From: an uncultured bacterium
Lineage (GTDB): Bacteria; Zixibacteria; MSB-5A5; GN15; FEB-12
NCBI GenBank assembly: GCA_965372795.1
Contig: CBDVDR010000002.1
Location: 1 to 64,000, forward strand
Direction: 5' to 3'
Length of the DNA stretch: 64,000 nt
Shown here: piece by piece, positions 1 through 64,000 of the stretch
Layout of the letters: each line of letters starts with the position of its first letter
Position numbering within the stretch: position 1 is the stretch's first letter
Program-made: the position numbers and the translations under genes
Notes under the pieces: model-generated
Seen by the model: only the letters and a program-made list of their open reading frames with translations
Told to the model about the DNA's origin: nothing
Databases searched by the model: none

Positions 1-3000
1 TTCGGAAATTCTGTATGTTCCAATATAATTCCATCCGACTTCAGCTAAAGACAGATCCATTGTAAATTCCTCAATACCGTCATCATGATGTATTTTGAAA
101 TATTTATTCCCTTTTTCTGTCTCCCTGTTGTTGCGTCTTCTTCTGAACCAGTTTGGGATTAGACTTGCCCCTTCAAAATAACAATAGATGTCATAATCTC
201 CGGAACTTTCAATCTCGGCATTCCACGATACAATATTTGAACCGTTGCCGGCTCTTTTATAATAACCGGAATGAATGAATTTACCATAAAATTCCTGACT
301 GGTAGTCGGGAGCCAGAACGAAGGAGGATCCCAGGGCCGCAATCCAACATATTTTGAGTTACTTTCATCTTCATCAAAAATTGAGTATAAAAGATTTCGA
401 ATATAGTTTTGACGGGAAACGTTTATAATCTCAAAACCGGCGTCCTCATTGTCAACCATAAGCACACCCTCATCTTTAATCTGCTCATCATACCGACTGA
501 CAATCTCGCCGTCAAAAGGCACAGCTTTTTTATCCAATTTCTGTTCTTTAAAGTTTATTTTAAAAACTGCTGGAATATTTTTGGATACGAATGTCTCAAC
601 CTTCATCTCTGCCGGCGGTTTATCAAGCAGGATGCCTATCTCTTTTTTTGTATTTGCTGGAAGAAAGATAGTCGTTTCATAATCAGGGACATCACTGTTT
701 CTGGCTCTCCATGATCTCCGAATACCCCTTTGTTGTCGATATCTGAAACTTAGCTCAACCATGCCGTTTACTTCGGTTGGGTTGCTGATTGAAAATTTGA
801 CTTGAGTTTTGGTCTTCTCACCGGATACTATTTTATAACTTTCAACATCTTCGATTAAATATCCCGGTAAAAGCGTATCATAATACCAGCTGTTAACTAT
901 GTTACCAAAATCTATATCTTCAATATCATTTACAAAATCAATAAAGGTGTCTTCCGGAATCCCCTTGAATTTATTCTCCTTAATCAATGAAGCAAACTGT
1001 TCGTCAAAATTATTATCTTTAAACTGAGTTGCAATCATTGATAATAAAAATCTTCCTTTGGAACGCAAAGCTGATACATTCAATTCGGTCTCAAGCGGGT
1101 TCTGTTTAATTATGTCAGCCAGGGAGTATTCATTAAAAGCCAGATTAGCTTTCTCCTGATCAGATAACCCATACCATCGCCGCCAGGGTAATTGAGTTGG
1201 TGGAAAAACTTTTTCATAGAAATAAGATTCAAAAGCATAATTCAAAACCGGCCAGGTAGGTGATGTTATATGGGTCTGATAAGAAATATAATTTGGAATT
1301 ATATGAAATCGGCTTTCTATATTTGTTTCTCGTCTAATTCCATAATTTGAAGGAGTTGTCCCGAAAATCTCTGTTTTTGTGAAAGTTGTAAAATACCCGG
1401 CTTGAATCTCTTTGGGGCTGTCTTCCTGATTTGCCCGTTCCTGTTGACGGGTCGAGCGTCTTTTCATTCTTTTAAAATCAGCTCCGCTGCAGGTGGTCCC
1501 AGCTTCTGGAAGGAAAATAATTTGGGGTTGTGTCGTCTCCTGAGCCATTGTCCAGGAGCGGTTAAAAGCATAAAACTGGATCGGCACTTCAGCTAAGATC
1601 AGTTTTTTGTATGGATATTCATTTTCAACATGAGCCTCAAATTCGTTTTTCAAATCACGTATCAGTATTTCCAGAGTATCACTGATTTCGTTAAAATATT
1701 CCTTATAATAATCATGTCCCTCAAAATGGCAGAAAAAATAGGTTGTGCTGTCAACCAGTATAGAATCACATACATATTCTCCCGCCGTAACAGAAATCTT
1801 CGGAAGTGGGTTGTCATTTGTGAACAAATGAGTCGTCGAATTCTCATTTATCGTTTGAGTATGATTGCCCTGAGAAATAACCGTCAAATTCGACGGTGCG
1901 GTGACTTCCAAAGTGAAGTATGCAAAGGGTTGAGTTGATACGTTTGGAAACGAAACTCCCGGCGATAAACCGGACCGCGGATACCAGAGCACTTCTTGAG
2001 TTAAGAGTAAAAAATCATTGGATTGAAAGGCAAATTTTTTCGGCGAACTGAACATCCACCACCGGTAATCCTGATTAAATCGCTCATCCTCAATATCAAG
2101 ATAACTTATTCTTTCATCGATGATGCCGGAGTATTCAAAAAATAAACTAATAGAATCATCGGGATAAATTGCTTGTGATAAATTAATCCATATCAAATGA
2201 TTATTGCGAGTGAAATTAACCTCTTCATTTTTAATCCTGATCTGGTTCAAGGTCAATCCCGGATTGAGTGAGAATAACAATGAATCAAATTTTTCACTCG
2301 TCTTATTGACCCCGGTAACGGTAACAGTTGAATTTAAAAAGCCATCTTCAACCTTTAGCTTTATATCATATTGTTCAAATTCAGGAGCTATTTGGAAAAC
2401 AACTTCCGAGGATATCTGTTTTAATTCATTTCTATAAGCCGAATCTTCCATCTTGCCGTTTAAATAGAGCGCTCCCAATCCGAATCCGCCCAAAATACAA
2501 CCGACAGAAATTATTGAAGCTGCGATATTCATGGCTACTGACTGCTTTAACCGTTTAAAAAATATGGTTGTCAGAAATATGAGACCTATCCCGGTTAAAA
2601 GATACGCCCCTCGCAACTGGAGGACTTCTTTTAAATTAGCAATGTCGATAAAATCAGAATAAATCATGGGTTGATAGAAGGCGAAAAAATCATAGATGAA
2701 ATAATGCTTAGAGCCAATCACAATCAGCACCAGAAGTGAGTACCCTAATATTATAACAAAGACCAAAGCCTGGCTCCGAATCAGATTAACCAGCAATAAA
2801 GAAAGCCCGATAACAAAAACCAGAGTCGGCAGCCCAATCAACAAGGGGAGTAGGATAAATGGTTCCCAGGCAAAAGGTGCGGTTGAGAAAAACCTGATAA
2901 TTATAAAAGTCGCAAAGACAACCAGGAAATTTAATGTGAAAAAGACTGATAGTATTCCTAATAGTTTCCCAAAAAAATAATCAATATTTGAAAAGGAACG

Positions 3001-3291
3001 GATAAATACAACCTGCGAAGTATCGAATTTTTGATCCCGTTTTATAAATTCTGTTGCTAAAAAGGCGGCTATGATCCCCTGATACATATTTAGCATGATT
3101 AAATTGGAATGTAATACTGATTCTGAAAGTGATCGGAGAAAAAGAGGTGCGTCACCGACTTTTGTCCCTAAAGCGATTGACATAAACATCAGAATCGTCA
3201 CTCCGAGGATATTAAAAATTCTGAATGCCCATGATCTGTTAAGCAATTTCGCTTCGAATCGGGCAATGGTCCAAATCGCAAATAAATTCAT
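1..3291 (-). CDS. Large ABC-2-type permease fusion protein (N-terminal TM permease, long extracytoplasmic region, C-terminal golvesin/xanthan-lyase-CBD-like domain); partial, runs off the left edge
   Basis: Absent from the ORF track, consistent with no stop codon inside the window. ATG at 3291 just downstream of the ABC ATPase gives MNLFAIWTIARFEAKLL... followed by several hydrophobic helices. Spot-checked segments are open in the same frame, ending ...MDLSLAEVGWNYIGTYRISE at position 1 (>=1097 aa). Confidence 0.8.
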   Translation of the reverse strand, partial: MNLFAIWTIARFEAKLLNRSWAFRIFNILGVTILMFMSIALGTKVGDAPLFLRSLSESVLHSNLIMLNMYQGIIAAFLATEFIKRDQKFDTSQVVFIRSFSNIDYFFGKLLGILSVFFTLNFLVVFATFIIIRFFSTAPFAWEPFILLPLLIGLPTLVFVIGLSLLLVNLIRSQALVFVIILGYSLLVLIVIGSKHYFIYDFFAFYQPMIYSDFIDIANLKEVLQLRGAYLLTGIGLIFLTTIFFKRLKQSVAMNIAASIISVGCILGGFGLGALYLNGKMEDSAYRNELKQISSEVVFQIAPEFEQYDIKLKVEDGFLNSTVTVTGVNKTSEKFDSLLFSLNPGLTLNQIRIKNEEVNFTRNNHLIWINLSQAIYPDDSISLFFEYSGIIDERISYLDIEDERFNQDYRWWMFSSPKKFAFQSNDFLLLTQEVLWYPRSGLSPGVSFPNVSTQPFAYFTLEVTAPSNLTVISQGNHTQTINENSTTHLFTNDNPLPKISVTAGEYVCDSILVDSTTYFFCHFEGHDYYKEYFNEISDTLEILIRDLKNEFEAHVENEYPYKKLILAEVPIQFYAFNRSWTMAQETTQPQIIFLPEAGTTCSGADFKRMKRRSTRQQERANQEDSPKEIQAGYFTTFTKTEIFGTTPSNYGIRRETNIESRFHIIPNYISYQTHITSPTWPVLNYAFESYFYEKVFPPTQLPWRRWYGLSDQEKANLAFNEYSLADIIKQNPLETELNVSALRSKGRFLLSMIATQFKDNNFDEQFASLIKENKFKGIPEDTFIDFVNDIEDIDFGNIVNSWYYDTLLPGYLIEDVESYKIVSGEKTKTQVKFSISNPTEVNGMVELSFRYRQQRGIRRSWRARNSDVPDYETTIFLPANTKKEIGILLDKPPAEMKVETFVSKNIPAVFKINFKEQKLDKKAVPFDGEIVSRYDEQIKDEGVLMVDNEDAGFEIINVSRQNYIRNLLYSIFDEDESNSKYVGLRPWDPPSFWLPTTSQEFYGKFIHSGYYKRAGNGSNIVSWNAEIESSGDYDIYCYFEGASLIPNWFRRRRNNRETEKGNKYFKIHHDDGIEEFTMDLSLAEVGWNYIGTYRISE

Positions 3292-3296
3292 TTGGA

Positions 3297-4208
3297 CTAC
3301 CACCCATTCTCTGATGATTCTAAGTTCATATCATATCCAATTGACTGCATATAATAAATATAAGCGTCTTCAATATTAGGCACTAAAGGTTCAGCGGCAA
3401 TTCCTTCTATTTTATCAGCTACCAAACGTAATTCATATCCAGAAGCCCCGGGAATAGCTGAAATAACCGGATACTTATCTTTTAGCTTATCAAGCTCAAG
3501 ATCAGAAGCTATTACTTTCCAAACCTTATTCTCTGCATTTTTAACCAGTTCCTGAGGTGATCCCTTAAAAACAATTTTTCCAAGATTCAATAAGGCAACT
3601 TCCCGGCAGGTTGAAGAAATATCTCCGACAATATGGGTTGACAGAATGATAATAATTTCGCCTCGGGCAAGATCAGCCAAAAGGTTTCTAAAACGCAACC
3701 GTTCCTGAGGGTCAAGCCCGACAGTTGGTTCATCTACTATCATTATTTTCGGACTGCCCACCAATGTTTGAGCAATTCCCAGCCGTCGTTTCATTCCGCC
3801 TGAAAGTTTCGAGGCTTTTCTATCGCGAACATCAAACAACCCCACATCTTCAAGAAGGCGATCAACCGTTTTCATTCGATCCGATTTTTTCTTTAAGCCG
3901 CTCAATAGAGCCGTATAATCAAGAAATTCCCAAACTGCTAATTTTGGAAAAGAACTGAATTCCTGTGGCAGGAAACCGATAAATTTACGAATCTCTTTAC
4001 GTTTTTTTTGAATGTCCAAACCGTTGATTTTGACTTCACCCGATGTCTGATTAAGAAGGGTTACGAGAATTTGAATAAGAGTTGTTTTGCCGGCTCCATT
4101 AGGACCCAATAATCCAAACATCCCGTCTTTTATATCCAGATTTACATCCCGAAGCGCAAATTTCCCACCGGGGTATTGTTTGGTAAGATTTTTTATCTCT
4201 ATCTGCAA
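3297..4208 (-). CDS. ABC transporter ATP-binding protein (ABC-2/DrrA-like)
   Basis: Walker A GPNGAGKTT, signature LSGGMKRR, Walker B IMIVDEPT, H-loop STH. Confidence 0.95.
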   Translation of the reverse strand: MQIEIKNLTKQYPGGKFALRDVNLDIKDGMFGLLGPNGAGKTTLIQILVTLLNQTSGEVKINGLDIQKKRKEIRKFIGFLPQEFSSFPKLAVWEFLDYTALLSGLKKKSDRMKTVDRLLEDVGLFDVRDRKASKLSGGMKRRLGIAQTLVGSPKIMIVDEPTVGLDPQERLRFRNLLADLARGEIIIILSTHIVGDISSTCREVALLNLGKIVFKGSPQELVKNAENKVWKVIASDLELDKLKDKYPVISAIPGASGYELRLVADKIEGIAAEPLVPNIEDAYIYYMQSIGYDMNLESSENGW

Positions 4209-4572
4209 TTTGACTCCTGAAGAATAGATTTGGTTTTATAACAGGATATATGAGATAATGTAAATAAAATCTGTACGGCTTTCAAACTGTTTACTCCTAG
4301 TTATTAATTAAGACGGACAATTATAAAAATAGTTTCACGAATATGTAACTTATTTGTGTTAAGTTGATTAAAGCAATTAACATTGCTTTAAAGACAACTC
4401 GATGCGATAAAAATATTAATAAAATAAAAAATAAAATTGAAATTTTTCTAAAATTATGATTATCGCACAGAATTCGACGACGGTATCACATGATTGCAAA
4501 AGATTCTAAAAGTACTACAAGGCAAAGCCATGAGTCTTATTTGTTAAGAATGTGAAGGTTTATAGGAGATTT

Positions 4573-7146
4573 TTATTTTTTGACTAAAATAAAATTAAGA
4601 TTATCAACATAATCGCCGTTCTCAACTGTTTTAATTTGAAACGGAATTGAGGTCGGCTGAACTTTATAGCCGGTATTTTCAAGCTGTTTATCAGGAACAA
4701 ACGCCCGATACATTCCCGGGGGGAGACCCAGATGGAAATATTCGCCATTATTAAAAGTTATTATTTCAAACTCTTTACCGGTCTTTTCGTTCTTAGCTAT
4801 AATCTTTACACCGCCAACACCGATTGTGCCTTTATCAATTTTTCGCTCAACCATGCCTGTGATTTCACCGGCTGTGATGATCGGTACATAAATAGAAGTA
4901 ACTGAATTAGGATTGATTAACACTTCATAAGCTTCAGCTGATGGAAGCAAGAGAGGGTTATCAAGACTATATTCATCAATGTCGATAGTATATTGGTCAT
5001 AAGGTCGCAAACGATCATAATACCAAAGATCATCTTTTCCCTGATGGCTTATTGCAGCTCCGGCCATTTTTGCTCTTAGTCCGGTAAGGATTTCTTCTTC
5101 ATCATCAAGCTTACCGTTGTAGTTGGCATCCAGGAACGGACGAATAACCGCAGAGCCAAAACCTACGCCGTTTCTTCGGTTAAATCTAAAACGTTTTGCA
5201 TCCTGATTAAACTGAACGGACCCTTTCTGGGTTTGTACCATTGAATAATTGTCACCTGATGAGATTATTTTCGAACTGAAATCTGCAAAGCCATTGAAGA
5301 TATGAAATGTTGCCATAATCGTGTTGCTGTGGGATTGCATATTTCTTTCAAGAGAAAGGGTCAATTGACCCCGACGGAAGATTCTTTTATTTAAATAAAT
5401 TCCAGCTTTTGTTAATTCGTTAAGTTTATGGTCATAATTAAATCTGAATTGAGGTCTTATAAACCGTACTAACGAAGTTGACGCAAATATCTGGCTTGCC
5501 ATCAGACTGATATATCGTGATTCATAAGTGGTCTTCTTGTAGTTTCCAATAAAGTTAATATGAATCTTGAAAGCCGAAATACTGGCGCCGAAATTTGTAT
5601 GGGCTATTTGACGGTCGGGGAATTGATCAATTGATAATCGGTAACGCAAAGTTAAACGATTACGTTTGTACTTAAATGGAGCTGATAGTGAAAGAGTCCC
5701 AGTGCTTGATTTATGCAGCGTATTTCGTTCAGAATCCAAATTGTAAATCGTATAATTACCATTAGTATTAATAAATCCCGGTATTCTGAAATTAAAACCG
5801 CCATTCATTGAATGACCCGGAGAATATGATCCGCTTAATAACAGATCTCCCCGAAGTTTATAATTCATGTCTAAAGCGGCGGCGGGTCCTGTATTAGATG
5901 AATCTGATTTTATTGGTGCTTCTGTATTGATCCCGAATGTGAGTGAATTGAATAAACCGTAATAAAAGTTTCCGGCTACATATTTTTTAGCTTCAACTCG
6001 CGAACTTTGCATTCCGGCTGCAAGCGTATATTCGATTTTATTCTTTTTCAGAAGAGTATGGGGGACAGTAATAAATTTCTCATCTATTTCTATCTCACCA
6101 TTAGGACCATATTTTTTTACCATCGTTCTGGTTGAACCATATTCAATATCAATCAGAAATGTATACATACCACTCTGATCCGTACGAGTATAATCTACAA
6201 GCACATTATTAATATATAATTCAATATCCCAATTTTCTCCGGGGGCTACTCCTTCAATCGTAGAGGTTTGAAAATATTTTTCTCTTATCTGGGGTTTGTT
6301 TGTGACTAAAAACCCTTTTAGATTTCGTGCCAAAAAACCACCCGGATTAACTTCACCGATAATTACCTGTGATAAGTAAGGACCTTTTTCTGCAAAGTAA
6401 TGCCAGCGATAATTAATTCGGTCAGTTTCAAATCCTCTGACTGAATTACCTCCGCCTTGTACTGATAAATCTCCGCCTAATAACATTGAGCCAAGGTTCA
6501 TCTGGAAAAATTGAGCCTGATTGCCAAGCGGACTTGCAGAAACCATCCAGTCGACTATCCCGGCTTTGAAAAGCTCTCTTTTATAAGGAAGATATTGAAT
6601 ATCCAGGGCTTTGACTTTTTCATTTTTAAGTCTCTTATAAGCCAGTTGACGTTTAAGCTTGATATAAGCGGGGAAGTCAGTATTCAAAGGAAGAAAAACC
6701 GTTAGTTCGGTAAAATCAAAATTCAGATTAAGTTTAAACAGTTCCTTAAACAGATCAATCCGAAGGAAAATATCTGTCTGGGTCTGAATTATCATCGTAT
6801 TATCTAAATTGATCGTATTGCCATAACATTTGGCTTTTGCATTTAATAAGTCTATCTCAAACTTTTCGTTTTTTGTAACAAAATTCCCGTGGATTATACC
6901 TTCTTGAATATTCCCCTCTACTGAAATCTCAAGCAGAGTAAAAAGATCAATGACAGGAAGGAAAATAGTTTCACCATTATATTGTACAAAAATATCTTTT
7001 TGAATAAGTTTAGGCACTTCAAACCGGACAATGATTTCCTCTACATAAGATGATTGAGCATGAAGAGCAGGCATAACGATTCCACAAATTAATATAACCG
7101 CAACGGCTAATTTTAATAAACGAATATGGAATCTGTTTTTGCTCAT
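4573..7146 (-). CDS. Usher-like outer-membrane pilus assembly protein
   Basis: 857 aa with signal peptide and beta-strand-rich body. Has a plug-like segment (WDIELYINNVLVDY) and C-terminal FLDANYNGKLD / carboxypeptidase-regulatory-like Ig domains. Directly downstream of a chaperone and pilins. Confidence 0.75.
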   Translation of the reverse strand: MSKNRFHIRLLKLAVAVILICGIVMPALHAQSSYVEEIIVRFEVPKLIQKDIFVQYNGETIFLPVIDLFTLLEISVEGNIQEGIIHGNFVTKNEKFEIDLLNAKAKCYGNTINLDNTMIIQTQTDIFLRIDLFKELFKLNLNFDFTELTVFLPLNTDFPAYIKLKRQLAYKRLKNEKVKALDIQYLPYKRELFKAGIVDWMVSASPLGNQAQFFQMNLGSMLLGGDLSVQGGGNSVRGFETDRINYRWHYFAEKGPYLSQVIIGEVNPGGFLARNLKGFLVTNKPQIREKYFQTSTIEGVAPGENWDIELYINNVLVDYTRTDQSGMYTFLIDIEYGSTRTMVKKYGPNGEIEIDEKFITVPHTLLKKNKIEYTLAAGMQSSRVEAKKYVAGNFYYGLFNSLTFGINTEAPIKSDSSNTGPAAALDMNYKLRGDLLLSGSYSPGHSMNGGFNFRIPGFINTNGNYTIYNLDSERNTLHKSSTGTLSLSAPFKYKRNRLTLRYRLSIDQFPDRQIAHTNFGASISAFKIHINFIGNYKKTTYESRYISLMASQIFASTSLVRFIRPQFRFNYDHKLNELTKAGIYLNKRIFRRGQLTLSLERNMQSHSNTIMATFHIFNGFADFSSKIISSGDNYSMVQTQKGSVQFNQDAKRFRFNRRNGVGFGSAVIRPFLDANYNGKLDDEEEILTGLRAKMAGAAISHQGKDDLWYYDRLRPYDQYTIDIDEYSLDNPLLLPSAEAYEVLINPNSVTSIYVPIITAGEITGMVERKIDKGTIGVGGVKIIAKNEKTGKEFEIITFNNGEYFHLGLPPGMYRAFVPDKQLENTGYKVQPTSIPFQIKTVENGDYVDNLNFILVKK

Positions 7147-7163
7147 TTTACCTGTGTCTGTCC

Positions 7164-8036
7164 TTATTCTGCTGAAACAGTATAGAGTAAACTATTACCT
7201 TGAATCATACCTTCCGGAGGAAGATCTTTCCGGTCGTCATTAGAAATAGAAACTTCTATTTGAAATGGTGTTTTGGAATTATTCAAAGGAATAGGTAGTT
7301 CGAGTTTACGCAATAAACTTTTGTATACAGCCAGATTCAAACGTGATTCTGATATAATTTTCTTACCCGAATCAAGCAACCGTACTCTCAGAGCACCCAC
7401 ATATGAAACATTGCCACGGTTTTCCATATCAATAAATACTTCATAAGTAGAATCGGTCTTGTTAACGTAGGTTTCATTAACATCAAGTTTCGCAACCAGA
7501 TTCCCGGTACGATACTTAAGGATAATCGCTGTCTGCATTATCATGTTCAACTTGGTTGTTATATTTTCTTCTTCACCAACAACCGGTATGGTAGCTTGAC
7601 TGCCTTCTGAACGGATTACAATTCTTGCCCAGTATTCACCATCAGCCAAATCTTTGGGAGGTCTTGCAACAAATCTGATGACTTGGGTTGCACCCGGAGC
7701 CAGAATCATTTTCCTTGGAAATACTCGCAGCCAGTCTCGGGCTGATTTTGGATCTGTAAAAGTTGAGTCTTCCAATTTTATCCGCACGTTGCCAACGCTG
7801 TCTGATTCAGGAATACCATAACTGAAATAGACTGATATTTCTTTGGGGGAGTCCGATGGATTCTGAATTGTCATTCTTCCGGTTCGGTCTTTTTCGGAAA
7901 GGTAGACCGAAGTTGGTGCGACCAGTACGCTGGCAGATATCTGAGCTGCCAGTATTATGAGAATGCCTGTTAATAAGGCAATTCCCCGCCAGTCCGTGTT
8001 CCGGAATTGCCGGGGTAATTGCATTTGCTTTTTCAT
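7164..8036 (-). CDS. PapD-like periplasmic pilus chaperone
   Basis: Signal peptide then VLVAPTSVYL, WLRVFPRKMILAPGATQVIRF, DGEYWARI and ENRGNVS, matching the two-Ig chaperone pattern. Confidence 0.8.
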   Translation of the reverse strand: MKKQMQLPRQFRNTDWRGIALLTGILIILAAQISASVLVAPTSVYLSEKDRTGRMTIQNPSDSPKEISVYFSYGIPESDSVGNVRIKLEDSTFTDPKSARDWLRVFPRKMILAPGATQVIRFVARPPKDLADGEYWARIVIRSEGSQATIPVVGEEENITTKLNMIMQTAIILKYRTGNLVAKLDVNETYVNKTDSTYEVFIDMENRGNVSYVGALRVRLLDSGKKIISESRLNLAVYKSLLRKLELPIPLNNSKTPFQIEVSISNDDRKDLPPEGMIQGNSLLYTVSAE

Positions 8037-8148
8037 GTCTTACTTCCTATGCTTTGGGTTACAACTTCATAAAGCCGAAATCCATTCGACTCCATCCAGC
8101 TAAAAGCTATCAGAGTTGTAACTATATAGTCAACATTTAATTCAATTC

Positions 8149-8712
8149 TTATGCACCTGTATAAGCAACTGTGCAAACGATGTCTGCAGTGTAGGCGCCA
8201 ATTCTTTGATCAACTGCCGGTAAAATTGTACCACCTAAGAACAAATGGACTGTACCTGCAACTAATGGAGTTACATCAGCAATATTATAAGGATCTGAAG
8301 CTGGCAAAGCATTCACTGTTGGAGTTCCAGGAACACCGGCTACATCAGGATCAACGATCATATCAGTTGAGCTAAATGTGATGACCATACGATCTTCTTC
8401 AGATGCTGTACCATGCCACAGATAATCCGGTAATTGCAAATTCACAGAAAGTTCCTGTGTTGTTGCACCGGTAATTGTGAAATGACCACAGGCTGCATCA
8501 GCAGGGGCAACCGAAACCGGTACGCCCTGGAGGACTGATGTACCAAAAGCTAAAGCTTGAGAAGCAACAACTTGTAATGCTGCTAAAACGGTAGCGGTGG
8601 CAGAACCAACGCCGACTTCCTGAGCTTTGGCAGGAGTGAATGAAGCCATGATTGTAAATAATACTACGGCTGCAATTAGTTTCATCGATTTCTTATTCAT
8701 TGTACCACTCAT
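8149..8712 (-). CDS. Pilin-like subunit (DUF4402/spore-coat-U-like)
   Basis: Signal peptide, N-terminal SATATVL, LAFG motif, C-terminal GAYTADIVCTVAYTGA, two Cys. Confidence 0.75.
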   Translation of the reverse strand: MSGTMNKKSMKLIAAVVLFTIMASFTPAKAQEVGVGSATATVLAALQVVASQALAFGTSVLQGVPVSVAPADAACGHFTITGATTQELSVNLQLPDYLWHGTASEEDRMVITFSSTDMIVDPDVAGVPGTPTVNALPASDPYNIADVTPLVAGTVHLFLGGTILPAVDQRIGAYTADIVCTVAYTGA

Positions 8713-8745
8713 AAGTTAAAGTTATTATTCATTGTTTGTTTATGT

Positions 8746-9303
8746 TTATGCACCGGTATAAGCAACCGTGCAAACTATATCCGCTGAATAGGCGCCAACG
8801 CGCTGGTCTACTGCCGGAATAATTGCTCCACCAAGAAATAGGTGAATCGTATTTACCAGCGGTACTATATCAGCAATGTTATACGGATCCGATGCACCTA
8901 AAGCACTACCTGATGGAGTCCCGGCGACACCTGCAGCATCCGGATCAACTATCAAATCGGTCGAGTTAAAAGCAATAACCAATCGATCTTCTTCACCGGC
9001 TGTTCCGTGCCAGAGATAATCTGGTAATTGCAAATTAATTGAAATTTCAGATGTTGCCGCTCCGGTAATTGTAAAATGTCCACAAGTTGCATCACCGGGA
9101 CCAACCGAAGTCGGAACACCCTGCATAACACTAGCTCCAAACTGCAACGCTTGTGCCGCTACTACTTGCAACGCTGTCAGAACTGTTGCGGTGGCTTGAC
9201 CAACAGCAACTTCCTGAGCGTTAATTGTTGCTGATGAGAACGAAAACATGACAACAACAATAAGTGTTAGCGCAAAGAGTTTTCCCTTTAAGTTTGGGGG
9301 CAT
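8746..9303 (-). CDS. Pilin-like subunit (DUF4402-like), close paralog of 8149..8712
   Basis: Same motifs as the neighbour. Start moved from 9348 to ATG 9303 because AAGGAGG lies just upstream. Confidence 0.75.
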   Translation of the reverse strand: MPPNLKGKLFALTLIVVVMFSFSSATINAQEVAVGQATATVLTALQVVAAQALQFGASVMQGVPTSVGPGDATCGHFTITGAATSEISINLQLPDYLWHGTAGEEDRLVIAFNSTDLIVDPDAAGVAGTPSGSALGASDPYNIADIVPLVNTIHLFLGGAIIPAVDQRVGAYSADIVCTVAYTGA

Positions 9304-9585
9304 AAGCACCTCCTTTGAATTAGTTCTTTTTGCTATTTTAATCTTCATTTTTTGCTTCTTAATTTAATCCAATTCTTTCTAGTTCAACTTTCATACAGCT
9401 GTTTAATCGTCATACAGTTCAGAAACTTAACAGCAATTAACAGAAAAAATGGATTATGCATTACTTTTTTAGGTTAATATTGGAAACATGCTACATTTTT
9501 AACAATGATGATTTCATAATGAAACCGATCTAATGGAATTATCCGTTTGGTATCTCGAAAATATTATAACTTGTTGGAAGACAAT

Positions 9586-9616
9586 AAAAAAAGGCGCGAC
9601 ATCAAATGCCGCGCCT
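9586..9616 (-). terminator. Intrinsic terminator downstream of pilin 9644..10213
   Basis: Minus strand AGGCGCGGCAT-TTG-ATGTCGCGCCT followed by a T run. Confidence 0.75.
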
Positions 9617-9643
9617 CTTATTAAGAAAGGATAATTAGATCAA

Positions 9644-10213
9644 TTAGGTGCCATTATATGACACTGTCAAAATTATTAAGCCGGTATATACTCCCGGAAG
9701 TTGCCCAACCGACGGAATCACTCTGCCGCCAAGGAAAATTGCGGTCATGTTGGTTGCGCCAATAGTCATCCCACCTGGAAGAGAATGAGGGTTAATATTT
9801 AGAAAACCACCGCCAAATGAAGCCGGATCAACATTACCGGTATTATCAATAGAACAATCATCAATATTGAAAACTATCGTCATACGATCTTCTGGAAGAG
9901 GAGCAACACTTGTTGCCAGATATTCCGGAAGTCCCAAAAAGGCTGAAATCCCGCCATTAGCTTGTCCGGCAATGGTAAAAATTCCGGCATTGGCTGCTTC
10001 GTTATTATCAACTTCTTTAGCTATCCCTTGTAAAACATTTCCAAAATTAAGATTTTGGATTGCCGTGACCGTCAAACCGGTTAATACCGTTGCAGTTGCC
10101 TCACCGGCAGCTGTTGCCTGGGCAAATGTAGAACTAAAACTAAAAGTCATCATAAGTAGATAAACAACAAGGAAATATCTCAACATTGTCTTTGATCTTT
10201 TAAGAAATATCAT
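9644..10213 (-). CDS. Pilin-like subunit (DUF4402-like)
   Basis: Signal peptide, EATATVL, LNFG, IFLGG and C-terminal GVYTGLIILTVSYNGT. Confidence 0.75.
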   Translation of the reverse strand: MIFLKRSKTMLRYFLVVYLLMMTFSFSSTFAQATAAGEATATVLTGLTVTAIQNLNFGNVLQGIAKEVDNNEAANAGIFTIAGQANGGISAFLGLPEYLATSVAPLPEDRMTIVFNIDDCSIDNTGNVDPASFGGGFLNINPHSLPGGMTIGATNMTAIFLGGRVIPSVGQLPGVYTGLIILTVSYNGT

Positions 10214-10381
10214 TCTACTCTCCCAGAACCTGATTTGCTGTTTAAAAAATTTATTTATTTCTTAATTCTTAAATCGGCAGAGTTATGTTTTTGAGGCTAT
10301 AATTTGCCGAAAAAGACTGTCCAGCAAAGGTTTTTGGTTGAATTATGAACAATTCAAACCAATCGAACTGACAGGATAAAG

Positions 10382-10846
10382 CTAATTTCCGGTATATAGA
10401 ATCTGAATTGTTAAAGGAGCAGTATAATTGCCCGAAGCTTGATTCGGATCAGGCATCGCCAAAGCACCCAGCCAAATTGATAAACCGCTTGACCCCAACC
10501 CGTAAGTTATAGTACGCCACGGATTTAAATCGTTATAAATAGGGTTGCTCTGATCCGGTGCGGCGCTTGAATCCATAGCACAATCGGTACTCGTAAAAAC
10601 CAGTCTCATTGTACTGGTGCCAGAGTACATATAAGATGGTAGGATAAAATCGATCTGGATCTCGGCTCCGGCTGTGCCGGACACTGTAAATTCGGCTGCT
10701 TTTCCGGCTGTATGTTTTGAAACTATTCTTGGGACTCCGCTTAAAATAACACCAAAATCAAGATCAATATCAGCCGAGGGAAGCTGACTAAAACAAAGTG
10801 ATGGTATTAACAGCAGAACCAGCAATATAATAATTTTAGATCGCAT
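10382..10846 (-). CDS. Pilin-like subunit lacking the N-terminal ATATV extension
   Basis: Signal peptide followed almost directly by LDFG; IWLG; C-terminal GNYTAPLTIQILYTGN. Confidence 0.7.
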   Translation of the reverse strand: MRSKIIILLVLLLIPSLCFSQLPSADIDLDFGVILSGVPRIVSKHTAGKAAEFTVSGTAGAEIQIDFILPSYMYSGTSTMRLVFTSTDCAMDSSAAPDQSNPIYNDLNPWRTITYGLGSSGLSIWLGALAMPDPNQASGNYTAPLTIQILYTGN

Positions 10847-10918
10847 TTCTTATCCAATCATTTAGAATTAAAATATTATAGTTTGGAAGATGTGAGTCAA
10901 CATTAAACAGAGTGAAGC

Positions 10919-11377
10919 TTACAAATTGAGATCAATCAATGTAATCGTATAACTTGAATTATTTTCTGTTTGATTATTAAAAAACTGTGATAGTTCTATC
11001 AGAGAAATTGTCAAATTGTTGGCATTTGCACTATTTCCAAAAAGATTTATTAATTTATTTTGAGTCAGAGTTTGAGTTAATTGATGCCCGTTCTCTTTTT
11101 GAATAGTTAAAGAAACTTCCGCCGTTGAATGCCAAACTAATAACTGACTTGAAAAAGTATAGTCGGTCTCAATAAAACTTTCATTCAGCGAAGCAAATTT
11201 TTGATGCTCAGAATTAACGGCATATAAAAAATTATTTTCATCCAATAAAATTCCCGAAGGATTTATAACCGAAGCCGTGGCTCGAATTGTGGCAGAAACT
11301 CCACCGGATAATATCGGAGCATAGGTCAAAGCCAAGACTAAAACTGAAAGAACAATTTTTATAATATTTTTTATCAA
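10919..11377 (-). CDS. Secreted protein with pilin-like N-terminal strand and divergent body
   Basis: Signal peptide then SATIRATASVI; no LxFG or GxY...TVxY motifs. Lies inside the pilin cluster. Confidence 0.55.
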   Translation of the reverse strand: MIKNIIKIVLSVLVLALTYAPILSGGVSATIRATASVINPSGILLDENNFLYAVNSEHQKFASLNESFIETDYTFSSQLLVWHSTAEVSLTIQKENGHQLTQTLTQNKLINLFGNSANANNLTISLIELSQFFNNQTENNSSYTITLIDLNL

Positions 11378-11515
11378 AACGATATCCGTAGTAAAATTGC
11401 GAGTACAATTTTAAGATACCGTATAATAGAAATATGTCAAGACATGACAGTGCCTTGACTGAAAAATACAGCCAGATTATAAACAAAACTATGATTTCAA
11501 CTGACAGCTAAATTT

Positions 11516-12046
11516 TCAACTGCCAGTATATGCAACAGTTAAGACTACGTCGCCTGAATAATCTCCACCCGTTTGAGTCATGTTGGGATATACTGTACCA
11601 CCGATCCAGACAAACATAATTCCACCAATACCTAATCTCTCAGCCGACGGACCATTTGGGTTCAAAACTCCGCTCGGAGCTGTTTGCCCGCTTCCGGTTT
11701 GGTCATCAAATGAGGCGTCGGTATTATTGAAATTAATCCTCATCCCGGCAGAACTATCAATGACGTAGATCGAATCCGGCAGAATAAAATCAAGGGTTAT
11801 TTCAGCGATACTATTACCGTTGATCTCCCACTCACCGGCGAATCCAACCGAAGATTTATCAACTATCTTATCAATCCCGGGGATAACCGTTTCAAATCTC
11901 AAATTGTTGTTACCGATGATAGTGATAGCTGATATCACCGTCGCCGTAGCTTGGATTGTGGCACTTTCCTGAGCTTGAATCGGCTGAAATATAGCCAGAA
12001 TCAATAAAATCAGGGCAATATGGAAGTGCCGGTAATTCTTAGACAT
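11516..12046 (-). CDS. Pilin-like subunit (DUF4402-like), first gene of the cluster
   Basis: Signal peptide, SATIQATATVI, VWIGG, C-terminal GDYSGDVVLTVAYTGS; GGAGG SD upstream. Confidence 0.75.
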   Translation of the reverse strand: MSKNYRHFHIALILLILAIFQPIQAQESATIQATATVISAITIIGNNNLRFETVIPGIDKIVDKSSVGFAGEWEINGNSIAEITLDFILPDSIYVIDSSAGMRINFNNTDASFDDQTGSGQTAPSGVLNPNGPSAERLGIGGIMFVWIGGTVYPNMTQTGGDYSGDVVLTVAYTGS

Positions 12047-12087
12047 AAAATCCTCCCATAAATTCCGAGTACTTTGAAACAGTAAAT

Positions 12088-12104
12088 TGCAAGGAGGATG
12101 CCAA
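12088..12104 (-). promoter_or_regulatory. Sigma54 (-24/-12) promoter for the pilus cluster
   Basis: Minus strand TTGGCATCCTCCTTGCA (GG-N10-GC), about 40 nt upstream of the 12046 start. Confidence 0.7.
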
Positions 12105-12382
12105 AATTGACGAATTGATCTAAGGCTATGGATGATAGCATGATAAACGTGTAATAGTACGGTCGGCCAGACAATATTGTCGATTTTATATATGGGAATT
12201 ACCCCATAGTCTGTTTTGGAAAACTTATATATTTGGAATTAAAATATTATAAAACATTTTCTGCTAATTCGTTTTTTTTCATAAAGATAGCTAAGCCGGT
12301 GGGGGAATTTTCCGATACTATTAATAGGAGTTGTTCAAAATTTATACAGCAAAATAAATTCAATTTTGCGAAAGGTGACAGG

Positions 12383-13870
12383 ATGTCGCTGAAAAATTTA
12401 AAAACCTATCTTGCCCTTCTTATAATATTCACCGTTACAACTGCATCTATTTCAAGCCAGCAGATTCTATGGTCAAGTATCAACGGTGGACTATATAACG
12501 ATGAAGCTTACGCCTCGGTGCAAACCTCTGACAACGGCTATGCTGTCATTGGGTCAACCTATTCTTATGGTTCGGGAGACTATGATGTTTTTCTGCTAAG
12601 GTTAAACGAACGAGGCGACACTCTCTGGACAAAAACTTACGGCGGTTCCTCCGCTGAATATGGACGGGATATTATTGCTTCCCCTGATGGTGGCTTTTTG
12701 CTGGTCGGCTCAACCAAATCCGGTGGCTTCGGGTTAGGTGATGTCTATCTGGTGAAAACCGATAGTTTGGGTAATACTATCTGGATAAAAACCTATGGCG
12801 GGGGAGAAACTGATAATGGTTTCTCTATTAGAATGACTGCCGACTTGGGGTATGTTATCTGTGGAACTACCAACTCCTATGGTTATGGATATGGTGATGT
12901 TTATCTGATTAAAATTGATTCAATCGGCGTTGTTAAGTGGATCAGAACTTATGGCGGTGCCTTGGGCGATTCCGGAGCAGCCGTTCGTCTTTGTAATGAC
13001 GGAGGATTTATTATTGCCGGAGCCACCGGTTCATTTGGTGAAGGCTACAGTTCAATGTATGCTATCAGAACCGATGACAAAGGCGACACTCTCTGGACCA
13101 GAACATACGGCGGCGAAAATTCCGATTTTGGTTATTCGGTTGAACCAACCTATGATGGCGGTTTTATTTTTGGAGGAGCAACATCTTCGTTCGGAGCCGG
13201 ATATAACGATGCCTATTTGGTTAAGACCGACTTTGAAGGCACAGTTATGTGGGAAAAAACATTTGGCGGATATAAAGATGACAAAGCCTACTCTGTCTCA
13301 ACAACTTCAGATGGCGGATATATCCTGGGCGGTACGACCCAATCCTCAGGGGCTGGAAAACTCGATATGTATATTGTAAAAACCGATGCTAATGGTGACT
13401 CAAGCTGGACCAGAACTTTCGGTGGAACAAAATCAGATTACTGCCGGATGGTATATGAAGATTTTAAATTTAATTTTATCCTGATTGGCTATTCATATTC
13501 ATACTCCGCCGGTGGAGCCGATGCCTACGTAGTTAATGTTACTACTGATATGATCACGGCGGTTGGTGATCTGCCGGAATTGAATCTACCCAAATCATTT
13601 TCTTTAAAACAAAATTACCCCAATCCGTTTAACGCCACTACCCGAATTGAATATGATCTCTCAAGAAAATCAAATGTCACTCTCAGAATTTATAATGTTC
13701 TGGCGCAAGTTGTACAGGAATGGGATTACGGTTATCAATCAGCCGGAAATTATTCCGTTGACTGGGATGGATATAGTTCCAATGGTGTCTCGGTTGCAAG
13801 TGGTATATATTTTTATACTCTTATGATTGATGAATTCCATGAAACCAAAAAGATGGTTTTGCTGAAGTAA
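12383..13870 (+). CDS. Secreted beta-propeller repeat protein with QNYPNPFN/FlgD-Ig (T9SS-A-like) C-terminal domain
   Basis: About 8 repeats of ~50 aa (WxKTYGG...D...V..TxDGG...G...S.G.G..D.YLVKTD.xG). C-terminus SLKQNYPNPFN...IYNVL...WDG...SGIYFY...KKMVLLK. Start moved from 12233 to ATG 12383, which has an SD and begins a signal peptide. Confidence 0.85.
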   Translation: MSLKNLKTYLALLIIFTVTTASISSQQILWSSINGGLYNDEAYASVQTSDNGYAVIGSTYSYGSGDYDVFLLRLNERGDTLWTKTYGGSSAEYGRDIIASPDGGFLLVGSTKSGGFGLGDVYLVKTDSLGNTIWIKTYGGGETDNGFSIRMTADLGYVICGTTNSYGYGYGDVYLIKIDSIGVVKWIRTYGGALGDSGAAVRLCNDGGFIIAGATGSFGEGYSSMYAIRTDDKGDTLWTRTYGGENSDFGYSVEPTYDGGFIFGGATSSFGAGYNDAYLVKTDFEGTVMWEKTFGGYKDDKAYSVSTTSDGGYILGGTTQSSGAGKLDMYIVKTDANGDSSWTRTFGGTKSDYCRMVYEDFKFNFILIGYSYSYSAGGADAYVVNVTTDMITAVGDLPELNLPKSFSLKQNYPNPFNATTRIEYDLSRKSNVTLRIYNVLAQVVQEWDYGYQSAGNYSVDWDGYSSNGVSVASGIYFYTLMIDEFHETKKMVLLK

Positions 13871-13879
13871 TAAATTAGA

Positions 13880-14941
13880 TTAACAAATTCTCGGCAATTG
13901 TTCACCGACCGGCATATCAACTATGCGACGGCTTCCCATTATGGTTCGCATTGTAACCATCCCCGGGTTTTCAGAAACTACTTCACCTATGATTGAAGCC
14001 TTCTTGCCAAGCAGATCTTTTTTCATTAAAGCTAAAATACTATCGGCCTGATCTGCTTCAACTGCAAATATAATTTTACCTTCATTAGCGACCAGCAGCG
14101 GATCTAAGCCTAATAGCTCACAAGCCGATCTGACCGGTTCAGCCAGAGGAAGGGTTTCTTCAAAAAGAGTAATGCCAACTTTTGAACTAGAGGCAAACTC
14201 ATTAAGTGTCGCCGCTACTCCACCGCGGGTGGGGTCACGCATCGCATTGATGGCAGGTCCGTAATCTTTCATAATCGAATCAACCAGACCATTCAATGAG
14301 GCGCTGTCACTTTCAATCTCAGTCTCAAAAGCCAGGCCTTCACGTTTTGATAAAATTGCCACCCCATGATCTGCAATCGTTCCATTTATGATGATTTTAT
14401 TTCCGACTCTCAAATTATCCGATGAAATATTATAATCATGCTCAATTATACCTATCCCCGAACTGTTGATGAAAATTTTATCACCTTTCCCTTTATTGAC
14501 AACCTTTGTATCTCCGGTAACGATCTTCACACCGGCAATCTCTGATGCTCTTTTCATCGACTGTACAATTACATCAAGTTCCTTAATGGAAAATCCCTCT
14601 TCAATTATAAAACCGACGCTTAAATAAAGCGGCTTGGCACCACAGGTGCAGATATCGTTGACAGTTCCGTTAACAGCCAGATCACCGATATCACCGCCCG
14701 GGAAAAATATTGGATCGACCACAAAAGAATCAGTCGTAAATGCTAATCTTGACCCGTCAATATTTATAATTGCCTGATCGTTCTGCTTGTCCAGAGCATC
14801 ATTGCTGAATGCTTTAATAAAAATTTCCGAGATAAGATCGCTGGTCATTTTTCCGCCGCTGCCATGGCTAAGTTGAATTGTGGCATGACCGCCTATCGGG
14901 CGGGGACAGGTGCTTGCTTCTAATGTTGCTTTTTTACTCAT
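13880..14941 (-). CDS. hypE: [NiFe]-hydrogenase maturation carbamoyl dehydratase HypE
   Basis: HGSGG, FTTDSFVVDPIFFPGGDIG, MRDPTRGG and C-terminal LPRIC. Confidence 0.97.
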   Translation of the reverse strand: MSKKATLEASTCPRPIGGHATIQLSHGSGGKMTSDLISEIFIKAFSNDALDKQNDQAIINIDGSRLAFTTDSFVVDPIFFPGGDIGDLAVNGTVNDICTCGAKPLYLSVGFIIEEGFSIKELDVIVQSMKRASEIAGVKIVTGDTKVVNKGKGDKIFINSSGIGIIEHDYNISSDNLRVGNKIIINGTIADHGVAILSKREGLAFETEIESDSASLNGLVDSIMKDYGPAINAMRDPTRGGVAATLNEFASSSKVGITLFEETLPLAEPVRSACELLGLDPLLVANEGKIIFAVEADQADSILALMKKDLLGKKASIIGEVVSENPGMVTMRTIMGSRRIVDMPVGEQLPRIC

Positions 14942-14944
14942 GAT

Positions 14945-16045
14945 TTATAAAGTATCCAAATTATGACGGTGATATGAATAATAGGCGGCACAGGCGCCTT
15001 CTGATGAAACCATTGTTGCTCCCAAGGGTGTCAATGGGGTGCATTGTTTTCCAAAGGCTGGACACTCGACCGGTTTTTTTATCCCCTGTAAAATAACACC
15101 GCTAATACATTCTGACGGTTCATCCACTTCAAAATTGCCCAAATCAAAAAATATTTCCGCATCAAACCTTTCATAATTGATCGCCAGTTTATATCCGCTG
15201 TCGGGAATTGTTCCAATTCCTCGCCATTTCCTTGGTGTGATTTCAAATACTTCAGACAGAATTTCCTGAGCCTGAAGATTACCCTCTTCGGATACCACCC
15301 GTGGATAACAATTTTCTACTTTAGACTCACCCGCTTCAAGCTGTTTAACGACGGCCAGAATACCCTCAAGCAGATCAATCGGCTCAAATCCGGTGACAAC
15401 TATCGGAACCTTATATTTCTCAGCGATTGGCAGATATTCTTTATAACCCATAACTGTGCAAACATGACCGGCGGCAAGATACGCCTGGACTCGATTATTT
15501 GGAGAATCAAGTAATGATGACATGGCTGGTGGAACTAAGACATGAGATACCAGCAGGAAAAAATTATCAAGCTGCAATTTTTTTGCCTGATACACCGCCA
15601 TTGCTGTCGATGGGGCGGTCGTCTCGAATCCAACGCCGAAGAATACTACGTTTTTGTCAGGATTATCCTGCGCAATTTTAATCGCATCAAGCGGAGAATA
15701 AATAATGCGAACATCTCCGCCTTCTGATTTTACCATGAACAAATCTTTTTCAGACCCTGGTACTCGAAGCATATCTCCAAACGAGGTAAAAATCACATCA
15801 TCCCTTGAAGCAATAATCAACGCTTTATCAATTAGCTCCAGCGGAGTAACACAGACCGGACAGCCGGGACCATGCACAAGTTCAATTGAATCAGGCAGCA
15901 GTTGATCAATCCCGTTTCTGATAATGGAATGAGTTTGTCCTCCGCAGATTTCCATAATAACCCAAGGTTTTGTTGCTGTTTTTTTTATTTCTTCGATTAT
16001 TTTATGGGCTATAACCGGATCGCGAAACTCATCAAGATATTTCAT
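14945..16045 (-). CDS. hypD: Hydrogenase maturation protein HypD
   Basis: [33 protein letters not shown]. Confidence 0.97.
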
Positions 16046-16047
16046 AT

Positions 16048-16344
16048 TTATTCAGTCCCCTGTGAAGGGAGCTTTTCTTCAAGAGGCATTCCGAACGGAT
16101 CGAGCCCTTCTTTGATATTTTTTTCTGCTATCTCATCCCAAAGTTTTAATGTCTTTTGGGCTTCGGCTTCATCGAGTTTATTTAAGGCAAATCCGGCATG
16201 AACTATTACATATTCGCCGATTTTGATTTCCGGAAGGTATTCAAGGCAGGTTTTTTGAATTGTACCCGAATAATCAATCCGACCCATCTTCAAACCATTT
16301 TCATCTAAGATTTCAATTACTTTTCCGGGAATGGCAAGACACAT
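16048..16344 (-). CDS. hypC: Hydrogenase maturation chaperone HypC
   Basis: N-terminal MCLAIPG and VIVHAGFA. Confidence 0.97.
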
Positions 16345-16358
16345 ATTTACCTCGGTCC

Positions 16359-18665
16359 TTAGTTTTGCAAAATTTCACCGGCTATCACAGCCTGACCCAA
16401 AGCAATCCCGCCATCATTGGCAGGAATATTTTTATGGGTTAATACATTAAAACTTTCTTGACCCAAACGGTCAACTATATATTCAAAAAATAATTGATTT
16501 TGATAAACGCCGCCACTCAAAGCAACATTATTTATTCCAAAGTAATCACGAGCTTTGATTGATGTCATTATAAATAATTCCGCAAGATTTACATGAAACC
16601 AGGCTGCAATGTGAGAAAGCGATTCACCTTGTTGCACTTTATGAACAATTCTTTTAATAATTTCGTCTATTGAAAGTTCATTAACCGTGGTAACTATAAT
16701 ATCAGGATCAAATAACCCCGGCGGTAATGAATCAAACTCTGAGCCGGCCGCCATCTCAAGGCTGATTGCCGGTTGAGCTTCATAATGTGCCTCATGACAG
16801 ATATTGATAAGGGCTGAAACTCCATCAAACAGCCGTCCGCAACTTGATGTCATCGGACAGTTTATCTTTTTGGCTATCATTTGCAAAACAGTCTTAATTT
16901 GCATCTTGGATAAATTTGATAACATCGGCAGCTTCAGCCGTTTCAAATCCTCACCAAATGCCCTCACCAAATAACTCAATGCCATTCGCCACGGTTCTTT
17001 AATCGAGGCAGTCCCGCCCGGCATCGGATGTTGCTCAAGCCAGCCAAATCGTTCTATCTTTTGAGCATTACCGACCAATATCTCACCGCCCCAGATAGTT
17101 TGGTCAAGTCCATAGCCGGTGCCGTCGAGAATTATGCCAATCGCCGGATCTGTCATTTTATTTTCCGCCAGGACCGAGGCCAGATGAGCGTGATGGTGTT
17201 GAATTTCTATCACCGGAAGCTTCTGAGCGTGCGCCCATTTGGTTGAAAGATACTCCGGATGTAAATCACAGGCAATAATGTCAGGCTCAATTTCCATTAA
17301 CTTTTTTAAATGAGAAATACTCTCTTCAAAAAATTGCATTGCCGCAGGATTATCAAGATCGCCGATATGCTGACTTAGAAAAATTTTATTTTCAGAAGTT
17401 AAAGCGATACAGCTTTTTAGCTCGGCACCGCAGGCAATAATATTTTTTGAGGGTTTAGCCGATACATAAACCGGATCAGGAACAAAACCGCGCGCCCGAC
17501 GGATTAGTCTTTTTTCATTTGATGCAATTCGAACAATCGAGTCATCACATCTTTGTAAAATTTCCCGATCATGTAAAAGGAAAAAATCGGCAATCTTATC
17601 AAGCCGATCAATCGCTTCCAGATTTTCAATCGCAATCGGTTCTTCCGACAAATTCCCGCTGGTCATTACCAAAGCTTCAAAATTATTTCGAAGAAGAAGA
17701 TAATGCAAGGGGGTATAAGGGAGCATCACACCAAAATATTGATTGTCATATACGGTCGAATTTGCAATTTTATTGGACAGCTTATTTTTTTTCAAAAGCA
17801 CTATCGGGCGGGTGTGATGGCTGATCATTTTTTCTTCTTCTGCAGAAATCAGACAATATTTTCTGACGGTCTTTATATCAGGCATCATTAAAGCCAATGG
17901 TTTTTCAAAACGATGCTTCCGTTCCCGAAGCAATTGCACGGCTGGTTCATCCATCGCATTTACAACCAGATGAAAACCGCCGATTCCTTTTACAGCACCA
18001 ATTTTGCCATCTTTAAGCAGTTTAACCGCTTCATCTATCGGATTATCACAATCAAATTTATTCCGGTTTTTGTAAATCGAAACCCGGGGACCGCATTCAA
18101 AACAGGCGTTTGGCTGGGCATGAAATCTTCTATTAGTCGGATCAGTATATTCGTTTAAACAATCTTCACACATCGGAAAAATATTCATTGATGTCTTAAG
18201 GCGGTCATAAGGAATATTTTTTACGATTGTATAACGCGGTCCGCAATTAGTACAATTAATAAACGGATATTGAAAACGTCTATCGGTTGGATCAAACAAC
18301 TCACCCAGACAATCATCACATAGACCAATATCTGGACTGATCAGGGTAGAGGCTTTATCATGGTTATCACTTGAAATAATTTCAAAGCTTGTGTCATTTA
18401 TTATCTGAATTGATTCAATCTTTTGTGAATCAATTCGCGCCAGATGAGGAAGATTGCTTGCCAGCGATTGTTTAAATATTTCAAAATTATTTTGTGCCCC
18501 TTCAACTTCAACCGTAACGCCCGAGGAGTCATTTTTAACAAAACCGTTTAATTGGCTTTCATGGGCAATGCGGTAAACAAACGGACGAAAGCCTACGCCC
18601 TGCACAATTCCATTGATCCGGAATCGCCATCGTCTATTCTCTGTAGAATTAGTTAGTTTTGGCAC
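16359..18665 (-). CDS. hypF: Carbamoyltransferase HypF
   Basis: Acylphosphatase GIVQGVGFRPF, Zn fingers (CTNCGPRY), QHHHAH, TSSCGRLFD, NDGGIALGQ. Confidence 0.97.
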   Translation of the reverse strand: MPKLTNSTENRRWRFRINGIVQGVGFRPFVYRIAHESQLNGFVKNDSSGVTVEVEGAQNNFEIFKQSLASNLPHLARIDSQKIESIQIINDTSFEIISSDNHDKASTLISPDIGLCDDCLGELFDPTDRRFQYPFINCTNCGPRYTIVKNIPYDRLKTSMNIFPMCEDCLNEYTDPTNRRFHAQPNACFECGPRVSIYKNRNKFDCDNPIDEAVKLLKDGKIGAVKGIGGFHLVVNAMDEPAVQLLRERKHRFEKPLALMMPDIKTVRKYCLISAEEEKMISHHTRPIVLLKKNKLSNKIANSTVYDNQYFGVMLPYTPLHYLLLRNNFEALVMTSGNLSEEPIAIENLEAIDRLDKIADFFLLHDREILQRCDDSIVRIASNEKRLIRRARGFVPDPVYVSAKPSKNIIACGAELKSCIALTSENKIFLSQHIGDLDNPAAMQFFEESISHLKKLMEIEPDIIACDLHPEYLSTKWAHAQKLPVIEIQHHHAHLASVLAENKMTDPAIGIILDGTGYGLDQTIWGGEILVGNAQKIERFGWLEQHPMPGGTASIKEPWRMALSYLVRAFGEDLKRLKLPMLSNLSKMQIKTVLQMIAKKINCPMTSSCGRLFDGVSALINICHEAHYEAQPAISLEMAAGSEFDSLPPGLFDPDIIVTTVNELSIDEIIKRIVHKVQQGESLSHIAAWFHVNLAELFIMTSIKARDYFGINNVALSGGVYQNQLFFEYIVDRLGQESFNVLTHKNIPANDGGIALGQAVIAGEILQN

Positions 18666-18682
18666 AAAGAAATGAAAATTTA

Positions 18683-19351
18683 TTATAGTTTCTTTTTATC
18701 TTCAATTAGCTTCAAAAGCCAATCATACCACTTTCCTAAACCTTCTTTGGAACGGCAGGAAATTTCAAAAAACTTCAGATCGCCGTTTATTGTCAAAGCA
18801 TTCTCCTTGACTCGGTTCAGCTCAAATTCTGAGGTCCCTAACAAATCAATTTTATTTATTATCATAACCGATGATTTTCGAAACATCCCCGGATATTTTA
18901 ACGGTTTGTCATCACCTTCTGTCGTACTGAGCATGACAACTTTCATATCTTCACCCAGATCGTAACTTGAGGGACAAACCAAATTACCAACATTTTCAAT
19001 AATCAACATATCAAGGCTGTCTAAATCGATACTTGCCAGGCTTTTTGTTATCATTTTGGCATCAAGATGACAGGCGCCGCCGGTAACTATCGGACGTACT
19101 ATTTTGCCGCCAGCTTTTTCTATCCTTTGGGCATCATTTTCAGTTTGCACATCGCCGGCAATAACAGCAATATTTATTTCATCCTTAAATTTCGACAATG
19201 TTCTCTCAAGCAAACTTGTTTTGCCAGAGCCCGGCGAGCTTACAAAATTTAAACAAGGAATTTTATGTTCTGCAAGGACCTCACGAATTTCATTAGCTAA
19301 TTTGTCATTCTCTGAAAGTACTTTTTTTTGGAGCTCTAATCTTTCGGGCAT
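18683..19351 (-). CDS. hypB: Ni-insertion GTPase HypB
   Basis: SSPGSGKT, GGACHLDA, ENVGNLVCP, NKID. Confidence 0.97.
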   Translation of the reverse strand: MPERLELQKKVLSENDKLANEIREVLAEHKIPCLNFVSSPGSGKTSLLERTLSKFKDEINIAVIAGDVQTENDAQRIEKAGGKIVRPIVTGGACHLDAKMITKSLASIDLDSLDMLIIENVGNLVCPSSYDLGEDMKVVMLSTTEGDDKPLKYPGMFRKSSVMIINKIDLLGTSEFELNRVKENALTINGDLKFFEISCRSKEGLGKWYDWLLKLIEDKKKL

Positions 19352-19357
19352 TTTATC

Positions 19358-19720
19358 TCACTTCTCATTGTTGTCATCATATTCAATATCAATGTATGAT
19401 ATATCAAGCTCGTTACCTTTTTCAACTGAAATATTATGTTTTTTACAAAAGGGGCATTTAAAAACAAAATTTTCTATAACTATCTCTTTGTTACAGTCTT
19501 GACATTTTCCAGATATATCAATTTTTTCAATATTTAAAATTGCACCCTCAAGCAGGGTATCTTTGGTGATAGCTTCAAAACCGAACTCCAATGCATCGGG
19601 AACGATATCGGTTAAAACGCCTATTTTCATTCCAACCGCAGTTATTTTGACCGCTTCTCTTTTAACTGCTTCTTGAAGCACGGTTTTAACGATTGATTCT
19701 GCAATTGCAAGTTCATGCAT
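19358..19720 (-). CDS. hypA: Ni metallochaperone HypA
   Basis: MHELAIA start, CQDC and CPFC Zn motifs, GNEL. Confidence 0.96.
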   Translation of the reverse strand: MHELAIAESIVKTVLQEAVKREAVKITAVGMKIGVLTDIVPDALEFGFEAITKDTLLEGAILNIEKIDISGKCQDCNKEIVIENFVFKCPFCKKHNISVEKGNELDISYIDIEYDDNNEK

Positions 19721-19781
19721 CAACGAGTCCTTCTAATATCTTCAAAAGATAGTATCCAACTACTGCAGATCAAAAGAAATT

Positions 19782-21239
19782 CTAACGTCCGAGAACTTTA
19801 TTCATCATTTCTACTGGGTTGATTCCAACCCTTGCAAACTTTTTTATCAGGAATGATGATTTCATTATCAACTTCATTGATTTAAAAAGATACTCTTTGC
19901 GGAAGGGGTCTTTGATTTTCATGAAATCAACCATTTTAGGCATATAGAAACGGCGATAGCAGTCAATGATTGCAATGTCAATATCTCTCAATGTCATATT
20001 GATCGGCTTGATTATCGGTTCAATCAGATTATAATTTCTGTAATCGTAATCTGCGATATGATCTTTAACTTCTTCATAAAAATCGGCATAAGGCCAGGGA
20101 GTGATAGCCAGGAAATGAGCAAAATCTGGATTAAACTCTTTTGCCATTAAAAAGGTTTTCTCAATCGACTCCTTCGTTTCATCCGGGAATCCAAGTACAA
20201 ACGATGTCTCTGAAATCATGTTATGTTCAGCAATTAAATTAATCGCCTGTCTCGATTCTGATACTGTGATTTCTTTATTCAATTTATCGAGCGTGGCTTG
20301 ATCAGTTGCTTCGGCTCCAACATAAATATGAATAATTCCCGATTTACGATATTTTGGTAAAATATCTTTATCACGGATAATATCTTCGACTCTGGTTTCA
20401 ATTAATATATGAATCCCGAGATCTGCCTGAATAATTCGATCAAGCAATTCTTCCCATCGGTCACGATCATAGGTCGGATATTCATCGGTAAATAAAAATA
20501 CATTGATGCCAAATTTTTTATTTAAAAAGATAATTTCATTAACGACTTTTTCAGGATTTCTCCCACGCCACATTTTATTCCAAAATTTCTGCTGGGAACA
20601 GAAAGTACAGCCATGATTACAGCCCCGCGAGGTCATTACAGAACCAAGCTTTGAATCGGCTATAACATAATATTTGTAAAGATCCCAATCCAAGATATCC
20701 CAATCGGTCTCAAGCGTATCAAGGTCTTCAACAAAGGGAAGTACCTTATTGACTTTTATTTTGCCATCTTCTTTAAATATCAAATTCGAGGTGTCATGTC
20801 GCTTTTCAACATCATCAAAGTTTTTCAAAAACTCATATAACGGCAATTCTCCTTCACTGCTAAGAATATAGTCAATACCCGATTTGTCATCATTGAATAT
20901 TTCTTTGAATGAAAAGGTCGGGTGGACACCCCCGATTATTGTGGTGCAATCAGGATTTACTTTTTTAGCTAATTGACAAAACTCCGAAGCATCCGGGTAA
21001 GTGGGCGTAATTGCGGTAGTTGCAAGAATATCATAATCGGTGGTTCTTAGTTTTTTTTCGATCTCTTTGAAATCATGGCGTAAAGTCATGGCATCGTAAA
21101 CCTCAGAATCCCATCCTGCTTTTTTTGCCTGAGCCGATAGATATACAAAACCAAGCGGAGGCCAACTGCCGGCAACTTCTACTACTCCGCAATGATAAGG
21201 TGGGGTGACAAATAATATCTTTTTTTTATTTTGAGCCAT
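19782..21239 (-). CDS. Cobalamin-binding (class B) radical SAM protein
   Basis: N-terminal B12-binding domain (PPLG...IIGGVHPT) and SRGCNHGCTFC CxxxCxxC motif. Confidence 0.9.
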   Translation of the reverse strand: MAQNKKKILFVTPPYHCGVVEVAGSWPPLGFVYLSAQAKKAGWDSEVYDAMTLRHDFKEIEKKLRTTDYDILATTAITPTYPDASEFCQLAKKVNPDCTTIIGGVHPTFSFKEIFNDDKSGIDYILSSEGELPLYEFLKNFDDVEKRHDTSNLIFKEDGKIKVNKVLPFVEDLDTLETDWDILDWDLYKYYVIADSKLGSVMTSRGCNHGCTFCSQQKFWNKMWRGRNPEKVVNEIIFLNKKFGINVFLFTDEYPTYDRDRWEELLDRIIQADLGIHILIETRVEDIIRDKDILPKYRKSGIIHIYVGAEATDQATLDKLNKEITVSESRQAINLIAEHNMISETSFVLGFPDETKESIEKTFLMAKEFNPDFAHFLAITPWPYADFYEEVKDHIADYDYRNYNLIEPIIKPINMTLRDIDIAIIDCYRRFYMPKMVDFMKIKDPFRKEYLFKSMKLIMKSSFLIKKFARVGINPVEMMNKVLGR

Positions 21240-21588
21240 ATTTTTTTAAGTACTTTCTATGCATCAGCAAACCAAAGATTGTGACCGACACTAAAAATAT
21301 ATGTTTTACAACCAGAGCCGCTACTTGTCCTTTGCCTACTGCTGGATTCCATTCAAAATCCATGAAAAAAAAGGCACGGGGGATACCGGCAATTATAATA
21401 TATGTAAACGCTCCATAAGTTACATACGATAACTTTTTAAATACTTCGGGAGTAACCTTATCTTTGACTTTTCCTGAATCAAGCAGCCTCCCCAAAAAGT
21501 ATATCACAGCAATATTTGATGCCAGCAACGCTGTTGCCAGATCGTGAAAATAATTGCTGATCATCAATGTGATTTTTAAAATATCCAT
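21226..21588 (-). CDS. Small polytopic membrane protein (CopD-like) with intramembrane His residues
   Basis: Three hydrophobic helices with NYFHDLA and VVKHIF. Start moved from 21639 to ATG 21588, just after the upstream stop. Confidence 0.65.
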   Translation of the reverse strand: MDILKITLMISNYFHDLATALLASNIAVIYFLGRLLDSGKVKDKVTPEVFKKLSYVTYGAFTYIIIAGIPRAFFFMDFEWNPAVGKGQVAALVVKHIFLVSVTIFGLLMHRKYLKKYGSK

Positions 21589-21592
21589 AATA

Positions 21593-22567
21593 TTAATAAT
21601 TGAAAATAAGTATGCTTTTCGCCGCCGGATCTGCAACAAAAATTTGTTTATTACGCCGATCTATTGCTATTCCGGATGGTCTGACAAAAGCACTGTCAAC
21701 TTTATAAGAAGATATATAATGTCCCAGTGTATTAAACATATGGATTGAAGCATTATTGCCATCTACGACATGAATACGTCCATGATATTGGATTCCACTC
21801 GGATCAAAAATGGATGTGTCCTGCATCGAGGGATCAATTATATTATCCATATCAATTGCCTGTGGTGAAAACTTTTGAGTTGTACTAATAGTATCAAACG
21901 GGTACATAAATTGACCATCGCAGCTGTAAGCCGATATTTTCCCACCAGATACATCACCGACAATCATACGGCCATCCTCTGATATAAACATTGCCGATGG
22001 AAACCCGATAGTTTGGTTGGAATCAGATGGAATATATAAAATTAACTCGCCTCGTTCGGTTAGGTTACCAACATCAACCATCGAAACGGCCATTATTTTT
22101 TTCAGACTTATATCACCAACATATAAAACTCCACCATAATATACCAAACTGAAAGGGGATAGTTGAGTTATTTGATCGGGAAGAGTTCCAAACGATGTTT
22201 GATAAACACCATTACGGTCATAGATTACAATCAGATGTTTGGCGTGGTCAATCACATAAATGGCAGAATCTGAAATTGTGAAAGAGGTCGGGTAAACAAG
22301 TGAAGGTTTATTTAAATGAATTGCCCCGACATGTTCCATCTTGTTATTATAAACATCAATCAACGGCATTTTGCTATAACTGACAAAAAGAGTATCCTGG
22401 AAAAATTGCAACCTTACCGGACTTAAAGTTTGCTCACCATAAGCAATTCGATGAGTTGCCACTAATTCAGGCACTCTTAAAAAAGGATCGACTTCGACTT
22501 GCTCTTTATCACAACCGATAGCAAAAAATAGAATAAGAATTATATTTATAATATGAAGTAATTTCAT
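21593..22567 (-). CDS. NHL-repeat beta-propeller lipoprotein
   Basis: Lipobox-like FAIGC; repeated P..I.....IYV.D....I..YD..G blades. Confidence 0.8.
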   Translation of the reverse strand: MKLLHIINIILILFFAIGCDKEQVEVDPFLRVPELVATHRIAYGEQTLSPVRLQFFQDTLFVSYSKMPLIDVYNNKMEHVGAIHLNKPSLVYPTSFTISDSAIYVIDHAKHLIVIYDRNGVYQTSFGTLPDQITQLSPFSLVYYGGVLYVGDISLKKIMAVSMVDVGNLTERGELILYIPSDSNQTIGFPSAMFISEDGRMIVGDVSGGKISAYSCDGQFMYPFDTISTTQKFSPQAIDMDNIIDPSMQDTSIFDPSGIQYHGRIHVVDGNNASIHMFNTLGHYISSYKVDSAFVRPSGIAIDRRNKQIFVADPAAKSILIFNY

Positions 22568-22570
22568 TAC

Positions 22571-23392
22571 TCAACCATAGACGTGAATAGTTTGATATAC
22601 ATAACCAACACCCCATAATGCGAAAATAACGGTCAAAGCTGCGATAATTGTCAACCAGGCGAAAAACTTGGGGGATACTTTAAAACCCATCCGGCTGTGA
22701 AGAACAAGCCCATACAGCAGCCAACTGATCAATGACCATAATTCGATAGGGTCCCAGGCCCAATACCTGCCCCAGGCGTTATGTGCCCAGATTGAACCCG
22801 ATACTATCATCACACCCCACAAAATCAAACCAAGGATGACAAAATTTAATATTGATTTAGGGAGAGATTTATATTCTGGGATTTTTTCTGCGGTTTTAAT
22901 ATGACTGTTCAGCCATTGCTCACCTAACAGATAGATTGCCGAAAATGATGATGCTATAACAAAAGTTGCTGCTCCGGCGGTTGCAAACGAAGCATGAATA
23001 AACAGCCAGACATTATCCAAAGCTGCCGACAGCGGCGAGGCTTCAACCGGCAAAGATGCCGACCAGCCTAAGAGTAGAAACGAAACTAAAGAAATTGGAA
23101 CAACGATAATTGATGATCTCGAGGATACTTTTTGAATGATTTGAAAGACTAATAGAATAAACCAAACCGACATTGTCATTGATTCAAACAAAGTTACAAA
23201 CGGTGGGTGACCGGATGCTGCCCAGCGAGTGATTCCAAATATTGTCAAAGTGATTAGTGCTGCCCGGCTTGAATAATTGGCATATTTTAATGCTGATGAT
23301 TTATTCAGAGTGATTGCAATAATACTCAGGAAAAAAGCAATTGCAGCAAATAGGGCGGTTGACCAGTAAAAAACAGATTCTAAAGAGCTCAT
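22571..23392 (-). CDS. ccsA: Cytochrome c synthase CcsA (System II)
   Basis: WWD motif WGRYWAWDPIE, conserved His (GHPP, FIHAS, C-terminal IHVYG), multiple TM helices. Confidence 0.93.
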   Translation of the reverse strand: MSSLESVFYWSTALFAAIAFFLSIIAITLNKSSALKYANYSSRAALITLTIFGITRWAASGHPPFVTLFESMTMSVWFILLVFQIIQKVSSRSSIIVVPISLVSFLLLGWSASLPVEASPLSAALDNVWLFIHASFATAGAATFVIASSFSAIYLLGEQWLNSHIKTAEKIPEYKSLPKSILNFVILGLILWGVMIVSGSIWAHNAWGRYWAWDPIELWSLISWLLYGLVLHSRMGFKVSPKFFAWLTIIAALTVIFALWGVGYVYQTIHVYG

Positions 23393-24465
23393 TCGTTGTT
23401 CTTAATTTCCCAAACTCTTGGCAAAAATCCTATTAACATTCCAATTAATGCCGACCAAAACCCAAAAAACACTAAATTCAAAAAAGGGCTGTCGACAACA
23501 CTTATATAACACCATCGCCTGAGACCAGTGAACGATAAAGTGTAATCATCGAACTTTACAGTCTCTTTTAATCCTAAGTCTCCAAGATACAACTGTTTTT
23601 GTTCATTTTCAACTGAAATATTTAATATGATGTTGTCTAAATCAGAACTTTCAATGTCCTCTATTTTAAGATTTACTCTCGCATTGAGGGTGGGAATCAA
23701 CACATAATCAGCATGAATCGTTTTACCTTTTGATTTTTGTATTGCCAGGCGGATATATGCTGAAAAAATTGGATTGTCATCCTTATCTTTTATCTCAATT
23801 TTAGGAGAATATCCCGTAAATAACCCGTAATGAAACTCAAGGTCCTGCCACCTGAAAGGATGATTAGTATAAACAAATTTTTCTATCGGATTTGAATAGC
23901 CTCTGGGTAAAATTGAAATTTGAGCCGCACTGGTTTGGGCATCCTGAACTTGGTATGATTCATCAATCTTTTCAAGCTTAAGATTAAACCGGTTTAATTC
24001 GGCTTCGTGCAAAGGACCCTTGTAGATTTTGTGATAATTATCTTCCTGATCTAATACCAACTGCCCCTCTGTTAAACTAAAAACACCTTCTGATTTATAA
24101 AGAAAATTCAGAATTATCCCAACCATAATTAATACCAATGACAGATGGAATATTATTGATCCAAGATGTCGGGCTTTTAATAGATTTTTTTCTACTTTAT
24201 ATACAGTGAGAAACCGTTTGATATTCCCAAAGGTTAGATTCAAGGCCAAGAGCCCCAGCAATACAAAAAATGGGGGAGCCGTATAAATCCTGTCCAGCCC
24301 TAATTTGTCTATGATAATATAATAGTCACCAAGCGACTCTTCCAGATTAATAATTTGATCTTGAGATATATCTTCCTGAGGAATAATTGCAGAAAATAAT
24401 ATATGAAGAATTAATAGAGATATTAAAATAAATGCTAAACGGGTGGATGCAAAATTAATTCTCAT
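23389..24465 (-). CDS. resB: Cytochrome c biogenesis protein ResB/CcsB
   Basis: N-terminal TMs, GSIIFHLS, periplasmic domain with TNHPFRW, C-terminal TM; ATGA-coupled to ccsA. Confidence 0.85.
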   Translation of the reverse strand: MRINFASTRLAFILISLLILHILFSAIIPQEDISQDQIINLEESLGDYYIIIDKLGLDRIYTAPPFFVLLGLLALNLTFGNIKRFLTVYKVEKNLLKARHLGSIIFHLSLVLIMVGIILNFLYKSEGVFSLTEGQLVLDQEDNYHKIYKGPLHEAELNRFNLKLEKIDESYQVQDAQTSAAQISILPRGYSNPIEKFVYTNHPFRWQDLEFHYGLFTGYSPKIEIKDKDDNPIFSAYIRLAIQKSKGKTIHADYVLIPTLNARVNLKIEDIESSDLDNIILNISVENEQKQLYLGDLGLKETVKFDDYTLSFTGLRRWCYISVVDSPFLNLVFFGFWSALIGMLIGFLPRVWEIKNNE

Positions 24466-24483
24466 TTTGATCCACCCTATATC

Positions 24484-27400
24484 TTAATAAGCTTTATTAC
24501 TATGAACTTTACAGGTCTCTGTCCAGCATCTATTAGCTCCGAAGTCCACTTGAGATAAAAATCCATTAACGAAGTTCTCAACCGGTTGTTGATTTCCGGT
24601 AGAGCCATCCTGCTCATTGTAAACCCATTTTCTATTCTGACCATGAATCCAAATTTTTATTGGTGGAGCTAATGAGGCAGTATTATCATAACCACCGGGC
24701 CAATCATCAGTTGGTAATCCAAGACCGGCTGTATTTGAATGATCCCACATATGGCATGAGAAACAACCGGGACCTTGCTTATGTTGACCTTGTGTACCCG
24801 GATGATCATCATAATCAGATGGAGCACCACTGCCTTCCCAATAAACAGAGGCCAAATGGCATACATCACACAAAGGTGTTCCGACAGTGCTGTTCGATAC
24901 TATCGTTGCTACTAACAAATGATCTGTATTAGAACCATGTGGACCTTCAGGATCAGTAGAAGTGTCAGAACGGTGACAATCAGAACAGTAATTTATCTTG
25001 GATGTTGCCCATGGTTCATTCATCGTTGTGCCATCACAGAATGGGTTATCACCGGCTCTTACAATTGCATGAGAAGAAGGATAATCAGGATTTATTTCTT
25101 CAGCCAGATTTCTTGAACCACCTGGAAGAGTTACATAATTCGAGTGACACTTCATACAAATCTGATATTCTTTCGTTGCCGGATCAACTTTTGTAAAACT
25201 TACCGGAGCTGCAAATACATTAGCATTATCTGTAGGAACCGGCACTGAAGGCCAGGTTGGTTCCACGCCCCAGACTCCCTTAAGTGCCCCCGATACCAAG
25301 TTAGACGAACCATCATGAGTACCTTCCTGAGCCGCATGAGGATTATGACAATCTTCACACTCAGCATGGCGGTTGCCATCACCAAGGTTTGCAGCCGTCT
25401 CATCAGCCGAATGTCGCCCACTATATGTGCCGGTTGGATGAGTATAAGTTCGACTGAAAGCAACACCAATATTGGTAGATGTACTTGTCATTGTCTGGAC
25501 TCCGTAAATATCACCCGATGAATGACAGGTCAGACAGAATTTTTCTTCAAGCGGATCCGCCGGCGAGGAAACAGTTGAGTCGCTCAATATTCTACGATAT
25601 GGGCTGTCATGTAACCCAAATTCATTAAATGATTTTGATAAATTATCATTGTGACATTTAACGCAGTTAGCATTAAACGAAGAACCATCACTAAATGTTG
25701 AAGACGGGGCATTATAGTTATGAGCACTTGAAGCATCAAAATCTGATTTTGGGACTATCATTGTTTCAGTCGTACCATCCGGTTGAGTATAACTTTTAGT
25801 TTGGGCAGATGTATGACATGACAAACAGATACCACCATCACCGGATGAGGTATAGTCAGAATTCAAAAACACTGAACCATCGCCTTGAGTTACCGAAGTA
25901 TTTGCAGAAATTCTGAGATTAGCAGCTCTTGTAGCACCAACTCCGGTGTTCACATCATCACGGAAAATATCATGATGAACGTGACACATCAAACAGGTTT
26001 TTGATGATAGGGTATAATCAGCATTGTCACTATTGATCTGGTGATGATATGTTGACGTACTTGAATTCATAGGGTTATAAATACTTGAGTGACATCCACA
26101 CCCGTCGCCACCGCTTGGCTCACCACCGGCCCCCGGGGAAAAACCATCAGCGTGAGTATGACAAGCTGCTCGACAATCTTCAACATCATGATTATGATCA
26201 CTAGGTTGTGTTCCATCATTTCTAAAATACTTAGTGGTTGTATGACATACTTCGCATATTTCAGTATAAACAGCGTTGGTTCTGTCTGCCATTGCCCCGT
26301 GAGTATCACTTCCGGCTGTCGGATCAGGAGAGTTAAACGGGTCGCCTTCTCCTAAAGTTTTAAATAGAACTGGCTGGTCACCATCATTTGGTGTTGCGAT
26401 TATTTCTCTAATAAGATAAATATTCGCCGATCCATGAGGTGTATGACAGGTAATACAGGTTTGGGTATTATGATTTGGAAGATTATGACAGGCTGAGTTC
26501 GGTCCGCCACAGTTCTCAGAATTGTTGGTGCGATGGAGTAAATTACCATCACCTAAAATTGCCGAACTTGTGACCGTTAATTCGTTACTGTTGGCAGTGT
26601 AGTCATCTGTTATTGTTCCACCTTTTTCATCATCAACAAAGAAATATAAATCATAGTCCCCGGTTGTTTGACCATCCGGTACTTTCCAAAGAACAGAGGC
26701 TTCATAAATACCGCCAGAGACATGGCGAACTCTAAGGTCTTGTTCTCCATGACGGGCATTGTTTACCAAAGTATATTCTGTCGAACCGGCATCTCGAACT
26801 TTCATTGTAATCAAAAATCCACCTTTACCTGGCAAATCTATATCGGTAAAGGTACCTTTGATCATTGTAAAATCTGAACCGATGCGGTTGATAGAATTTG
26901 GAATAGCTTCTGTATTATCAGCTGTCAATGTTGGACTGTTATTTGAGATAGCATCGTATATTTCTAATTCATCCCAGTTATTTTGATAACCGTCAAATGA
27001 AGTGTCGGTACCTTCAATAACATGGAAATATAAATCATACGGTCCAAGAGTTTGACCATCAGGAGGTTCCCAGTTAATCGCAGCTGTATAAACACCACCG
27101 CCCTGATCAACAATTGTTACTCCGCCCTGACCATGTCCCAAATTATCTGCCAGAACTATTTCTGTGTCAGTTGAGTCTTTAATTTTAAAAGTAACACTGA
27201 AAACAGAAACGGCAGGTGAATCGCCATCGGAAAAATTAGCTGAGATAGTTACCGGATTCGTTCCAACTCTTTCAACTGCAATTGGTGAAGAAAAAGTGCC
27301 ATCAGAGGGTACAACCGGGGGTAAATTATCACCCGCAGTTGTGATTGTAAGTTCATCAGAATTGTTTGCAAATATATCACCAACACTGTCTATACCGTCA

Positions 27401-30400
27401 TAGACTAAGAATTCCAAATCATAAGTACCGGTAATTGCATACTCCGGCGGGTCCCAATCAATCGAAGCAGTATATGAGTCACCACTACCGGCGGTTATGC
27501 TTAACCCGCCTTGACCATCTTGTAATCCGTCTGCAATCGTGATTAATTCCTGATCATATAGTGCCATGACTTTAAAGGTTATATAAAAACCATTCACACC
27601 GGGATCATCAGCATCGTTAAAGACTGTACTTAGGGTAGTTGTCGCTGCGCCTGCTCGTGCTAACGAGGTTGGACTAACAGATGTATTTCCTGAAGTAACA
27701 ATTGGTGTATTGTTTGACAACACTTCATTTATTAAAAGTTCATTAATGTTTAAATTATATCCATCAATAGCATTAGTAGTACCGGTACCGTCATCAACTT
27801 CAAGATACAGATCATAAAGTCCAAGTGTTTGGGCATCGTCCGGATTGTAGGTGTATTGGGCTGTGTAAGAACCTCCGCCATTATCAGTAACTGTTAGACC
27901 GCCGGCACCATGTTGAAGATTGTTAACCAGCGTTAATTCAGTTAAATCATTCGGTTCTCTGATTTTTATAGTTATAAAAAATGCCGTATTAGAATGTTCA
28001 TTGATATCTGAAAAATCACCGGAAATAGTAGTCGTAACAGCACCAATTCGGTTAACTGGTGTTATCGAAATCTGAGTTGAACTACTTGCTATTGTTGGAG
28101 CTGCTGCCGGTATAACTTCATTTAATGTCAATTCATCAGGGTTGGCAGCATAGCCGTCAATTGCATTATCAGTTCCATCTGAAACTTCAAAATATAAATC
28201 ATAAACTCCGATATTTTGAGCATCATCTGGATTATAAGTATAACTGGCAGTAAATGAACCACCACCATTATCAATTATAGTCAGTCCGCCACCGCCATTA
28301 GGCTGGTTGTTAACCAATGTGTATTCAGTCAAATCTGCTTCGCGAATTTTAAAATATACCAAGAAGGCACTTACGCCCGGCTGGTCTGTATCGGTGAAGT
28401 CAGTTGATATTACCGTAGTATTCGCCCCGTAAATATTTGCTGTTGTTGGTGATACTTGTGTCGCACTGGCTACTATTGATGGAACATTATTTGGAATAGT
28501 TTCTGTAATTGTTAACTCATCACTATTAGGAGAATATCCATCTATTACATTATCAGCACCATCGGAAACTTCAAAATATAAATCATAAAGACCGAGTGCT
28601 TGAGCATCGCCCGGGTCCCACGTATATGAAGCAGTATAACTGCCACCGGAATTATCTATTATAGTTAATCCGCCATTACCATTCGTGAGTCCGTTTACCA
28701 AAATAACTTCGGTAGAGTTGTCAGGCTCTTGTACTTTAAATGTAACCGTAAAGGATGATACGGCAGGCTCATCAATATCAGTAAAATCGGTTGAGATAGT
28801 AGTAGTGTTAACTCCAAAACGGTTTATAGATGCAGGGCTGACAGTCGTTGCATCTGATACAACCGTAGGTGCATTTTGTTGAAATATAGTTAATTCATTT
28901 GGATTGTTTGGGTAACCGTCAATTACATTATCAGTACCATCTGATACTTCGAAATATAAATCATAAACATCCAAAACCTGAGAGCCTGAAGGATCATAAG
29001 TATAATCGGCGCGATAATCTCCACTGCCCAAATCAGTAATCGTAAGTCCGCCACCGCCATTTGATTGATTATTTACAAGGAAATATTCAGTTGAATTAGT
29101 CTCTCTGATTTTGAAAGTTACAAAAAATGCTCCAACGCCGGGTACATCGGAATCTGAAAATACTGTTGAAATAACAGTTGTATTGGTACCAGCTCTGTTA
29201 ACTGTTGAAGGTGTTACCTGGGTAGCATTAGCAACAACCGTTGGGGGATTATTAGGCAGGACGTCAACGATTTCAAATTCATTATCATTAGATGCATAAT
29301 TGTCAATTACATTATCGGTTCCATCGGAAACTTCAAAATACATATCATACAATCCGGTTGTTTGAGCATCATCAGGGTTGTAAGTATAACTGGCTGTATA
29401 ATTGCCGCCTCCGCCTGATGTTATAGTCAGGCCGCCACCACCGTTAGATTGATTATTAACCAGAGTGTATTCGGTTGAAACATTATCACGGATTTTAAAT
29501 GTTACACTAAAAGCACCAACGCCGGGATCATCAACATCAAAAAAGTCTGTTGAAATAATTGTATTTTCTGACCCGAATCTATTTACTTGTCCTTTGCTTG
29601 ACGAGGTTGCACCGGCTGTAACTGTTGGAGCTGATTGAGTAGTTATTGTAAATTCATTATTATTATTTGTATAAGCATCGTTATCACTACCGCCTCCATC
29701 AGAGACTTCAAAATACAAATCATATAAACCTATTGTTTGAGCGTCACCCGGATCATAAGTGTAATCTGCTCGATAATCACCACCGGTCAAGTCAGTAATA
29801 GTTAATCCACCACCGCCATTCGGTTGATTATTAACCAGTGTATATTCTGCCTCAACATTATCTTTAATTTTGAAAGTGCAGTTAAAAGCGCCTACACCCG
29901 GGATATCCGTATCAGTAAACAGAGCTGAAATAACCGTTGTATTAACACCGATTCGATTAATCGATGCTGCTGAAACCTGGGTTGCACCTGCAACTACTGT
30001 TGGTGCAACACTAGGTACTGTATAAGTAATCGTTAATTCATTATCATTACTTGCATACCCATCAATCGCATTATCTGAACCATCTGTAACTTCAAAATAT
30101 AAATCATAAGCCCCAATGTTTTGAGCATCATCCGGATTATATGTATAATTGGCCGTATAAGATCCACCGCCGTTATCGACAATTGTTAAACCGCCGCCGC
30201 CGTTCGGCTGATTGTTGACCAGCGTATATTCGGTCAAGTCAGCTTCTTGGATTTTAAATGTTACATTAAAAGCACTCACACCCGGATCATCAGTATCAGT
30301 GAAATCAGTTGAAATAATAGTCGTGTTAGATCCGTAAGCATTAACCGATGCCGGTGCAACGGTAGTTGCACTTGCTACAACAGTTGGCACAGCATTGGGA

Positions 30401-33400
30401 ATTGTTTCAGAAATTGTAAGTTCATTGTCGTTACTGGCATAAGGGTCAATGCCATTATCGGTTCCATCTGAAACTTCAAAATATAAATCATACAATCCTT
30501 CAGTTTGAGCATCATCAGGATTATAAGTATAAGATGCCGTATAACTGCCACCACCACCATCGGAGATCGTTAAACCGCCAACGCCATTTTGTAGGTTATT
30601 TACTAATATTAATTCAGTGCTGTTATTTGGTTCACGAATTTTAAACGTACAGAAAAAGGCCGACACCCCCGGGATATCAGTATCGGTAAACTGAGTCGAG
30701 ATTGTAGTTGTATTAGCGCCATATCTGTTTACATCAACCGGATTAACCTGAGTTGCACCGCCGGTAACTGTTGGAAAATTATTTGATAGTTGGTCAACAA
30801 CTTCAAGTTCATCAAGGTTGTCAGTAGAATCATCAATAGATGTAAAACTCCCGTCATTGACTTCAAAGTGCAAATCATATAATCCAATAGTTTCATTGTT
30901 TGCCGGGTTCCAGGTATACTCGGCGCGGTAACTTCCACCACCATAATCTGTAATTGTTAAACCGCCGCCACCATGAGTTTCGTTCGATACAAGAACAACA
31001 TCAGTAGAATTATCAGGTTCTCTCACAATCATTGTAACAGTAAATGCAGAAACAGCATGCTGGTTAGCATCTGTAAAGTCCGTATAGATTGTTGTCGTAG
31101 TTGTTTGAGTCCCCTTACGTGCTACCGGTGAAACCGTAACCGCTGTTGCACCTGTAACAATAACTGGTGCCACAGCAGGTGCGGTATAGGTAATCGTTAA
31201 TTCATTATCGTTACTTGCATATCCGTCAATTGCATTATCAGCTCCATCAAAAACTTCACAATATAAATCATAATCGTCGATATTTTGCGCATCATCAGGA
31301 TTATATGTGTAATTAGCAGTATAAGAACCACCGCCATTATCAATTATTGTTAAACCGCCCCCACCATTTGATTCGTTATTAACTAATGTATATTCAGTCA
31401 AATCGGCTTCACGGATTTTAAATGACACACTAAAAGCACCCACACCCGGCTCGTCAACATCAGAAAAATCAGCTGAAATTACTGTTGTGTTTGAACCAAA
31501 AGCATTCACAGATGCCGGTGAAACAGTAGTTGCACTTGCGCTGATTACGGGGGGATCATTCAAAGCTGTAACGGTAAAGGTTGCTGCATCTTCATCCCAG
31601 AGAGAACCCGGATCAGTGGCACGAAATGTTATAGTTTCGTTTCCATTCCAATTTATATCCGGTATTGTAATTGTGGCGACTCTACTGGTAATATCAACAG
31701 TAAGTTCAGTGTTGCCTGTATATGACCAGATCATTTCAGTCTCAGTGTTATCAACATCAGAAACATAGTCATCTAAAGTTATCGTTGTAAATGAAGAACC
31801 TTCTGGAACAGATTGGTTTGGTATATCAGTTACAATCGGCGGATCGTTTTGAGCAGTGACTGTAAATGTTGCCGCATCTTCATCCCATAATGATCCCGGG
31901 TCGGTTGCCCGGAATGTTATTGTTTCGTTTCCATTCCAATTTATATCAGGAATTGTAATTGTGGCGACTCTACTGGTTATATCAACCGTTAGTTCAGTGT
32001 TTCCGGTATAAGACCAGGTCATCTCAGCATCGGAGTTGTCAACATCAGAGACATAGTCATCTAATGTAATTGTTGTAAATGAAGAACCTTCAGGCACTGA
32101 TTGGTTAGGTATATTAGTTACAATCGGCGGATCGTTTTGAGCTGTAACAGTAAAAGTTGCTGGATCTTCATCCCAGAGTGATCCCGGATCGGTGGCACGA
32201 AAAGTAATCGTTTCGTTTCCATTCCAATCTGTATCAGGTATTGTAATTGTTGCCACTCTACCGGTTATGTCTACTGTCAGCTCAGTGTTACCACTGTAAC
32301 TCCAGGTCATATCAGCATCAATGTTGTCAACATCTGAAACATAGTCATCCAAATTTATGGTAGTAAATGATGACCCCTCAGGAACAGACTGGTTGGGAAT
32401 ATTAGTAACTATCGGTGGATCATTTTGAATTGTTACAGTAAATGTTGCCGGGTCTTCATCCCAAAGCGAGCCGGGGTCGGTTGCCCGGAAAGTAATTACT
32501 TCTACGCCACTCCATTCAATATCAGGAATAGTAATAGTGGCAACCCGACTGGTTATATCAACCGTTAGTTCAGTGTTTCCGGTATAAGACCAGGTCATCT
32601 CAGCATCGGAGTTGTCAACATCTGATACATAGTCATCTAATGTTATCGTAGTAAATGTCTGACCTTCCAAAATTGTCTGATTCGGAATATTAGTTACAAC
32701 CGGCGGATCGTTTTCTGCAGTAACAGTAAAGGTTGCTGCATCTTCATCCCATAGTGAACCCGGGTCAGTGGCACGAAAAGTAATAGTTTCGTTTCCATTC
32801 CAATCTGTATCCGGTATTGTAATTGTTGCCACTCTGCTGGTAATATCAACGGTAAGTTCAGTATTGCCCGTATAAGTCCAGTTCATCTCAGCATCAGTAT
32901 GGTTTGGATCAGAAACATAGTTATCTAAATTTATGGTCGTGAAACTTGAACCTTCAGCAATTGACTGGTTCGGAATATCAGTAACAACGGGTGGATCATT
33001 GGCGACAACCGGCTGTGCATCAAGAACAACATTATCCCAGTTTATTTGGATTTGTGCAGAGTTATTATTTCCTGTTTGTACATTAGCATAAAGACGAATT
33101 TCATATATTCCGTTTTCATCAAAAAAACTGCTTACATCAAGTAGACTAACTGTACCTGTTATTGGAACAGCAGGTGCTGATGGAGTAGAAGTCTCTGACC
33201 AAATTGTTACTTCTGCACTACTTGGTTTGACAATTCGTACTTCTATGTCAGTTGCATCTTGTGCAATACTTGCGAATGATATTTTTTGCCACCATAAAGA
33301 TAAGAAGACATCATCGGTACTATTTATTACTGTAGTAATACTTTGAGCATCATACCATTCAAATGGAGTTTTCTTCCCTGTTCCTGATAAATCTTTCAAA

Positions 33401-33600
33401 CTAGGAGACGGGTTGCCATAGGATCCATCAGAACTCATTACTGTTGAACCTGTAATATCTGTATGAACCCAATCTGTGGTGCCACTGTTAAAATCACCGT
33501 TGGAAATTACATCTGCTGCATTAACAGTTGTAACTCCAACTAAAACAGAAACTAAGAACAGTGCTAATAGTACTTTAATATTTTTAAACGACTTCATCAT
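24484..33600 (-). CDS. Giant (3038 aa) secreted multiheme cytochrome c with CBM-like N-domain and 18 Ig-like repeats
   Basis: Signal peptide; jelly-roll-like domain (ISNGDF...WDNVVL); 5 repeats of 96 aa; 13 repeats of ~128 aa; C-terminal ~690 aa with 11 CxxCH plus CX6CH, CX3CH, CXCH and CX4CKVH. Confidence 0.92.
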   Translation of the reverse strand: MMKSFKNIKVLLALFLVSVLVGVTTVNAADVISNGDFNSGTTDWVHTDITGSTVMSSDGSYGNPSPSLKDLSGTGKKTPFEWYDAQSITTVINSTDDVFLSLWWQKISFASIAQDATDIEVRIVKPSSAEVTIWSETSTPSAPAVPITGTVSLLDVSSFFDENGIYEIRLYANVQTGNNNSAQIQINWDNVVLDAQPVVANDPPVVTDIPNQSIAEGSSFTTINLDNYVSDPNHTDAEMNWTYTGNTELTVDITSRVATITIPDTDWNGNETITFRATDPGSLWDEDAATFTVTAENDPPVVTNIPNQTILEGQTFTTITLDDYVSDVDNSDAEMTWSYTGNTELTVDITSRVATITIPDIEWSGVEVITFRATDPGSLWDEDPATFTVTIQNDPPIVTNIPNQSVPEGSSFTTINLDDYVSDVDNIDADMTWSYSGNTELTVDITGRVATITIPDTDWNGNETITFRATDPGSLWDEDPATFTVTAQNDPPIVTNIPNQSVPEGSSFTTITLDDYVSDVDNSDAEMTWSYTGNTELTVDITSRVATITIPDINWNGNETITFRATDPGSLWDEDAATFTVTAQNDPPIVTDIPNQSVPEGSSFTTITLDDYVSDVDNTETEMIWSYTGNTELTVDITSRVATITIPDINWNGNETITFRATDPGSLWDEDAATFTVTALNDPPVISASATTVSPASVNAFGSNTTVISADFSDVDEPGVGAFSVSFKIREADLTEYTLVNNESNGGGGLTIIDNGGGSYTANYTYNPDDAQNIDDYDLYCEVFDGADNAIDGYASNDNELTITYTAPAVAPVIVTGATAVTVSPVARKGTQTTTTTIYTDFTDANQHAVSAFTVTMIVREPDNSTDVVLVSNETHGGGGLTITDYGGGSYRAEYTWNPANNETIGLYDLHFEVNDGSFTSIDDSTDNLDELEVVDQLSNNFPTVTGGATQVNPVDVNRYGANTTTISTQFTDTDIPGVSAFFCTFKIREPNNSTELILVNNLQNGVGGLTISDGGGGSYTASYTYNPDDAQTEGLYDLYFEVSDGTDNGIDPYASNDNELTISETIPNAVPTVVASATTVAPASVNAYGSNTTIISTDFTDTDDPGVSAFNVTFKIQEADLTEYTLVNNQPNGGGGLTIVDNGGGSYTANYTYNPDDAQNIGAYDLYFEVTDGSDNAIDGYASNDNELTITYTVPSVAPTVVAGATQVSAASINRIGVNTTVISALFTDTDIPGVGAFNCTFKIKDNVEAEYTLVNNQPNGGGGLTITDLTGGDYRADYTYDPGDAQTIGLYDLYFEVSDGGGSDNDAYTNNNNEFTITTQSAPTVTAGATSSSKGQVNRFGSENTIISTDFFDVDDPGVGAFSVTFKIRDNVSTEYTLVNNQSNGGGGLTITSGGGGNYTASYTYNPDDAQTTGLYDMYFEVSDGTDNVIDNYASNDNEFEIVDVLPNNPPTVVANATQVTPSTVNRAGTNTTVISTVFSDSDVPGVGAFFVTFKIRETNSTEYFLVNNQSNGGGGLTITDLGSGDYRADYTYDPSGSQVLDVYDLYFEVSDGTDNVIDGYPNNPNELTIFQQNAPTVVSDATTVSPASINRFGVNTTTISTDFTDIDEPAVSSFTVTFKVQEPDNSTEVILVNGLTNGNGGLTIIDNSGGSYTASYTWDPGDAQALGLYDLYFEVSDGADNVIDGYSPNSDELTITETIPNNVPSIVASATQVSPTTANIYGANTTVISTDFTDTDQPGVSAFLVYFKIREADLTEYTLVNNQPNGGGGLTIIDNGGGSFTASYTYNPDDAQNIGVYDLYFEVSDGTDNAIDGYAANPDELTLNEVIPAAAPTIASSSTQISITPVNRIGAVTTTISGDFSDINEHSNTAFFITIKIREPNDLTELTLVNNLQHGAGGLTVTDNGGGSYTAQYTYNPDDAQTLGLYDLYLEVDDGTGTTNAIDGYNLNINELLINEVLSNNTPIVTSGNTSVSPTSLARAGAATTTLSTVFNDADDPGVNGFYITFKVMALYDQELITIADGLQDGQGGLSITAGSGDSYTASIDWDPPEYAITGTYDLEFLVYDGIDSVGDIFANNSDELTITTAGDNLPPVVPSDGTFSSPIAVERVGTNPVTISANFSDGDSPAVSVFSVTFKIKDSTDTEIVLADNLGHGQGGVTIVDQGGGVYTAAINWEPPDGQTLGPYDLYFHVIEGTDTSFDGYQNNWDELEIYDAISNNSPTLTADNTEAIPNSINRIGSDFTMIKGTFTDIDLPGKGGFLITMKVRDAGSTEYTLVNNARHGEQDLRVRHVSGGIYEASVLWKVPDGQTTGDYDLYFFVDDEKGGTITDDYTANSNELTVTSSAILGDGNLLHRTNNSENCGGPNSACHNLPNHNTQTCITCHTPHGSANIYLIREIIATPNDGDQPVLFKTLGEGDPFNSPDPTAGSDTHGAMADRTNAVYTEICEVCHTTTKYFRNDGTQPSDHNHDVEDCRAACHTHADGFSPGAGGEPSGGDGCGCHSSIYNPMNSSTSTYHHQINSDNADYTLSSKTCLMCHVHHDIFRDDVNTGVGATRAANLRISANTSVTQGDGSVFLNSDYTSSGDGGICLSCHTSAQTKSYTQPDGTTETMIVPKSDFDASSAHNYNAPSSTFSDGSSFNANCVKCHNDNLSKSFNEFGLHDSPYRRILSDSTVSSPADPLEEKFCLTCHSSGDIYGVQTMTSTSTNIGVAFSRTYTHPTGTYSGRHSADETAANLGDGNRHAECEDCHNPHAAQEGTHDGSSNLVSGALKGVWGVEPTWPSVPVPTDNANVFAAPVSFTKVDPATKEYQICMKCHSNYVTLPGGSRNLAEEINPDYPSSHAIVRAGDNPFCDGTTMNEPWATSKINYCSDCHRSDTSTDPEGPHGSNTDHLLVATIVSNSTVGTPLCDVCHLASVYWEGSGAPSDYDDHPGTQGQHKQGPGCFSCHMWDHSNTAGLGLPTDDWPGGYDNTASLAPPIKIWIHGQNRKWVYNEQDGSTGNQQPVENFVNGFLSQVDFGANRCWTETCKVHSNKAY
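26563..31560 (-). repeat. 13 tandem ~128-aa beta-sandwich-like repeats in the giant cytochrome
   Basis: Consensus PTV...T.VSP..VNR.G.NTT.IS..F.D.D.PGV.AF.VTFKIRE...TE.TLVNN..NGGGGLTI.D.GGG.Y.A.YTYNPDDAQ..G.YDLYFEVSDG.DN.ID.Y..N..ELTI, counted 13 times. Confidence 0.9.
31561..33000 (-). repeat. 5 tandem 288-bp (96-aa) cadherin-like/tandem-95-type repeats
   Basis: NDPP.VT.IPNQS..EG..FTTI.LD.YVSD.DN...EM.W.YTGNTELTVDITSRVATITIPD..W.G.E.ITFRATDPGSLWDED.ATFTVTA five times; 1440 nt = 5 x 288. Confidence 0.92.
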
Positions 33601-33618
33601 ATCCTTATGATACCCTAT

Positions 33619-34317
33619 TTAGTCAGTTGTTCCGGAATTAGAATCTTTATTATGTACCCCATGGCAACTGGTGCATCGAACTTCATCACCAGCCCCTAAA
33701 ATAAAATCATTAGTTGTATTACCATCTGAAGGCTGCGGATTACCATCAACATCCAAAGGCGGATTATGATATGTCTCTGTTGCCGGAAGAGCTTGACCAA
33801 TTGGATGAGATAAATCTGAGCCTGTATAAGTTTTAACCGAGGACATATTACGAGGAGCGTGGCAATCAAGGCAAAGCTGATCGGCAGAGTTATCCATTCG
33901 TAAAAAAGGAGGATTCGAATTATCATGGGGATTATGGCAGGTGCCACAGGTAACTCGTCCTTCAACAGTTAAATGAGCAAGCAAAGTCGTACTGGTCGGG
34001 GTAGTAGCACCCAAAGTTGCATTGGCGGTGTCAACATCCCAGGCATGAGAAGTTCCGGATACTCCCGGTTGAGCTTTCAAAGATGATGACAAATATTTTG
34101 ACATCCCGGACCAGCCACCCGGAGTATGACAGGATATACAAAGGGTTGAGACCAGCGAGTCAGTGGAATTTATTAAAATATCACCCAAAGTAGAATGAGT
34201 AATATGACATTGATCACAGTTGATGCTGTTTGTTGTACCATGGGGGTCATCTAAGGCATTTGCCCGGACAACCAACAAAAGCAATAAAACTATGAGTATC
34301 CTTGATACTTTCATCAT
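33619..34317 (-). CDS. Pentaheme cytochrome c
   Basis: Signal peptide; CDQCH, CISCH, CGTCH, CLDCH, CTSCH. Confidence 0.92.
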   Translation of the reverse strand: MMKVSRILIVLLLLLVVRANALDDPHGTTNSINCDQCHITHSTLGDILINSTDSLVSTLCISCHTPGGWSGMSKYLSSSLKAQPGVSGTSHAWDVDTANATLGATTPTSTTLLAHLTVEGRVTCGTCHNPHDNSNPPFLRMDNSADQLCLDCHAPRNMSSVKTYTGSDLSHPIGQALPATETYHNPPLDVDGNPQPSDGNTTNDFILGAGDEVRCTSCHGVHNKDSNSGTTD

Positions 34318-34325
34318 AAAACCTA

Positions 34326-35861
34326 CTATTTAATTAAAACCATTTTCTTGGACTGAACAAATTCTTCGGTTGATATCCGGTAAAAATAGATACCGGTTGC
34401 TACCGAGGCACCACTTTTATTGGTTCCGTCCCAGTTTATAAAATGATTACCCGCCGGCAATACTTTATCATTCAAATCAATTATCTTTTGACCTAATAAA
34501 TTGAATACTTCAAGCTTAACCTGTTGTTGATCAGGAATTGAAAACGAAATCGTTGTTGTAGGATTAAAAGGATTAGGGTAATTCTGGTCAAGTCTGAATT
34601 CATAGGGGAGGGTAGTCGTTTTGAAATTTCTCATCGCCGACCATTGTCCGGTTGAATCTTTAAACCTAAGTCTGGTACGCCATTCATAATAAGAATCATT
34701 ATCGAGGGTATCGTTAATTAACCACTCAGAAGTAAAAGTAAGATCAGTTGTTATCGTGTCAAATACAACCTCAGGCTTTACAGCTGATACTTCTAAAACA
34801 GCATCATCGCTTTCTGTAGTCTCCTGAAAAAATAATTGGAAATCAAAACCTAAAACAGGTTCTGTGTCTGCTGTTGTTTCAGTAGATGCCACTAATTTAA
34901 CATCAGTGACTCCAATTGTATCAGATGGATTTGGGTATACTTGGATTGCCATTATCGAATTTGTGCTTGTTACAAAATCTGTAAGATAAAAGGCTTTTAT
35001 ATTGGCACCCTCGGTTGAGACTACGTAAAGCAAACCGTTTTCATCAATTGCCAGACCGGATGGAATATTAAAATTAATCCGACTGCCATCTATTAAATCA
35101 ATGTTTCCCATAAAATTGCCATTTGGATCATATACCACAATCTTATTCTGGTATCGGTCTGCTACAAAAACCGCGCCGGCAGGACTAAATAAAATATCTC
35201 CACCACGGGTGATCTGTCCTTCAGATGCTCCGAATGAACCGAAACTCTTCTGGAATTCACTTTTTGAATTTATTATCCAGACCTTTGATGTTATCTGGTC
35301 GAATATGTAGAAATTATTAGTCGCAGGATCAATTGTAAAACTTGAAGCAAAATTCGGTGGCTCGTTTTTCATGTCTAAAAGCTGGATCGTACCTTGAAAC
35401 TCGCCGGATAAACTGAACTTTACAATTTTGTTAGTTCCAGCATCTAAGATATATAGATGATCATCACTTTTAACAATATCAACCGGATTTTTAAAAGTAT
35501 AACTATTAAAAAAGAAATCGTATTCTTCAATCTGGGTGAAATCTATCGCAGTAATCTGTCGTTTCTCTCTATCACAATACAAATATAAAAGATTGGTAAC
35601 TTCTGTGAGTGAATTCGCTTCACCGGTGAAATTTACCTGTCGTTCAATCACACCGTTTGTGGAGAAAATTTTAATCTGTCTTGAAAATGGCTCAAGGACT
35701 GTTATCTTGTCATTGGAAACTGTAATAGATGATGGCGCAAACAGGGAATTGTCTATTGTCCCGGCAAGCTTGACATCAAAAGCAATTGTCCCAAGTCCTG
35801 TAATAGCAACGAGTATTAGTGCTTTAAATAGGATGTTAATATTGATTTTCATATTACTCAA
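34326..35861 (-). CDS. NHL beta-propeller protein with FN3-like region and QNYPNPFN/FlgD C-terminal domain
   Basis: NHL blades (FGSFGASEGQ, PSGLAIDENGLLYV); YEWRTRL...GQWS; RLDQNYPNPFNP...KKMVLIK. Confidence 0.85.
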   Translation of the reverse strand: MSNMKININILFKALILVAITGLGTIAFDVKLAGTIDNSLFAPSSITVSNDKITVLEPFSRQIKIFSTNGVIERQVNFTGEANSLTEVTNLLYLYCDREKRQITAIDFTQIEEYDFFFNSYTFKNPVDIVKSDDHLYILDAGTNKIVKFSLSGEFQGTIQLLDMKNEPPNFASSFTIDPATNNFYIFDQITSKVWIINSKSEFQKSFGSFGASEGQITRGGDILFSPAGAVFVADRYQNKIVVYDPNGNFMGNIDLIDGSRINFNIPSGLAIDENGLLYVVSTEGANIKAFYLTDFVTSTNSIMAIQVYPNPSDTIGVTDVKLVASTETTADTEPVLGFDFQLFFQETTESDDAVLEVSAVKPEVVFDTITTDLTFTSEWLINDTLDNDSYYEWRTRLRFKDSTGQWSAMRNFKTTTLPYEFRLDQNYPNPFNPTTTISFSIPDQQQVKLEVFNLLGQKIIDLNDKVLPAGNHFINWDGTNKSGASVATGIYFYRISTEEFVQSKKMVLIK

Positions 35862-36006
35862 AGTTATAATAACTCCACAAATATCAAAGTGCTTTTTGAT
35901 TAAAAACTACAAAGAATAAGCTATTTCTAATCAAAAAGAGACTATACATTTTCAACTTAATCCTCTTTGCCTAACAAAAATACCGTACTTCTCAACCCCT
36001 TTAACT

Positions 36007-36043
36007 TTGTGAAAAAGATAACAAGGTGGACATGAAAAGTCAA
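36007..36043 (-). promoter_or_regulatory. Sigma70 promoter with overlapping Rex-like operator
   Basis: Minus strand TTGACT-N17-TATCTT with TGn extension. Box TTGTGAAAAAGATAACAA (36007-36024) covers the -10. Confidence 0.65.
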
Positions 36044-36381
36044 GTATATTCTAATACATGAAATATCATTATATGAGAGATATCGGCATTATAGAGGTTT
36101 GAATTACATCCAAATTTAAATATATATTTTTTTAAGAAAAAGCCTTATAACATCCTGAAATTACTTTTAACTTTAAAAAAATATTTTATAAATTAATAAA
36201 ATATGCTAAATTTACGTGTAAAACTGATTTAGAAATATAAATTGATCCCGAATTGTCATCTTTTAATTGACGATAGATGAACCTATTGCAATATAACAAG
36301 TTACTGCAAGGAAGTAATTGCGATATTTGTTTAATTATGTATACTATGAGTAAATGGGAAATATAGGTTGGTTAAGTTTTA

Positions 36382-37404
36382 GTGAAATATTTTTTAATAC
36401 TGATATTGGTTATTTTATCAACTGCGGTTGTATCAGCTCAGACAGACTCCGCATTAGTCAGGATTCGAACCGATACCGATAGTACTAAAATCCAGATAAA
36501 TAATCAAGATGTCTTAGAAGATTCTTATGGAAACACTCTTGTTAAGAATTCCTGGTTTATTCTAAATTTACCGATTGAGACTTATAATTTAAAAATTACA
36601 TCATTAAACTATAACCCAATAGACTCAACCATTACTCTTATAAAGGGAGAGATCTATACTTTTGACATTAAGTTTAAAGAAATAATATATGAAGATACTA
36701 CGGACTATTATGAAAGTTTAACTGAGGACTTTGAAGTTGTTAAATTAGTTGTTCAATCAGAACCGGATAGCTGTTCATTTGTCATTGAACAAAACACAAT
36801 TGAAAAATCAACACCTTTTGAATTATTTTTTAGACCGGGTGAATATTCTTTTCTTGCAACTAAAGAAGGCTATGAACCTTTAAAATCTACGATAAAAATT
36901 GAACAAAAGATTCCCCTGCTTGCCAATTTCATTCTCCGGGATTTTAAACCTGAAGAAATTATGCCTGAATCGTTAGGTCTTAACTACATGTCTCAGCTGC
37001 CATTACTTAATGCTAAATCAGCCGATAATATTAAAGTTAAATATAACTCCTTAGCTGAATCCTTTGCCATTTTCCCGATGGCGCAGGGGATACTGGCAAG
37101 AATTGTCGTAGATAAATCTCAATATCGAATAGCTGAAACATTGATTATTTCCGGTGTGGGGCTAACTTTGGGCTCTTATTTTCTGGGTAAGTTTTTATAT
37201 AAAAAGAAAAAACAATATATTATTGATGAAAATATACGCAGAGAATCAGATAACGCTATGGCGGACGAAAATAATAGGCAAGTTGACATGCAAGTAAATG
37301 ATGAAAATATTGCCCGTTTAAAAGCTTGGCAGAGAAAGAACCGGAATAAGGGCCAAGTAGTAATTGAAACCGACTATTCTGAACCAGCCTTAGGAATTCA
37401 ATAG
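36382..37404 (+). CDS. PEGA-domain secreted/membrane protein
   Basis: Signal peptide; PEGA-like LVVQSEPD...STPF...GEY....KEGYEP; C-terminal hydrophobic segments. Confidence 0.7.
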   Translation: MKYFLILILVILSTAVVSAQTDSALVRIRTDTDSTKIQINNQDVLEDSYGNTLVKNSWFILNLPIETYNLKITSLNYNPIDSTITLIKGEIYTFDIKFKEIIYEDTTDYYESLTEDFEVVKLVVQSEPDSCSFVIEQNTIEKSTPFELFFRPGEYSFLATKEGYEPLKSTIKIEQKIPLLANFILRDFKPEEIMPESLGLNYMSQLPLLNAKSADNIKVKYNSLAESFAIFPMAQGILARIVVDKSQYRIAETLIISGVGLTLGSYFLGKFLYKKKKQYIIDENIRRESDNAMADENNRQVDMQVNDENIARLKAWQRKNRNKGQVVIETDYSEPALGIQ

Positions 37405-37652
37405 TAAAATTTATCTGATTATCTCTTTGATTAATTTCATTGTAAAGCTTCTCTTGAATTTCAAATAAATACTAAAACGGTGTTATTTCCTGACTGGGTA
37501 AAGGCTGTTTATCTGTTGGATTTTTATACATATAGTCTTATATCCTTTATTAATATATCAAATTATCTCAACTAATATTACAAATACCCGAAAAAATCAT
37601 TAGTTAATGAATTTATTAAATGAATTGATAATCAATCAACAAAGGAGTTACG

Positions 37653-38219
37653 ATGCGTAAACCATTATCATCAACAATCTTAGTAGTAATTATGGTTCTG
37701 TTGGCCGCGGGTACTATCTGGTCTGCAGCAGATTTAAATACTGAATATTTGATGAAGGTCGGTGATTATTTTGAAGTAAGCTATGATGATGTCGATGCTA
37801 TTGCCTCGGGCAATATTGCCATTGAAGAAGTTCCAACGGTATTTTTTATGGCTCAACTTTCCGATAAATCACCAGAATATGTTCTTAATGCCTATGAAAT
37901 TAGTAATAGCTGGGCTTCATATATGACTTTTCATAGAATTCATCCATCTGAAGTAATGGTTAAAATTTACAATTTTAACACTCCTGAGTGTAAGGCTGTT
38001 AAAAGCAAAATTAAAAATAGACCTCTTAAATCAGTCAAATTTGATAACCAGGATATAAATCTTATGGTTAATTGTAGAATGATTGCTGAAACAAAGAATA
38101 TTGAATATTCAGAAGTTATAAATAAGAGAAATAATATTCAAGGAAATACAACTTCATTTGTAGAAATTAATCATATGTCTATTGATCAAAGTGAACTTGC
38201 AACATCAGATTCAAAATAA
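37653..38219 (+). CDS. Hypothetical secreted protein
   Basis: AAGGAG SD, signal peptide, 188 aa, followed by a terminator. Confidence 0.7.
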   Translation: MRKPLSSTILVVIMVLLAAGTIWSAADLNTEYLMKVGDYFEVSYDDVDAIASGNIAIEEVPTVFFMAQLSDKSPEYVLNAYEISNSWASYMTFHRIHPSEVMVKIYNFNTPECKAVKSKIKNRPLKSVKFDNQDINLMVNCRMIAETKNIEYSEVINKRNNIQGNTTSFVEINHMSIDQSELATSDSK

Positions 38220-38235
38220 GAAATCTACATATTTC

Positions 38236-38267
38236 AAAAAGCCATCTCAAACAGGTGGCTTTTTTTT
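38236..38267 (+). terminator. Intrinsic terminator
   Basis: AAAAAGCCATCT-CAAAC-AGGTGGC followed by a T run. Confidence 0.8.
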
Positions 38268-38439
38268 ATAACTAAAATAACCTCTTTTTTAACCCCCCAA
38301 AAAAATACCCTTATAAACCAAGTCTTTATGTAATAAGTATAGGATACATCCTACACTCCTTGGATTATATCTATTCGGCAAAATCAGATTGAAAATTGGG
38401 TATATGTTGTGGCACAATGAATTACACAAATCGCAGCAA

Positions 38440-38455
38440 TGGCACATCCTTTGCT
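38440..38455 (+). promoter_or_regulatory. Sigma54 (-24/-12) promoter for cytochrome 38544..39137
   Basis: TGGCACATCCTTTGCT matches TGGCAC-N5-TTGCW exactly, about 90 nt upstream of the ATG. Confidence 0.75.
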
Positions 38456-38543
38456 TTTTTGAATACTGAAACATAAAATATTTCGGATTAAATTGTAGAA
38501 TTTATGCGAAATCAACGTAGAATAGATAGCTTGTGAGGGCTGC

Positions 38544-39137
38544 ATGAAAACTTTTGTGAAAATATTGGTGCCGTTAGTTGTATTATCGTTGTTGATCTTA
38601 CATACAATAGCTATTAGTTCAATTGGAATAAAGAGTATTCCTATGAATTCCAATGATGTCATTATTGACTGTGAAAACTGCCATAATGAGATAATAACTT
38701 CAGTAAATTCTCATTTTATTGAATCATCAAATGATTGTCAATTCTGCCATATAGTTAATACTAACACAACCGATCATCAGATTTTATCAATCACGGATAA
38801 TGACGTTTGCGTTGCCTGTCATGTTGAGCAGAGTGAAATGAATTCAAGTGATGTGCACAGTTCTGTGTATTGTATGGATTGTCATGATCCTCATGGATCT
38901 AATGAAGATTATATGTTCACAAAAAATGTTGTTCAACTTTGTAGTGAGAATTGCCATACTAAAGAAGAACAAGGAAACTCACATGCCGTTGGCGGTGATC
39001 TTATTGATGAAAGAACCGGACAACAATTAACTTGTATCTCAACTTGTCATAATCTACATAGTCCTAAAGAAGATAAATTACTTCAATACACGGTAACAAA
39101 TGTTTGTTACGAATGTCATCAGGAAATGTATGAATAG
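38544..39137 (+). CDS. Small multiheme cytochrome c (5 CxxCH + 2 CX3CH)
   Basis: N-terminal hydrophobic segment; CENCH, CQFCH, CVACH, CMDCH, CYECH, CSENCH, CISTCH. Confidence 0.9.
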   Translation: MKTFVKILVPLVVLSLLILHTIAISSIGIKSIPMNSNDVIIDCENCHNEIITSVNSHFIESSNDCQFCHIVNTNTTDHQILSITDNDVCVACHVEQSEMNSSDVHSSVYCMDCHDPHGSNEDYMFTKNVVQLCSENCHTKEEQGNSHAVGGDLIDERTGQQLTCISTCHNLHSPKEDKLLQYTVTNVCYECHQEMYE

Positions 39138-39160
39138 TAGAGTTGATTATTAAAATCAGT

Positions 39161-39212
39161 AAAAAAGCAGTGCTATTGTTTTAGATTAGTAAACAATAGT
39201 ACTGCTTTTTTT
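39161..39212. terminator. Bidirectional terminator between convergent cytochrome genes
   Basis: AAAAAAGCAGTGCTATTGTTT-N9-AAACAATAGTACTGCTTTTTT. Confidence 0.8.
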
Positions 39213-39254
39213 ATTTTAAGAATTTATATAAATTATAAACTGTCAAATAGTAAA

Positions 39255-40319
39255 CTATTTTACGTATTTCCCCGGGCTATGTGAATAATTATGACAGGTT
39301 AAATAACATTCACCCGCATTTGTACCGGTTGAGTTAAATTGAATTTTACGAGTGACATCATCCAAAGAAACAGCTTCGGGATTAAAATTTATTAAATACT
39401 TATTTTTCTCAGAACTATGAGAAGCATGACAGGTAAAGCAAGAGGTTCCTTTGCGGTTTTTTATCGGATCACCTACTATATGTTCTTTATGGAGCGGAAA
39501 ACTTGCATTTGAAAGGATACTTGTTCTGCTGTGACAGGAATAACAAAACTCATAAGCATAATTATTTTCGTTGTTATATACGTCCGTATCATAGTTTCCG
39601 GTTAGTAAATGCTTATGTTTGGAACCATGAGGTCCTTTGGGACCATCTTTATCATCATTACTGTGGCAATCGGAGCATTTCATGCTATTGTCAAAGTCTA
39701 AAGATAACTTAAGACTGGCTGATTTATTGTTTGAAATAGCTGTTGTAACCGGATGCTGAGACTGGTTTCTTAACGCAAAAACTTGTGAATAGTTTTTTGA
39801 TCTGCTCTTGATATTAACACTTGTGCCGTGGCATTTTAAACAAACCTCAAATTCCTTTGATGATTTTGTAATATATTGATTGGACAAGCTATAACCTTGA
39901 ACATCATAAGTTTTCTCACCAGTTGTAATTCGTTGATGAGGATTATGACAATCAACACATTCGGCATGATTAATCATTGATGAAGAAAGCCCTGGTAATC
40001 TTTCAGAAGATGAATGGCCGGAACCTCTTTTAACCGGATGGCGATAAAGTTTATTGAATTCCTTTTCCAAATCTGCAAGATCAGCTTGTTGAGCCAATTT
40101 CCCCGATGATTTCATTGAGGCGCGTTTACTGTCTGAACCATGACATTGGTAGCAAGCTTTCTCTTCCGGATGAGTTAACATCGGCTCACCCTTTAACCCA
40201 TGACCAACATGACAGGAACCGCACTCTTCGGGAAGGAGGTAATTGTCAACATGTGCCAATAAACTGCCTATTGATAAAAAGGCGAGGGTGAAAGTTAATA
40301 TGTATATTATTTTTTTCAT
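39255..40319 (-). CDS. Multiheme cytochrome c (7 CxxCH + 1 CX3CH)
   Basis: Signal peptide; CGSCH, CYQCH, CVDCH, CLKCH, CSDCH, CYSCH, CFTCH, CYLTCH. Confidence 0.92.
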   Translation of the reverse strand: MKKIIYILTFTLAFLSIGSLLAHVDNYLLPEECGSCHVGHGLKGEPMLTHPEEKACYQCHGSDSKRASMKSSGKLAQQADLADLEKEFNKLYRHPVKRGSGHSSSERLPGLSSSMINHAECVDCHNPHQRITTGEKTYDVQGYSLSNQYITKSSKEFEVCLKCHGTSVNIKSRSKNYSQVFALRNQSQHPVTTAISNNKSASLKLSLDFDNSMKCSDCHSNDDKDGPKGPHGSKHKHLLTGNYDTDVYNNENNYAYEFCYSCHSRTSILSNASFPLHKEHIVGDPIKNRKGTSCFTCHASHSSEKNKYLINFNPEAVSLDDVTRKIQFNSTGTNAGECYLTCHNYSHSPGKYVK

Positions 40320-40327
40320 CTCTTTTC

Positions 40328-40990
40328 CTAAAACTTATGGCATGTTTTACAGACTTCACTGAATGTTGCTTTTCGCCAAAAAGGATATTTTGCTGATTTG
40401 GAATCATCATGAGGGTCGTGGCAGGAGGTGCACTGGACATAACCGTTATAGTCAACCCCAACTGATTTATTACCACTCGGTAATGGCCACTTAAGATGAC
40501 TGCTCGATAAAGCAACCTTCTGATCAAACTTAACTGACACTGGATGAGTCCCGGTCAGATCAGTTCCGATATGACCTTTACTTGTTACAGGGATTTCACC
40601 TGAGGAACCGACGTTATTCATAGGTATTGAAGTTGCTCGGTTGTGGATTGCACCAACAGCAATAGTGCCATCATGACAGGAAAGACACAATTTTGTTGAA
40701 CCATTCGGCTGTTCGGCTCTGCTTTTCATGGTTGATCGTTTATAGGTTTGGAATTTCCCCGTAGTTGTTGTTTTGTGATTCCAGAGAGGACCTTCTGTAG
40801 ATGCGTTATGACTGCTGTGGCAGAAAATACAAATACGAGTCTCGGTTGGTGACTTTATATCACCTTTGCCGGAGACTGATAAATTGTGTCGACTATCTTT
40901 AATTGCACCACTACCTTCAGAACTATTAGATGTCTCTGACACCAATAGGAATGAAAAAAGAAGGAGTAATATAACTAACTTAATCCTCAT
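40328..40990 (-). CDS. OmcE-like tetraheme cytochrome c
   Basis: IKDSRHNLS...ICIFCHSSHNA...PLWN...LCLSCHDG...IGTDLTGTHPV...CTSCHDPHD...PF.R...CKTCH. This follows the motif layout of Geobacter OmcE as I recall it. Confidence 0.85.
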   Translation of the reverse strand: MRIKLVILLLLFSFLLVSETSNSSEGSGAIKDSRHNLSVSGKGDIKSPTETRICIFCHSSHNASTEGPLWNHKTTTTGKFQTYKRSTMKSRAEQPNGSTKLCLSCHDGTIAVGAIHNRATSIPMNNVGSSGEIPVTSKGHIGTDLTGTHPVSVKFDQKVALSSSHLKWPLPSGNKSVGVDYNGYVQCTSCHDPHDDSKSAKYPFWRKATFSEVCKTCHKF

Positions 40991-41999
40991 TGGGACCTCC
41001 TAAAAAATGAAGGATTTGGATTCGGTCATTATATGTATCAGCAATATATACTGTATCATTATTTATTGCAAGACCAGATGGGGAATAAAACTGTCCGGCT
41101 TCATTTCCAACTGAACCGACAACAAGTAAAAAGCGACCGGTAGAATCAAATATTTGCATATTGTCAAATAGATTGTCTACTACATAGATATTACCTTCGC
41201 TATCAGTAGCAACACCTTTGACCCGTGCAAAAGTTCCGGGACCATCACCTTCTTCACCAAATGCTGAAATAAAATTTCCGTCTGAATCAAATCTCTTAAT
41301 TTTATAATTTAATGCATCGTTTACTAATATATTATTGTCCCGAGCAGTAGCAACATAAGTAGGGAAGTGGAATCGGTCTTCAATTGCTAAATCGTTTGAC
41401 ACCACCCGTATCAATTTACCATCAAAATCATAAATTTTTAAATCATGATCGCCCGTATCAATTATATAAATAAGTTTCTTATCTGAATTGGCTGATATCC
41501 CGGTAGGTCTTGATAACCCTTCTGTTATAAACGGTTTGACTTTGCCATTCTCAAATTTATAAACTGCTTTATTCTCACTGTCTGTTATAAATATAACATC
41601 GTCATTACCTTGACATAAACAGACCGGAAAACTAAAAGGACTATTCTTGTCATAATATTTCTTGTAACTGTTATCAGATAATTTAATTTCAATCAAATAA
41701 GGAATTCCCTGACAGGTAAGATACATCTTGTCCTTGACTACAATTACATCATACGGCAAACTAATTATATCTTTTTCGCTGCGACCACTAAGAAAGCTTT
41801 TAACTTTTGAAAAAAAACCGCTTCCTACTCGAAGGTCTTTACAAGCAATCTCTCCGACATATTCTATACGAGGCTCATCAGGATGAGGTGGCCAATACAA
41901 CTTCTGTGCAATTACACTCACTGATAGCATTATTATAACAAAAAGAGTCATTGTAAATCGTATGTTAATTAACTTATTCATATGTTTATTATATACCAA
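40980..41999 (-). CDS. NHL-repeat beta-propeller protein
   Basis: WPPHPDEPRIEYV; FGEEGDGPGTFARVKGVATDSEGNIYVVD; GQFYSPSGLAI. True start may be the Met at 41981. Confidence 0.9.
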   Translation of the reverse strand: MVYNKHMNKLINIRFTMTLFVIIMLSVSVIAQKLYWPPHPDEPRIEYVGEIACKDLRVGSGFFSKVKSFLSGRSEKDIISLPYDVIVVKDKMYLTCQGIPYLIEIKLSDNSYKKYYDKNSPFSFPVCLCQGNDDVIFITDSENKAVYKFENGKVKPFITEGLSRPTGISANSDKKLIYIIDTGDHDLKIYDFDGKLIRVVSNDLAIEDRFHFPTYVATARDNNILVNDALNYKIKRFDSDGNFISAFGEEGDGPGTFARVKGVATDSEGNIYVVDNLFDNMQIFDSTGRFLLVVGSVGNEAGQFYSPSGLAINNDTVYIADTYNDRIQILHFLGGPNED

Positions 42000-44130
42000 A
42001 TTTCCTTGTTATACTTATAGATAATTCATAAAACTTATAAGTGTCAAGAATGAGTTCATCTGTTGAAAAAATATGAGATATTGTTAAATCAATTTGGTTA
42101 TATCTATAAGAAATCTCTGATTCTGTTTTAAAAGAAGCTTGTCTCGGCATTCCTTCCAAATCTCTATACTGTTTAATTATTTCTGTTGAGAATGGAAATT
42201 TTATATAAGGAATATAAGTGTCCAGCTTAAAAAGAATACCTGTCGTTTTACTCCCTTTGGCATTTGCCAAAGAGAAATTAGTCGAAAATTCAACGTCTTT
42301 AAATTGACTTGAATTATAATTTATAGATATTGTATTTGAATATTCAGTCGGTGTAACTTTTGTTACTAGTACAGATTGTTGAGTAATAGTATCTCGTTCT
42401 TCCGTATCAAAATCACCTGTGAATCTCCAGGTATGTGAAGTAGATAAAGAAATAGTGTGTTTTTCCGAAAGATCTTTTCGGAAAAGAAAATCCCATAATA
42501 CTTGTGAGCTGGTTTTTGTACTATTATTTTCAGTAGTTTTTGTAAATACATGACCTAATTTTGTGGATACTTCACCCAGTAACCGATTATCTGTTTGGCT
42601 GATCTCAAAAGATGAGTTCATCGTTAATCCTTCAGATTCACTTTTGAGAGTGTCGCCAATCTTTTCTCTGGAATCTATTTTTATAGAACTCATCGGAACG
42701 AATTTTAATCTCCCAGACGATAATTCCATTCGATTTCTTAATTCATAACTTTTATTTGTCGCTTCATCTCTACCAAACCCTGTTTTGTTCTGTTGAGATA
42801 ATTCGCCATTAAAAGATATATGGTGTTTATATCTTTCTGAAGGTAATGCAAGTTTCGCAATATATTTTGTGTTGTCAGTTTCAATTTTAATTCCATCAGT
42901 AGTTTCTAATACATCCAGTTTATAATCATGGCTGACACTTCCGATAAGACCTTTTCTTTGAATGAAATTTAGGGTTGTTAGGTTTTTCGAATTATCGGTT
43001 ATTAGTTTATCAATACCTCCGGTAATACTTTCTCTTGCAGTTTTTTCTGAGTTAATCACTATATCAAATTTCCTGGAAATTTGATATAATAGTGAATTTT
43101 TAAAACCATCTGATAATTCTTTTAAATGGGTGCTTGCACTGAAAAGGTCGATGTGGGAAAAATTTGTTTTAATTTTTAATTTTTTAGTTAAATAACTAAA
43201 ATCAATCATAGCTTCAGTATTATCATTGATAATATCATTTTTAACAGGGAACTTCTCAACATCAATATTTATTACATAATTTTTCTCATGATTCAAATTG
43301 ACACTTATTGAACTCTGCATATAGTTATGTAATGGAATCACATCAATAAAATGACTGCCTGAATCAAAAGTAATCGTAAAGGTAAACTCAGGTGGGATTA
43401 TCTCATTGAATGTACCCGAAATTATTCTTACTGAATCATCTTTTATTTTATTGTTAAATATTACCGATACAGTATTGGTAAAAATATCACCTGGAAGCTC
43501 TAATGATGATATAATTATTTTTCGATCTTCATCAAAATCATAATCATATGAATTATCGGTCTTTTGGTTATTGAATGAGGCATCAAGCGTTGCTCCACTG
43601 AATAATTTACTCGAAAAATACGTACCGTACTTCTCTTCATTGATTCTTCTCTTTTGTAAAATTGCAAGACCGGGGGTGAGAAGCTCAGTCGAAGATCGCT
43701 CTGATTCATTAAACTTTAGAGAGACATCTTTCATTTTGATATAGAAAAAACTCAATGGATATGATCGTTTTGGGAAAAAGATGATATTACCGCTAAAATT
43801 ATTTAATTCAGGCGATGAATATGAACCCAATTGTAAAGTGTTGGTTTTCATTGAAGTAAAAAAACCTTTTAACATTGCCGAAAGAAAATAATTGGCAAAA
43901 TTCTCTGTCTTTATACTCCCGCCATTAGCAAAACTTACATAATGGTTTGAAATAAATCTGGTCGCATTATTGGGAGAGTAGCTGTTGGCATTGGACTCAC
44001 TGGATGAATTAATTGCATGAAGATCAACACCGAGCGATCCCTTTATTCGATATTGGGCTGATATGTTTGCACTTAAAAGCAATAGAACAAATGAAATTGT
44101 CCAAAAATATGTTGAATTATTTACTCTCAA
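41989..44130 (-). CDS. Predicted large outer-membrane beta-barrel protein
   Basis: Signal peptide, 713 aa of alternating amphipathic beta-strands, C-terminal YELSISITRKFGI. Sits between the two OmcE-like modules. Confidence 0.65.
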   Translation of the reverse strand: MRVNNSTYFWTISFVLLLLSANISAQYRIKGSLGVDLHAINSSSESNANSYSPNNATRFISNHYVSFANGGSIKTENFANYFLSAMLKGFFTSMKTNTLQLGSYSSPELNNFSGNIIFFPKRSYPLSFFYIKMKDVSLKFNESERSSTELLTPGLAILQKRRINEEKYGTYFSSKLFSGATLDASFNNQKTDNSYDYDFDEDRKIIISSLELPGDIFTNTVSVIFNNKIKDDSVRIISGTFNEIIPPEFTFTITFDSGSHFIDVIPLHNYMQSSISVNLNHEKNYVINIDVEKFPVKNDIINDNTEAMIDFSYLTKKLKIKTNFSHIDLFSASTHLKELSDGFKNSLLYQISRKFDIVINSEKTARESITGGIDKLITDNSKNLTTLNFIQRKGLIGSVSHDYKLDVLETTDGIKIETDNTKYIAKLALPSERYKHHISFNGELSQQNKTGFGRDEATNKSYELRNRMELSSGRLKFVPMSSIKIDSREKIGDTLKSESEGLTMNSSFEISQTDNRLLGEVSTKLGHVFTKTTENNSTKTSSQVLWDFLFRKDLSEKHTISLSTSHTWRFTGDFDTEERDTITQQSVLVTKVTPTEYSNTISINYNSSQFKDVEFSTNFSLANAKGSKTTGILFKLDTYIPYIKFPFSTEIIKQYRDLEGMPRQASFKTESEISYRYNQIDLTISHIFSTDELILDTYKFYELSISITRKFGI

Positions 44131-44139
44131 AAGAACTCT

Positions 44140-44808
44140 TTATTTGGTGTGACACCGTCCGCATAAAGCAGAGTTAGCATTTGATTCAATTAAAAAAGCC
44201 CCATAAGTATTATCATGAGGATCATGACAAGAATTACACTCAACATAAATACCCTCTGATAGAAGTTTATCAGGGTATAAAGCTGGATCTCCGGTTTTGG
44301 CGACGAAATCATCATCTTTAGTATGATCATAGATTATTCCAACAGGGTGGTCATCTTGTAAATTCGTTCCAACATAAGAATCCGAAGCTGCTGTCAACTT
44401 GCCGGCACCATCAAGGGCTGAGCCACCGGGAGTTCCATAAGAACCCGCACCTTGAGGTCCGGGTACATTATTTAGTGAATTAATCGCAATTGTTCCATCA
44501 TGACAAGTCAAACAAACCAAAGAACCGTTATTTGGCTGCAAGGTTTGAGACATGTCTATCGAAGGAGAATCATACATATCATAAGTTTGACCAGAATTTG
44601 TATGATTCCACAATGGGGCAGGGTCTGTCACATCGGCATTATGAGCAGTATGACAGAAGGAGCAAACCCGTCGAGTACCATAGAAAAATGCGTTTGGACT
44701 ATAAGTTGCAGATGTGAAATTATGCTTGGTCTCTCTGACACCAGCCATTGAAATTCCACTGCCAATAACTATACTTGCTATTATTAGTAAGATTATAAGT
44801 TTTTTCAT
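44140..44808 (-). CDS. OmcE-like tetraheme cytochrome c
   Basis: VRETKHNF...VCSFCHTAHNA...PLWN...MYDSPS...SLVCLTCHDG...VGTNLQDDHPV...VECNSCHDPHDN...FL...SALCGRCH. Confidence 0.88.
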   Translation of the reverse strand: MKKLIILLIIASIVIGSGISMAGVRETKHNFTSATYSPNAFFYGTRRVCSFCHTAHNADVTDPAPLWNHTNSGQTYDMYDSPSIDMSQTLQPNNGSLVCLTCHDGTIAINSLNNVPGPQGAGSYGTPGGSALDGAGKLTAASDSYVGTNLQDDHPVGIIYDHTKDDDFVAKTGDPALYPDKLLSEGIYVECNSCHDPHDNTYGAFLIESNANSALCGRCHTK

Positions 44809-44818
44809 AATATATTCC

Positions 44819-45868
44819 TTAATTGACTAATCCTTCTTGTCCCAGATATTGAAATACTTGAACTCTTCTATTTATTGAGTCACCAATATATATATAATTC
44901 TCATCATCAATTGAAATACCGGCAGGAAGCCTGAATTCACCAGGACGCATACCTGCTTGACCAAATTTTAACAATACTCTCCCGATGTTATCGAATATTA
45001 TGACTTTATTTCTAACAGCATCTGTAATGTAAATATTATTATCAGAATCTATAGAGATATCTCTTGGACGTACCATTGGTCCGGGAGAAGTCTCTGTGGA
45101 TCCAAAATTAAATAAAAAATTACCGTCTATATCAAACACTTGAACTGAAAAATGAAAAGAATCAACGACATATACTGAATCACCCTTATTAATTGCTACC
45201 GTCAATGGAAAATGAAATTCTCCAAGTTCATCACCACGATGCCCAAACTCTTTTATAAATTTGCCATCTTTAGTAAAGATTTTTACTTTATGATCCTGTG
45301 AATCTACAATAAACATTTTGTCTTCATTCTTAGTAAATGTAATTCCTACCGGTCCTTTAAAATCTTCTGCCGAGCCGATAAAATGAGAAAATTTGTAATC
45401 AGGTGTGAAAACTACTACTCTTTTTAATTTTGTGTCACTCACATAAATTAGCCCATTTCTGTCCAATTTTACATAAACTGGTTCGGCAAGATACCCTTGG
45501 CTTCCTAAAGAATTGAAAAACTTAGAGGTCCCTTTTTCAAAATCCAGGACTAAAATACCCTTTGTAGCTGTATCGGCAATAAATAACTTAGATTTACCAT
45601 CGTAGGTGACACCGTAAGGCTTTTGTATCAAATGAGTTGTACCTCTTCCTAAAAAGAAGTCTCGAACTTTTCCGAAAAATGACCTTTTCATATTTTCACT
45701 GCCATAAATCGTTTTGACATATTTGATCTTGGGAGTTAATGGAGCTTTTGGCCAGTAGATTTCTTCCACAGGTCGGGGAGGTTTACTACAACTGCACAAC
45801 AATAAAATCATCAATGATATTACTATATAAATAATTCTCATAGATTTCATATATCTCATATATCTCAT
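44819..45868 (-). CDS. NHL-repeat beta-propeller lipoprotein
   Basis: Lipobox LCSC; WPKAPLTPKIKYV; FGHRGDELGEFHFP; GEFRLPAGISID. Start taken at the ATGA overlap (45868); later in-frame ATGs are possible. Confidence 0.9.
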   Translation of the reverse strand: MRYMRYMKSMRIIYIVISLMILLLCSCSKPPRPVEEIYWPKAPLTPKIKYVKTIYGSENMKRSFFGKVRDFFLGRGTTHLIQKPYGVTYDGKSKLFIADTATKGILVLDFEKGTSKFFNSLGSQGYLAEPVYVKLDRNGLIYVSDTKLKRVVVFTPDYKFSHFIGSAEDFKGPVGITFTKNEDKMFIVDSQDHKVKIFTKDGKFIKEFGHRGDELGEFHFPLTVAINKGDSVYVVDSFHFSVQVFDIDGNFLFNFGSTETSPGPMVRPRDISIDSDNNIYITDAVRNKVIIFDNIGRVLLKFGQAGMRPGEFRLPAGISIDDENYIYIGDSINRRVQVFQYLGQEGLVN

Positions 45869-46971
45869 AATAAATCCATATGACAACCTAAACAAATTAA
45901 ATTATTGTCAGATTTAAGCATAAAAGGTTGTTTTGATGAATGTGGATTATGACAGGTCAGGCATTCTAATTTGCCCTCTTGGGATAATTGTAAATTACTT
46001 GATAATTCCTTTTTTGGGGCTACGTTAAACGGGTGAGAATGATCTTTTAAATCACCTTCAACTTTATGGCAGGATAAACAAATTATTTCAGAATCTGCTT
46101 TTAAAATCCATTCATTATTTGTTGAATGAGGATCATGACAGCCACCACAATTGCCTTCAATAAAAGGCTTATGAACTACTGTGGCGTTTACTTGTTTTTC
46201 AACATCTTCATGACACTCAAAACATAACATGTCTTCAGGAAGATTGAGGATATGTTCATTTTCCGATCCATGATGCGAATGGCAAATTAGACAACTGCCA
46301 CCAGCTATGGGACCATGAACATATTCCTTGTCAAATGATTTTATCTTATCTTCATGACACTTGAAACAGGGGTTCTTTGATTGAGTTTGCTCATCAACTA
46401 CTGCTTTCAAATTTGAACTAAGTTCATGACACAAAAAACACGTTTTATCATCTGCTTTTGTATGTTTGTCAAAATTATCTTTTAATGATATATGACAACT
46501 TGTACATGTTTTGGAATCATCAACTTTGTTCAAATTAGCGAAATCAATCTCATGGCATGCCAGACAACTTTGATCTACTTCCTGACTATGGAATGAATAA
46601 TTTGGATATAACCTTTTGTATTTACGCTCTATCAAAGGAGCATACATTACTTCAACAATTGAATATTTTGTTTCTGAGGAAGATTTCCCGCTGTAAGCTG
46701 GAATCAATTTTATTTCGTGTAATCCATATCCAAAATTAATCTGCTTATGAAAAAAACTGTCTTTTACTAATATGTTATCGTAAAGTTTCCCATTTAAAAA
46801 TATGTCAACAATTTGGGCATCGGTCTTTCCAACGATTATTATCTTATTCTGATTAATACTGATACGATTATTCGGTGCCAGAATCTCCAGAAGTTCAGAA
46901 GCCTCGGCAAAATTTAATAGATTAAAACTAATGATGATTGTTAGTAGTATATGTTTCAATTCAATTCTCAT
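45865..46971 (-). CDS. Decaheme cytochrome c with N-terminal Ig-like domain
   Basis: Signal peptide, ~110-aa heme-free beta domain, 10 CxxCH partly in doubled CxxCHxPH...CxxCH units. Confidence 0.92.
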   Translation of the reverse strand: MRIELKHILLTIIISFNLLNFAEASELLEILAPNNRISINQNKIIIVGKTDAQIVDIFLNGKLYDNILVKDSFFHKQINFGYGLHEIKLIPAYSGKSSSETKYSIVEVMYAPLIERKYKRLYPNYSFHSQEVDQSCLACHEIDFANLNKVDDSKTCTSCHISLKDNFDKHTKADDKTCFLCHELSSNLKAVVDEQTQSKNPCFKCHEDKIKSFDKEYVHGPIAGGSCLICHSHHGSENEHILNLPEDMLCFECHEDVEKQVNATVVHKPFIEGNCGGCHDPHSTNNEWILKADSEIICLSCHKVEGDLKDHSHPFNVAPKKELSSNLQLSQEGKLECLTCHNPHSSKQPFMLKSDNNLICLGCHMDLL

Positions 46972-46989
46972 TGTTTTAACTCTCTAATT

Positions 46990-47025
46990 AAAAAGGCAGA
47001 GCCGGGATTTTTACCCGACTCTGCC
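46990..47025 (-). terminator. Intra-operon intrinsic terminator after cytochrome 47058..48278
   Basis: Minus strand GGCAGAGTCGGG-TAAAAAT-CCCGGCTCTGCC-TTTTT. Confidence 0.8.
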
Positions 47026-47057
47026 CGAAATACATATTTAAACTATTTTAATATAGT

Positions 47058-48278
47058 TTAGTTAGCAGTATGACAACCACTACAAACGGCATCATTTGTA
47101 TTGTCAGCTCTCAAGAAAGGACGGACTGATCCGCCAAGTCTATGAACAGAGTGACATGTTTCACAAACGATGAAAGCATTGGTAGTTGCATAGTCTTTTG
47201 TTGCATCATAAGTTGCATCATTGATAGCACTTGCTACTGGATATGTAGCACCCAGAGTAGTTGGCATAGTGACATTAGCACTTGCATTCACCTGATCAAC
47301 TGGGTGAGAGTTACCACCAACTTCAGGAGCTGTTGTTGCAGCTGCTGTGTGACAAGTCTGACAGCCATCTGATTCTTCGTTAGCATAAACTTGCAAGAAG
47401 TTTACCGAAGGACCGGCAGCGGCATTAAAGCCTGTTGTATGGACAAAGTGACAGTCATTACAACCAGTCATAGCATCACCATGAGAACCTGTTCCACCAG
47501 TCATGTGTCTACCCGGTGCTGCACCAGCTTGGTTCAAGAAAGTACCATCTGGATAAGATGACGCACTTATACCTGTTGTATAAGTAGTTTGGGATTCATG
47601 ACAATCAACACAAGCACCACCCCAGGCATTTGCTGCATTATTCTGAACTGGAAGTAACCATTTACCGTCAGTTCCTTCAACACCACCGGTTTGTGCTACA
47701 ATAGTACCGGTACCGTGAACTACAGCGATTGAGTGACAATCACCACAGCCGATGTTTGCAGTTTGTGGATGGTTTTCAGCCTGAAGATAGTTGTTAGTAA
47801 GACTAACACCAGGGAAAGTACCATCATGACAATCAGCACATTCACCGGTACTTGCACCAAGAGTGGTCAAGAACTTACCATCAGTGTTATTGTTCTGAGA
47901 ATGAACATCATGACAAGATGCGTCATCTCCGGAACATGTTGCAAATGAAGTAGTATTTGCATGCAACTGGTTAGCACCTGTAAATGGCAATGAACCTGTT
48001 GTTACTTGGGCTACAATAGTACCATCATGACAGGATTGACACAGACCGGCAACGCCACCGGCTCCACCAACACTCATTGACCAAAGTTTGTCAGCGCCAG
48101 AAGTCGCTTTATGTGGAACATGGCAGGATGTACACAGATCAAGTGTACCAACAAAACTACCTGGCATTGTCATGCCAGTTCCGGCCAAGTCATGGGCGCC
48201 GCCATCAACGGCAGCATTTACACCTAAAGGCAGTGCTAACAAAGCAACACCGATAGCGATTGTAAATAGTTTTTTCAT
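47058..48278 (-). CDS. Extended OmcE-like multiheme cytochrome c (9 CxxCH + 1 CX6CH)
   Basis: Signal peptide; AHDL...LCTSCHVPH...LW...LCQSCHDG N-terminus; HPV...CETCHSVH...PFLR...CSGCH C-terminus; rich in Gly, Ala and Thr. Confidence 0.88.
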   Translation of the reverse strand: MKKLFTIAIGVALLALPLGVNAAVDGGAHDLAGTGMTMPGSFVGTLDLCTSCHVPHKATSGADKLWSMSVGGAGGVAGLCQSCHDGTIVAQVTTGSLPFTGANQLHANTTSFATCSGDDASCHDVHSQNNNTDGKFLTTLGASTGECADCHDGTFPGVSLTNNYLQAENHPQTANIGCGDCHSIAVVHGTGTIVAQTGGVEGTDGKWLLPVQNNAANAWGGACVDCHESQTTYTTGISASSYPDGTFLNQAGAAPGRHMTGGTGSHGDAMTGCNDCHFVHTTGFNAAAGPSVNFLQVYANEESDGCQTCHTAAATTAPEVGGNSHPVDQVNASANVTMPTTLGATYPVASAINDATYDATKDYATTNAFIVCETCHSVHRLGGSVRPFLRADNTNDAVCSGCHTAN

Positions 48279-48351
48279 ACCTTCATACCTCCGAAAGACG
48301 AAAAGTTAAAAATTAAGTGATTAGTTGTTATATATAATAAGTTCATTATAT

Positions 48352-49908
48352 CTATTCCGATTTAGTAATTACATATTTAAAGCCCATTACTTTATTACTT
48401 CTTTCACTCGTGACATAAATGATATTGTCTTTAACAATAATGCCTCGAGGTCCTGCAAGCTGCTGGCTCTCATCAGTAAAACTCTTAGTTGAGATAGCTA
48501 TCTTTGGTTCACCTTCCAGGTTGAAGGCTTGAATTGTTCCAGCCATAGCGTCAGTACACCAGTACAAACCGTCTGAAAAATTTACTCCGACCGCACGACC
48601 AAAGGTACCTACTGATGTGCCCATTCCGCCAAAATGTAATTGTTCTTCACCTTCAAAATTTGAAATAATAATTTGACCCATGATAGGATTTGTATGAACA
48701 AAAGTTTTATCATCAATTATCTGGACTCCATTTGGATAATGAGCAAGGAATGTTTCACCCATTTTATATTCTTTTTGAATTTGACCTTCAGAATCAATAA
48801 TTAGAATTCGATGGTTGCCAACATCTGAACATAAGATCCTTCCATCATCAAATACATCAATGCCGTTTGCTCTTAGCCCTTCCTTTTCACCTTCTGGTAC
48901 TTTGATCCTTTTAATGAATTTTCCTTCAGATGAGAATATTTGTATGTCTCTTGTAGAAACATCACTCACATAAACCTGATCTTTACTGTCTATTCCTATT
49001 GCAAATGGAATTAAAAATGCTCCGTTTGGTGGATCTTCTCGATCATCAGATTCCATTCCTGATCCAAAGACAAACTTTACTTGACCGGCATTATCAGTGC
49101 AAACGATTCTATGGTTCCCTTGATCAACAATATAAAAATCACCTTTAGAATTTACGGCAATCCCGGTAGGATTCATTAATGGCTTACCTTTTGCCTCAGT
49201 TACTTCAAAAACCAACTCAAGTTTTATTGAATCAAGATGAATCGTTGATTCTGCAGCTTCAAGTGCCACCCGTTCTTCTTCTGTAAGACCGAATTTTATT
49301 ACGGTCTCTTCTGAAGGATCACTTTCCTCAAATTCTTCATTTAAAGCACTTATGATATAATAATAGGATGTGCCACTAACAAGATTGTCAGCATCGGTAT
49401 AAGATACTCTCGAAACATTGCCGATTAATTCAAACCCTGAACCAGATGTTGTAGAACGACTAATATTATAAGCAATAGCTCCTTTTACTTTATCCCATAA
49501 AATCATTATTGCTGTTTCTCGATCATTTATTCTGGCACCTACTCCTTTAGGAGCAGAAAAAGCATCAATCTCTGCCGGCATTTTTACATCTTTTGTGTTT
49601 CCGGCTAATTCATTGCCATCAACAACCGCAGCAATTTTATAAGTAAAAACTACACCGGCTTGAAGCTTAGTATCAAAATAATTTGTTTTATCAGTAGTGC
49701 CTAATTTTGCAAATTCACTGTCAGCAGTTTTACGATATACAATGTACTCAGAAGCGTCAGCTACTTTCATCCATTTTAGTCCTACTTTTCCTTTGACAAA
49801 AAATGCTCCTATCAGCTTAGGACCTTCCTGGGCCTGAACTGATGAAAATGCAAATGCAGCTATGAAAATTAGAACTACTACTCTCAAAATAGGGGAGAGT
49901 CTCGTCAT
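48352..49908 (-). CDS. Two-FN3-domain + NHL beta-propeller secreted protein
   Basis: FN3 motifs (LKW...Y.VYR...YFD; ILWDKV...YNISRS...YYYIISA) then NHL blades. Start moved from 50040 to ATG 49908, which has an AAGGA SD and begins a signal peptide. Confidence 0.88.
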   Translation of the reverse strand: MTRLSPILRVVVLIFIAAFAFSSVQAQEGPKLIGAFFVKGKVGLKWMKVADASEYIVYRKTADSEFAKLGTTDKTNYFDTKLQAGVVFTYKIAAVVDGNELAGNTKDVKMPAEIDAFSAPKGVGARINDRETAIMILWDKVKGAIAYNISRSTTSGSGFELIGNVSRVSYTDADNLVSGTSYYYIISALNEEFEESDPSEETVIKFGLTEEERVALEAAESTIHLDSIKLELVFEVTEAKGKPLMNPTGIAVNSKGDFYIVDQGNHRIVCTDNAGQVKFVFGSGMESDDREDPPNGAFLIPFAIGIDSKDQVYVSDVSTRDIQIFSSEGKFIKRIKVPEGEKEGLRANGIDVFDDGRILCSDVGNHRILIIDSEGQIQKEYKMGETFLAHYPNGVQIIDDKTFVHTNPIMGQIIISNFEGEEQLHFGGMGTSVGTFGRAVGVNFSDGLYWCTDAMAGTIQAFNLEGEPKIAISTKSFTDESQQLAGPRGIIVKDNIIYVTSERSNKVMGFKYVITKSE

Positions 49909-49981
49909 GTTAAAATTCCTTTTTTTTGTAGTTTCATCTCGATCCTCAGTCATTTGAGAATCAAAAGTATTACTCCCGGTT

Positions 49982-49999
49982 TTGTTATAAAATTCACAA
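49982..49999. promoter_or_regulatory. Rex-like operator
   Basis: TTGTTATAAAATTCACAA, an 18-bp imperfect palindrome. Confidence 0.65.
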
Positions 50000-50123
50000 A
50001 GTGAAGTTCTCTTAATGTTTTTTAATTTAACGCGGTTCATTTCATTAAGCTTTACTTTTTGTTATTTCCATCGATCTAAATTGAAGAGTAAGAAGAGTAT
50101 CTATTAATAAAAGGAAGGCTGGC

Positions 50124-50141
50124 TTGTTATTGAATTCACAA
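50124..50141. promoter_or_regulatory. Rex-like operator
   Basis: TTGTTATTGAATTCACAA, an 18-bp imperfect palindrome. Confidence 0.65.
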
Positions 50142-50231
50142 GTCGAGCTGTTTAAAAATCCTTTTTTTCTTTCTATTCTTAACATCATCAACTGTCTTTT
50201 CTTTTCTTGCGATGACGAAACCATGACAATA

Positions 50232-50267
50232 TTGTGATAAATATAACAATATCGAGGGTTTTGTCAA
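50232..50267 (-). promoter_or_regulatory. Sigma70 promoter with overlapping Rex-like operator
   Basis: Minus strand TTGACA-N16-TATATT with TGn extension. Box TTGTGATAAATATAACAA (50232-50249) covers the -10. Confidence 0.68.
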
Positions 50268-50502
50268 TAGAGAAAATGGAATAAATTTAGTATATTTTAA
50301 TACTTATTTCTGGCAATTATATACAAAAATAAAGCAATAATCAATCCGATTATATGATAATTTAAATCCTCCTTATCTCCTTGTTATCAAAGAGTTAATG
50401 TCATTATCGGTCAACTCTTATCATTTATTGATAATAAAAAATAGGAATTGTTACTTTTTGTGCACTTTTTGGGAATTATTTCTGCTATTTGGGGAAATAG
50501 GA

Positions 50503-51771
50503 CTATTTAAGTAAAAATTCAGAATTGCTAACATGTGCAAAATGACAATCAATACATTTTGACTTTTCCAATTTTTCGGCTGGATGAGCTTCTGATGGCT
50601 CAATATCATGGCAATTCATACAAAGTTCACTATCTTGAAGCTCTTCTTTGGTCATTTCACCATCGTGACAGGACTCACAATCACCCTCTTCAAATGGCGG
50701 GTGATAATTGGTCTTGATTATAGCTGAATTCTCAGAACCATGAGGATCATGGCAATTTGAGCATTTTGAAGGAGTCAATGAAGCATGCTTCTCAAGAAAA
50801 TCATCATCTTCAATATCATGGCAACCCGTGCATAAATCTTCCTCAGGGTCGATTAAAACACCTGCATGAGGGTCATGACAGGCGGTACAATCATCATCTA
50901 ATACAGCAGCATGGGCAAATTCAAGTTCGAGTTTTTCTTCAATCTCGGAATGACATCCAAAACATAAATCCAGTTGAGTATCTTCTACTAAATGATTTCC
51001 ACCCTTTTTATAGTGAGGAGTATGGCAAACAAGACAGTCCTCATCTTCAAGAATTGTATGGACTTTTTCTGACTCCATTTTTTCTTTTATATCAGTATGA
51101 CAACTAAGGCAAAGATCAGTTGGTTCATCTTTTAAAATTGAACCATAATCGGAAGTATGCCCGGTGTGGCATTGTTCACAAGAATTCAAATCTTTTCCGG
51201 AGTGCATTTCGTTTGGTTGGAAATCAATGAAATCGGCATGACAATCAAGACAAATATACCCCGTAGGTAATAGTAACATCCCCGGGAATAATGACCCATG
51301 AGGGTTATGACAAGTCAGACAATTCTTTTTTGCGTATGGTTCATGAATATTTTTATCATCAGGGTCGGGCTCATCATGACATTCAAAACATAACTCAGGA
51401 ACTTTTTCCTTCAGAAAAAATTTATTCTTGGATGAATGAGGACTATGACAATTTGAACAGCCAATCTCATCCAAGATTGGATAGTGAATCTGATCTTCTT
51501 CTAACTCTATGATAGTTTCATGACAATTTGAGCAAAAATCTTTTGATTCACCTATAAATTCTATCTTATTTCGAAATTCATGAAATTGATGGCAGGCATA
51601 ACAATCATTATCTTTAAATGGCTTATGATTAATCTTGCCCTTTAATCTCTTGGCAATATTTTTATGACAATCAGTACAATTTTTCTCTTTATAACTTGTA
51701 ATAGCGGTAACCGGCAGCAAAGCAGCAACAACTATGTAAATCAAAAAGTATTTCAAAAAAATTCGTAACAT
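50503..51771 (-). CDS. 17-heme acidic cytochrome c (doubled-CxxCH repeat type)
   Basis: Signal peptide; 17 CxxCH in repeated CxxCHxPH...LCxxCH units; Asp/Glu rich. Confidence 0.93.
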   Translation of the reverse strand: MLRIFLKYFLIYIVVAALLPVTAITSYKEKNCTDCHKNIAKRLKGKINHKPFKDNDCYACHQFHEFRNKIEFIGESKDFCSNCHETIIELEEDQIHYPILDEIGCSNCHSPHSSKNKFFLKEKVPELCFECHDEPDPDDKNIHEPYAKKNCLTCHNPHGSLFPGMLLLPTGYICLDCHADFIDFQPNEMHSGKDLNSCEQCHTGHTSDYGSILKDEPTDLCLSCHTDIKEKMESEKVHTILEDEDCLVCHTPHYKKGGNHLVEDTQLDLCFGCHSEIEEKLELEFAHAAVLDDDCTACHDPHAGVLIDPEEDLCTGCHDIEDDDFLEKHASLTPSKCSNCHDPHGSENSAIIKTNYHPPFEEGDCESCHDGEMTKEELQDSELCMNCHDIEPSEAHPAEKLEKSKCIDCHFAHVSNSEFLLK

Positions 51772-51791
51772 TTGTGCTCTATTTTTTAATC

Positions 51792-52643
51792 CTAGTCTAT
51801 CTTATATATATTTTCGTCAATTTCTTGATTTATTTTAACAGACTTAATTGTATATTCTGACATTTTTAATCCCATTGATACATTCATCTTTGAAGAAGGC
51901 AATATATAACCATCATATTCCTGAAATGCAGAAAAGTAATTAATGAAAACTGTCCTGTATTCATCTTGAATTATCATTCCTTCAATTTTTTTTATATAAT
52001 TATCTTCCGGATCAATACCGAGAACCATTATCAATGAATCTTCTTTTTTTAAATAAATATAATTAAGAGAGTCATCCAATCTTGTTCCAAATTTGATTTC
52101 AGGAAATGTTTTATAATTTGCACCTGCTGGCATTGATAAGACAAGATAGCTGTACAATTCAGCTTTATATCCACCGGTTTCAAGTTGAGCAGAATTATTA
52201 TTTACAGTTTTAAATGCCTTCTCGCTATTTAAAGTGTAAGACACCGTTAGAGTGTCATTAATTGTCCTGATCTTCTTATATTTTAAATCACTATCATATA
52301 ATAGATTTACTATGCCGGTGTTATCATTTAATAACGAGGCCGAGATAAATTCAATATCCATATTTTTTAATTTGTTCAAGTGCTCTAAACCGCCATACTT
52401 ATTTATACAATTATCAAATACTTGATTCCCTTCAGGAGAATCTTTCAAATTAGTTGCTTCATCCCAAAGCGAATCATAATTTAATTTCTCAATCACTTCA
52501 CCTGTATACCAATGACCATGATCTACTACTTTTTGTTCTTTTCCTTTGCTGGCAGCATCGTCATAAGCTAAACCTGAGCAAAACCCCAATAACGAAATTG
52601 CTATTGTAACAGTTATGATTTTTAACAAGATATTTTTTGTCAT
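51792..52643 (-). CDS. Hypothetical exported protein, possibly LolA-like fold
   Basis: Signal peptide; KYGGLE.L.KLK N-terminal motif; C-terminal FSAFQEYDGYILP...VKINQEIDENIY pattern. Confidence 0.55.
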   Translation of the reverse strand: MTKNILLKIITVTIAISLLGFCSGLAYDDAASKGKEQKVVDHGHWYTGEVIEKLNYDSLWDEATNLKDSPEGNQVFDNCINKYGGLEHLNKLKNMDIEFISASLLNDNTGIVNLLYDSDLKYKKIRTINDTLTVSYTLNSEKAFKTVNNNSAQLETGGYKAELYSYLVLSMPAGANYKTFPEIKFGTRLDDSLNYIYLKKEDSLIMVLGIDPEDNYIKKIEGMIIQDEYRTVFINYFSAFQEYDGYILPSSKMNVSMGLKMSEYTIKSVKINQEIDENIYKID

Positions 52644-52724
52644 TTCTATTCCTTTTTAATCTTATACAATTTTTTCGATGGGAAAGATATATAAATTCGT
52701 TGGCATGTCCATACATTAATTCAA

Positions 52725-53843
52725 TTAAGGGTATAAAATTTCAAGAGCTGTTTTAAATGAATTGGCTGCACTGGAAGTGTCAGCAGACTTAAGATATGTT
52801 TTACCAATGTAGAAATGAATTAATGGATCTTTCAAATTCAACTCTAAAGCTTTATTTAAAGAATCCAAAGCTTCCTGATATTTGTTTTGTTCTGCAAGGC
52901 ATAAACCTAAATCCAAAAAGGCAGGGGTAAAGGCATAATCCAATTCAAGCGCTTTACCAAGCTTCACCAACGATTCCTCGACCTGATTATCCCTTAAAAG
53001 TGCCTGTCCGTAACCGGCCCAGGCTGCTACAAAGGTAGTGTCAAGTTCTGTTGCTTTTTTAAATGCTTCAATAGCTAATGGAACTTTGTCAAGACTTAGG
53101 TAAATTTCACCTCTTAAACTATATGGAACTGCAAAATTTGTATCGGCTTCTATAGAAAGCTCAAGATTTGATAAGGCTCGTTCGTAGCTTCTTTTGCGAT
53201 TGAGGTTGACGGCCAGACCATAATATCTCAAGGAGCGTTTTTTAGGACTGTATCCTTTTTTGACAACTGTTGTCACACTGGCTGATTTTAATCCAAGAAG
53301 GACCTCTATTGAATCAATGATTAAATCTTTAGTTGTTAGCGAATATCCGGCTGGTCCATACCGCAGGATTCCGCTTGAATCAAGAATTGCCGTCGAAGGG
53401 ACCGCAATAACACCAAATTCATAAAATATATCCAAACCATCATCAATTATAACCGGAAAGGGGAGGTCTTTGGCTGCAATCAAATCTAAGACTAATTGTC
53501 GTTGTTTACCGACCAATTCCTCGCTATCTACATTAATAGCAACTATCTTGACCGGCTTTTCTCCTAAATCATTATAAATTTCTTTTAAGGCATCTAATTC
53601 TTCCAGTGACCTTTTTGACCAGGAGGACCAGAATACTACGATTAGAAGATTATTATCTGCGGTATAAGCAGAAGTAGATATCTTTTCGCCTGTTTTAATA
53701 TCCAAACCGGTAACAGTTGGTGCTTTCATACCCTCATTTAGATACTTAAAAGCCGCGGTTGCCGATGGTACTAACAAAATCCCCGGTAAAACCAGAAGTA
53801 ATGTGACAAATACTTTTTTAAAGGTACTAAAATTCCAGATCAT
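52725..53843 (-). CDS. TlpA/ResA-like thioredoxin-fold protein (CxxC replaced by SKRS) fused to TPR repeats
   Basis: LIVVFWSSWSKRSLEEL, VAINVD, FGVIAVPSTAILDSSG, then TPR helices. Confidence 0.85.
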   Translation of the reverse strand: MIWNFSTFKKVFVTLLLVLPGILLVPSATAAFKYLNEGMKAPTVTGLDIKTGEKISTSAYTADNNLLIVVFWSSWSKRSLEELDALKEIYNDLGEKPVKIVAINVDSEELVGKQRQLVLDLIAAKDLPFPVIIDDGLDIFYEFGVIAVPSTAILDSSGILRYGPAGYSLTTKDLIIDSIEVLLGLKSASVTTVVKKGYSPKKRSLRYYGLAVNLNRKRSYERALSNLELSIEADTNFAVPYSLRGEIYLSLDKVPLAIEAFKKATELDTTFVAAWAGYGQALLRDNQVEESLVKLGKALELDYAFTPAFLDLGLCLAEQNKYQEALDSLNKALELNLKDPLIHFYIGKTYLKSADTSSAANSFKTALEILYP

Positions 53844-54376
53844 TTTTTCCCTTTCAAAAGTGTAAATTGGAGAACTTTCTGGAAAATTTCCACAGCCTGG
53901 GCTGTATCATTCTGTTCAAGCAGAGTTACACCTTTTAAATATAATGCCTCTCCTTGGCGGGGCTTAATAGCCAGAATATTATCTATTAATTCTGAGGCTC
54001 CGGTAACATTATTTTGGGCTAAATAAATTCTTGCCAGTGATATCTTCAATTTTGAAGATAGAGGCGCTTTTGAGATCCCATCTGTTAAGATTAATGTTGC
54101 TTGAGTTGTATCTCCGGATTGAACCAGAATTGAGGCTTTATAATAATGAGCATCAGGGTTTTTGGCATCAATGGCTAAAACAGAATCAAGCAGAGGAAGA
54201 GCCTCGGAAGCCTTATTATCATTAATAAGAGCTTTGGACTCTTTTAAAAAATGACGACTTAGTTTTACCCGTTTACGTTTTTCCTGAGCTGAGTCCGATA
54301 TTGTTTGTGAATAAGCATTGATCGGAACTCCGGCAATTATTAAAATACTCAACCAGACTAATAACGCTTTTTTCAT
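53840..54376 (-). CDS. TPR-repeat exported protein
   Basis: Signal peptide; repeated A...L..IDAKNPDAHYYKA and PRQGEALYLKG TPR motifs. Confidence 0.85.
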   Translation of the reverse strand: MKKALLVWLSILIIAGVPINAYSQTISDSAQEKRKRVKLSRHFLKESKALINDNKASEALPLLDSVLAIDAKNPDAHYYKASILVQSGDTTQATLILTDGISKAPLSSKLKISLARIYLAQNNVTGASELIDNILAIKPRQGEALYLKGVTLLEQNDTAQAVEIFQKVLQFTLLKGKK

Positions 54377-55632
54377 TTCCTATGATATTCCTTTGGCGAA
54401 TGACAGCCTACTACACATTTACCGCCATCTGAAAATTTAGTAAATGTGACCGGGAGCTCCCAGTTCATTTTCCCAAATGGCACAGATTTACGAATATGCT
54501 TTTCCTGGCTCGAAGCGTGAACCTGATGACAGGCTTTACAACTTCTACCCTTAACTTCCTTATTGACATGTAGGAAATGCAAATTTATTTCTCCATCCCT
54601 AAAGTCCGTTAATGTAGTAGTTTTTTGGTCAAGTGCAATATCTTTATTGTGACATTCAAAACAACTGGCATAATTACTGGTTGAATATGAATTATAAAAC
54701 TCTTCTGGGAAATATTTTCTCAATATACGATGATTTTGACTTCCATGTGGATCATGACAGGCATTACAGTCACCATCTTTTATCGGACCATGTTTATGCG
54801 TTTGCTCTGAAACATATTCACCTAATTCGCTGTGACAAGTAAAACAAAGCTCTACTTGAGGTTTGTGGAACATACGGGGGTTATCTGAAGCATGAACATT
54901 ATGACATTGACTGCATTTTCCTTCAGATACCGGAGGATGTGGAAATTCTGCAGTAAGACTTGAAGCTAAATCTGTATGACAATCAAGACAAAGATCAGGT
55001 TCACTGGCTGGTAATAAGAATTTGTTTGTATTCGAATGGGGATTATGACAATTAGTGCAATCTTCTTCTACAGGCTTATGAATATGTCGTTTATCGGGGA
55101 TGTCTGCTTGTTCTTTGTGACAAATATAACAAATTTGCTCAGGCGGTTCTATCAACTGATTGACATTGGCGGAAGAATGAGGGTTATGGCAAACATTACA
55201 ATCACCAACTCCGACAGGACCATGGACAAATTCCATCGTGAAATCATCCTGTTTGTGACATTGGTAACACAGTTCTGAGGCATTTCCCTTTAATGAAAAT
55301 CGATTGTCAGATTGATGTGGATCATGACAGCCGACACAGTCACCATCTGCAACTGGAGTATGTAAGTGATCCTCAAGCATCATTTCACGATTATCCTCAT
55401 GACAATTGAAGCAAAGTTCTTCTCTTTCAGCTGTCAAGGTGAATTTATGTTTTTTACCTTCTACCGGGGCATGACAAATATTACAAATACCAGCTCCAAC
55501 CGGACCATGTACAAAGGCTTTGGTGCCCATATCCTCATGGCATTTAGACTTTACGCACCCTGCATCTGATTGTGCAAATGAGCAAAGCGGTATTAAGAAA
55601 AATAAGGTCAGGGTTGCAATTAATAATTTCAC
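54373..55632 (-). CDS. ~15-heme cytochrome c (13 CxxCH + CX4CH + CX3CH)
   Basis: Repeated HGPV..G.CxxCHxPHxS...LCxxCH units. Start moved from 55671 to GTG 55632 (GGAGG-N6-GTG). Confidence 0.93.
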   Translation of the reverse strand: MKLLIATLTLFFLIPLCSFAQSDAGCVKSKCHEDMGTKAFVHGPVGAGICNICHAPVEGKKHKFTLTAEREELCFNCHEDNREMMLEDHLHTPVADGDCVGCHDPHQSDNRFSLKGNASELCYQCHKQDDFTMEFVHGPVGVGDCNVCHNPHSSANVNQLIEPPEQICYICHKEQADIPDKRHIHKPVEEDCTNCHNPHSNTNKFLLPASEPDLCLDCHTDLASSLTAEFPHPPVSEGKCSQCHNVHASDNPRMFHKPQVELCFTCHSELGEYVSEQTHKHGPIKDGDCNACHDPHGSQNHRILRKYFPEEFYNSYSTSNYASCFECHNKDIALDQKTTTLTDFRDGEINLHFLHVNKEVKGRSCKACHQVHASSQEKHIRKSVPFGKMNWELPVTFTKFSDGGKCVVGCHSPKEYHRK

Positions 55633-55698
55633 TTTATGCCTCCAATAAAAACTATGTATAATCTTATTCAATAGTCAAAAATAGGATACTCTATGACT

Positions 55699-55734
55699 AT
55701 GTGAAAATAATAACAAATGCCTCGACTTTGTCAA
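55699..55734 (-). promoter_or_regulatory. Sigma70 promoter with overlapping Rex-like operator
   Basis: Minus strand TTGACA-N16-TATTAT with TGn extension. Box ATGTGAAAATAATAACAA (55699-55716) covers the -10. Confidence 0.65.
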
Positions 55735-55824
55735 GGTATTGTTCATCTGAATATCTATTTTATTAGATCGGGGGATTCTCCCAAATCTTGACTTTTTCTT
55801 ATAAGATATTGTAGTAGAGGACTA

Positions 55825-55856
55825 TATGAGTTTCGTTTTGTGAAACGAAACTCATA
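55825..55856. repeat. Perfect 14-bp inverted repeat in divergent intergenic region
   Basis: TATGAGTTTCGTTT-TGTG-AAACGAAACTCATA. Confidence 0.85.
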
Positions 55857-56102
55857 ATTTAGTCTAAATTAAATTCCATCATTATATCAATTCCTGATGG
55901 TCTCAGCATCATTAATACTTTTATACCTATGTTTTAATATCAACTGTGGATTTACTCATATAGCTGTGATAAATTTTATAACCCGTTTATGGAACATTCT
56001 ATTTATAAATCCGTTTGAAAAGGTTGAATAATAAACACATTCAACTATATTAGTTTCTTGAAATTATTGATTTTTATATAAATTAGACTAGGGAAGACAC
56101 AA

Positions 56103-56642
56103 ATGGAAAACCTTTTTAAACAACTTCTTATAGATATTGGCGAAGATACTAACCGCGAGGGTTTACTGAAAACCCCGATGAGGGCTGCTAAAGCATATAA
56201 ATTCTTGACCAAAGGGTACTCAGAAGATCTCGACAAAATTATTAACAACGCTATTTTCGAAACTGATACCAGCGAAATGGTTCTCGTGAAAAATATCGAA
56301 CTCTATTCAATGTGCGAACATCATCTGCTGCCGTTTATTGGAAAATGCCATGTCGCTTATATCCCCAATGGAAAAGTAATAGGACTTTCTAAAATTGCCA
56401 GAATTGTTGATGTCTTTGCCCGTCGCTTACAAATTCAGGAAAATCTTACCCGGCAAATAGCTGATACGGTTCAAAAATATACCGATGCGGTCGGCGTGGC
56501 GGTTGTTATTGAAGCCCAGCATTTATGTATGATGATGCGCGGTGTTGAAAAACAAAATTCAGTTATGATAACCTCGTGTGTCCTGGGTGAACTCCACGAT
56601 GACCCGTCAACCCGGGCAGAGTTTTTCAGTCTAATTAAATAA
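56103..56642 (+). CDS. folE: GTP cyclohydrolase I
   Basis: [42 protein letters not shown]. Confidence 0.97.
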
Positions 56643-56652
56643 GGGGAGACAA

Positions 56653-57864
56653 ATGCTCCTTACGGTCAGCAAGAGGTTCGAATTTTCATCCTCGCACCGT
56701 TACTTTATCAAATCACTGTCTGAGCCGGAAAATTATAAGCTCTTTGGTGATAAATCAAAAGGCAATTACGGCCATGGTCATAACTATGTCGTTTATTTCC
56801 AGTTTACCGGAGCAATAGATCATAAAACCGGCATGGTTATAAATGTTGCCGATATAAAAAATGCTGTCCTGCCCCTGCTTGAAAAAAAGTACGATCATAA
56901 ATTTCTAAACCTCGATACCAAACCGTTTGACAAAATTCTACCAACTCCCGAAAATCTTTCAATAGCATTGTTCAATGATGTCGCTGACCTTTTTAAAAAC
57001 TCAAATATCAAATTACATGCCTGCCGACTTGATGAAACCGGACAATGCTCTACCAAAACTTTTTCAGCCGGACAAATTGAGCGAACTCTAAAGCTCGATT
57101 TCTCCGCCGCCCGTAGAACCTGCTCGCCCCATCTTACCGACAAAGAAAACGAACAGCTCTTCGGCGTCGCATCGTCACCCACCGGGCATGGCCATCACTA
57201 TCAAACCTATATAACCCTCACGGATAAATTTGATGAACAAAAAGGGATGGTTGTCCCCGATGTCGAATCAGAACCGGTACTGCAACGGCTGTTTGATGAG
57301 CTTGACCATCGCAATCTTAATCTTGAAGTCAAGGCGTTGTCGGCTCTTCCGGTAACAACCGAAATTATCTCAAGATATATTTTTGATCGCTTAAAAAAAG
57401 AACTGCCGGTTACAAAAATAAGACTGCTTGAAAACGAAAACTTTTTCGTTGAATATGATAATAATAACAATTTCCGGATGGGCGTTAAACAATCCTTTTA
57501 TTCAGCTCACCGACTCAACAGCAGCGAACTTTCTGAAAATGAAAATCTTTCGCTCTACGGCAAATGCAATAACTTGCATGGTCATGGTCACCAGTATTTT
57601 GTCGAATGTGTTGTCGATGGCAACATCGATGAACGCACCGGCACTATCGGTGATCTGGTTGGACTAAATAACAAACTGAAGCTTGTCCTTGATGACTGGA
57701 ACTATCGCCACCTCGATCTGGAAACCGATGATTTTAAAAATCTTCCAACAACCGGTGAAAATATCGTATCAGTCTTATGGGAGAAACTCGAAAAATCTAT
57801 AAATAATTTATACCAGATCAAACTATGGGAAACCCCCAATAATTGCTTTACTCTAAAAAAGTAA
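56653..57864 (+). CDS. Triple-domain 6-pyruvoyl-tetrahydropterin synthase (PTPS/QueD family)
   Basis: Three T-fold repeats each with GHGHxY; the third has YGKCNNLHGHGHQY, PTTGEN and WETPNN. Confidence 0.88.
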   Translation: MLLTVSKRFEFSSSHRYFIKSLSEPENYKLFGDKSKGNYGHGHNYVVYFQFTGAIDHKTGMVINVADIKNAVLPLLEKKYDHKFLNLDTKPFDKILPTPENLSIALFNDVADLFKNSNIKLHACRLDETGQCSTKTFSAGQIERTLKLDFSAARRTCSPHLTDKENEQLFGVASSPTGHGHHYQTYITLTDKFDEQKGMVVPDVESEPVLQRLFDELDHRNLNLEVKALSALPVTTEIISRYIFDRLKKELPVTKIRLLENENFFVEYDNNNNFRMGVKQSFYSAHRLNSSELSENENLSLYGKCNNLHGHGHQYFVECVVDGNIDERTGTIGDLVGLNNKLKLVLDDWNYRHLDLETDDFKNLPTTGENIVSVLWEKLEKSINNLYQIKLWETPNNCFTLKK

Positions 57865-57877
57865 CACCGGAGGAATT

Positions 57878-58570
57878 TTGAAAAACTGTTTTATAACCGG
57901 AGCCAGCCGGGGAGTAGGCCGCGCAGCAGCCCTGGAACTTTCTAAAAATTATGATCATATCTATATCCTCGGAAGAGACCGCTCCGCTTTAGAAAACACA
58001 GCAAAATTAATTAAAAATAATAACAGTACACCACACATCATTGAAGGTGATTTTTCAACTGTCGACGGTATAAAATCTGTGATAGATAAGATTAAAGACA
58101 TTTCATTTCATGCCATTATTAATAACGCCGGCATTGCAGAAATTAGCAGTCTGAAAAATATGACCATTGAGTTCTGGAACAAAACCTTCAACGTCAATGT
58201 CACCGCGCCGTTTTTGATCTCTCAAGCCCTCTTTGAAAATATGCCCGAAGGCAGTTCTATCGTCAACATCCTTTCAGTCGCATCAAAAAAAGGCTTCCCC
58301 GAATGGAGCAGTTATTGCATGAGTAAATATGCCCTGGATGGTTTTTCTCTCGCTATCCGGGAAGAGCTAAGAGAACGAAAGATCAGGGTGGTTAATATTT
58401 ATCCCGGCGCCATTGATACCGATATCTGGAATTCTTTACCCGGTGAATGGCCCCTTGATAAGATGATGAAACCCGACCAAATTGCCAAAGCCATCAGCTT
58501 TGCTCTTGATCGTCCGGACAATGTGCTGATTGAGGATATTACTATTACTAATTCATCCGGGAATTTTTAA
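57878..58570 (+). CDS. Short-chain dehydrogenase, sepiapterin-reductase-like
   Basis: TGASRGVG, NNAG, catalytic YCMSK; in an operon with folE and PTPS. Confidence 0.8.
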   Translation: MKNCFITGASRGVGRAAALELSKNYDHIYILGRDRSALENTAKLIKNNNSTPHIIEGDFSTVDGIKSVIDKIKDISFHAIINNAGIAEISSLKNMTIEFWNKTFNVNVTAPFLISQALFENMPEGSSIVNILSVASKKGFPEWSSYCMSKYALDGFSLAIREELRERKIRVVNIYPGAIDTDIWNSLPGEWPLDKMMKPDQIAKAISFALDRPDNVLIEDITITNSSGNF

Positions 58571-60366
58571 TCGAGAAGTGACAACCCGTCATAAATCAAT
58601 TTGGAATACTTGTCGTTGGTTTTTGCCATCTCAAATAAATAACTGTTAATCTCAAGCGTTAAGGGATGCTTGGCTTCCTTTGATATTAATAGCTCAAGCA
58701 TCTCAAGCGGCAACAGCCATTCATCCGGATACTGGTTTTTAAGTTCATCCCAAATCTCAGGAATCAATTTACAGTCGACTTTGTTATTACGACATTCTCT
58801 GACCAGATTATATAGAGCATGAAGCCGTCTTTCTTTATCACAATAATCTGATTTGATTGTCCGTTCCATGGGTACCAGATCATCCTGATCGTAAGCATCT
58901 TTATCCGCCGCCCCGCAAAATACAGACATGATATTCTCTCCGACCGCCATATCAAATTTGCCCCATTGCGGATCAAATAAAATCTTCTCTCCATATTTAA
59001 CCGTGCAATTTTCAAAAGTCATCAAAACGATATTTTCATTTATACAGGCAATGTCAAGAAGCATCCCCGTTAAAATTATACCATTCTCAAAATTTAATTC
59101 GGTTTGATTTCCAACCGTTATATTATTTTTGTAAAGTTCTTCATTGGTCATCGCTTCAATCGGTTTGTCAATTCCGACAAGTTTCCCAATCGGCGAGCCG
59201 AACCCGTCTTTATGATAATCTTTTCCATGACCCTCAATTTGCTTATTGTTATAAGCCAGTGCGGTCGGAGCCTCAGAATTAATATAGATCGGTTGATTAT
59301 CACCATCACAAAGCACCGTCTTGATCCAACCCGAAACTTGAAGACCGGAACTGTAAACTATGGTTGAAATATTTTTACATTCTATCGCTTTATTGATTCC
59401 CTCAAGACCTCCGGTTTGAAAAGCCATGCCCGAGGCAAACTGATTTAGGACCTCAGTCAAATTATCAAAATCAGGAGTCACAAAAAGCTGGGGTTGTTTG
59501 TTGGTGATATCAAATGCATAATCAGCAGTGTCCAGATTATATTCAATCTTCTTAACGCCATTTTCAAGGCAGCTCGATGATTCACCAATAGAAGAAAGCA
59601 GTCCGGCGCCGTATATTTTTGGATTATTAATATCTCCGATTAAACCATATTCGACCGTCCACCAATGTAGGCGACTCAACAGAGCCATCTCCGAAGGTTC
59701 GCCAAGATTATCCTGCTTCATCTCAACATCTTTTTCAGCTTTCAAAATTTCCCGACGGTCATAGCCGGGCATCTCTTTAATTATCGAAAGATGTCGGATC
59801 GCTTCGTACAATTCAAAATCTTTTTTTGATGACATCGCTTTTGAACCTATTTCACCAATCCGGTGAAGGTAATCGGCATACTTGGGGTCAGCGATGATCG
59901 GTGCATGACCGGCGGCTTCATGAACGATATCAGGGGCCGGAGTATATTCTATGTTTTCTAACTGCCGGATGTCGGCGGCTATCACCAAAACATTATAAGC
60001 CTGAAACTCCATAAATGCTGCCGGCGGGATAAACCCGTCAACCGTAACAGCTGCCCATCCCATTTTACCAAGGGCTTCATTCATCTGCTCAATACTGGGA
60101 ATATGATCGATACTAATCCCGGTCTTTATCAATCCTTCAACATAGGATTCATGAGCATGGTCTTTTAGATAGCTGTAGTTCTGACGCATGATATAACGCC
60201 AGACAGCATGATTGATCGGCGTATACTCATTATATTTTTGATCAATGATGAACTTTTTTAGATGGTTCGGAAGTCGTTTCAAATTGGCGTTGTCAAGATA
60301 GCTTGACTTGGTCGATGAACCGATTGCTGTTATCTCTTTTTCCGGAGAGGAATCCTGTTTCCCCAT
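58567..60366 (-). CDS. phhA: Pterin-dependent aromatic amino acid (phenylalanine 4-) hydroxylase, long form
   Basis: YTPAPDIVHEAAGHAP iron ligands, WWTVEYGL, IYGAGLLSSIGE; ~300-aa C-terminal extension. Confidence 0.9.
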   Translation of the reverse strand: MGKQDSSPEKEITAIGSSTKSSYLDNANLKRLPNHLKKFIIDQKYNEYTPINHAVWRYIMRQNYSYLKDHAHESYVEGLIKTGISIDHIPSIEQMNEALGKMGWAAVTVDGFIPPAAFMEFQAYNVLVIAADIRQLENIEYTPAPDIVHEAAGHAPIIADPKYADYLHRIGEIGSKAMSSKKDFELYEAIRHLSIIKEMPGYDRREILKAEKDVEMKQDNLGEPSEMALLSRLHWWTVEYGLIGDINNPKIYGAGLLSSIGESSSCLENGVKKIEYNLDTADYAFDITNKQPQLFVTPDFDNLTEVLNQFASGMAFQTGGLEGINKAIECKNISTIVYSSGLQVSGWIKTVLCDGDNQPIYINSEAPTALAYNNKQIEGHGKDYHKDGFGSPIGKLVGIDKPIEAMTNEELYKNNITVGNQTELNFENGIILTGMLLDIACINENIVLMTFENCTVKYGEKILFDPQWGKFDMAVGENIMSVFCGAADKDAYDQDDLVPMERTIKSDYCDKERRLHALYNLVRECRNNKVDCKLIPEIWDELKNQYPDEWLLPLEMLELLISKEAKHPLTLEINSYLFEMAKTNDKYSKLIYDGLSLLD

Positions 60367-60470
60367 AACTCTTCAACTCCTAATTGTAGAATAAGTAACG
60401 TGTGTCAATCTGATCTATTATACAAGTAATTAAAATCCAGCTCCATTGGCAACAAATATTTATAAAATAA

Positions 60471-62426
60471 TTATTTCTCGATAATATTATGAAGGTATTT
60501 AAATGCCTCAAACTGTTTAAGTGACTCGGGGTTAGCCAGGGCATCAAAATTCGTTATCGGTCGGTTGTGAATCAGATTGGTAACGGCTATCTCAACTTTT
60601 TTCCCGTTCAACGTTCTCGGAATATCATTCACCTCAAATATTTTTGAGGGGACATGACGGGGCGAGGTCTTATCTCTGATCGAATTTTTAATCTTATCGA
60701 TCAGTTCATCATCAAGTTTTAACCCTTCGGATAATACCACAAATAGCACAATCTCAGTGTCACTGCCAACCTTAACCCCGATCACGATACTTTCAACAAT
60801 CTCATCCATCGCCTCAACCGGTCCATAAATCTCCGCGGTCCCGATCCTGACTCCGCCCGGATTAAGGGTCGCATCCGAACGACCATAAACAACAACCGTT
60901 CCCTCGGTCGTAATCTTGATATAATCACCGTGATGCCAAATATCTTTATAGCGATTAAAATATGCCTTAAAATATAACTCATCATTTTTATCATTCCAGA
61001 AACAGACCGGCATCGAGGGGAAGGGCTTGGTGCACACCAGTTCGCCGACCTCATTTAAAATAGATTCACCCGACTGATCAAAGGTCTCAACCGCCATCCC
61101 CAAACCGCGGCATTGTATCTGTTCTGAATAGACCGGCAGATTTGGATTACCCAGCATGAAACATGAGATGATATCCGTCCCGCCGGAGATTGATGACAAC
61201 TGCACTTCCGCTTTAACCTTGTCATACACCCACCGATAATTTTCATCCGCCAGCGGCGCACCCGTTGAGAGTATTGTTTTTAATTTAGAAAGAGAGTATT
61301 CCGTTTTTGGTATCAACCTTCTAACCTGACAGGTTGATAAAAATTTTGGTGAGGTCCCAAAAACCGTTACCCCAACCTTTTCAGCCGCTTCCCATAATAC
61401 ATTCAAATTAGGAAATGAGGGCGACCCGTCATACAAAAAGATGGTCGCTCCCTGTGATAGCGAACCAACCAGCCAGTTCCACATCATCCACCCGGTCGTT
61501 GTGTAATAAAAAACAACATCATCCCGACTAATATTTGTATGCAGTTTATGTTCTTTATAATGTTGTATAAATGTCCCGCCGGCTGAATGAACAATACACT
61601 TTGGCGCTCCGGTTGTCCCCGATGAATACATTATATAAAGCGGATGATCAAACGGGAGCTGTTCAAATTCTATCTGATCTTTTTTCTCAGACAACAGCTC
61701 TTCCCAGATCATTATTTTGGTTATCACCGTCAATTCGATTTTATCCGATGATGTTACAATGACCACCTGTTCTATCGAGGGGATCTGCTCAACCAGCTGA
61801 ATTATTTTATCATTTAAATCATATTTTTTATCATTGTAAAAATAGCTGTCGGTTGTAACTAAAATCTTCGGTTGGATCTGACCAAAGCGATCCATCACAC
61901 TCTTAAAACCAAAATCCGGCGAGCACGAAGAATAAAGCGCCCCGATAGCTCCGGCGGCAAGCATCGTTATCACAGCTTCCGGAACATTCGGCAGTAATAC
62001 TGCTATCCGGTCATTACTTGATAATCCCAGCTTTCTTAATCCGGCTGTACATGAGGCAACGCTTTGATATAATTCAGCATAAGTATAAGTGATCGGTTCC
62101 CGTTTTTCACGCCAGTGAATAATCGCCCTTTTATCATCGCGATACTTTAATAAATTTTCACTGTAATTTAGCTTCGCACCCTCAAACCATTTGGATTTAA
62201 ACATCCCGTCACCGGAAAGAACTGACTCATATTTTTGTGAATGAATTATCTCCGAATGATCCCAAACCGTTTCCCAAAACTGTTCAACATTGTCAACCGA
62301 CCAATGATAGAGTTCATCATATGAGACAAATCGATGCCCGAATTTCGTATTCACAAAATTCATGAACTCGGTCATGTTCGAGCTTCTTATTTGATCTGCC
62401 GTAGGTGTCCAGAAAGGTTTTTCCAT
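60471..62426 (-). CDS. Acetoacetate--CoA ligase
   Basis: PFDHPLYIMYSSGTTGAPKCIVH, TTTGWMMWNWL, SISGGTDI, GRSDATLNPGGVRIGT. Confidence 0.93.
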   Translation of the reverse strand: MEKPFWTPTADQIRSSNMTEFMNFVNTKFGHRFVSYDELYHWSVDNVEQFWETVWDHSEIIHSQKYESVLSGDGMFKSKWFEGAKLNYSENLLKYRDDKRAIIHWREKREPITYTYAELYQSVASCTAGLRKLGLSSNDRIAVLLPNVPEAVITMLAAGAIGALYSSCSPDFGFKSVMDRFGQIQPKILVTTDSYFYNDKKYDLNDKIIQLVEQIPSIEQVVIVTSSDKIELTVITKIMIWEELLSEKKDQIEFEQLPFDHPLYIMYSSGTTGAPKCIVHSAGGTFIQHYKEHKLHTNISRDDVVFYYTTTGWMMWNWLVGSLSQGATIFLYDGSPSFPNLNVLWEAAEKVGVTVFGTSPKFLSTCQVRRLIPKTEYSLSKLKTILSTGAPLADENYRWVYDKVKAEVQLSSISGGTDIISCFMLGNPNLPVYSEQIQCRGLGMAVETFDQSGESILNEVGELVCTKPFPSMPVCFWNDKNDELYFKAYFNRYKDIWHHGDYIKITTEGTVVVYGRSDATLNPGGVRIGTAEIYGPVEAMDEIVESIVIGVKVGSDTEIVLFVVLSEGLKLDDELIDKIKNSIRDKTSPRHVPSKIFEVNDIPRTLNGKKVEIAVTNLIHNRPITNFDALANPESLKQFEAFKYLHNIIEK

Positions 62427-62450
62427 AACAGACTCTGCTAACTATCGGGA

Positions 62451-63422
62451 TTAAATCTTTTTATCAAAATAGAATGGAATCGACATCAACGCCAGCCACG
62501 CAAATTGCACATCATTTTGAGCAAGAGCAAGCTTTGCGGCTTTATAAATAGTATGATTCATTTTGCTTTGATTAGCTTGATGCAAAATGAATGAAGCTTT
62601 AAATATATCTTCGTAATTATCAGAACTTAGCTTTTGTTGCAATTCTTCACTATTAAGCTCACCGGTTAACTTATTTATAAATTGTAAAACCTGATCTTCA
62701 TCAGGGATTGATTCTGAATTTCCAAGTTGTCCGAGATTATTGGCTGAAAGAATTGTTGAGCATTTAATAAAATCAGGAATATTATCATACCCGATTCCCG
62801 TTCTACCTATCGGTTTTTCAATCTCAAAAATCGCTGTCCCGTTTGCCCGCGTATAATAATTCTCAGAATTTCTCCCCACCAAATTAATCAAATCCGGTTT
62901 AATCACCCCGTTTTCCATAACCGTCTCGCTGACATGAAACTTTACCACTTCACAAATCGCAAGATTCCCCGAACCGTTGTTCTCTCCAAGATTTTTCATC
63001 TCATGCAAGATACATTCCATCTGAAAAGGTGATTCCTTGACCCGAAACGGTTTTACTTTATCAGAAGGGATAGGCGTTAAACCGCTCTTTATGAATTCAT
63101 CAATCTCGGTTCCATATTCGGTCGAGGCTAATGAAACCTGTTGCACCATCTCATAAGTCACCGCTTGGATAACACACTCTTTGGTCGCAACCAAATTTTG
63201 ATAGGTATCTTTTAAACTTCCGTTTCGAATCCTTCGGGATGCTGAAAATGCCACCATCGGCGGGTTCGCCCCAAACCCGTTAAAAAATGAAAAAGGGGAG
63301 AGATTCCTGACCCCATCCTTTGAAATTGTCGAGACCAAAGCAATCGGACGGGGTGCTATCCCGCCAAGTAAAAGCTTTTGAACTTCAACTGTCGAAAGAT
63401 CTTTTGGATCATACTGTTTCAT
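62451..63422 (-). CDS. Flavin reductase-like (DIM6/NTAB family) protein
   Basis: IAPRPIALVST, NLSPFSFFN, KDT..N, VKESP..MEC. Confidence 0.88.
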   Translation of the reverse strand: MKQYDPKDLSTVEVQKLLLGGIAPRPIALVSTISKDGVRNLSPFSFFNGFGANPPMVAFSASRRIRNGSLKDTYQNLVATKECVIQAVTYEMVQQVSLASTEYGTEIDEFIKSGLTPIPSDKVKPFRVKESPFQMECILHEMKNLGENNGSGNLAICEVVKFHVSETVMENGVIKPDLINLVGRNSENYYTRANGTAIFEIEKPIGRTGIGYDNIPDFIKCSTILSANNLGQLGNSESIPDEDQVLQFINKLTGELNSEELQQKLSSDNYEDIFKASFILHQANQSKMNHTIYKAAKLALAQNDVQFAWLALMSIPFYFDKKI

Positions 63423-63426
63423 CTAC

Positions 63427-64000
63427 TTATGCCGGCTCAACTATTTTCTTTTTCTCAAGAATCGACCAGTCGGTTTCGGCAATTTTAAAAACATTCGTCA
63501 ATTTCCCCAATCCCTTTATTTCAAGCTCCATCTTATCACCGGGTTTCAGCCAGATAGGAGAATATGATTCATCTTTGGCTTTTGCATCAATTGTACGACT
63601 CCCGTTCAACTCCAGATAACATCCGGTCCCCACCGTACCCGAACCGATAACATCGCCGGGAAATAATTCAACGCCGTATGAACATCGTTCAATGATTTCG
63701 GCAAAAGTCCAGTTCATATCTTTCAAATTGCCGTCTGAAATCAAATACCCGTTATGAGAAGCCGTCATCCTCAGATCATACTTGTTCCCAAATTCGGTTT
63801 CGATCTTAAAAGGTTCAAGTTCATCCGGGGTAACCAGCCATGGTCCAATCGCAGTCGCAAAATCTTTTCCCTTTGCCGGACCCAAATTCAAACGCATCTC
63901 TTCCATCTGAAGCGTCCGCGCCGAAATATCATTCATTATCAAATATCCCGCGATATATGAATCGGCATCCTTTGATGGAATATTCTTCCCGTGTTTGCCA
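63427..64000 (-). CDS. Fumarylacetoacetate hydrolase family protein; partial, start beyond the right edge
   Basis: The frame stays open to the edge (GKHGKNIP...IAGYLIMNDISAR), with KGKDFATAIGPWLVT and PGDVIGSGT. Confidence 0.92.
   Translation of the reverse strand, partial: GKHGKNIPSKDADSYIAGYLIMNDISARTLQMEEMRLNLGPAKGKDFATAIGPWLVTPDELEPFKIETEFGNKYDLRMTASHNGYLISDGNLKDMNWTFAEIIERCSYGVELFPGDVIGSGTVGTGCYLELNGSRTIDAKAKDESYSPIWLKPGDKMELEIKGLGKLTNVFKIAETDWSILEKKKIVEPA

Follow-up and report, generated by a model that had tools for sequence, protein, structure and literature searches.

The window, the whole 64,000-nucleotide stretch of DNA that was analysed, contains an omcE-type gene set that spans 36 kb in three operons of a Zixibacteria-type bacterium. 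The original prediction had assigned it to a non-Geobacter lineage, and the host's GTDB family includes a MAG titled Candidatus Zixiibacteriota. Ten open reading frames with at least four CxxCH motifs lie between positions 24484 and 55671, as predicted, and together hold the 85 motifs that had been counted (11 + 5 + 5 + 7 + 4 + 4 + 10 + 9 + 17 + 13); about ten atypical motifs had also been claimed, where a regular-expression search finds six (five CxxxCH and one Cx4CH) and one Cx4CKxH tail. The expected five NHL/propeller proteins (Pfam NHL E values of 1.2e-4, 5e-8, 2.4e-22, 4.2e-21 and 1.4e-14) and TPR proteins (two by Pfam) are present. No inner-membrane quinol module was detected by Pfam within the window, in agreement with the prediction, and its description of the system as 'complete' and 'self-contained' is thus too strong; candidate inner-membrane modules are encoded on other contigs of the genome. 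The gene order of the whole locus is kept in the related loci L009, L010, L011, L013 and L014, in which the small cytochromes are 61-77% identical.

Each operon is preceded on the minus strand by one copy of the composite pattern TTGAC-N13/14-TTGTTAT-N4/5-TCACA (matches at 36043, 50267 and 55734). The pattern, itself derived from these three sites, has exactly three matches in the 3,349,883-base genome and is conserved in two MAG loci of relatives, which bears out the operator proposed to be shared by the three minus-strand promoters. Promoter-operator C (55700..55734) consists of TTGACA, a 16-nt spacer and a TG-extended -10 element (TATTAT) overlapped by an imperfect CRP-like palindrome, TGTTA-N6-TCACA, and the orthologous operons of L013 and L014 are preceded by the same arrangement. 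Downstream of promoter-operator B (50233..50267) the palindrome recurs in inverted orientation (50125-50140), and both B sites are kept in L013 (4746, 4923) and L014 (4745, 4921). Promoter-operator A (36008..36043) carries the composite pattern and was also detected by a sigma-70 scan (TTGACT, 17 nt, TATCTT, with TG before the -10). Judged by these sites, the three operons appear to be jointly regulated under one shared promoter-operator.

Read along the minus strand, the locus opens with a 15-haem cytochrome (54373..55671; 432 residues, signal peptide, Paired_CXXCH_1 7.7e-77) that is likely to be a periplasmic haem chain. It contains 13 CxxCH motifs plus CVVGCH and CVKSKCH, which the regular expressions count as the CxxxCH and Cx4CH types. 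It is followed by a 178-residue TPR protein (53840..54376; TPR_19 3.7e-17) and by a ResA-like thioredoxin-fold domain fused to TPR repeats (52725..53843; AhpC-TSA 5.2e-14, TPR_CcmH_CycH 6.5e-8; NCBIfam ResA 2.7e-13, under the cut-off), which has orthologues in L013 and L014 and likely reduces the CxxCH thiols of apocytochromes. A 283-residue secreted protein without a Pfam or NCBIfam match (51792..52643; 38-39% identity to proteins in the same position in L013 and L014) precedes the 17-haem cytochrome (50503..51771; 422 residues, Paired_CXXCH_1 8.8e-71). Beyond promoter-operator B lie a 562-residue NHL propeller with an fn3 domain (48352..50040; NHL 1.4e-14, fn3 1.3e-5), the core-cassette pair of a 9-haem (47058..48278; kept in L009-L014) and a 10-haem cytochrome (45865..46971; NCBIfam DmsE decahaem family at 100.3 bits, below the cut-off of 192.2) and an NHL β-propeller (44819..45895; 4.2e-21) that is probably a lipoprotein by our reading of a lipobox, LLLCSCS. 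The 10-, 15- and 17-haem chains of the original prediction are thus accounted for.

The next gene encodes E1 (44140..44808, minus strand; 222 residues), an OmcE-type tetrahaem subunit that matches the solved OmcE proteins 9YUQ (1.7e-27) and 7TFS (4.1e-21) over its full length. It is followed by a Cys-free 713-residue protein (41989..44130, minus strand) and the second NHL β-propeller of the cassette (40980..41999; 2.4e-22). The 713-residue protein matches no Pfam or NCBIfam family; a search across 1.84 billion representatives gave 70 relatives at E<=1e-3. Its AF2 model (mean pLDDT 88, pTM 0.68) is all-β, with about 28 long strands by our own count and a β-rich insert at residues 200-295, and it adopts the predicted large outer-membrane barrel. 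The top Foldseek matches (PirA, PapC, ChuA, FimD and MtrB 6r2q_B) are TonB-dependent receptors, the PapC/FimD ushers and MtrB, the last with the highest TM-score among the 50 PDB chains listed (TMq 0.42). Homology of this family to the barrels of canonical Desulfobacterota loci was not demonstrable by hhalign (probability 72%, E 3.3e-5, out of register).

A second OmcE-type tetrahaem protein, E2 (40328..40990, minus strand; 220 residues), also aligns over its full length (7TFS 2e-23, 9YUQ 7e-19), so that the two paralogues resemble the solved proteins to about the same degree. Both retain all eight Cys and eight His residues of the family: across 129 aligned sequences, the eight Cys, four motif His and four distal His residues are kept at 96-100%, except for the last motif in N-domains cut from 11-haem proteins (82%). 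Of the three OmcE-like proteins that had been claimed, these two stand as full-length homologues; the third, a 5-haem protein, was rejected, since it shares only one doubled-CXXCH module (37-41 columns). Eight nucleotides past the end of E2 starts the gene for an octahaem cytochrome (39255..40319, minus strand; 354 residues) with seven CxxCH motifs and a C-terminal CYLTCH; 71 out of 93 homologues share a CxxxCH tail of this kind. E2 and the octahaem protein carry separate signal peptides. Between this gene and promoter-operator A, a plus-strand insert (36382..39137) encodes a PEGA-domain protein (36382-37404; Pfam), a 188-residue protein (37653-38219) and a 7-motif cytochrome (38544-39137; five CxxCH and two CxxxCH); L009, L010, L011, L013 and L014 have no such insert at this point, and their operons B and C directly adjoin each other.

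In related loci, the two products mostly occur as one chain. A fused, OmcE-headed 11-haem protein is present in 57 of 80 loci, a figure that, like the other co-occurrence counts, is bounded by the DNA available per locus (median 15 kb), and 59 of the 66 cytochromes of 450-720 residues consist of an E2-like N-domain followed by a C-domain to which the octahaem protein aligns. In 53 of these 59 proteins the match is better to E2 than it is to E1. E2 nests inside the clade of 11-haem N-domains in two midpoint-rooted trees with moderate support (SH-aLRT 88 and 79), and E1 groups with free-standing subunits in both; outside the N-domain clade lie E1 and six OmcE proteins of Desulfobacterota loci, four of them in the canonical cassette. 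By these alignments and trees, E2 appears to be the split-off head and the octahaem protein the split-off body of the 11-haem protein, and the fused protein, or the E2-octahaem pair on the assumption that the two associate, is a candidate filament base. A contact model of E2 with E1 scored 0.74 (best of three controls, 0.00); 116 of 157 solved complexes reach the corresponding mark, as do 2 of 215 mismatched pairs, counts that calibrate this model only roughly because it used our own alignments and included haem. At least 94% of contacts are shared between runs, and the partner pLDDT is at least 82, with four haems for eight sites. In the modelled interface, which is head-to-tail, the haem-1 side at the N-terminus of E2 (residues 29-69) meets the haem-4 side at the C-terminus of E1 (146-154, 210-222), although the pass may reflect memory of solved OmcE homopolymers such as 7TFS.

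The third operon starts with an NHL propeller carrying a type IX secretion C-terminal sorting domain (34326..35861, minus strand; Por_Secre_tail 7.8e-8; TIGR04183 at 47.1 bits, above the cut-off of 23). SprA is encoded in the genome, and the propeller is predicted to be surface-exposed. The 5-haem cytochrome that follows (33619..34317, minus strand; 232 residues) is the best-kept protein of the locus (71-77% identity in relatives), with all 13 His residues invariant in alignment A2 and 162 clusters in the protein collection; its NrfB/NrfH-like matches (E 2.7e-7, 6.2e-7) are weak and far under the cut-off. The unusual stalked giant of the original prediction was recovered as a 3038-residue cytochrome (24484..33600, minus strand) with a signal peptide, five Big_9-like repeats and about 16 repeats of about 128 residues; its 12 haem motifs (residues 2382-2950) sit behind about 2300 residues of Ig-like repeats.

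Full-length homology to the two solved OmcE filaments identifies the locus as a relative of the Geobacter/Desulfuromonas omcE cluster, as had been proposed. The smallest such cluster described in PMC13712944 comprises OmcE and a large barrel together with two cytochromes and two propellers, and the core order here (9-haem, 10-haem, NHL, E1, barrel, NHL) contains this set. Four Desulfobacterota loci that we compared have the order ResB-CcsA-c9-c8-NHL-OmcE-NHL-barrel (OmcE versus 7TFS, 3.4e-37), whereas the window has OmcE-barrel-NHL in place of OmcE-NHL-barrel. E1 is the positional counterpart of omcE; since E1 and E2 are similarly close to the solved proteins, the identity of the polymerizing paralogue rests on position and trees. 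Systems of this kind are already in print (2022, 2026); the list in PMC13712944 does not include the phylum Zixiibacteriota, and the extra parts of the locus may show how OmcE-type filaments anchor to the cell.

On balance, we consider it somewhat probable that the locus encodes a Zixibacteria form of the omcE cytochrome nanowire system, expanded to three operons that share one promoter-operator. Gene content, homologies, conserved layout and the shared control site are its established ground, and roles are assigned to the propellers, 5-haem protein, giant and radical SAM enzyme from context. Quinol dehydrogenases encoded elsewhere would pass electrons to the 15-, 17-, 9- and 10-haem periplasmic chains, and the 713-residue barrel would be their route across the outer membrane, holding the octahaem protein joined to E2 much as MtrB holds MtrA. 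E1 would stack head-to-tail, on E2 and on further copies of E1, giving a haem filament outside the cell, with NHL propellers as assembly factors. The third operon would supply surface parts, namely the type-IX-secreted propeller, the 5-haem protein and the stalked giant. Electrons might leave the cell for Fe(III), humics or partner cells, or enter it from Fe(II).

The same barrel, octahaem and OmcE-like proteins could instead form a fixed Mtr/Pcc-like trans-outer-membrane conduit without a wire, E1 and E2 being monomeric or capping surface cytochromes and the 5-haem protein and giant contacting the substrate. We regard this as possible but rather doubtful. Across most lineages the OmcE fold forms a single domain within a larger, non-repeating 11-haem protein (57/80 loci), so that the fold alone implies no polymer; according to PMC13712944, OmcE-like tetrahaem genes are widely distributed, only some may polymerize and only two filaments have been solved. 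The top rank of MtrB among the chains listed and a 2300-residue Ig-like stalk that could present 12 haems at a distance also suit a conduit. However, E1 has the full set of haem ligands seen in the filament formers, takes the omcE position in the cassette and stacks head-to-tail on E2 in the model (with the possible memory of a solved structure), and many loci have free subunit genes beside the fused head, as expected for a repeating unit and its base.

That the same hardware works inward, with electrons supplied by Fe(II), by a cathode-like mineral or by a partner cell, seems unlikely, although the content of the window leaves the direction unfixed and hypABFDE hydrogenase maturation genes directly after the locus point to a flexible electron economy. 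The genome encodes 36 ORFs with at least two CxxCH motifs (344 motifs in total), numbers that resemble those of known metal reducers. In the Zixibacteria genome RBG-1, Fe(II) oxidation through an Mtr-like cluster was judged likelier than Fe(III) reduction (Castelle et al., 2013; PMC3903129), but that argument drew on RBG-1 lacking extracellular cytochromes, and putative ones are encoded here; the characterized OmcE systems belong to Fe(III)- and electrode-reducing bacteria (PMC13712944). A purely periplasmic role in redox catalysis or detoxification, acting for instance on sulfur or nitrogen species or on soluble metals, with the barrel as no more than a solute porin, is highly improbable. Multihaem cytochromes with NHL partners do occur outside extracellular electron transfer, and the faint NrfB/NrfH likeness of the 5-haem protein would fit, but no catalytic cytochrome family (NrfA, HAO, MccA, OTR) scores above any Pfam or NCBIfam cut-off, and the T9SS domain on one propeller, a repeat stalk typical of the cell surface, and homology and synteny with the omcE cluster all argue against it.

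The giant is adjoined by the predicted CcsA/ResB pair, an extra copy of the System II cytochrome c synthase subunit ResB (23389..24465; PF05140 1.4e-23, 84 bits) and the haem-handling subunit CcsB/CcsA (22571..23392; PF01578 1.4e-31, 110 bits); the genome has at least three CcsA-like loci, with other copies on contigs C4 and C9. Further along the minus strand are a weak NHL/six-bladed propeller (21593..22567; DUF5128 3.8e-6, NHL 1.2e-4) that is a probable lipoprotein, a 137-residue hydrophobic protein without a Pfam or NCBIfam match (21226..21639), a homologue of which is flanked by the NHL and radical-SAM genes of both L022 and L060, and a B12-binding radical SAM enzyme (19782..21239; Pfam B12-binding, Radical_SAM), nearest to the porphyrin cyclase BchE (TIGR02026 1.2e-120, 403.8 bits, below the cut-off of 481.35). 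The haem domain of the giant ends in CWTETCKVH, and its residues ~2684-3029 share 38-45% identity with the C-domains of 10-haem proteins encoded in L022 and L060. The CW[ST]E[ST]..C..H tail occurs in these three proteins, all of which adjoin the series ResB-CcsA-NHL-small membrane protein-radical SAM. In the favoured reading of the locus as a nanowire system of the omcE type, the unusual Cys-pair site at the C-terminus of the giant would be matured by the adjacent extra ResB/CcsB and the BchE-like enzyme. The radical SAM gene is linked to CcsA in L022, L053, L060, L064 and L076, and all five loci encode at least one homologue of the octahaem protein whose tail lacks CxxxCH; L053 additionally has one with a CxxxCH tail.

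The locus (19782–55734) comprises 22 minus-strand ORFs of at least 100 amino acids, grouped in three runs (operons A, B and C) that each begin with a promoter–operator, together with a plus-strand insert of 2.8 kb that contains three ORFs. Ten ORFs encode four or more CxxCH motifs (11, 5, 5, 7, 4, 4, 10, 9, 17 and 13), which reproduces exactly the total of 85 in ten multihaem cytochromes that was given in the original prediction; the roughly ten atypical motifs counted alongside them reduce to five CxxxCH and one Cx4CH in a regular-expression search. Pfam bears out further predicted gene content, with five NHL or six-bladed propellers (weakly matched in the case of 21593–22567), two TPR proteins, one of which is fused to an AhpC/TSA (ResA-like) domain, and a CcsB–ResB pair. 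A B12-binding radical SAM protein is also encoded in the locus, and an Rfam scan of the window returned no families. Pfam finds no inner-membrane quinol module in the window, as had been noted from the sequence. The genome as a whole contains 36 ORFs with at least two CxxCH motifs (344 motifs in total), and an inner-membrane entry point is plausibly encoded elsewhere in it, unlinked to the locus, since a 17-haem protein with a NapC/NirT-like N-domain (contig C12) and membrane-anchored cytochrome candidates are present.

The middle operon contains the minimal omcE set, which Petersen et al. (2026; PMC13712944) describe as two multihaem cytochromes, two β-propeller lipoproteins, OmcE and a large β-barrel. 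The genes are ordered as a 9-haem cytochrome (47058–48278), a 10-haem cytochrome (45865–46971), an NHL protein (44819–45895), the OmcE-type tetrahaem protein E1 (44140–44808), a 713-residue barrel (41989–44130) and a second NHL protein (40980–41999). A second OmcE-type tetrahaem protein, E2 (40328–40990), and an octahaem protein (39255–40319) close the operon. The cluster resembles that of Desulfuromonadia in its tetrahaem subunit, which is homologous over its full length with the same eight cysteines and eight histidines, and in its two multihaem cytochromes, two β-propellers, large cysteine-poor barrel and neighboring resB/ccsB genes.

E1 (222 residues) matches the OmcE of D. soudanensis (PDB entry 9YUQ) with an E value of 1.7e-27 (residues 2–222 against 2–218) and that of G. 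sulfurreducens (PDB entry 7TFS) with 4.1e-21, and E2 (220 residues) matches 7TFS at 2e-23 and 9YUQ at 7e-19; both proteins are therefore similar in sequence to solved OmcE structures over their full lengths. E1 has four CxxCH motifs and four distal histidines (His29, His56, His154 and His198), as expected for bis-His haems. The OmcE family was aligned in 129 rows, of which 56 are free subunits, six Desulfobacterota OmcE proteins, ten split heads and 57 N-domains cut from larger proteins. Conservation is 96–100% at the eight cysteines, four motif histidines and four distal histidines, except at the last motif of the cut N-domains (82%). The original prediction had named three OmcE-like proteins, of which E1 and E2 stand as full-length homologs. 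The third candidate, a five-haem protein (33619–34317), shares a single doubled-CXXCH module with OmcE and was rejected as a family member on sequence, because its match is confined to 37–41 columns, leaving two of the three. The alignment covers 37 columns by hhalign and 39–41 residues by phmmer and profile search, with only short segments by BLAST. The E values are 3.2e-7 for the single sequence against 7TFS and 3.4e-6 and 3.9e-4 for the profile against 7TFS and 9YUQ, respectively. The AF2 model of this protein from a 41-row alignment has a mean pLDDT of 42.6, which is too poor for fold comparison. All 13 of its histidines are invariant in the 41 sequences (mean column identity 71%); eight of them are additional to the five motif histidines and exceed by three the number required for bis-His ligation of five haems, and the spare residues could serve in inter-subunit or metal ligation. 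The octahaem protein was likewise rejected as a second OmcE copy, as its BLAST matches to E1 are limited to short CxxCH modules (E = 0.006).

The 713-residue protein belongs to no Pfam or NCBIfam family. A HMMER search of 1.84 billion representative sequences identified 70 relatives at E ≤ 1e-3, mostly 680–740 residues long and with only 17–25% identity. The AF2 model, calculated with 33 relatives as the alignment, has a mean pLDDT of 88 and a pTM of 0.68 and is almost entirely β, with about 28 long strands (counted from the DSSP string) and a β-rich insert at residues 200–295. The best PDB matches by Foldseek are TonB-dependent receptors, the PapC and FimD ushers and MtrB, with the highest TM-score among the matches listed obtained for MtrB (6r2q_B; TMq 0.42). 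All of the TM-scores are low, as expected when the barrels compared differ in strand number. The AF2 and Foldseek results agree with the original prediction of an outer-membrane barrel. The MtrB barrel has 26 strands, compared with about 28 by our own count for the model. A large outer-membrane barrel beside a decahaem-class cytochrome also recalls the MtrCAB/Pcc systems (PDB entry 6R2Q), and assignment to that family was considered; the similarity of the barrel to MtrB is at the level of the fold only, the barrel itself is without a family, and the 10-haem protein (45865–46971) scores 100.3 bits against the DmsE/MtrA model TIGR03508, for which the cutoff is 192.2.

For comparison with canonical loci, 401 genomes from the phylum of one related locus (L051) were sampled, of which 44 match E1 at 1e-10, and eight Desulfobacterota regions were fetched. 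The canonical cassette (cytochrome–cytochrome–NHL–OmcE–NHL–barrel) is present in four of the eight (L093, L095, L096 and L100). ResB–CcsA lies just upstream of the cassette in the first three, while the L100 region starts too late to tell. The OmcE of L093 matches 7TFS at 3.4e-37. Two ten-residue motifs of 7TFS/9YUQ had no exact match in the eight regions, evidently because the sampled genomes do not include the source strains or because the motifs vary, and six OmcE proteins from the fetched loci therefore stand in for these two structures in the trees described below. The locus in the window differs from the canonical ones in several respects. Its barrel is placed between OmcE and the second propeller, whereas an NHL protein precedes the barrel in the canonical loci. 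Its barrel also shows no clear sequence relation to theirs: BLAST gave no match to the canonical Desulfobacterota barrels at 1e-4, and hhalign of the barrel alignment against an alignment of five barrels from Desulfobacterota loci returned a probability of 72% (E = 3.3e-5) over 199 columns that are out of register. The closing pair of a second OmcE paralog and an octahaem protein is absent from all four canonical loci. ResB (23389–24465) and CcsB (22571–23392) belong to the third operon, at a distance of about 15 kb from E1, rather than directly upstream of the cassette as in L093, L095 and L096. This third operon is additional to the omcE cluster and encodes a T9SS propeller, the five-haem protein, a 3038-residue stalked cytochrome, ResB/CcsB and a BchE-like radical SAM protein. 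Finally, unlike in the omcE cluster, no glycosylation block adjoins the cluster within the window. Another of the Desulfobacterota regions, L097 (G045:C1:152000–171999), is a complex locus that recalls the window, with the order ResB, CcsA, 9-haem protein, NHL, free OmcE-like protein, propeller-like protein, 942-residue 15-haem protein, second OmcE-like protein, 644-residue cysteine-free protein, NHL and a fused 11-haem OmcE-headed protein; its 15-haem protein is 41% identical to the haem domain of the stalked cytochrome.

Zixibacteria are a widespread phylum of sediments and aquifers. Completeness of the genome is 98.65% and contamination 0.18%, and the Atlas clusters nearest to its RpoB are mostly from Bacteroidota, which fits the FCB group. 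A scan of genome contigs found 89 relatives, from which 80 loci were kept (L009–L088). Six have 60–64% identity to E1; four are titled Candidatus Zixiibacteriota, one 'uncultured bacterium' and one Candidatus Kerfeldbacteria. The last of these (L010, JACRFO010000098.1) is a full Zixibacteria-type locus, with 63–73% identity for the small cytochromes, and its title probably stems from mis-binning in the public entry. Gene order from the NHL-fn3 gene (or the start of the locus) through the five-haem gene is maintained in L009, L010, L011, L013 and L014, and a homolog of the 3038-residue cytochrome follows in four of the five, L014 being the exception. In L013 and L014 a ResA–TPR gene, a 283-residue gene and a 16- or 17-haem gene lie upstream. 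The plus-strand insert is absent from all five, so that operons B and C are contiguous there. The five-haem protein is the best conserved in relatives (71–77% identity), followed by E2 (61–66%) and E1 (61–64%), while the barrel is 19–23% identical in the five relatives and up to 25% identical across all loci. The host lies outside the five phyla (Thermodesulfobacteriota, Pseudomonadota, Aquificota, Campylobacterota and Nitrospirota) for which OmcE homologs with a nearby porin are named by Petersen et al. (PMC13712944), and the locus extends the range of OmcE systems to Zixibacteria. A literature search under spellings that included Zixibacteriota (Zixiibacteriota falling outside it) returned no paper pairing Zixibacteria with OmcE, and none of the listed matches for Zixibacteria and multiheme concerned nanowires by title. 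Castelle et al. (PMC3903129) judged the first Zixibacteria genome to lack extracellular cytochromes.

A survey of 88 loci identified 66 cytochromes of 450–720 residues with 9–13 CxxCH motifs, 59 of which consist of an E2-like N-domain (residues ∼1–220, 30–42% identity) followed by an octahaem-like C-domain that aligns with residues ∼33–352 of the octahaem protein (25–35% identity). The N-domain scores higher against E2 than against E1 in 53 of the 59. Such fused OmcE-headed 10/11-haem proteins are found in 57 of the 80 related loci, usually as the last gene, after the barrel and propeller. E2 and the octahaem protein share this position and the C-terminal G.C.L.CH tail (present in 71 of 93 homologs of the octahaem protein) with the fused proteins, but are divided between two genes in the window, in the five relatives L009, L010, L011, L013 and L014 and in three Acidobacteriota loci (L027, L029 and L055). 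In the window the two genes are 8 nt apart and each encodes its own signal peptide. No head gene follows the barrel in the four canonical loci. Two maximum-likelihood trees (quick IQ-TREE runs with SH-aLRT support only, midpoint-rooted for drawing) give concordant placements; three long-branch rows identified in tree 1 were left out of tree 2. The clade of fused N-domains also takes in E2 and the remaining split heads; it contains 68 rows with support of 88 in tree 1 and 67 rows, including all 57 N-domains, with support of 79 in tree 2. E1 and the six Desulfobacterota OmcE proteins are outside this clade in both.

E2 (residues 27–220) and E1 (residues 24–222) were modeled together with four haems, using custom alignments, giving a score of 0.74 compared with 0.00 for the best of three controls. 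This is above the model-contact mark, which 116 of 157 solved complexes and two of 215 mismatched pairs attain in a calibration carried out without a riding ligand and without custom alignments. At least 94% of contacts are shared between runs, the partner pLDDT is at least 82 and only half of the haem sites are filled. In the model, the N-terminal side of E2 around the first haem (residues 29–31, 38, 40, 51–55 and 60–69) packs against the C-terminal side of E1 around the fourth haem (residues 146–154, 194 and 210–222), and the modeled arrangement is head-to-tail. The C-terminus of E2 would thereby remain accessible to the octahaem body, matching the layout of the fused proteins. Because OmcE homopolymers have already been solved, the agreement may reflect likeness to those filaments rather than binding between E2 and E1.

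The stalked cytochrome of the third operon (24484–33600) consists of a signal peptide, an N-terminal domain, five Big_9-like repeats of about 97 residues, about sixteen further repeats of roughly 128 residues and a haem domain with 11 CxxCH motifs and one CRAACH, ending at the C-terminus in CWTETCKVHSNKAY. The haem domain has no match among PDB sequences at E ≤ 0.01. Residues ∼2684–3029 share 45% and 39% identity with the C-domains of OmcE-headed 10-haem proteins from L022 (titled Ignavibacteriaceae) and L060 (titled Neomarinimicrobiota), which end in CWTETSNCAH and CWSESGAANCAKTH, respectively. A CW[ST]E[ST]..C..H tail occurs in these three proteins only among the loci studied and the window's own genome, and all three adjoin a module of ResB, CcsA, NHL, a small membrane protein and a B12 radical SAM protein. 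Each of the loci with a radical SAM protein (L022, L053, L060, L064 and L076) has at least one octahaem-like cytochrome without a CxxxCH tail, and L053 also has one with such a tail. The co-occurrence was judged on loci with a median length of 15 kb, on which the converse is hard to judge.

The two maturation proteins of System II are well matched in the window, with 83.9 bits for ResB (Pfam gathering threshold 24.6) and 110.2 for Cytochrom_C_asm (29.9), although the equivalog TIGR03144 is below its cutoff (142.2 versus 187.6). The pair is an extra one, because further CcsA-like genes are found on contigs C4 and C9. At C9:68420–70576 three CcsA-like matches are adjacent, one of them with an in-frame TGA that could represent a frameshift, a split gene or a recoded codon. 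The nearest family of the radical SAM protein is BchE, the anaerobic Mg-protoporphyrin monomethyl ester cyclase, at 403.8 bits against an equivalog cutoff of 481.35; it was thus rejected as BchE itself and is classed as a relative. Wolinella has dedicated System II haem lyases, NrfI for CxxCK and CcsA1 for CX15CH. By analogy, the third operon may represent a similar arrangement, with an extra CcsA-type synthase beside a cytochrome that carries a nonstandard cysteine-pair site. It differs from the Wolinella lyases in that the putative haem site in the window has another sequence (CWTETCKVH) and in that the module adds a BchE-like B12 radical SAM protein, a propeller and a small membrane protein. 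The association of this odd cytochrome tail with its own haem-attachment pair and with a radical SAM enzyme of the porphyrin type is a further lead. The protein encoded at 34326–35861 carries a type A C-terminal sorting domain (TIGR04183, 47.1 bits; cutoff 23) and is classed as type IX cargo, and the T9SS translocon is represented by SprA_N (73.6 bits) on contig C19. A GldM search of the genome gave no match, nor did the same search of a Bacteroides control. A second protein with a T9SS sorting domain (Por_Secre_tail, 3e-6; FlgD_ig, 1.8e-10) is encoded outside the cytochrome locus at 12233–13870 on the plus strand.

A combined proposal, which we regard as possible but rather doubtful, is that E2 and the octahaem protein, whose counterparts are fused in most other phyla, form the base of OmcE-type wires and that the radical SAM protein and ResB/CcsB install or modify a haem at a new cysteine-pair site, the CW[ST]E[ST]..C..H tail that terminates one class of these cytochromes, represented here by the stalked one. 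The octahaem body would sit in the barrel and the OmcE-like head, E2, would provide the first head-to-tail interface, on which the free subunits would polymerize. If true, this would answer the question of anchoring and initiation that is left open for Desulfuromonadia in PMC13712944. With the end-piece naturally split, a base or anchor role could be tested on two small proteins.

The original prediction of an operator shared by all three minus-strand promoters is upheld. The three upstream regions contain TTGAC(A/T), a spacer of 16–17 nt and a TG-extended −10 element overlapped by TGTTA-N6-TCACA. A search of both strands of the 3.35 Mb genome finds this composite pattern exactly three times, always at the locus, although its uniqueness is partly by construction since it was derived from the same three sites. 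Independent support comes from L013 and L014, in which the same layout precedes the orthologous operons and the operon B leader contains a further, inverted site. The CRP consensus is the inverted repeat TGTGA-N6-TCACA. The candidate operator sites differ from it in one half-site, and the genome encodes one HTH_Crp_2 protein (C8:117260). The relaxed palindrome TGT[TG]A-N6-T[CA]ACA is also present inside cytochrome genes (window 39545, 55131 and 55269; L013 8265 and 8463). As TGT-NNN-NNN-TGT-CAC encodes CxxCH, such intragenic matches were discounted, and enrichment was left out as evidence because the genome-wide count of the relaxed palindrome is inflated by these codons; CxxCH codons are a trap for counts of operator-like words in haem-rich genomes. 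The conserved operator offers a handle on regulation.

The structure paper on OmcE by Wang and coworkers reportedly dates from 2022, and the OmcE system is said to have been in print since then. A related description concerns EET clusters of peat Acidobacteriota and Verrucomicrobiota (bioRxiv 10.64898/2026.05.27.727921, 2026), with a figure legend that names OmcE-like, MtrC-like and MtrA-like cytochromes with 8–13 haems. These clusters resemble the locus in combining a porin with multihaem cytochromes in uncultured non-model phyla, but belong to other phyla, and the words NHL, propeller and nanowire do not occur in the preprint text. This kind of system is thus already in print (OmcE in 2022, PMC13712944 and the peat preprint), and the locus is of value for its variant features rather than as a new mechanism. 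The locus differs in its lineage, the naturally split end-piece, the surface module with the 3038-residue cytochrome, the link between tail and maturation genes and the use of one operator for three operons.

Several neighboring genes lie outside the cytochrome locus. On the minus strand, positions 1–12046 contain an open-ended ORF of at least 1101 residues without a Pfam family, an ABC ATPase, an 857-residue protein and seven successive small ORFs (152–290 residues) without a Pfam match. Directly 3′ of the locus, and transcribed in its direction, are the genes hypA, hypB, hypF, hypD and hypE (13880–19723), but the window showed no hydrogenase structural gene. Upstream of the locus and divergent from operon A, a pterin block (56103–60366) encodes GTP cyclohydrolase I, a 403-residue protein with three 6-pyruvoyl-tetrahydropterin synthase stretches, an SDR protein and a 599-residue protein with a biopterin-dependent aromatic amino-acid hydroxylase domain.

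Follow-up and report, generated by a model that had tools for sequence, protein, structure and literature searches.

Reach to solid or distant electron partners is usually ascribed to haem wires, conductive pili or shuttles. Several described systems resemble parts of the locus reported here. In the undecahaem electron transfer (Uet) cluster of Candidatus Tenderia electrophaga, UetJ is described as a predicted extracellular 11-haem cytochrome and the published gene order is UetH/I, UetJ and CcsAB (bioRxiv 10.1101/2022.05.06.490989); a Gallionellaceae pangenome is a second source for this cluster (PMC10734462). Clusters combining NHL and multihaem proteins have been reported from Desulfovibrio ferrophilus (DFE_0448-0451 and DFE_0461-0465; PMC9769857) and Geobacter metallireducens (Gmet_0556-0558; PMC10989804, with Gmet_0556 as cited in the Uet preprint). 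According to the available portion of the first of these reports, cytochrome deletions in the NHL-containing clusters of D. ferrophilus left Fe(III) oxide reduction unimpaired (PMC9769857), so that the role of NHL clusters is unsettled. The giant cytochromes MHC-B and MHC-C of ANME archaea are described as carrying haem-free adhesin-like extensions, which the authors proposed to recognise the cell wall of the partner (Chadwick et al, 2022; PMC9012536). Finally, SiiE of Salmonella is described as a giant Ig-repeat adhesin stiffened by Ca2+ (PMC5466336).

The window analysed here, meaning the whole 64,000-nucleotide stretch of DNA, contains a single uninterrupted ORF (24484..33600, minus strand) that encodes a strongly acidic protein of 3038 aa, about 321 kDa in its mature form. 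From N- to C-terminus, its layout is a signal peptide, a 172-aa N-terminal domain (N-domain), five repeats of 96 aa (A repeats), 13 repeats of ~128 aa (B repeats) and a 691-aa haem module. About 71% of the chain is a haem-free rod, with about 2150 stalk residues. Our literature search found nothing combining a multiheme cytochrome with cadherin-like repeats, and the Zixibacteria multiheme literature (PMC3903129, PMC8478452 and PMC9213671), in its available portions, does not mention the 3038-aa protein.

A signal peptide is predicted at residues 1-28 (33517..33600, minus strand) by sequence reading and hydropathy; it ends with VNA before ADV and contains no Cys, and residues 3-~30 are the sole strongly hydrophobic stretch of the protein (Kyte-Doolittle, 14/14 windows >1.6). 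The first Cys is residue 781, so there is no lipobox, and just three isolated Cys precede residue 2364. A T9SS sorting domain was not found in the 3038-aa protein either, as Por_Secre_tail did not match and the motif N[YF]PNPF was absent; two other proteins of the window carry this motif and a T9SS sorting domain. The original prediction of a signal peptide, with neither a lipobox nor a QNYPNPFN sorting domain, was thus borne out, and we rejected an identity as T9SS cargo or as a lipoprotein, both signals being absent. Since no outer-membrane crossing signal was found in the form of a T9SS domain or a lipobox, surface exposure is assumed in what follows. The same lack of a recognised signal would favour a periplasmic protein or a non-respiratory one, for instance an adhesin fitted with a domain for redox sensing or storage. 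We regard this as very unlikely, given that the gene lies mid-way in a porin/propeller/cytochrome cluster and that 18 tandem Ig-like domains plus two end domains far exceed the width of the periplasm. Judging from their sequences, propellers of the cluster that have a T9SS domain or lipobox-like N-termini could hold a complex at the surface.

The haem module (residues 2348-3038; 24487..26559, minus strand), delimited by motifs and Pfam PF22113, contains 11 CXXCH motifs, the first at residue 2382, and one CX3CH at residue 2476, all within residues 2382-2950. There are three further conserved Cys/His motifs, CX6CH (2364), CXCH (2501) and a C-terminal CX4C-x2-H (3025). Every haem-type site of the protein therefore falls within residues 2364-3033, and none precedes residue 2364, in agreement with the earlier claims that all haems lie in the C-terminal ~690 aa and that about 2350 aa carry none. 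With many CXXCH motifs behind a predicted signal peptide, the protein qualifies as a multihaem c-type cytochrome. Most relatives have CXXCH in place of CX3CH. As a separate observation, the CX6CH and CXCH variants align with canonical haem sites of relatives.

PF22113 (MtrC/MtrF haem domain II/IV) scored 45 bits on the whole protein and 50.7 on the module alone (cut-off 30), and Paired_CXXCH_1 also matched the module in Pfam. Members of the MtrC/OmcA family are anchored by a lipobox and have a four-domain fold with haems in a staggered cross. Besides the match to PF22113 above its cut-off, our protein would share with them the role of a terminal extracellular cytochrome; it differs in having 12-15 haem motifs instead of 10, in lacking a lipobox and in having no PDB relative by sequence. 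An AF2 model of B12, B13 and the haem module (11-row alignment) had a mean pLDDT of 36.3, with about 25 (22-35) in the haem part, too low for a fold to be read there.

OmcS, OmcE and OmcZ polymerise into cytochrome filaments, and haem modules polymerising in their style would leave the stalks to radiate. Polymerisation has been raised for UetJ by the Uet authors, according to the available text of their preprint (bioRxiv 10.1101/2022.05.06.490989), and our module is likewise predicted to be extracellular and has no anchor. Such a filament nevertheless seems highly improbable to us. The module has no sequence relation to the solved filament cytochromes, as its sequence gave 0 matches in the PDB at E<=1 and the best match of its profile, a Rieske protein at E 0.006, was taken as chance, and an appendage of 230 kDa per subunit would crowd the filament.

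Between the two ends, the A repeats (residues 201-680; 31561..33000, minus strand) were identified by motif spacing and Pfam as bacterial Ig-like repeats of the Big_9 type. The motif NDPP occurs at residues 201, 297, 393, 489, 585 and 681, and this spacing defines five 96-aa repeats, which show 78-84% aa identity to the first copy and are 75-85% identical as DNA. Big_9 matched four stretches (28.4 bits; 25.5 bits for a single repeat; cut-off 23.6), no cadherin family in Pfam matched, and NCBIfam tandem-95 reached 39.7 bits on the protein, under its cut-off of 90. Of the five cadherin-like repeats originally proposed, the five copies stand, and the cadherin-like label is supported only in the form of Pfam Big_9.

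The motif YD[LM]x recurs 13 times with a period of 125-131 aa, giving thirteen B repeats (residues 681-2347). Repeats 1-10 (residues 681-1963; 27712..31560, minus strand; defined by motif period and profile) vary in copy number among relatives. The diverged repeats 11-13 (residues 1964-2347; 26560..27711, minus strand; defined by comparison and AF2) are kept in every relative, including the shortest. Identity of the B repeats to repeat 4 is 40-80%, 14 columns of their alignment are invariant, and their DNA copies are 61-79% identical; a search of the 3.35-Mb genome with the B-repeat profile hit these 13 positions and no others. Together with a D+N content of 18.7% in the stalk, these results confirm the 13 Asp/Asn-rich ~128-aa repeats of the original prediction. 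No Pfam family was assigned to the B repeat, as Invasin_D3 (E 0.005) and DUF4625 (E 0.074) both fell below the cut-off, and neither the A nor the B repeat profile matched PDB sequences significantly. A profile-profile comparison of A and B repeats gave a probability of 1.4%, and the two are therefore without detectable relation. In the AF2 model, B12 and B13 each have 7-9 strands in a sandwich shape (block pLDDT 52-81, moderate confidence), and their structural matches are all Ig-like (Z 5.3-6.7, none >=8). Domain-wise modelling suggests the expected beta-sandwiches for B12 and B13 at moderate confidence, and the N-domain gave a jelly-roll (see below).

Because the gene is repetitive, an assembly artefact, either a chimera or a wrong repeat number, has to be weighed, and we consider it extremely improbable. 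The repeats have diverged, the longest exact repeat being 75 nt, the frame is open from end to end, the same one-ORF architecture recurs in twenty relatives from other assemblies, and the same protein cluster occurs on 2 contigs, the longest of 995,107 bases.

The stalk has no haem motifs and so cannot be a haem wire, a role that we rejected on this ground. It is strongly acidic (D+E 316 versus K+R 54), and the repeats have invariant Asp/Asn/Glu columns; this composition and the conserved Asp/Asn residues suggest that Ca2+ may stiffen the array. A length of 70-80 nm would follow by arithmetic from the per-domain size. The excess of 316 acidic over 54 basic residues would also suit an iron oxidiser in which the acidic rod binds Fe(III), or nucleates oxyhydroxides, off the cell surface and beside an Fe(III)-making cytochrome, and loci with the labels Sideroxydans, Thiobacillus and Gallionellaceae do contain related 11-haem cytochromes. 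We find this very hard to credit, as no metal-binding motif was identified and the CBM-like tip would be left without a role.

The N-domain (residues 29-200; 33001..33516, minus strand) forms the tip. A joint alignment of residues 29-940 was set aside after MAFFT had placed B repeats of relatives onto A repeats, and for this reason the N-domain was folded alone. The AF2 model (pLDDT 94.3, pTM 0.89) and fold searches revealed a CBM-type beta-jelly-roll outside any Pfam family. In VIA, its closest fold was CBM16 (2zew_A; Z 15.1, rmsd 2.4 A, 135/146 residues aligned), and a hyaluronan-binding module (4d0q_A) was also matched at Z 15.1, followed by CBM61, CBM4 and CBM22 modules and phage tailspike lectin domains. 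CBMs head the list of 130 chains with Z>=8, and Foldseek returned 159 matches at E<=0.001 (E 8e-7 reported). The fold is thus shared with beta-jelly-roll CBMs (CBM16, CBM4, CBM22, CBM61 and the hyaluronan-binding module; Z 12.5-15.1, 133-144 residues aligned), but sequence identity to them is 8-17%. No Pfam family, CBM families included, matched the domain at E<=10, and its profile gave nothing significant against PDB sequences (best E 1.2). An Atlas lead placed CBM_4_9 on 21% of one cluster, and a single N-domain locus came out of a metagenome scan. The CBM-like domain of the original prediction is therefore confirmed at the fold level by AF2, Foldseek and VIA. We regard the tip, from its model, as a probable lectin-like domain of CBM fold whose glycan binding is putative, since the fold does not prove it. 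The tip and the 128-aa B repeat are two domain families matched by no Pfam model.

Comparison with relatives showed how the parts vary. The haem module is 49-66% identical across 20 relatives, and the tip reaches just 28-42% identity in all but two of 22 rows, P0013 (75%) and P0047 (58%). Among the 32 proteins compared, the number of B repeats ranges from 3 to 17 or more; the tip is present in 20/20 proteins with 6-13 B repeats and missing from 3/3 complete proteins with only 3. P0247, P0253 and P0255 retain three B repeats, and P0024 and P0025 have both end domains, tip and haem module, joined by an unrelated stalk that lacks B repeats. Rod length is plainly under evolutionary adjustment. Five further proteins (P0360, P0361, P0363, P0368 and P0369) have no haem and consist of an N-terminal domain, 3-6 B repeats and a hydrophobic anchor at the C-terminal end, which implies that their C-terminus is cell-proximal. 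Conservation of the haem module and the adjacent three repeats, combined with a fast-evolving tip, is consistent with a conserved partner docking on the haem end.

These data bear on the orientation of the molecule. In the reverse arrangement, which we judge unlikely though worth serious attention, the tip would anchor in the cell's own capsule, LPS or biofilm polysaccharide with the 12-haem head pointing outward. By the same token it is unlikely, to a similar degree, that many such heads make up a redox-active layer, with electrons hopping from one tethered head to another and to minerals. Geobacter does anchor matrix cytochromes on exopolysaccharide, the tip is of CBM type, the haem end has no membrane or lipid anchor, and stalks of 3 to 17+ repeats would tune reach. 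Against this orientation, it is the haem module with its adjoining three repeats that is conserved while the tip evolves fast, the tip-less short forms would still need holding somewhere, and the haem-free B-repeat proteins anchor at their C-terminus.

The gene belongs to a run on the minus strand that opens with an NHL propeller of 511 aa with a T9SS C-terminal sorting domain (34326..35861), followed by a five-haem cytochrome (232 aa; 33619..34317) that lies 18 nt upstream of our gene and is 67-74% identical in relatives. Directly downstream, and on the same strand, are a ResB-like gene (23389-24465) and a CcsA/CcsB-type gene (22571-23392), which form a system II cytochrome c maturation pair; beyond this pair follow an NHL propeller with a lipobox-like N-terminus (21593-22567), a hydrophobic protein of 137 aa (21226-21639) and a BchE-like B12 radical SAM enzyme (19782-21239). 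Further CcsA-type loci are present in the genome on contigs C4 and C9. The upstream half of the conserved cluster (39255..45895, minus strand) encodes, in ascending order of position and all on the minus strand, a 7-8-haem cytochrome (39255-40319), a 4-haem cytochrome (40328-40990), an NHL propeller (40980-41999), an exported protein of 713 aa without family (41989-44130), a second 4-haem cytochrome (44140-44808) and the farthest upstream NHL propeller (44819-45895). The 713-aa protein is a candidate porin, an idea taken from a language-model Atlas lead alone (rank 27, score 0.92). No cupredoxin or peptidyl-prolyl isomerase was found by Pfam among the cluster genes scanned.

The arrangement is conserved. 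ResB follows the stalked-cytochrome gene in 8/9 loci, the ninth stopping at the gene; the 5-haem gene is directly upstream in 5/7 loci covering that side, and Zixibacteria is the label of half of the closest loci. The BchE-like enzyme is encoded in 7/9 loci, and we note it, as an observation in its own right, as a conserved member of a cytochrome cluster. The order NHL, ~670-aa 11-haem cytochrome, ResB and CcsA also occurs in one locus each of Sideroxydans and Ignavibacteriales (L043, L036), and the stand-alone ~670-aa 11-haem cytochromes of such loci are 30-38% identical to part of the haem module. Over 84% of the module, identity is 33% both to ABB30819.1, a 1284-aa cytochrome of G. metallireducens, and to a 769-aa protein of G. 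argillaceus.

Taken together, we favour, tentatively and with a little less than even confidence, a cell-surface electron-transfer cytochrome that a non-conducting stalk and a lectin-like tip tether to a glycan-bearing target. Within an electron-transfer cluster of porin, NHL-propeller and multihaem genes, the protein would be the outermost cytochrome, exported by Sec and supplied with haems by the adjacent ResB/CcsA pair. The 12-haem module and the three conserved Ig-like domains would sit at the cell surface, where the module may exchange electrons with the cluster's small cytochromes, and the five Big_9-type and ten variable B-type domains would hold the tip at a distance from the cell. Together with the tip, the stalk would then act as an adhesin or tether, holding the cell and its electron conduit on the target without conducting; the target could be a partner cell, polysaccharide of the matrix or a mineral with an organic coat. 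A role as spacer or tether agrees with a CBM-fold end, a haem end, a haem-free array of variable length between them and the occurrence of B-repeat stalks elsewhere. It sits less easily with the geometry, as a rigid rod of 60-80 nm would keep a bound target far from the basal haem module, and with the deletion results from D. ferrophilus cited above. The proposed rod joining a binding domain to a redox domain is hence upheld in part, for the CBM fold, the haem module and the haem-free repeats; its Ca2+ stiffening, length, orientation and location, and binding by the tip, are predictions.

A bolder and distinctly unlikely extension is a length-tunable family of tethered cytochromes, in which the tip would fix the molecule in a polysaccharide matrix or partner envelope and the heads would form a redox brush. 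Heads of 12-15 haems, each borne by a stiff acidic rod of 3 to 17+ domains, would build a layer tens of nm thick, with electrons passing by collisions between tethered heads, and the tip-spacer-cytochrome design would have evolved with two or more unrelated kinds of stalk. If such a brush exists, stalk length sets the distance from the membrane at which electrons are exchanged. Returning to the tethered surface cytochrome that we prefer, it offers a testable idea, namely that the terminal cytochrome itself has attachment and spacing built in, and the family provides natural length variants with 3, 6-13 and 17 or more repeats. Biochemical questions are raised by the two Pfam-less domain families, the haem-motif variants and the BchE-like enzyme in a cytochrome cluster.

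With respect to known systems, the cluster resembles the Uet and DFE types. As far as the available descriptions go, it shares with Uet the order of NHL propeller(s), a large cytochrome of 11-12 motifs and a pair for system II maturation; upstream, both also have small multihaem cytochromes and a candidate beta-barrel. The likeness to UetJ rests on gene order and description, and the sequences compared were those of stand-alone 11-haem relatives. UetJ is described without any other domain in the available text, whereas our protein adds a lectin-like tip and a stalk of about 2150 residues without haem. The accessories reported for Uet are three trihaem c7 cytochromes, the cupredoxin UetF, the isomerase UetB and the beta-barrel UetC; here, the small cytochromes have 4, 5 and 7-8 haems, cupredoxin and isomerase were not found, and the 713-aa protein is no more than a candidate barrel. 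The DFE and Gmet clusters likewise interleave NHL propellers with putative outer-surface multihaem cytochromes, but these cytochromes, in the accounts available, lack a long repeat stalk. SiiE and Big_9 or tandem-95 proteins share a long acidic Ig-like tandem array on an exported protein; in contrast to SiiE-type adhesins, ours has a redox module at one end, and its B repeat lies outside Pfam. In the available description, ANME MHC-B and MHC-C also combine a haem-free N-terminal region of carbohydrate-binding or adhesin type with a multihaem C-terminal part, adjoin a dedicated cytochrome-maturation paralogue and contain haem motifs with extra inter-Cys residues. They are archaeal, with 20-86 haems and pectin-lyase-like or peptidase-M6-like plus S-layer domains; by the same description, ours differs in being bacterial, with 12-15 haem motifs, 18 Ig-like repeats and a CBM-fold tip. 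Giant cytochromes extended by a haem-free adhesin-like region have been published before, so the protein does not define a new category; it is an extreme bacterial form of this known fusion.

The 3038-aa stalked cytochrome is encoded on the minus strand (24484-33600) by a single open frame of 3038 codons; that the gene is a product of assembly error is a lesser alternative, to be read beside this continuity and the relatives described below. Residues 1-28, the only strongly hydrophobic stretch of the protein by sequence and hydropathy, end at VNA/ADV. The earliest cysteine is residue 781 and a lipobox is therefore absent, as had been predicted. No outer-membrane crossing signal was found in the protein, and a periplasmic or non-respiratory role ranks among the lesser alternatives. 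Directly after the signal segment lies an N-domain of 172 residues (the tip, 29-200), followed by five A repeats of 96 residues (NDPP markers at 201, 297, 393, 489, 585 and 681; 78-84% identity to the first copy) and thirteen B repeats of 125-131 residues (681-2347; 40-80% identity to repeat 4, with 14 invariant columns). Together these repeats form a stalk (201-2347) with 316 acidic vs 54 basic residues and 18.7% Asp plus Asn; that it handles iron mineral is another lesser alternative. All haem motifs of the protein are confined to the C-terminal module of 691 residues (the head, 24487-26559, minus strand), and the stalk, being devoid of them, cannot be a haem wire. A B-repeat profile run against the whole 3.35-Mb genome (98.65% complete) gave 13 matches, all in this stalk, and the haem module is present in single copy. 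Open frame, repeat and motif counts thus bear out the original prediction of a signal peptide, repeats, a haem-free stalk and C-terminal haems.

For the N-domain, a Pfam search gave no hit up to E<=10, and a PDB sequence search no match. Modelled with 22 relatives, it is all-beta with ten strands (pLDDT 94.3, pTM 0.89), and resembles CBM16 (2zew_A; Z 15.1, rmsd 2.4 A, 135/146 residues), a hyaluronan-binding module (4d0q_A; Z 15.1), the lectin-like end of phage CBA120 tailspike 4 (Z 14.3), CBM61 (Z 14.2), and CBM4 and CBM22 (Z 12.5-13.5). Overall, 130 chains reached Z>=8, and Foldseek returned 159 matches at E<=0.001 with CBM16 at the top (8.3e-7); a language-model lead obtained before folding had also indicated a carbohydrate-binding type. 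As modelled, the domain is a beta-jelly-roll of carbohydrate-binding-module type with a putative sugar ligand, so that the CBM-like domain predicted originally holds at the level of the fold. For the A repeats, expected to be cadherin-like, the five copies were confirmed and the repeat passed the Pfam Big_9 cut-off, but no cadherin family matched; the NCBIfam tandem-95 score was under its cut-off. No Pfam family was assigned to the B repeat, the best being Invasin_D3 (E 0.005) and DUF4625 (E 0.074), both under cut-off; it had no PDB sequence relative, and profile comparison revealed no detectable relation between A and B repeats. In the only model covering B12 and B13, each had 7-9 strands (block pLDDT 52-81), and the top structural matches were all Ig-like sandwiches (B7-H6, Z 6.7; FlgD, Z 6.5; ICAM-1, Z 6.1), none at Z 8. 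This lends moderate support, from two of the thirteen B repeats, to tandem beta-sandwiches, and nothing in it spoke against them. The haem module in the same model was unusable (pLDDT ~22-35) and no solved relative was found by sequence; Pfam detected MtrC/MtrF domain II/IV (50.7 bits) and paired-CXXCH motifs.

The module contains 11 CXXCH motifs, starting from 2382, together with CRAACH at 2476. In an alignment of Cys/His motifs across 30 sequences, made with a custom script, this CX3CH occupies a position that is CXXCH in most relatives. The open frames of related loci carry 12 (8 of 11) or 13 CXXCH (3 of 11), which makes the module at least a twelve-haem unit. Three more Cys/His motifs are conserved: CGGPNSACH (CX6CH, residues 2364-2372), retained through the close family and aligned in P0007 to a canonical C-TSCH; CGCH (CXCH, 2501-2504), aligned to CXXCH in P0008, P0024, P0025 and both Geobacter relatives; and the C-terminal CWTETCKVH (CX4C-x2-H, 3025-3033), aligned to CX3CH in P0023. 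As these odd motifs align with canonical ones in some relatives, they are putative extra sites and the module may bind 12 to 15 haems. That such a head polymerises is a further lesser alternative.

The gene is the third of a closely packed minus-strand run, after an NHL propeller that carries a T9SS sorting domain (34326-35861) and a 232-aa five-haem cytochrome (33619-34317). The same strand continues with genes for maturation proteins of ResB-like and CcsA type (22571-24465), for another NHL propeller, which begins with a lipobox-like sequence, and for a hydrophobic protein of 137 aa and a BchE-like B12 radical SAM enzyme (19782-21639). Among nine related loci, ResB follows the homologue in eight, the ninth stopping at that gene; of the 7 loci covering the other side, 5 have the five-haem gene immediately upstream. 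The radical SAM gene, present in 7/9 at 64-72% identity, is the best-conserved of the cluster; its match to TIGR02026 (E 1e-120, 404 bits) is under the cut-off of 481, and a tetrapyrrole-type enzyme within a cytochrome cluster suggests possible haem modification. Since the genome has more CcsA-type loci on two other contigs, the ResB/CcsA pair is one of several paralogues. Upstream of the run lie more cytochromes with 4 to 17 haems, additional NHL propellers and a 713-aa exported protein (41989-44130, minus) without Pfam or NCBIfam family, whose synteny is kept in related loci at just 21-23% identity; a weak language-model lead (Atlas clusters of porin/OMP beta-barrel type, rank 27, score 0.92) makes it a candidate porin of the conduit. 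Electron-transfer genes occupy about 20-56 kb of the window, including a second minus-strand block (45865-55671) with large cytochromes of 10, 9, 17 and 13 CXXCH, an fn3+NHL protein, a thioredoxin-TPR protein and a TPR protein. On the opposite strand, a PEGA-domain protein, a 188-aa protein and a 197-aa five-haem cytochrome (36382-39137, plus) break the cluster; their homologues come after the radical SAM gene in related loci, which points to a probable local rearrangement. Hydrogenase maturation genes (HypE-like, HypD, HypF, HypB and HypA; 13880-19723, minus) border the cytochrome cluster on its downstream side.

A protein search with the module gave 114 matches at E<=0.001 out of 7154 candidates, and 20 proteins, among proteins of 1670-5317 aa, showed 49-66% identity across 99-100% of it. 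Contigs from one genome per species yielded 14 loci at >=53% identity, seven labelled Zixibacteria and seven under six other labels (Deferrimicrobium, Bacteroidota, Kerfeldbacteria, Acidobacteriota, Ignavibacteria and plain 'bacterium'), these being MAG labels and possibly unreliable. More broadly, the module has a wide distribution, with 1318 representatives at E<=0.001 (209 at E<=1e-30), most of which have it at the C-terminal end of a larger protein. Loci labelled Sideroxydans, Thiobacillus, Gallionellaceae and Ignavibacteriales encode stand-alone proteins of ~670 aa with 11 CXXCH; in the two such loci scanned, the gene has an NHL propeller before it and ResB plus CcsA after it. Two relatives come from named cultured species: ABB30819.1 of G. 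metallireducens (1284 aa) and a 769-aa protein of G. argillaceus, each with 33% identity over 84% of the module.

When profiles of the three stalk and tip domains were run across 32 family proteins, the N-domain was found in all 20 with 6-13 B repeats; P0047, incomplete at both ends, has 17. A repeats were limited to the protein studied here, P0013, P0023 and the fragment P0246. P0024 and P0025 (40% module identity) have the N-domain, in two copies in P0025, and the haem module; B repeats are absent and their stalks bear other Ig-type Pfam families. The complete P0247, P0253 and P0255 lack the N-domain and keep just the three B repeats next to the module. These and L015:8339-12166 are short members with signal peptide, 3-5 B repeats, haem module and no tip, natural 'stalk-less' controls. 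Tip identity was 28-42% in 20 of 22 alignment rows. The B repeat is not confined to cytochromes. We examined 13 further B-repeat matches: five (P0360, P0361, labelled Thermoplasmata, P0363, P0368 and P0369) are devoid of CXXCH, and in these haem-free, C-terminally anchored surface proteins 3-6 B repeats link an N-terminal domain to a hydrophobic segment at the C-terminus; two (P0353 and P0355) are cytochrome family members, P0365 is haem-free with other domains, and five are haem-free and apparently fragments or of uncertain completeness. Given the Thermoplasmata label, the B repeat appears to be a stalk module, unmatched in Pfam, common to different domains of life.

These data fit a tip-spacer-head design: the order is kept although the spacer is swapped for unrelated domains, the spacer differs greatly in length, the tip changes rapidly in sequence while the head and three adjacent domains are conserved, and in haem-free proteins the B repeat holds an N-terminal domain away from a membrane anchor at the C-terminus. 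On the same grounds, we tentatively favour, at somewhat below even odds, a haem module at the cell surface, which would dock to the small cytochromes and propellers of the cluster, with a distal lectin-like tip that would tether to a glycan-bearing target. The main rival, which we consider rather unlikely, reverses the orientation, the lectin-like tip being embedded in polysaccharide of the cell itself while the haem heads face outward; the C-terminal anchoring of the haem-free proteins counts against it. We infer that the protein would be extracellular, rigid, Ca2+-dependent and 60-80 nm long. The tether proposed originally is thus partly supported, by the haem-free stalk, the CBM-fold tip and the variable spacer; no signal for passage across the outer membrane was found.

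By its description, the cluster resembles in gene order the Uet cluster of Ca. Tenderia electrophaga (NHL, NHL, 11-haem UetJ, CcsAB; bioRxiv 10.1101/2022.05.06.490989; PMC10734462), but scanning the cluster genes here revealed neither a cupredoxin, an isomerase nor a trihaem set. It is also like the NHL/cytochrome clusters of D. ferrophilus (PMC9769857) and G. metallireducens (PMC10989804). The principle of fusing a haem-free extension to a multihaem part is already described for ANME archaeal MHC-B/MHC-C, giant cytochromes with a haem-free carbohydrate-binding-type extension, stretched haem motifs and an adjacent dedicated maturation paralogue (PMC9012536). Within the parts of the searched literature consulted, no paper describing the 3038-aa protein was found. 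New here are a predicted bacterial rod of 18 tandem Ig-like domains, a CBM-fold tip modelled confidently, a 128-aa repeat unmatched by any Pfam model, a natural series of stalk lengths, and the recurrence of the tip-spacer-head design on a second stalk type.
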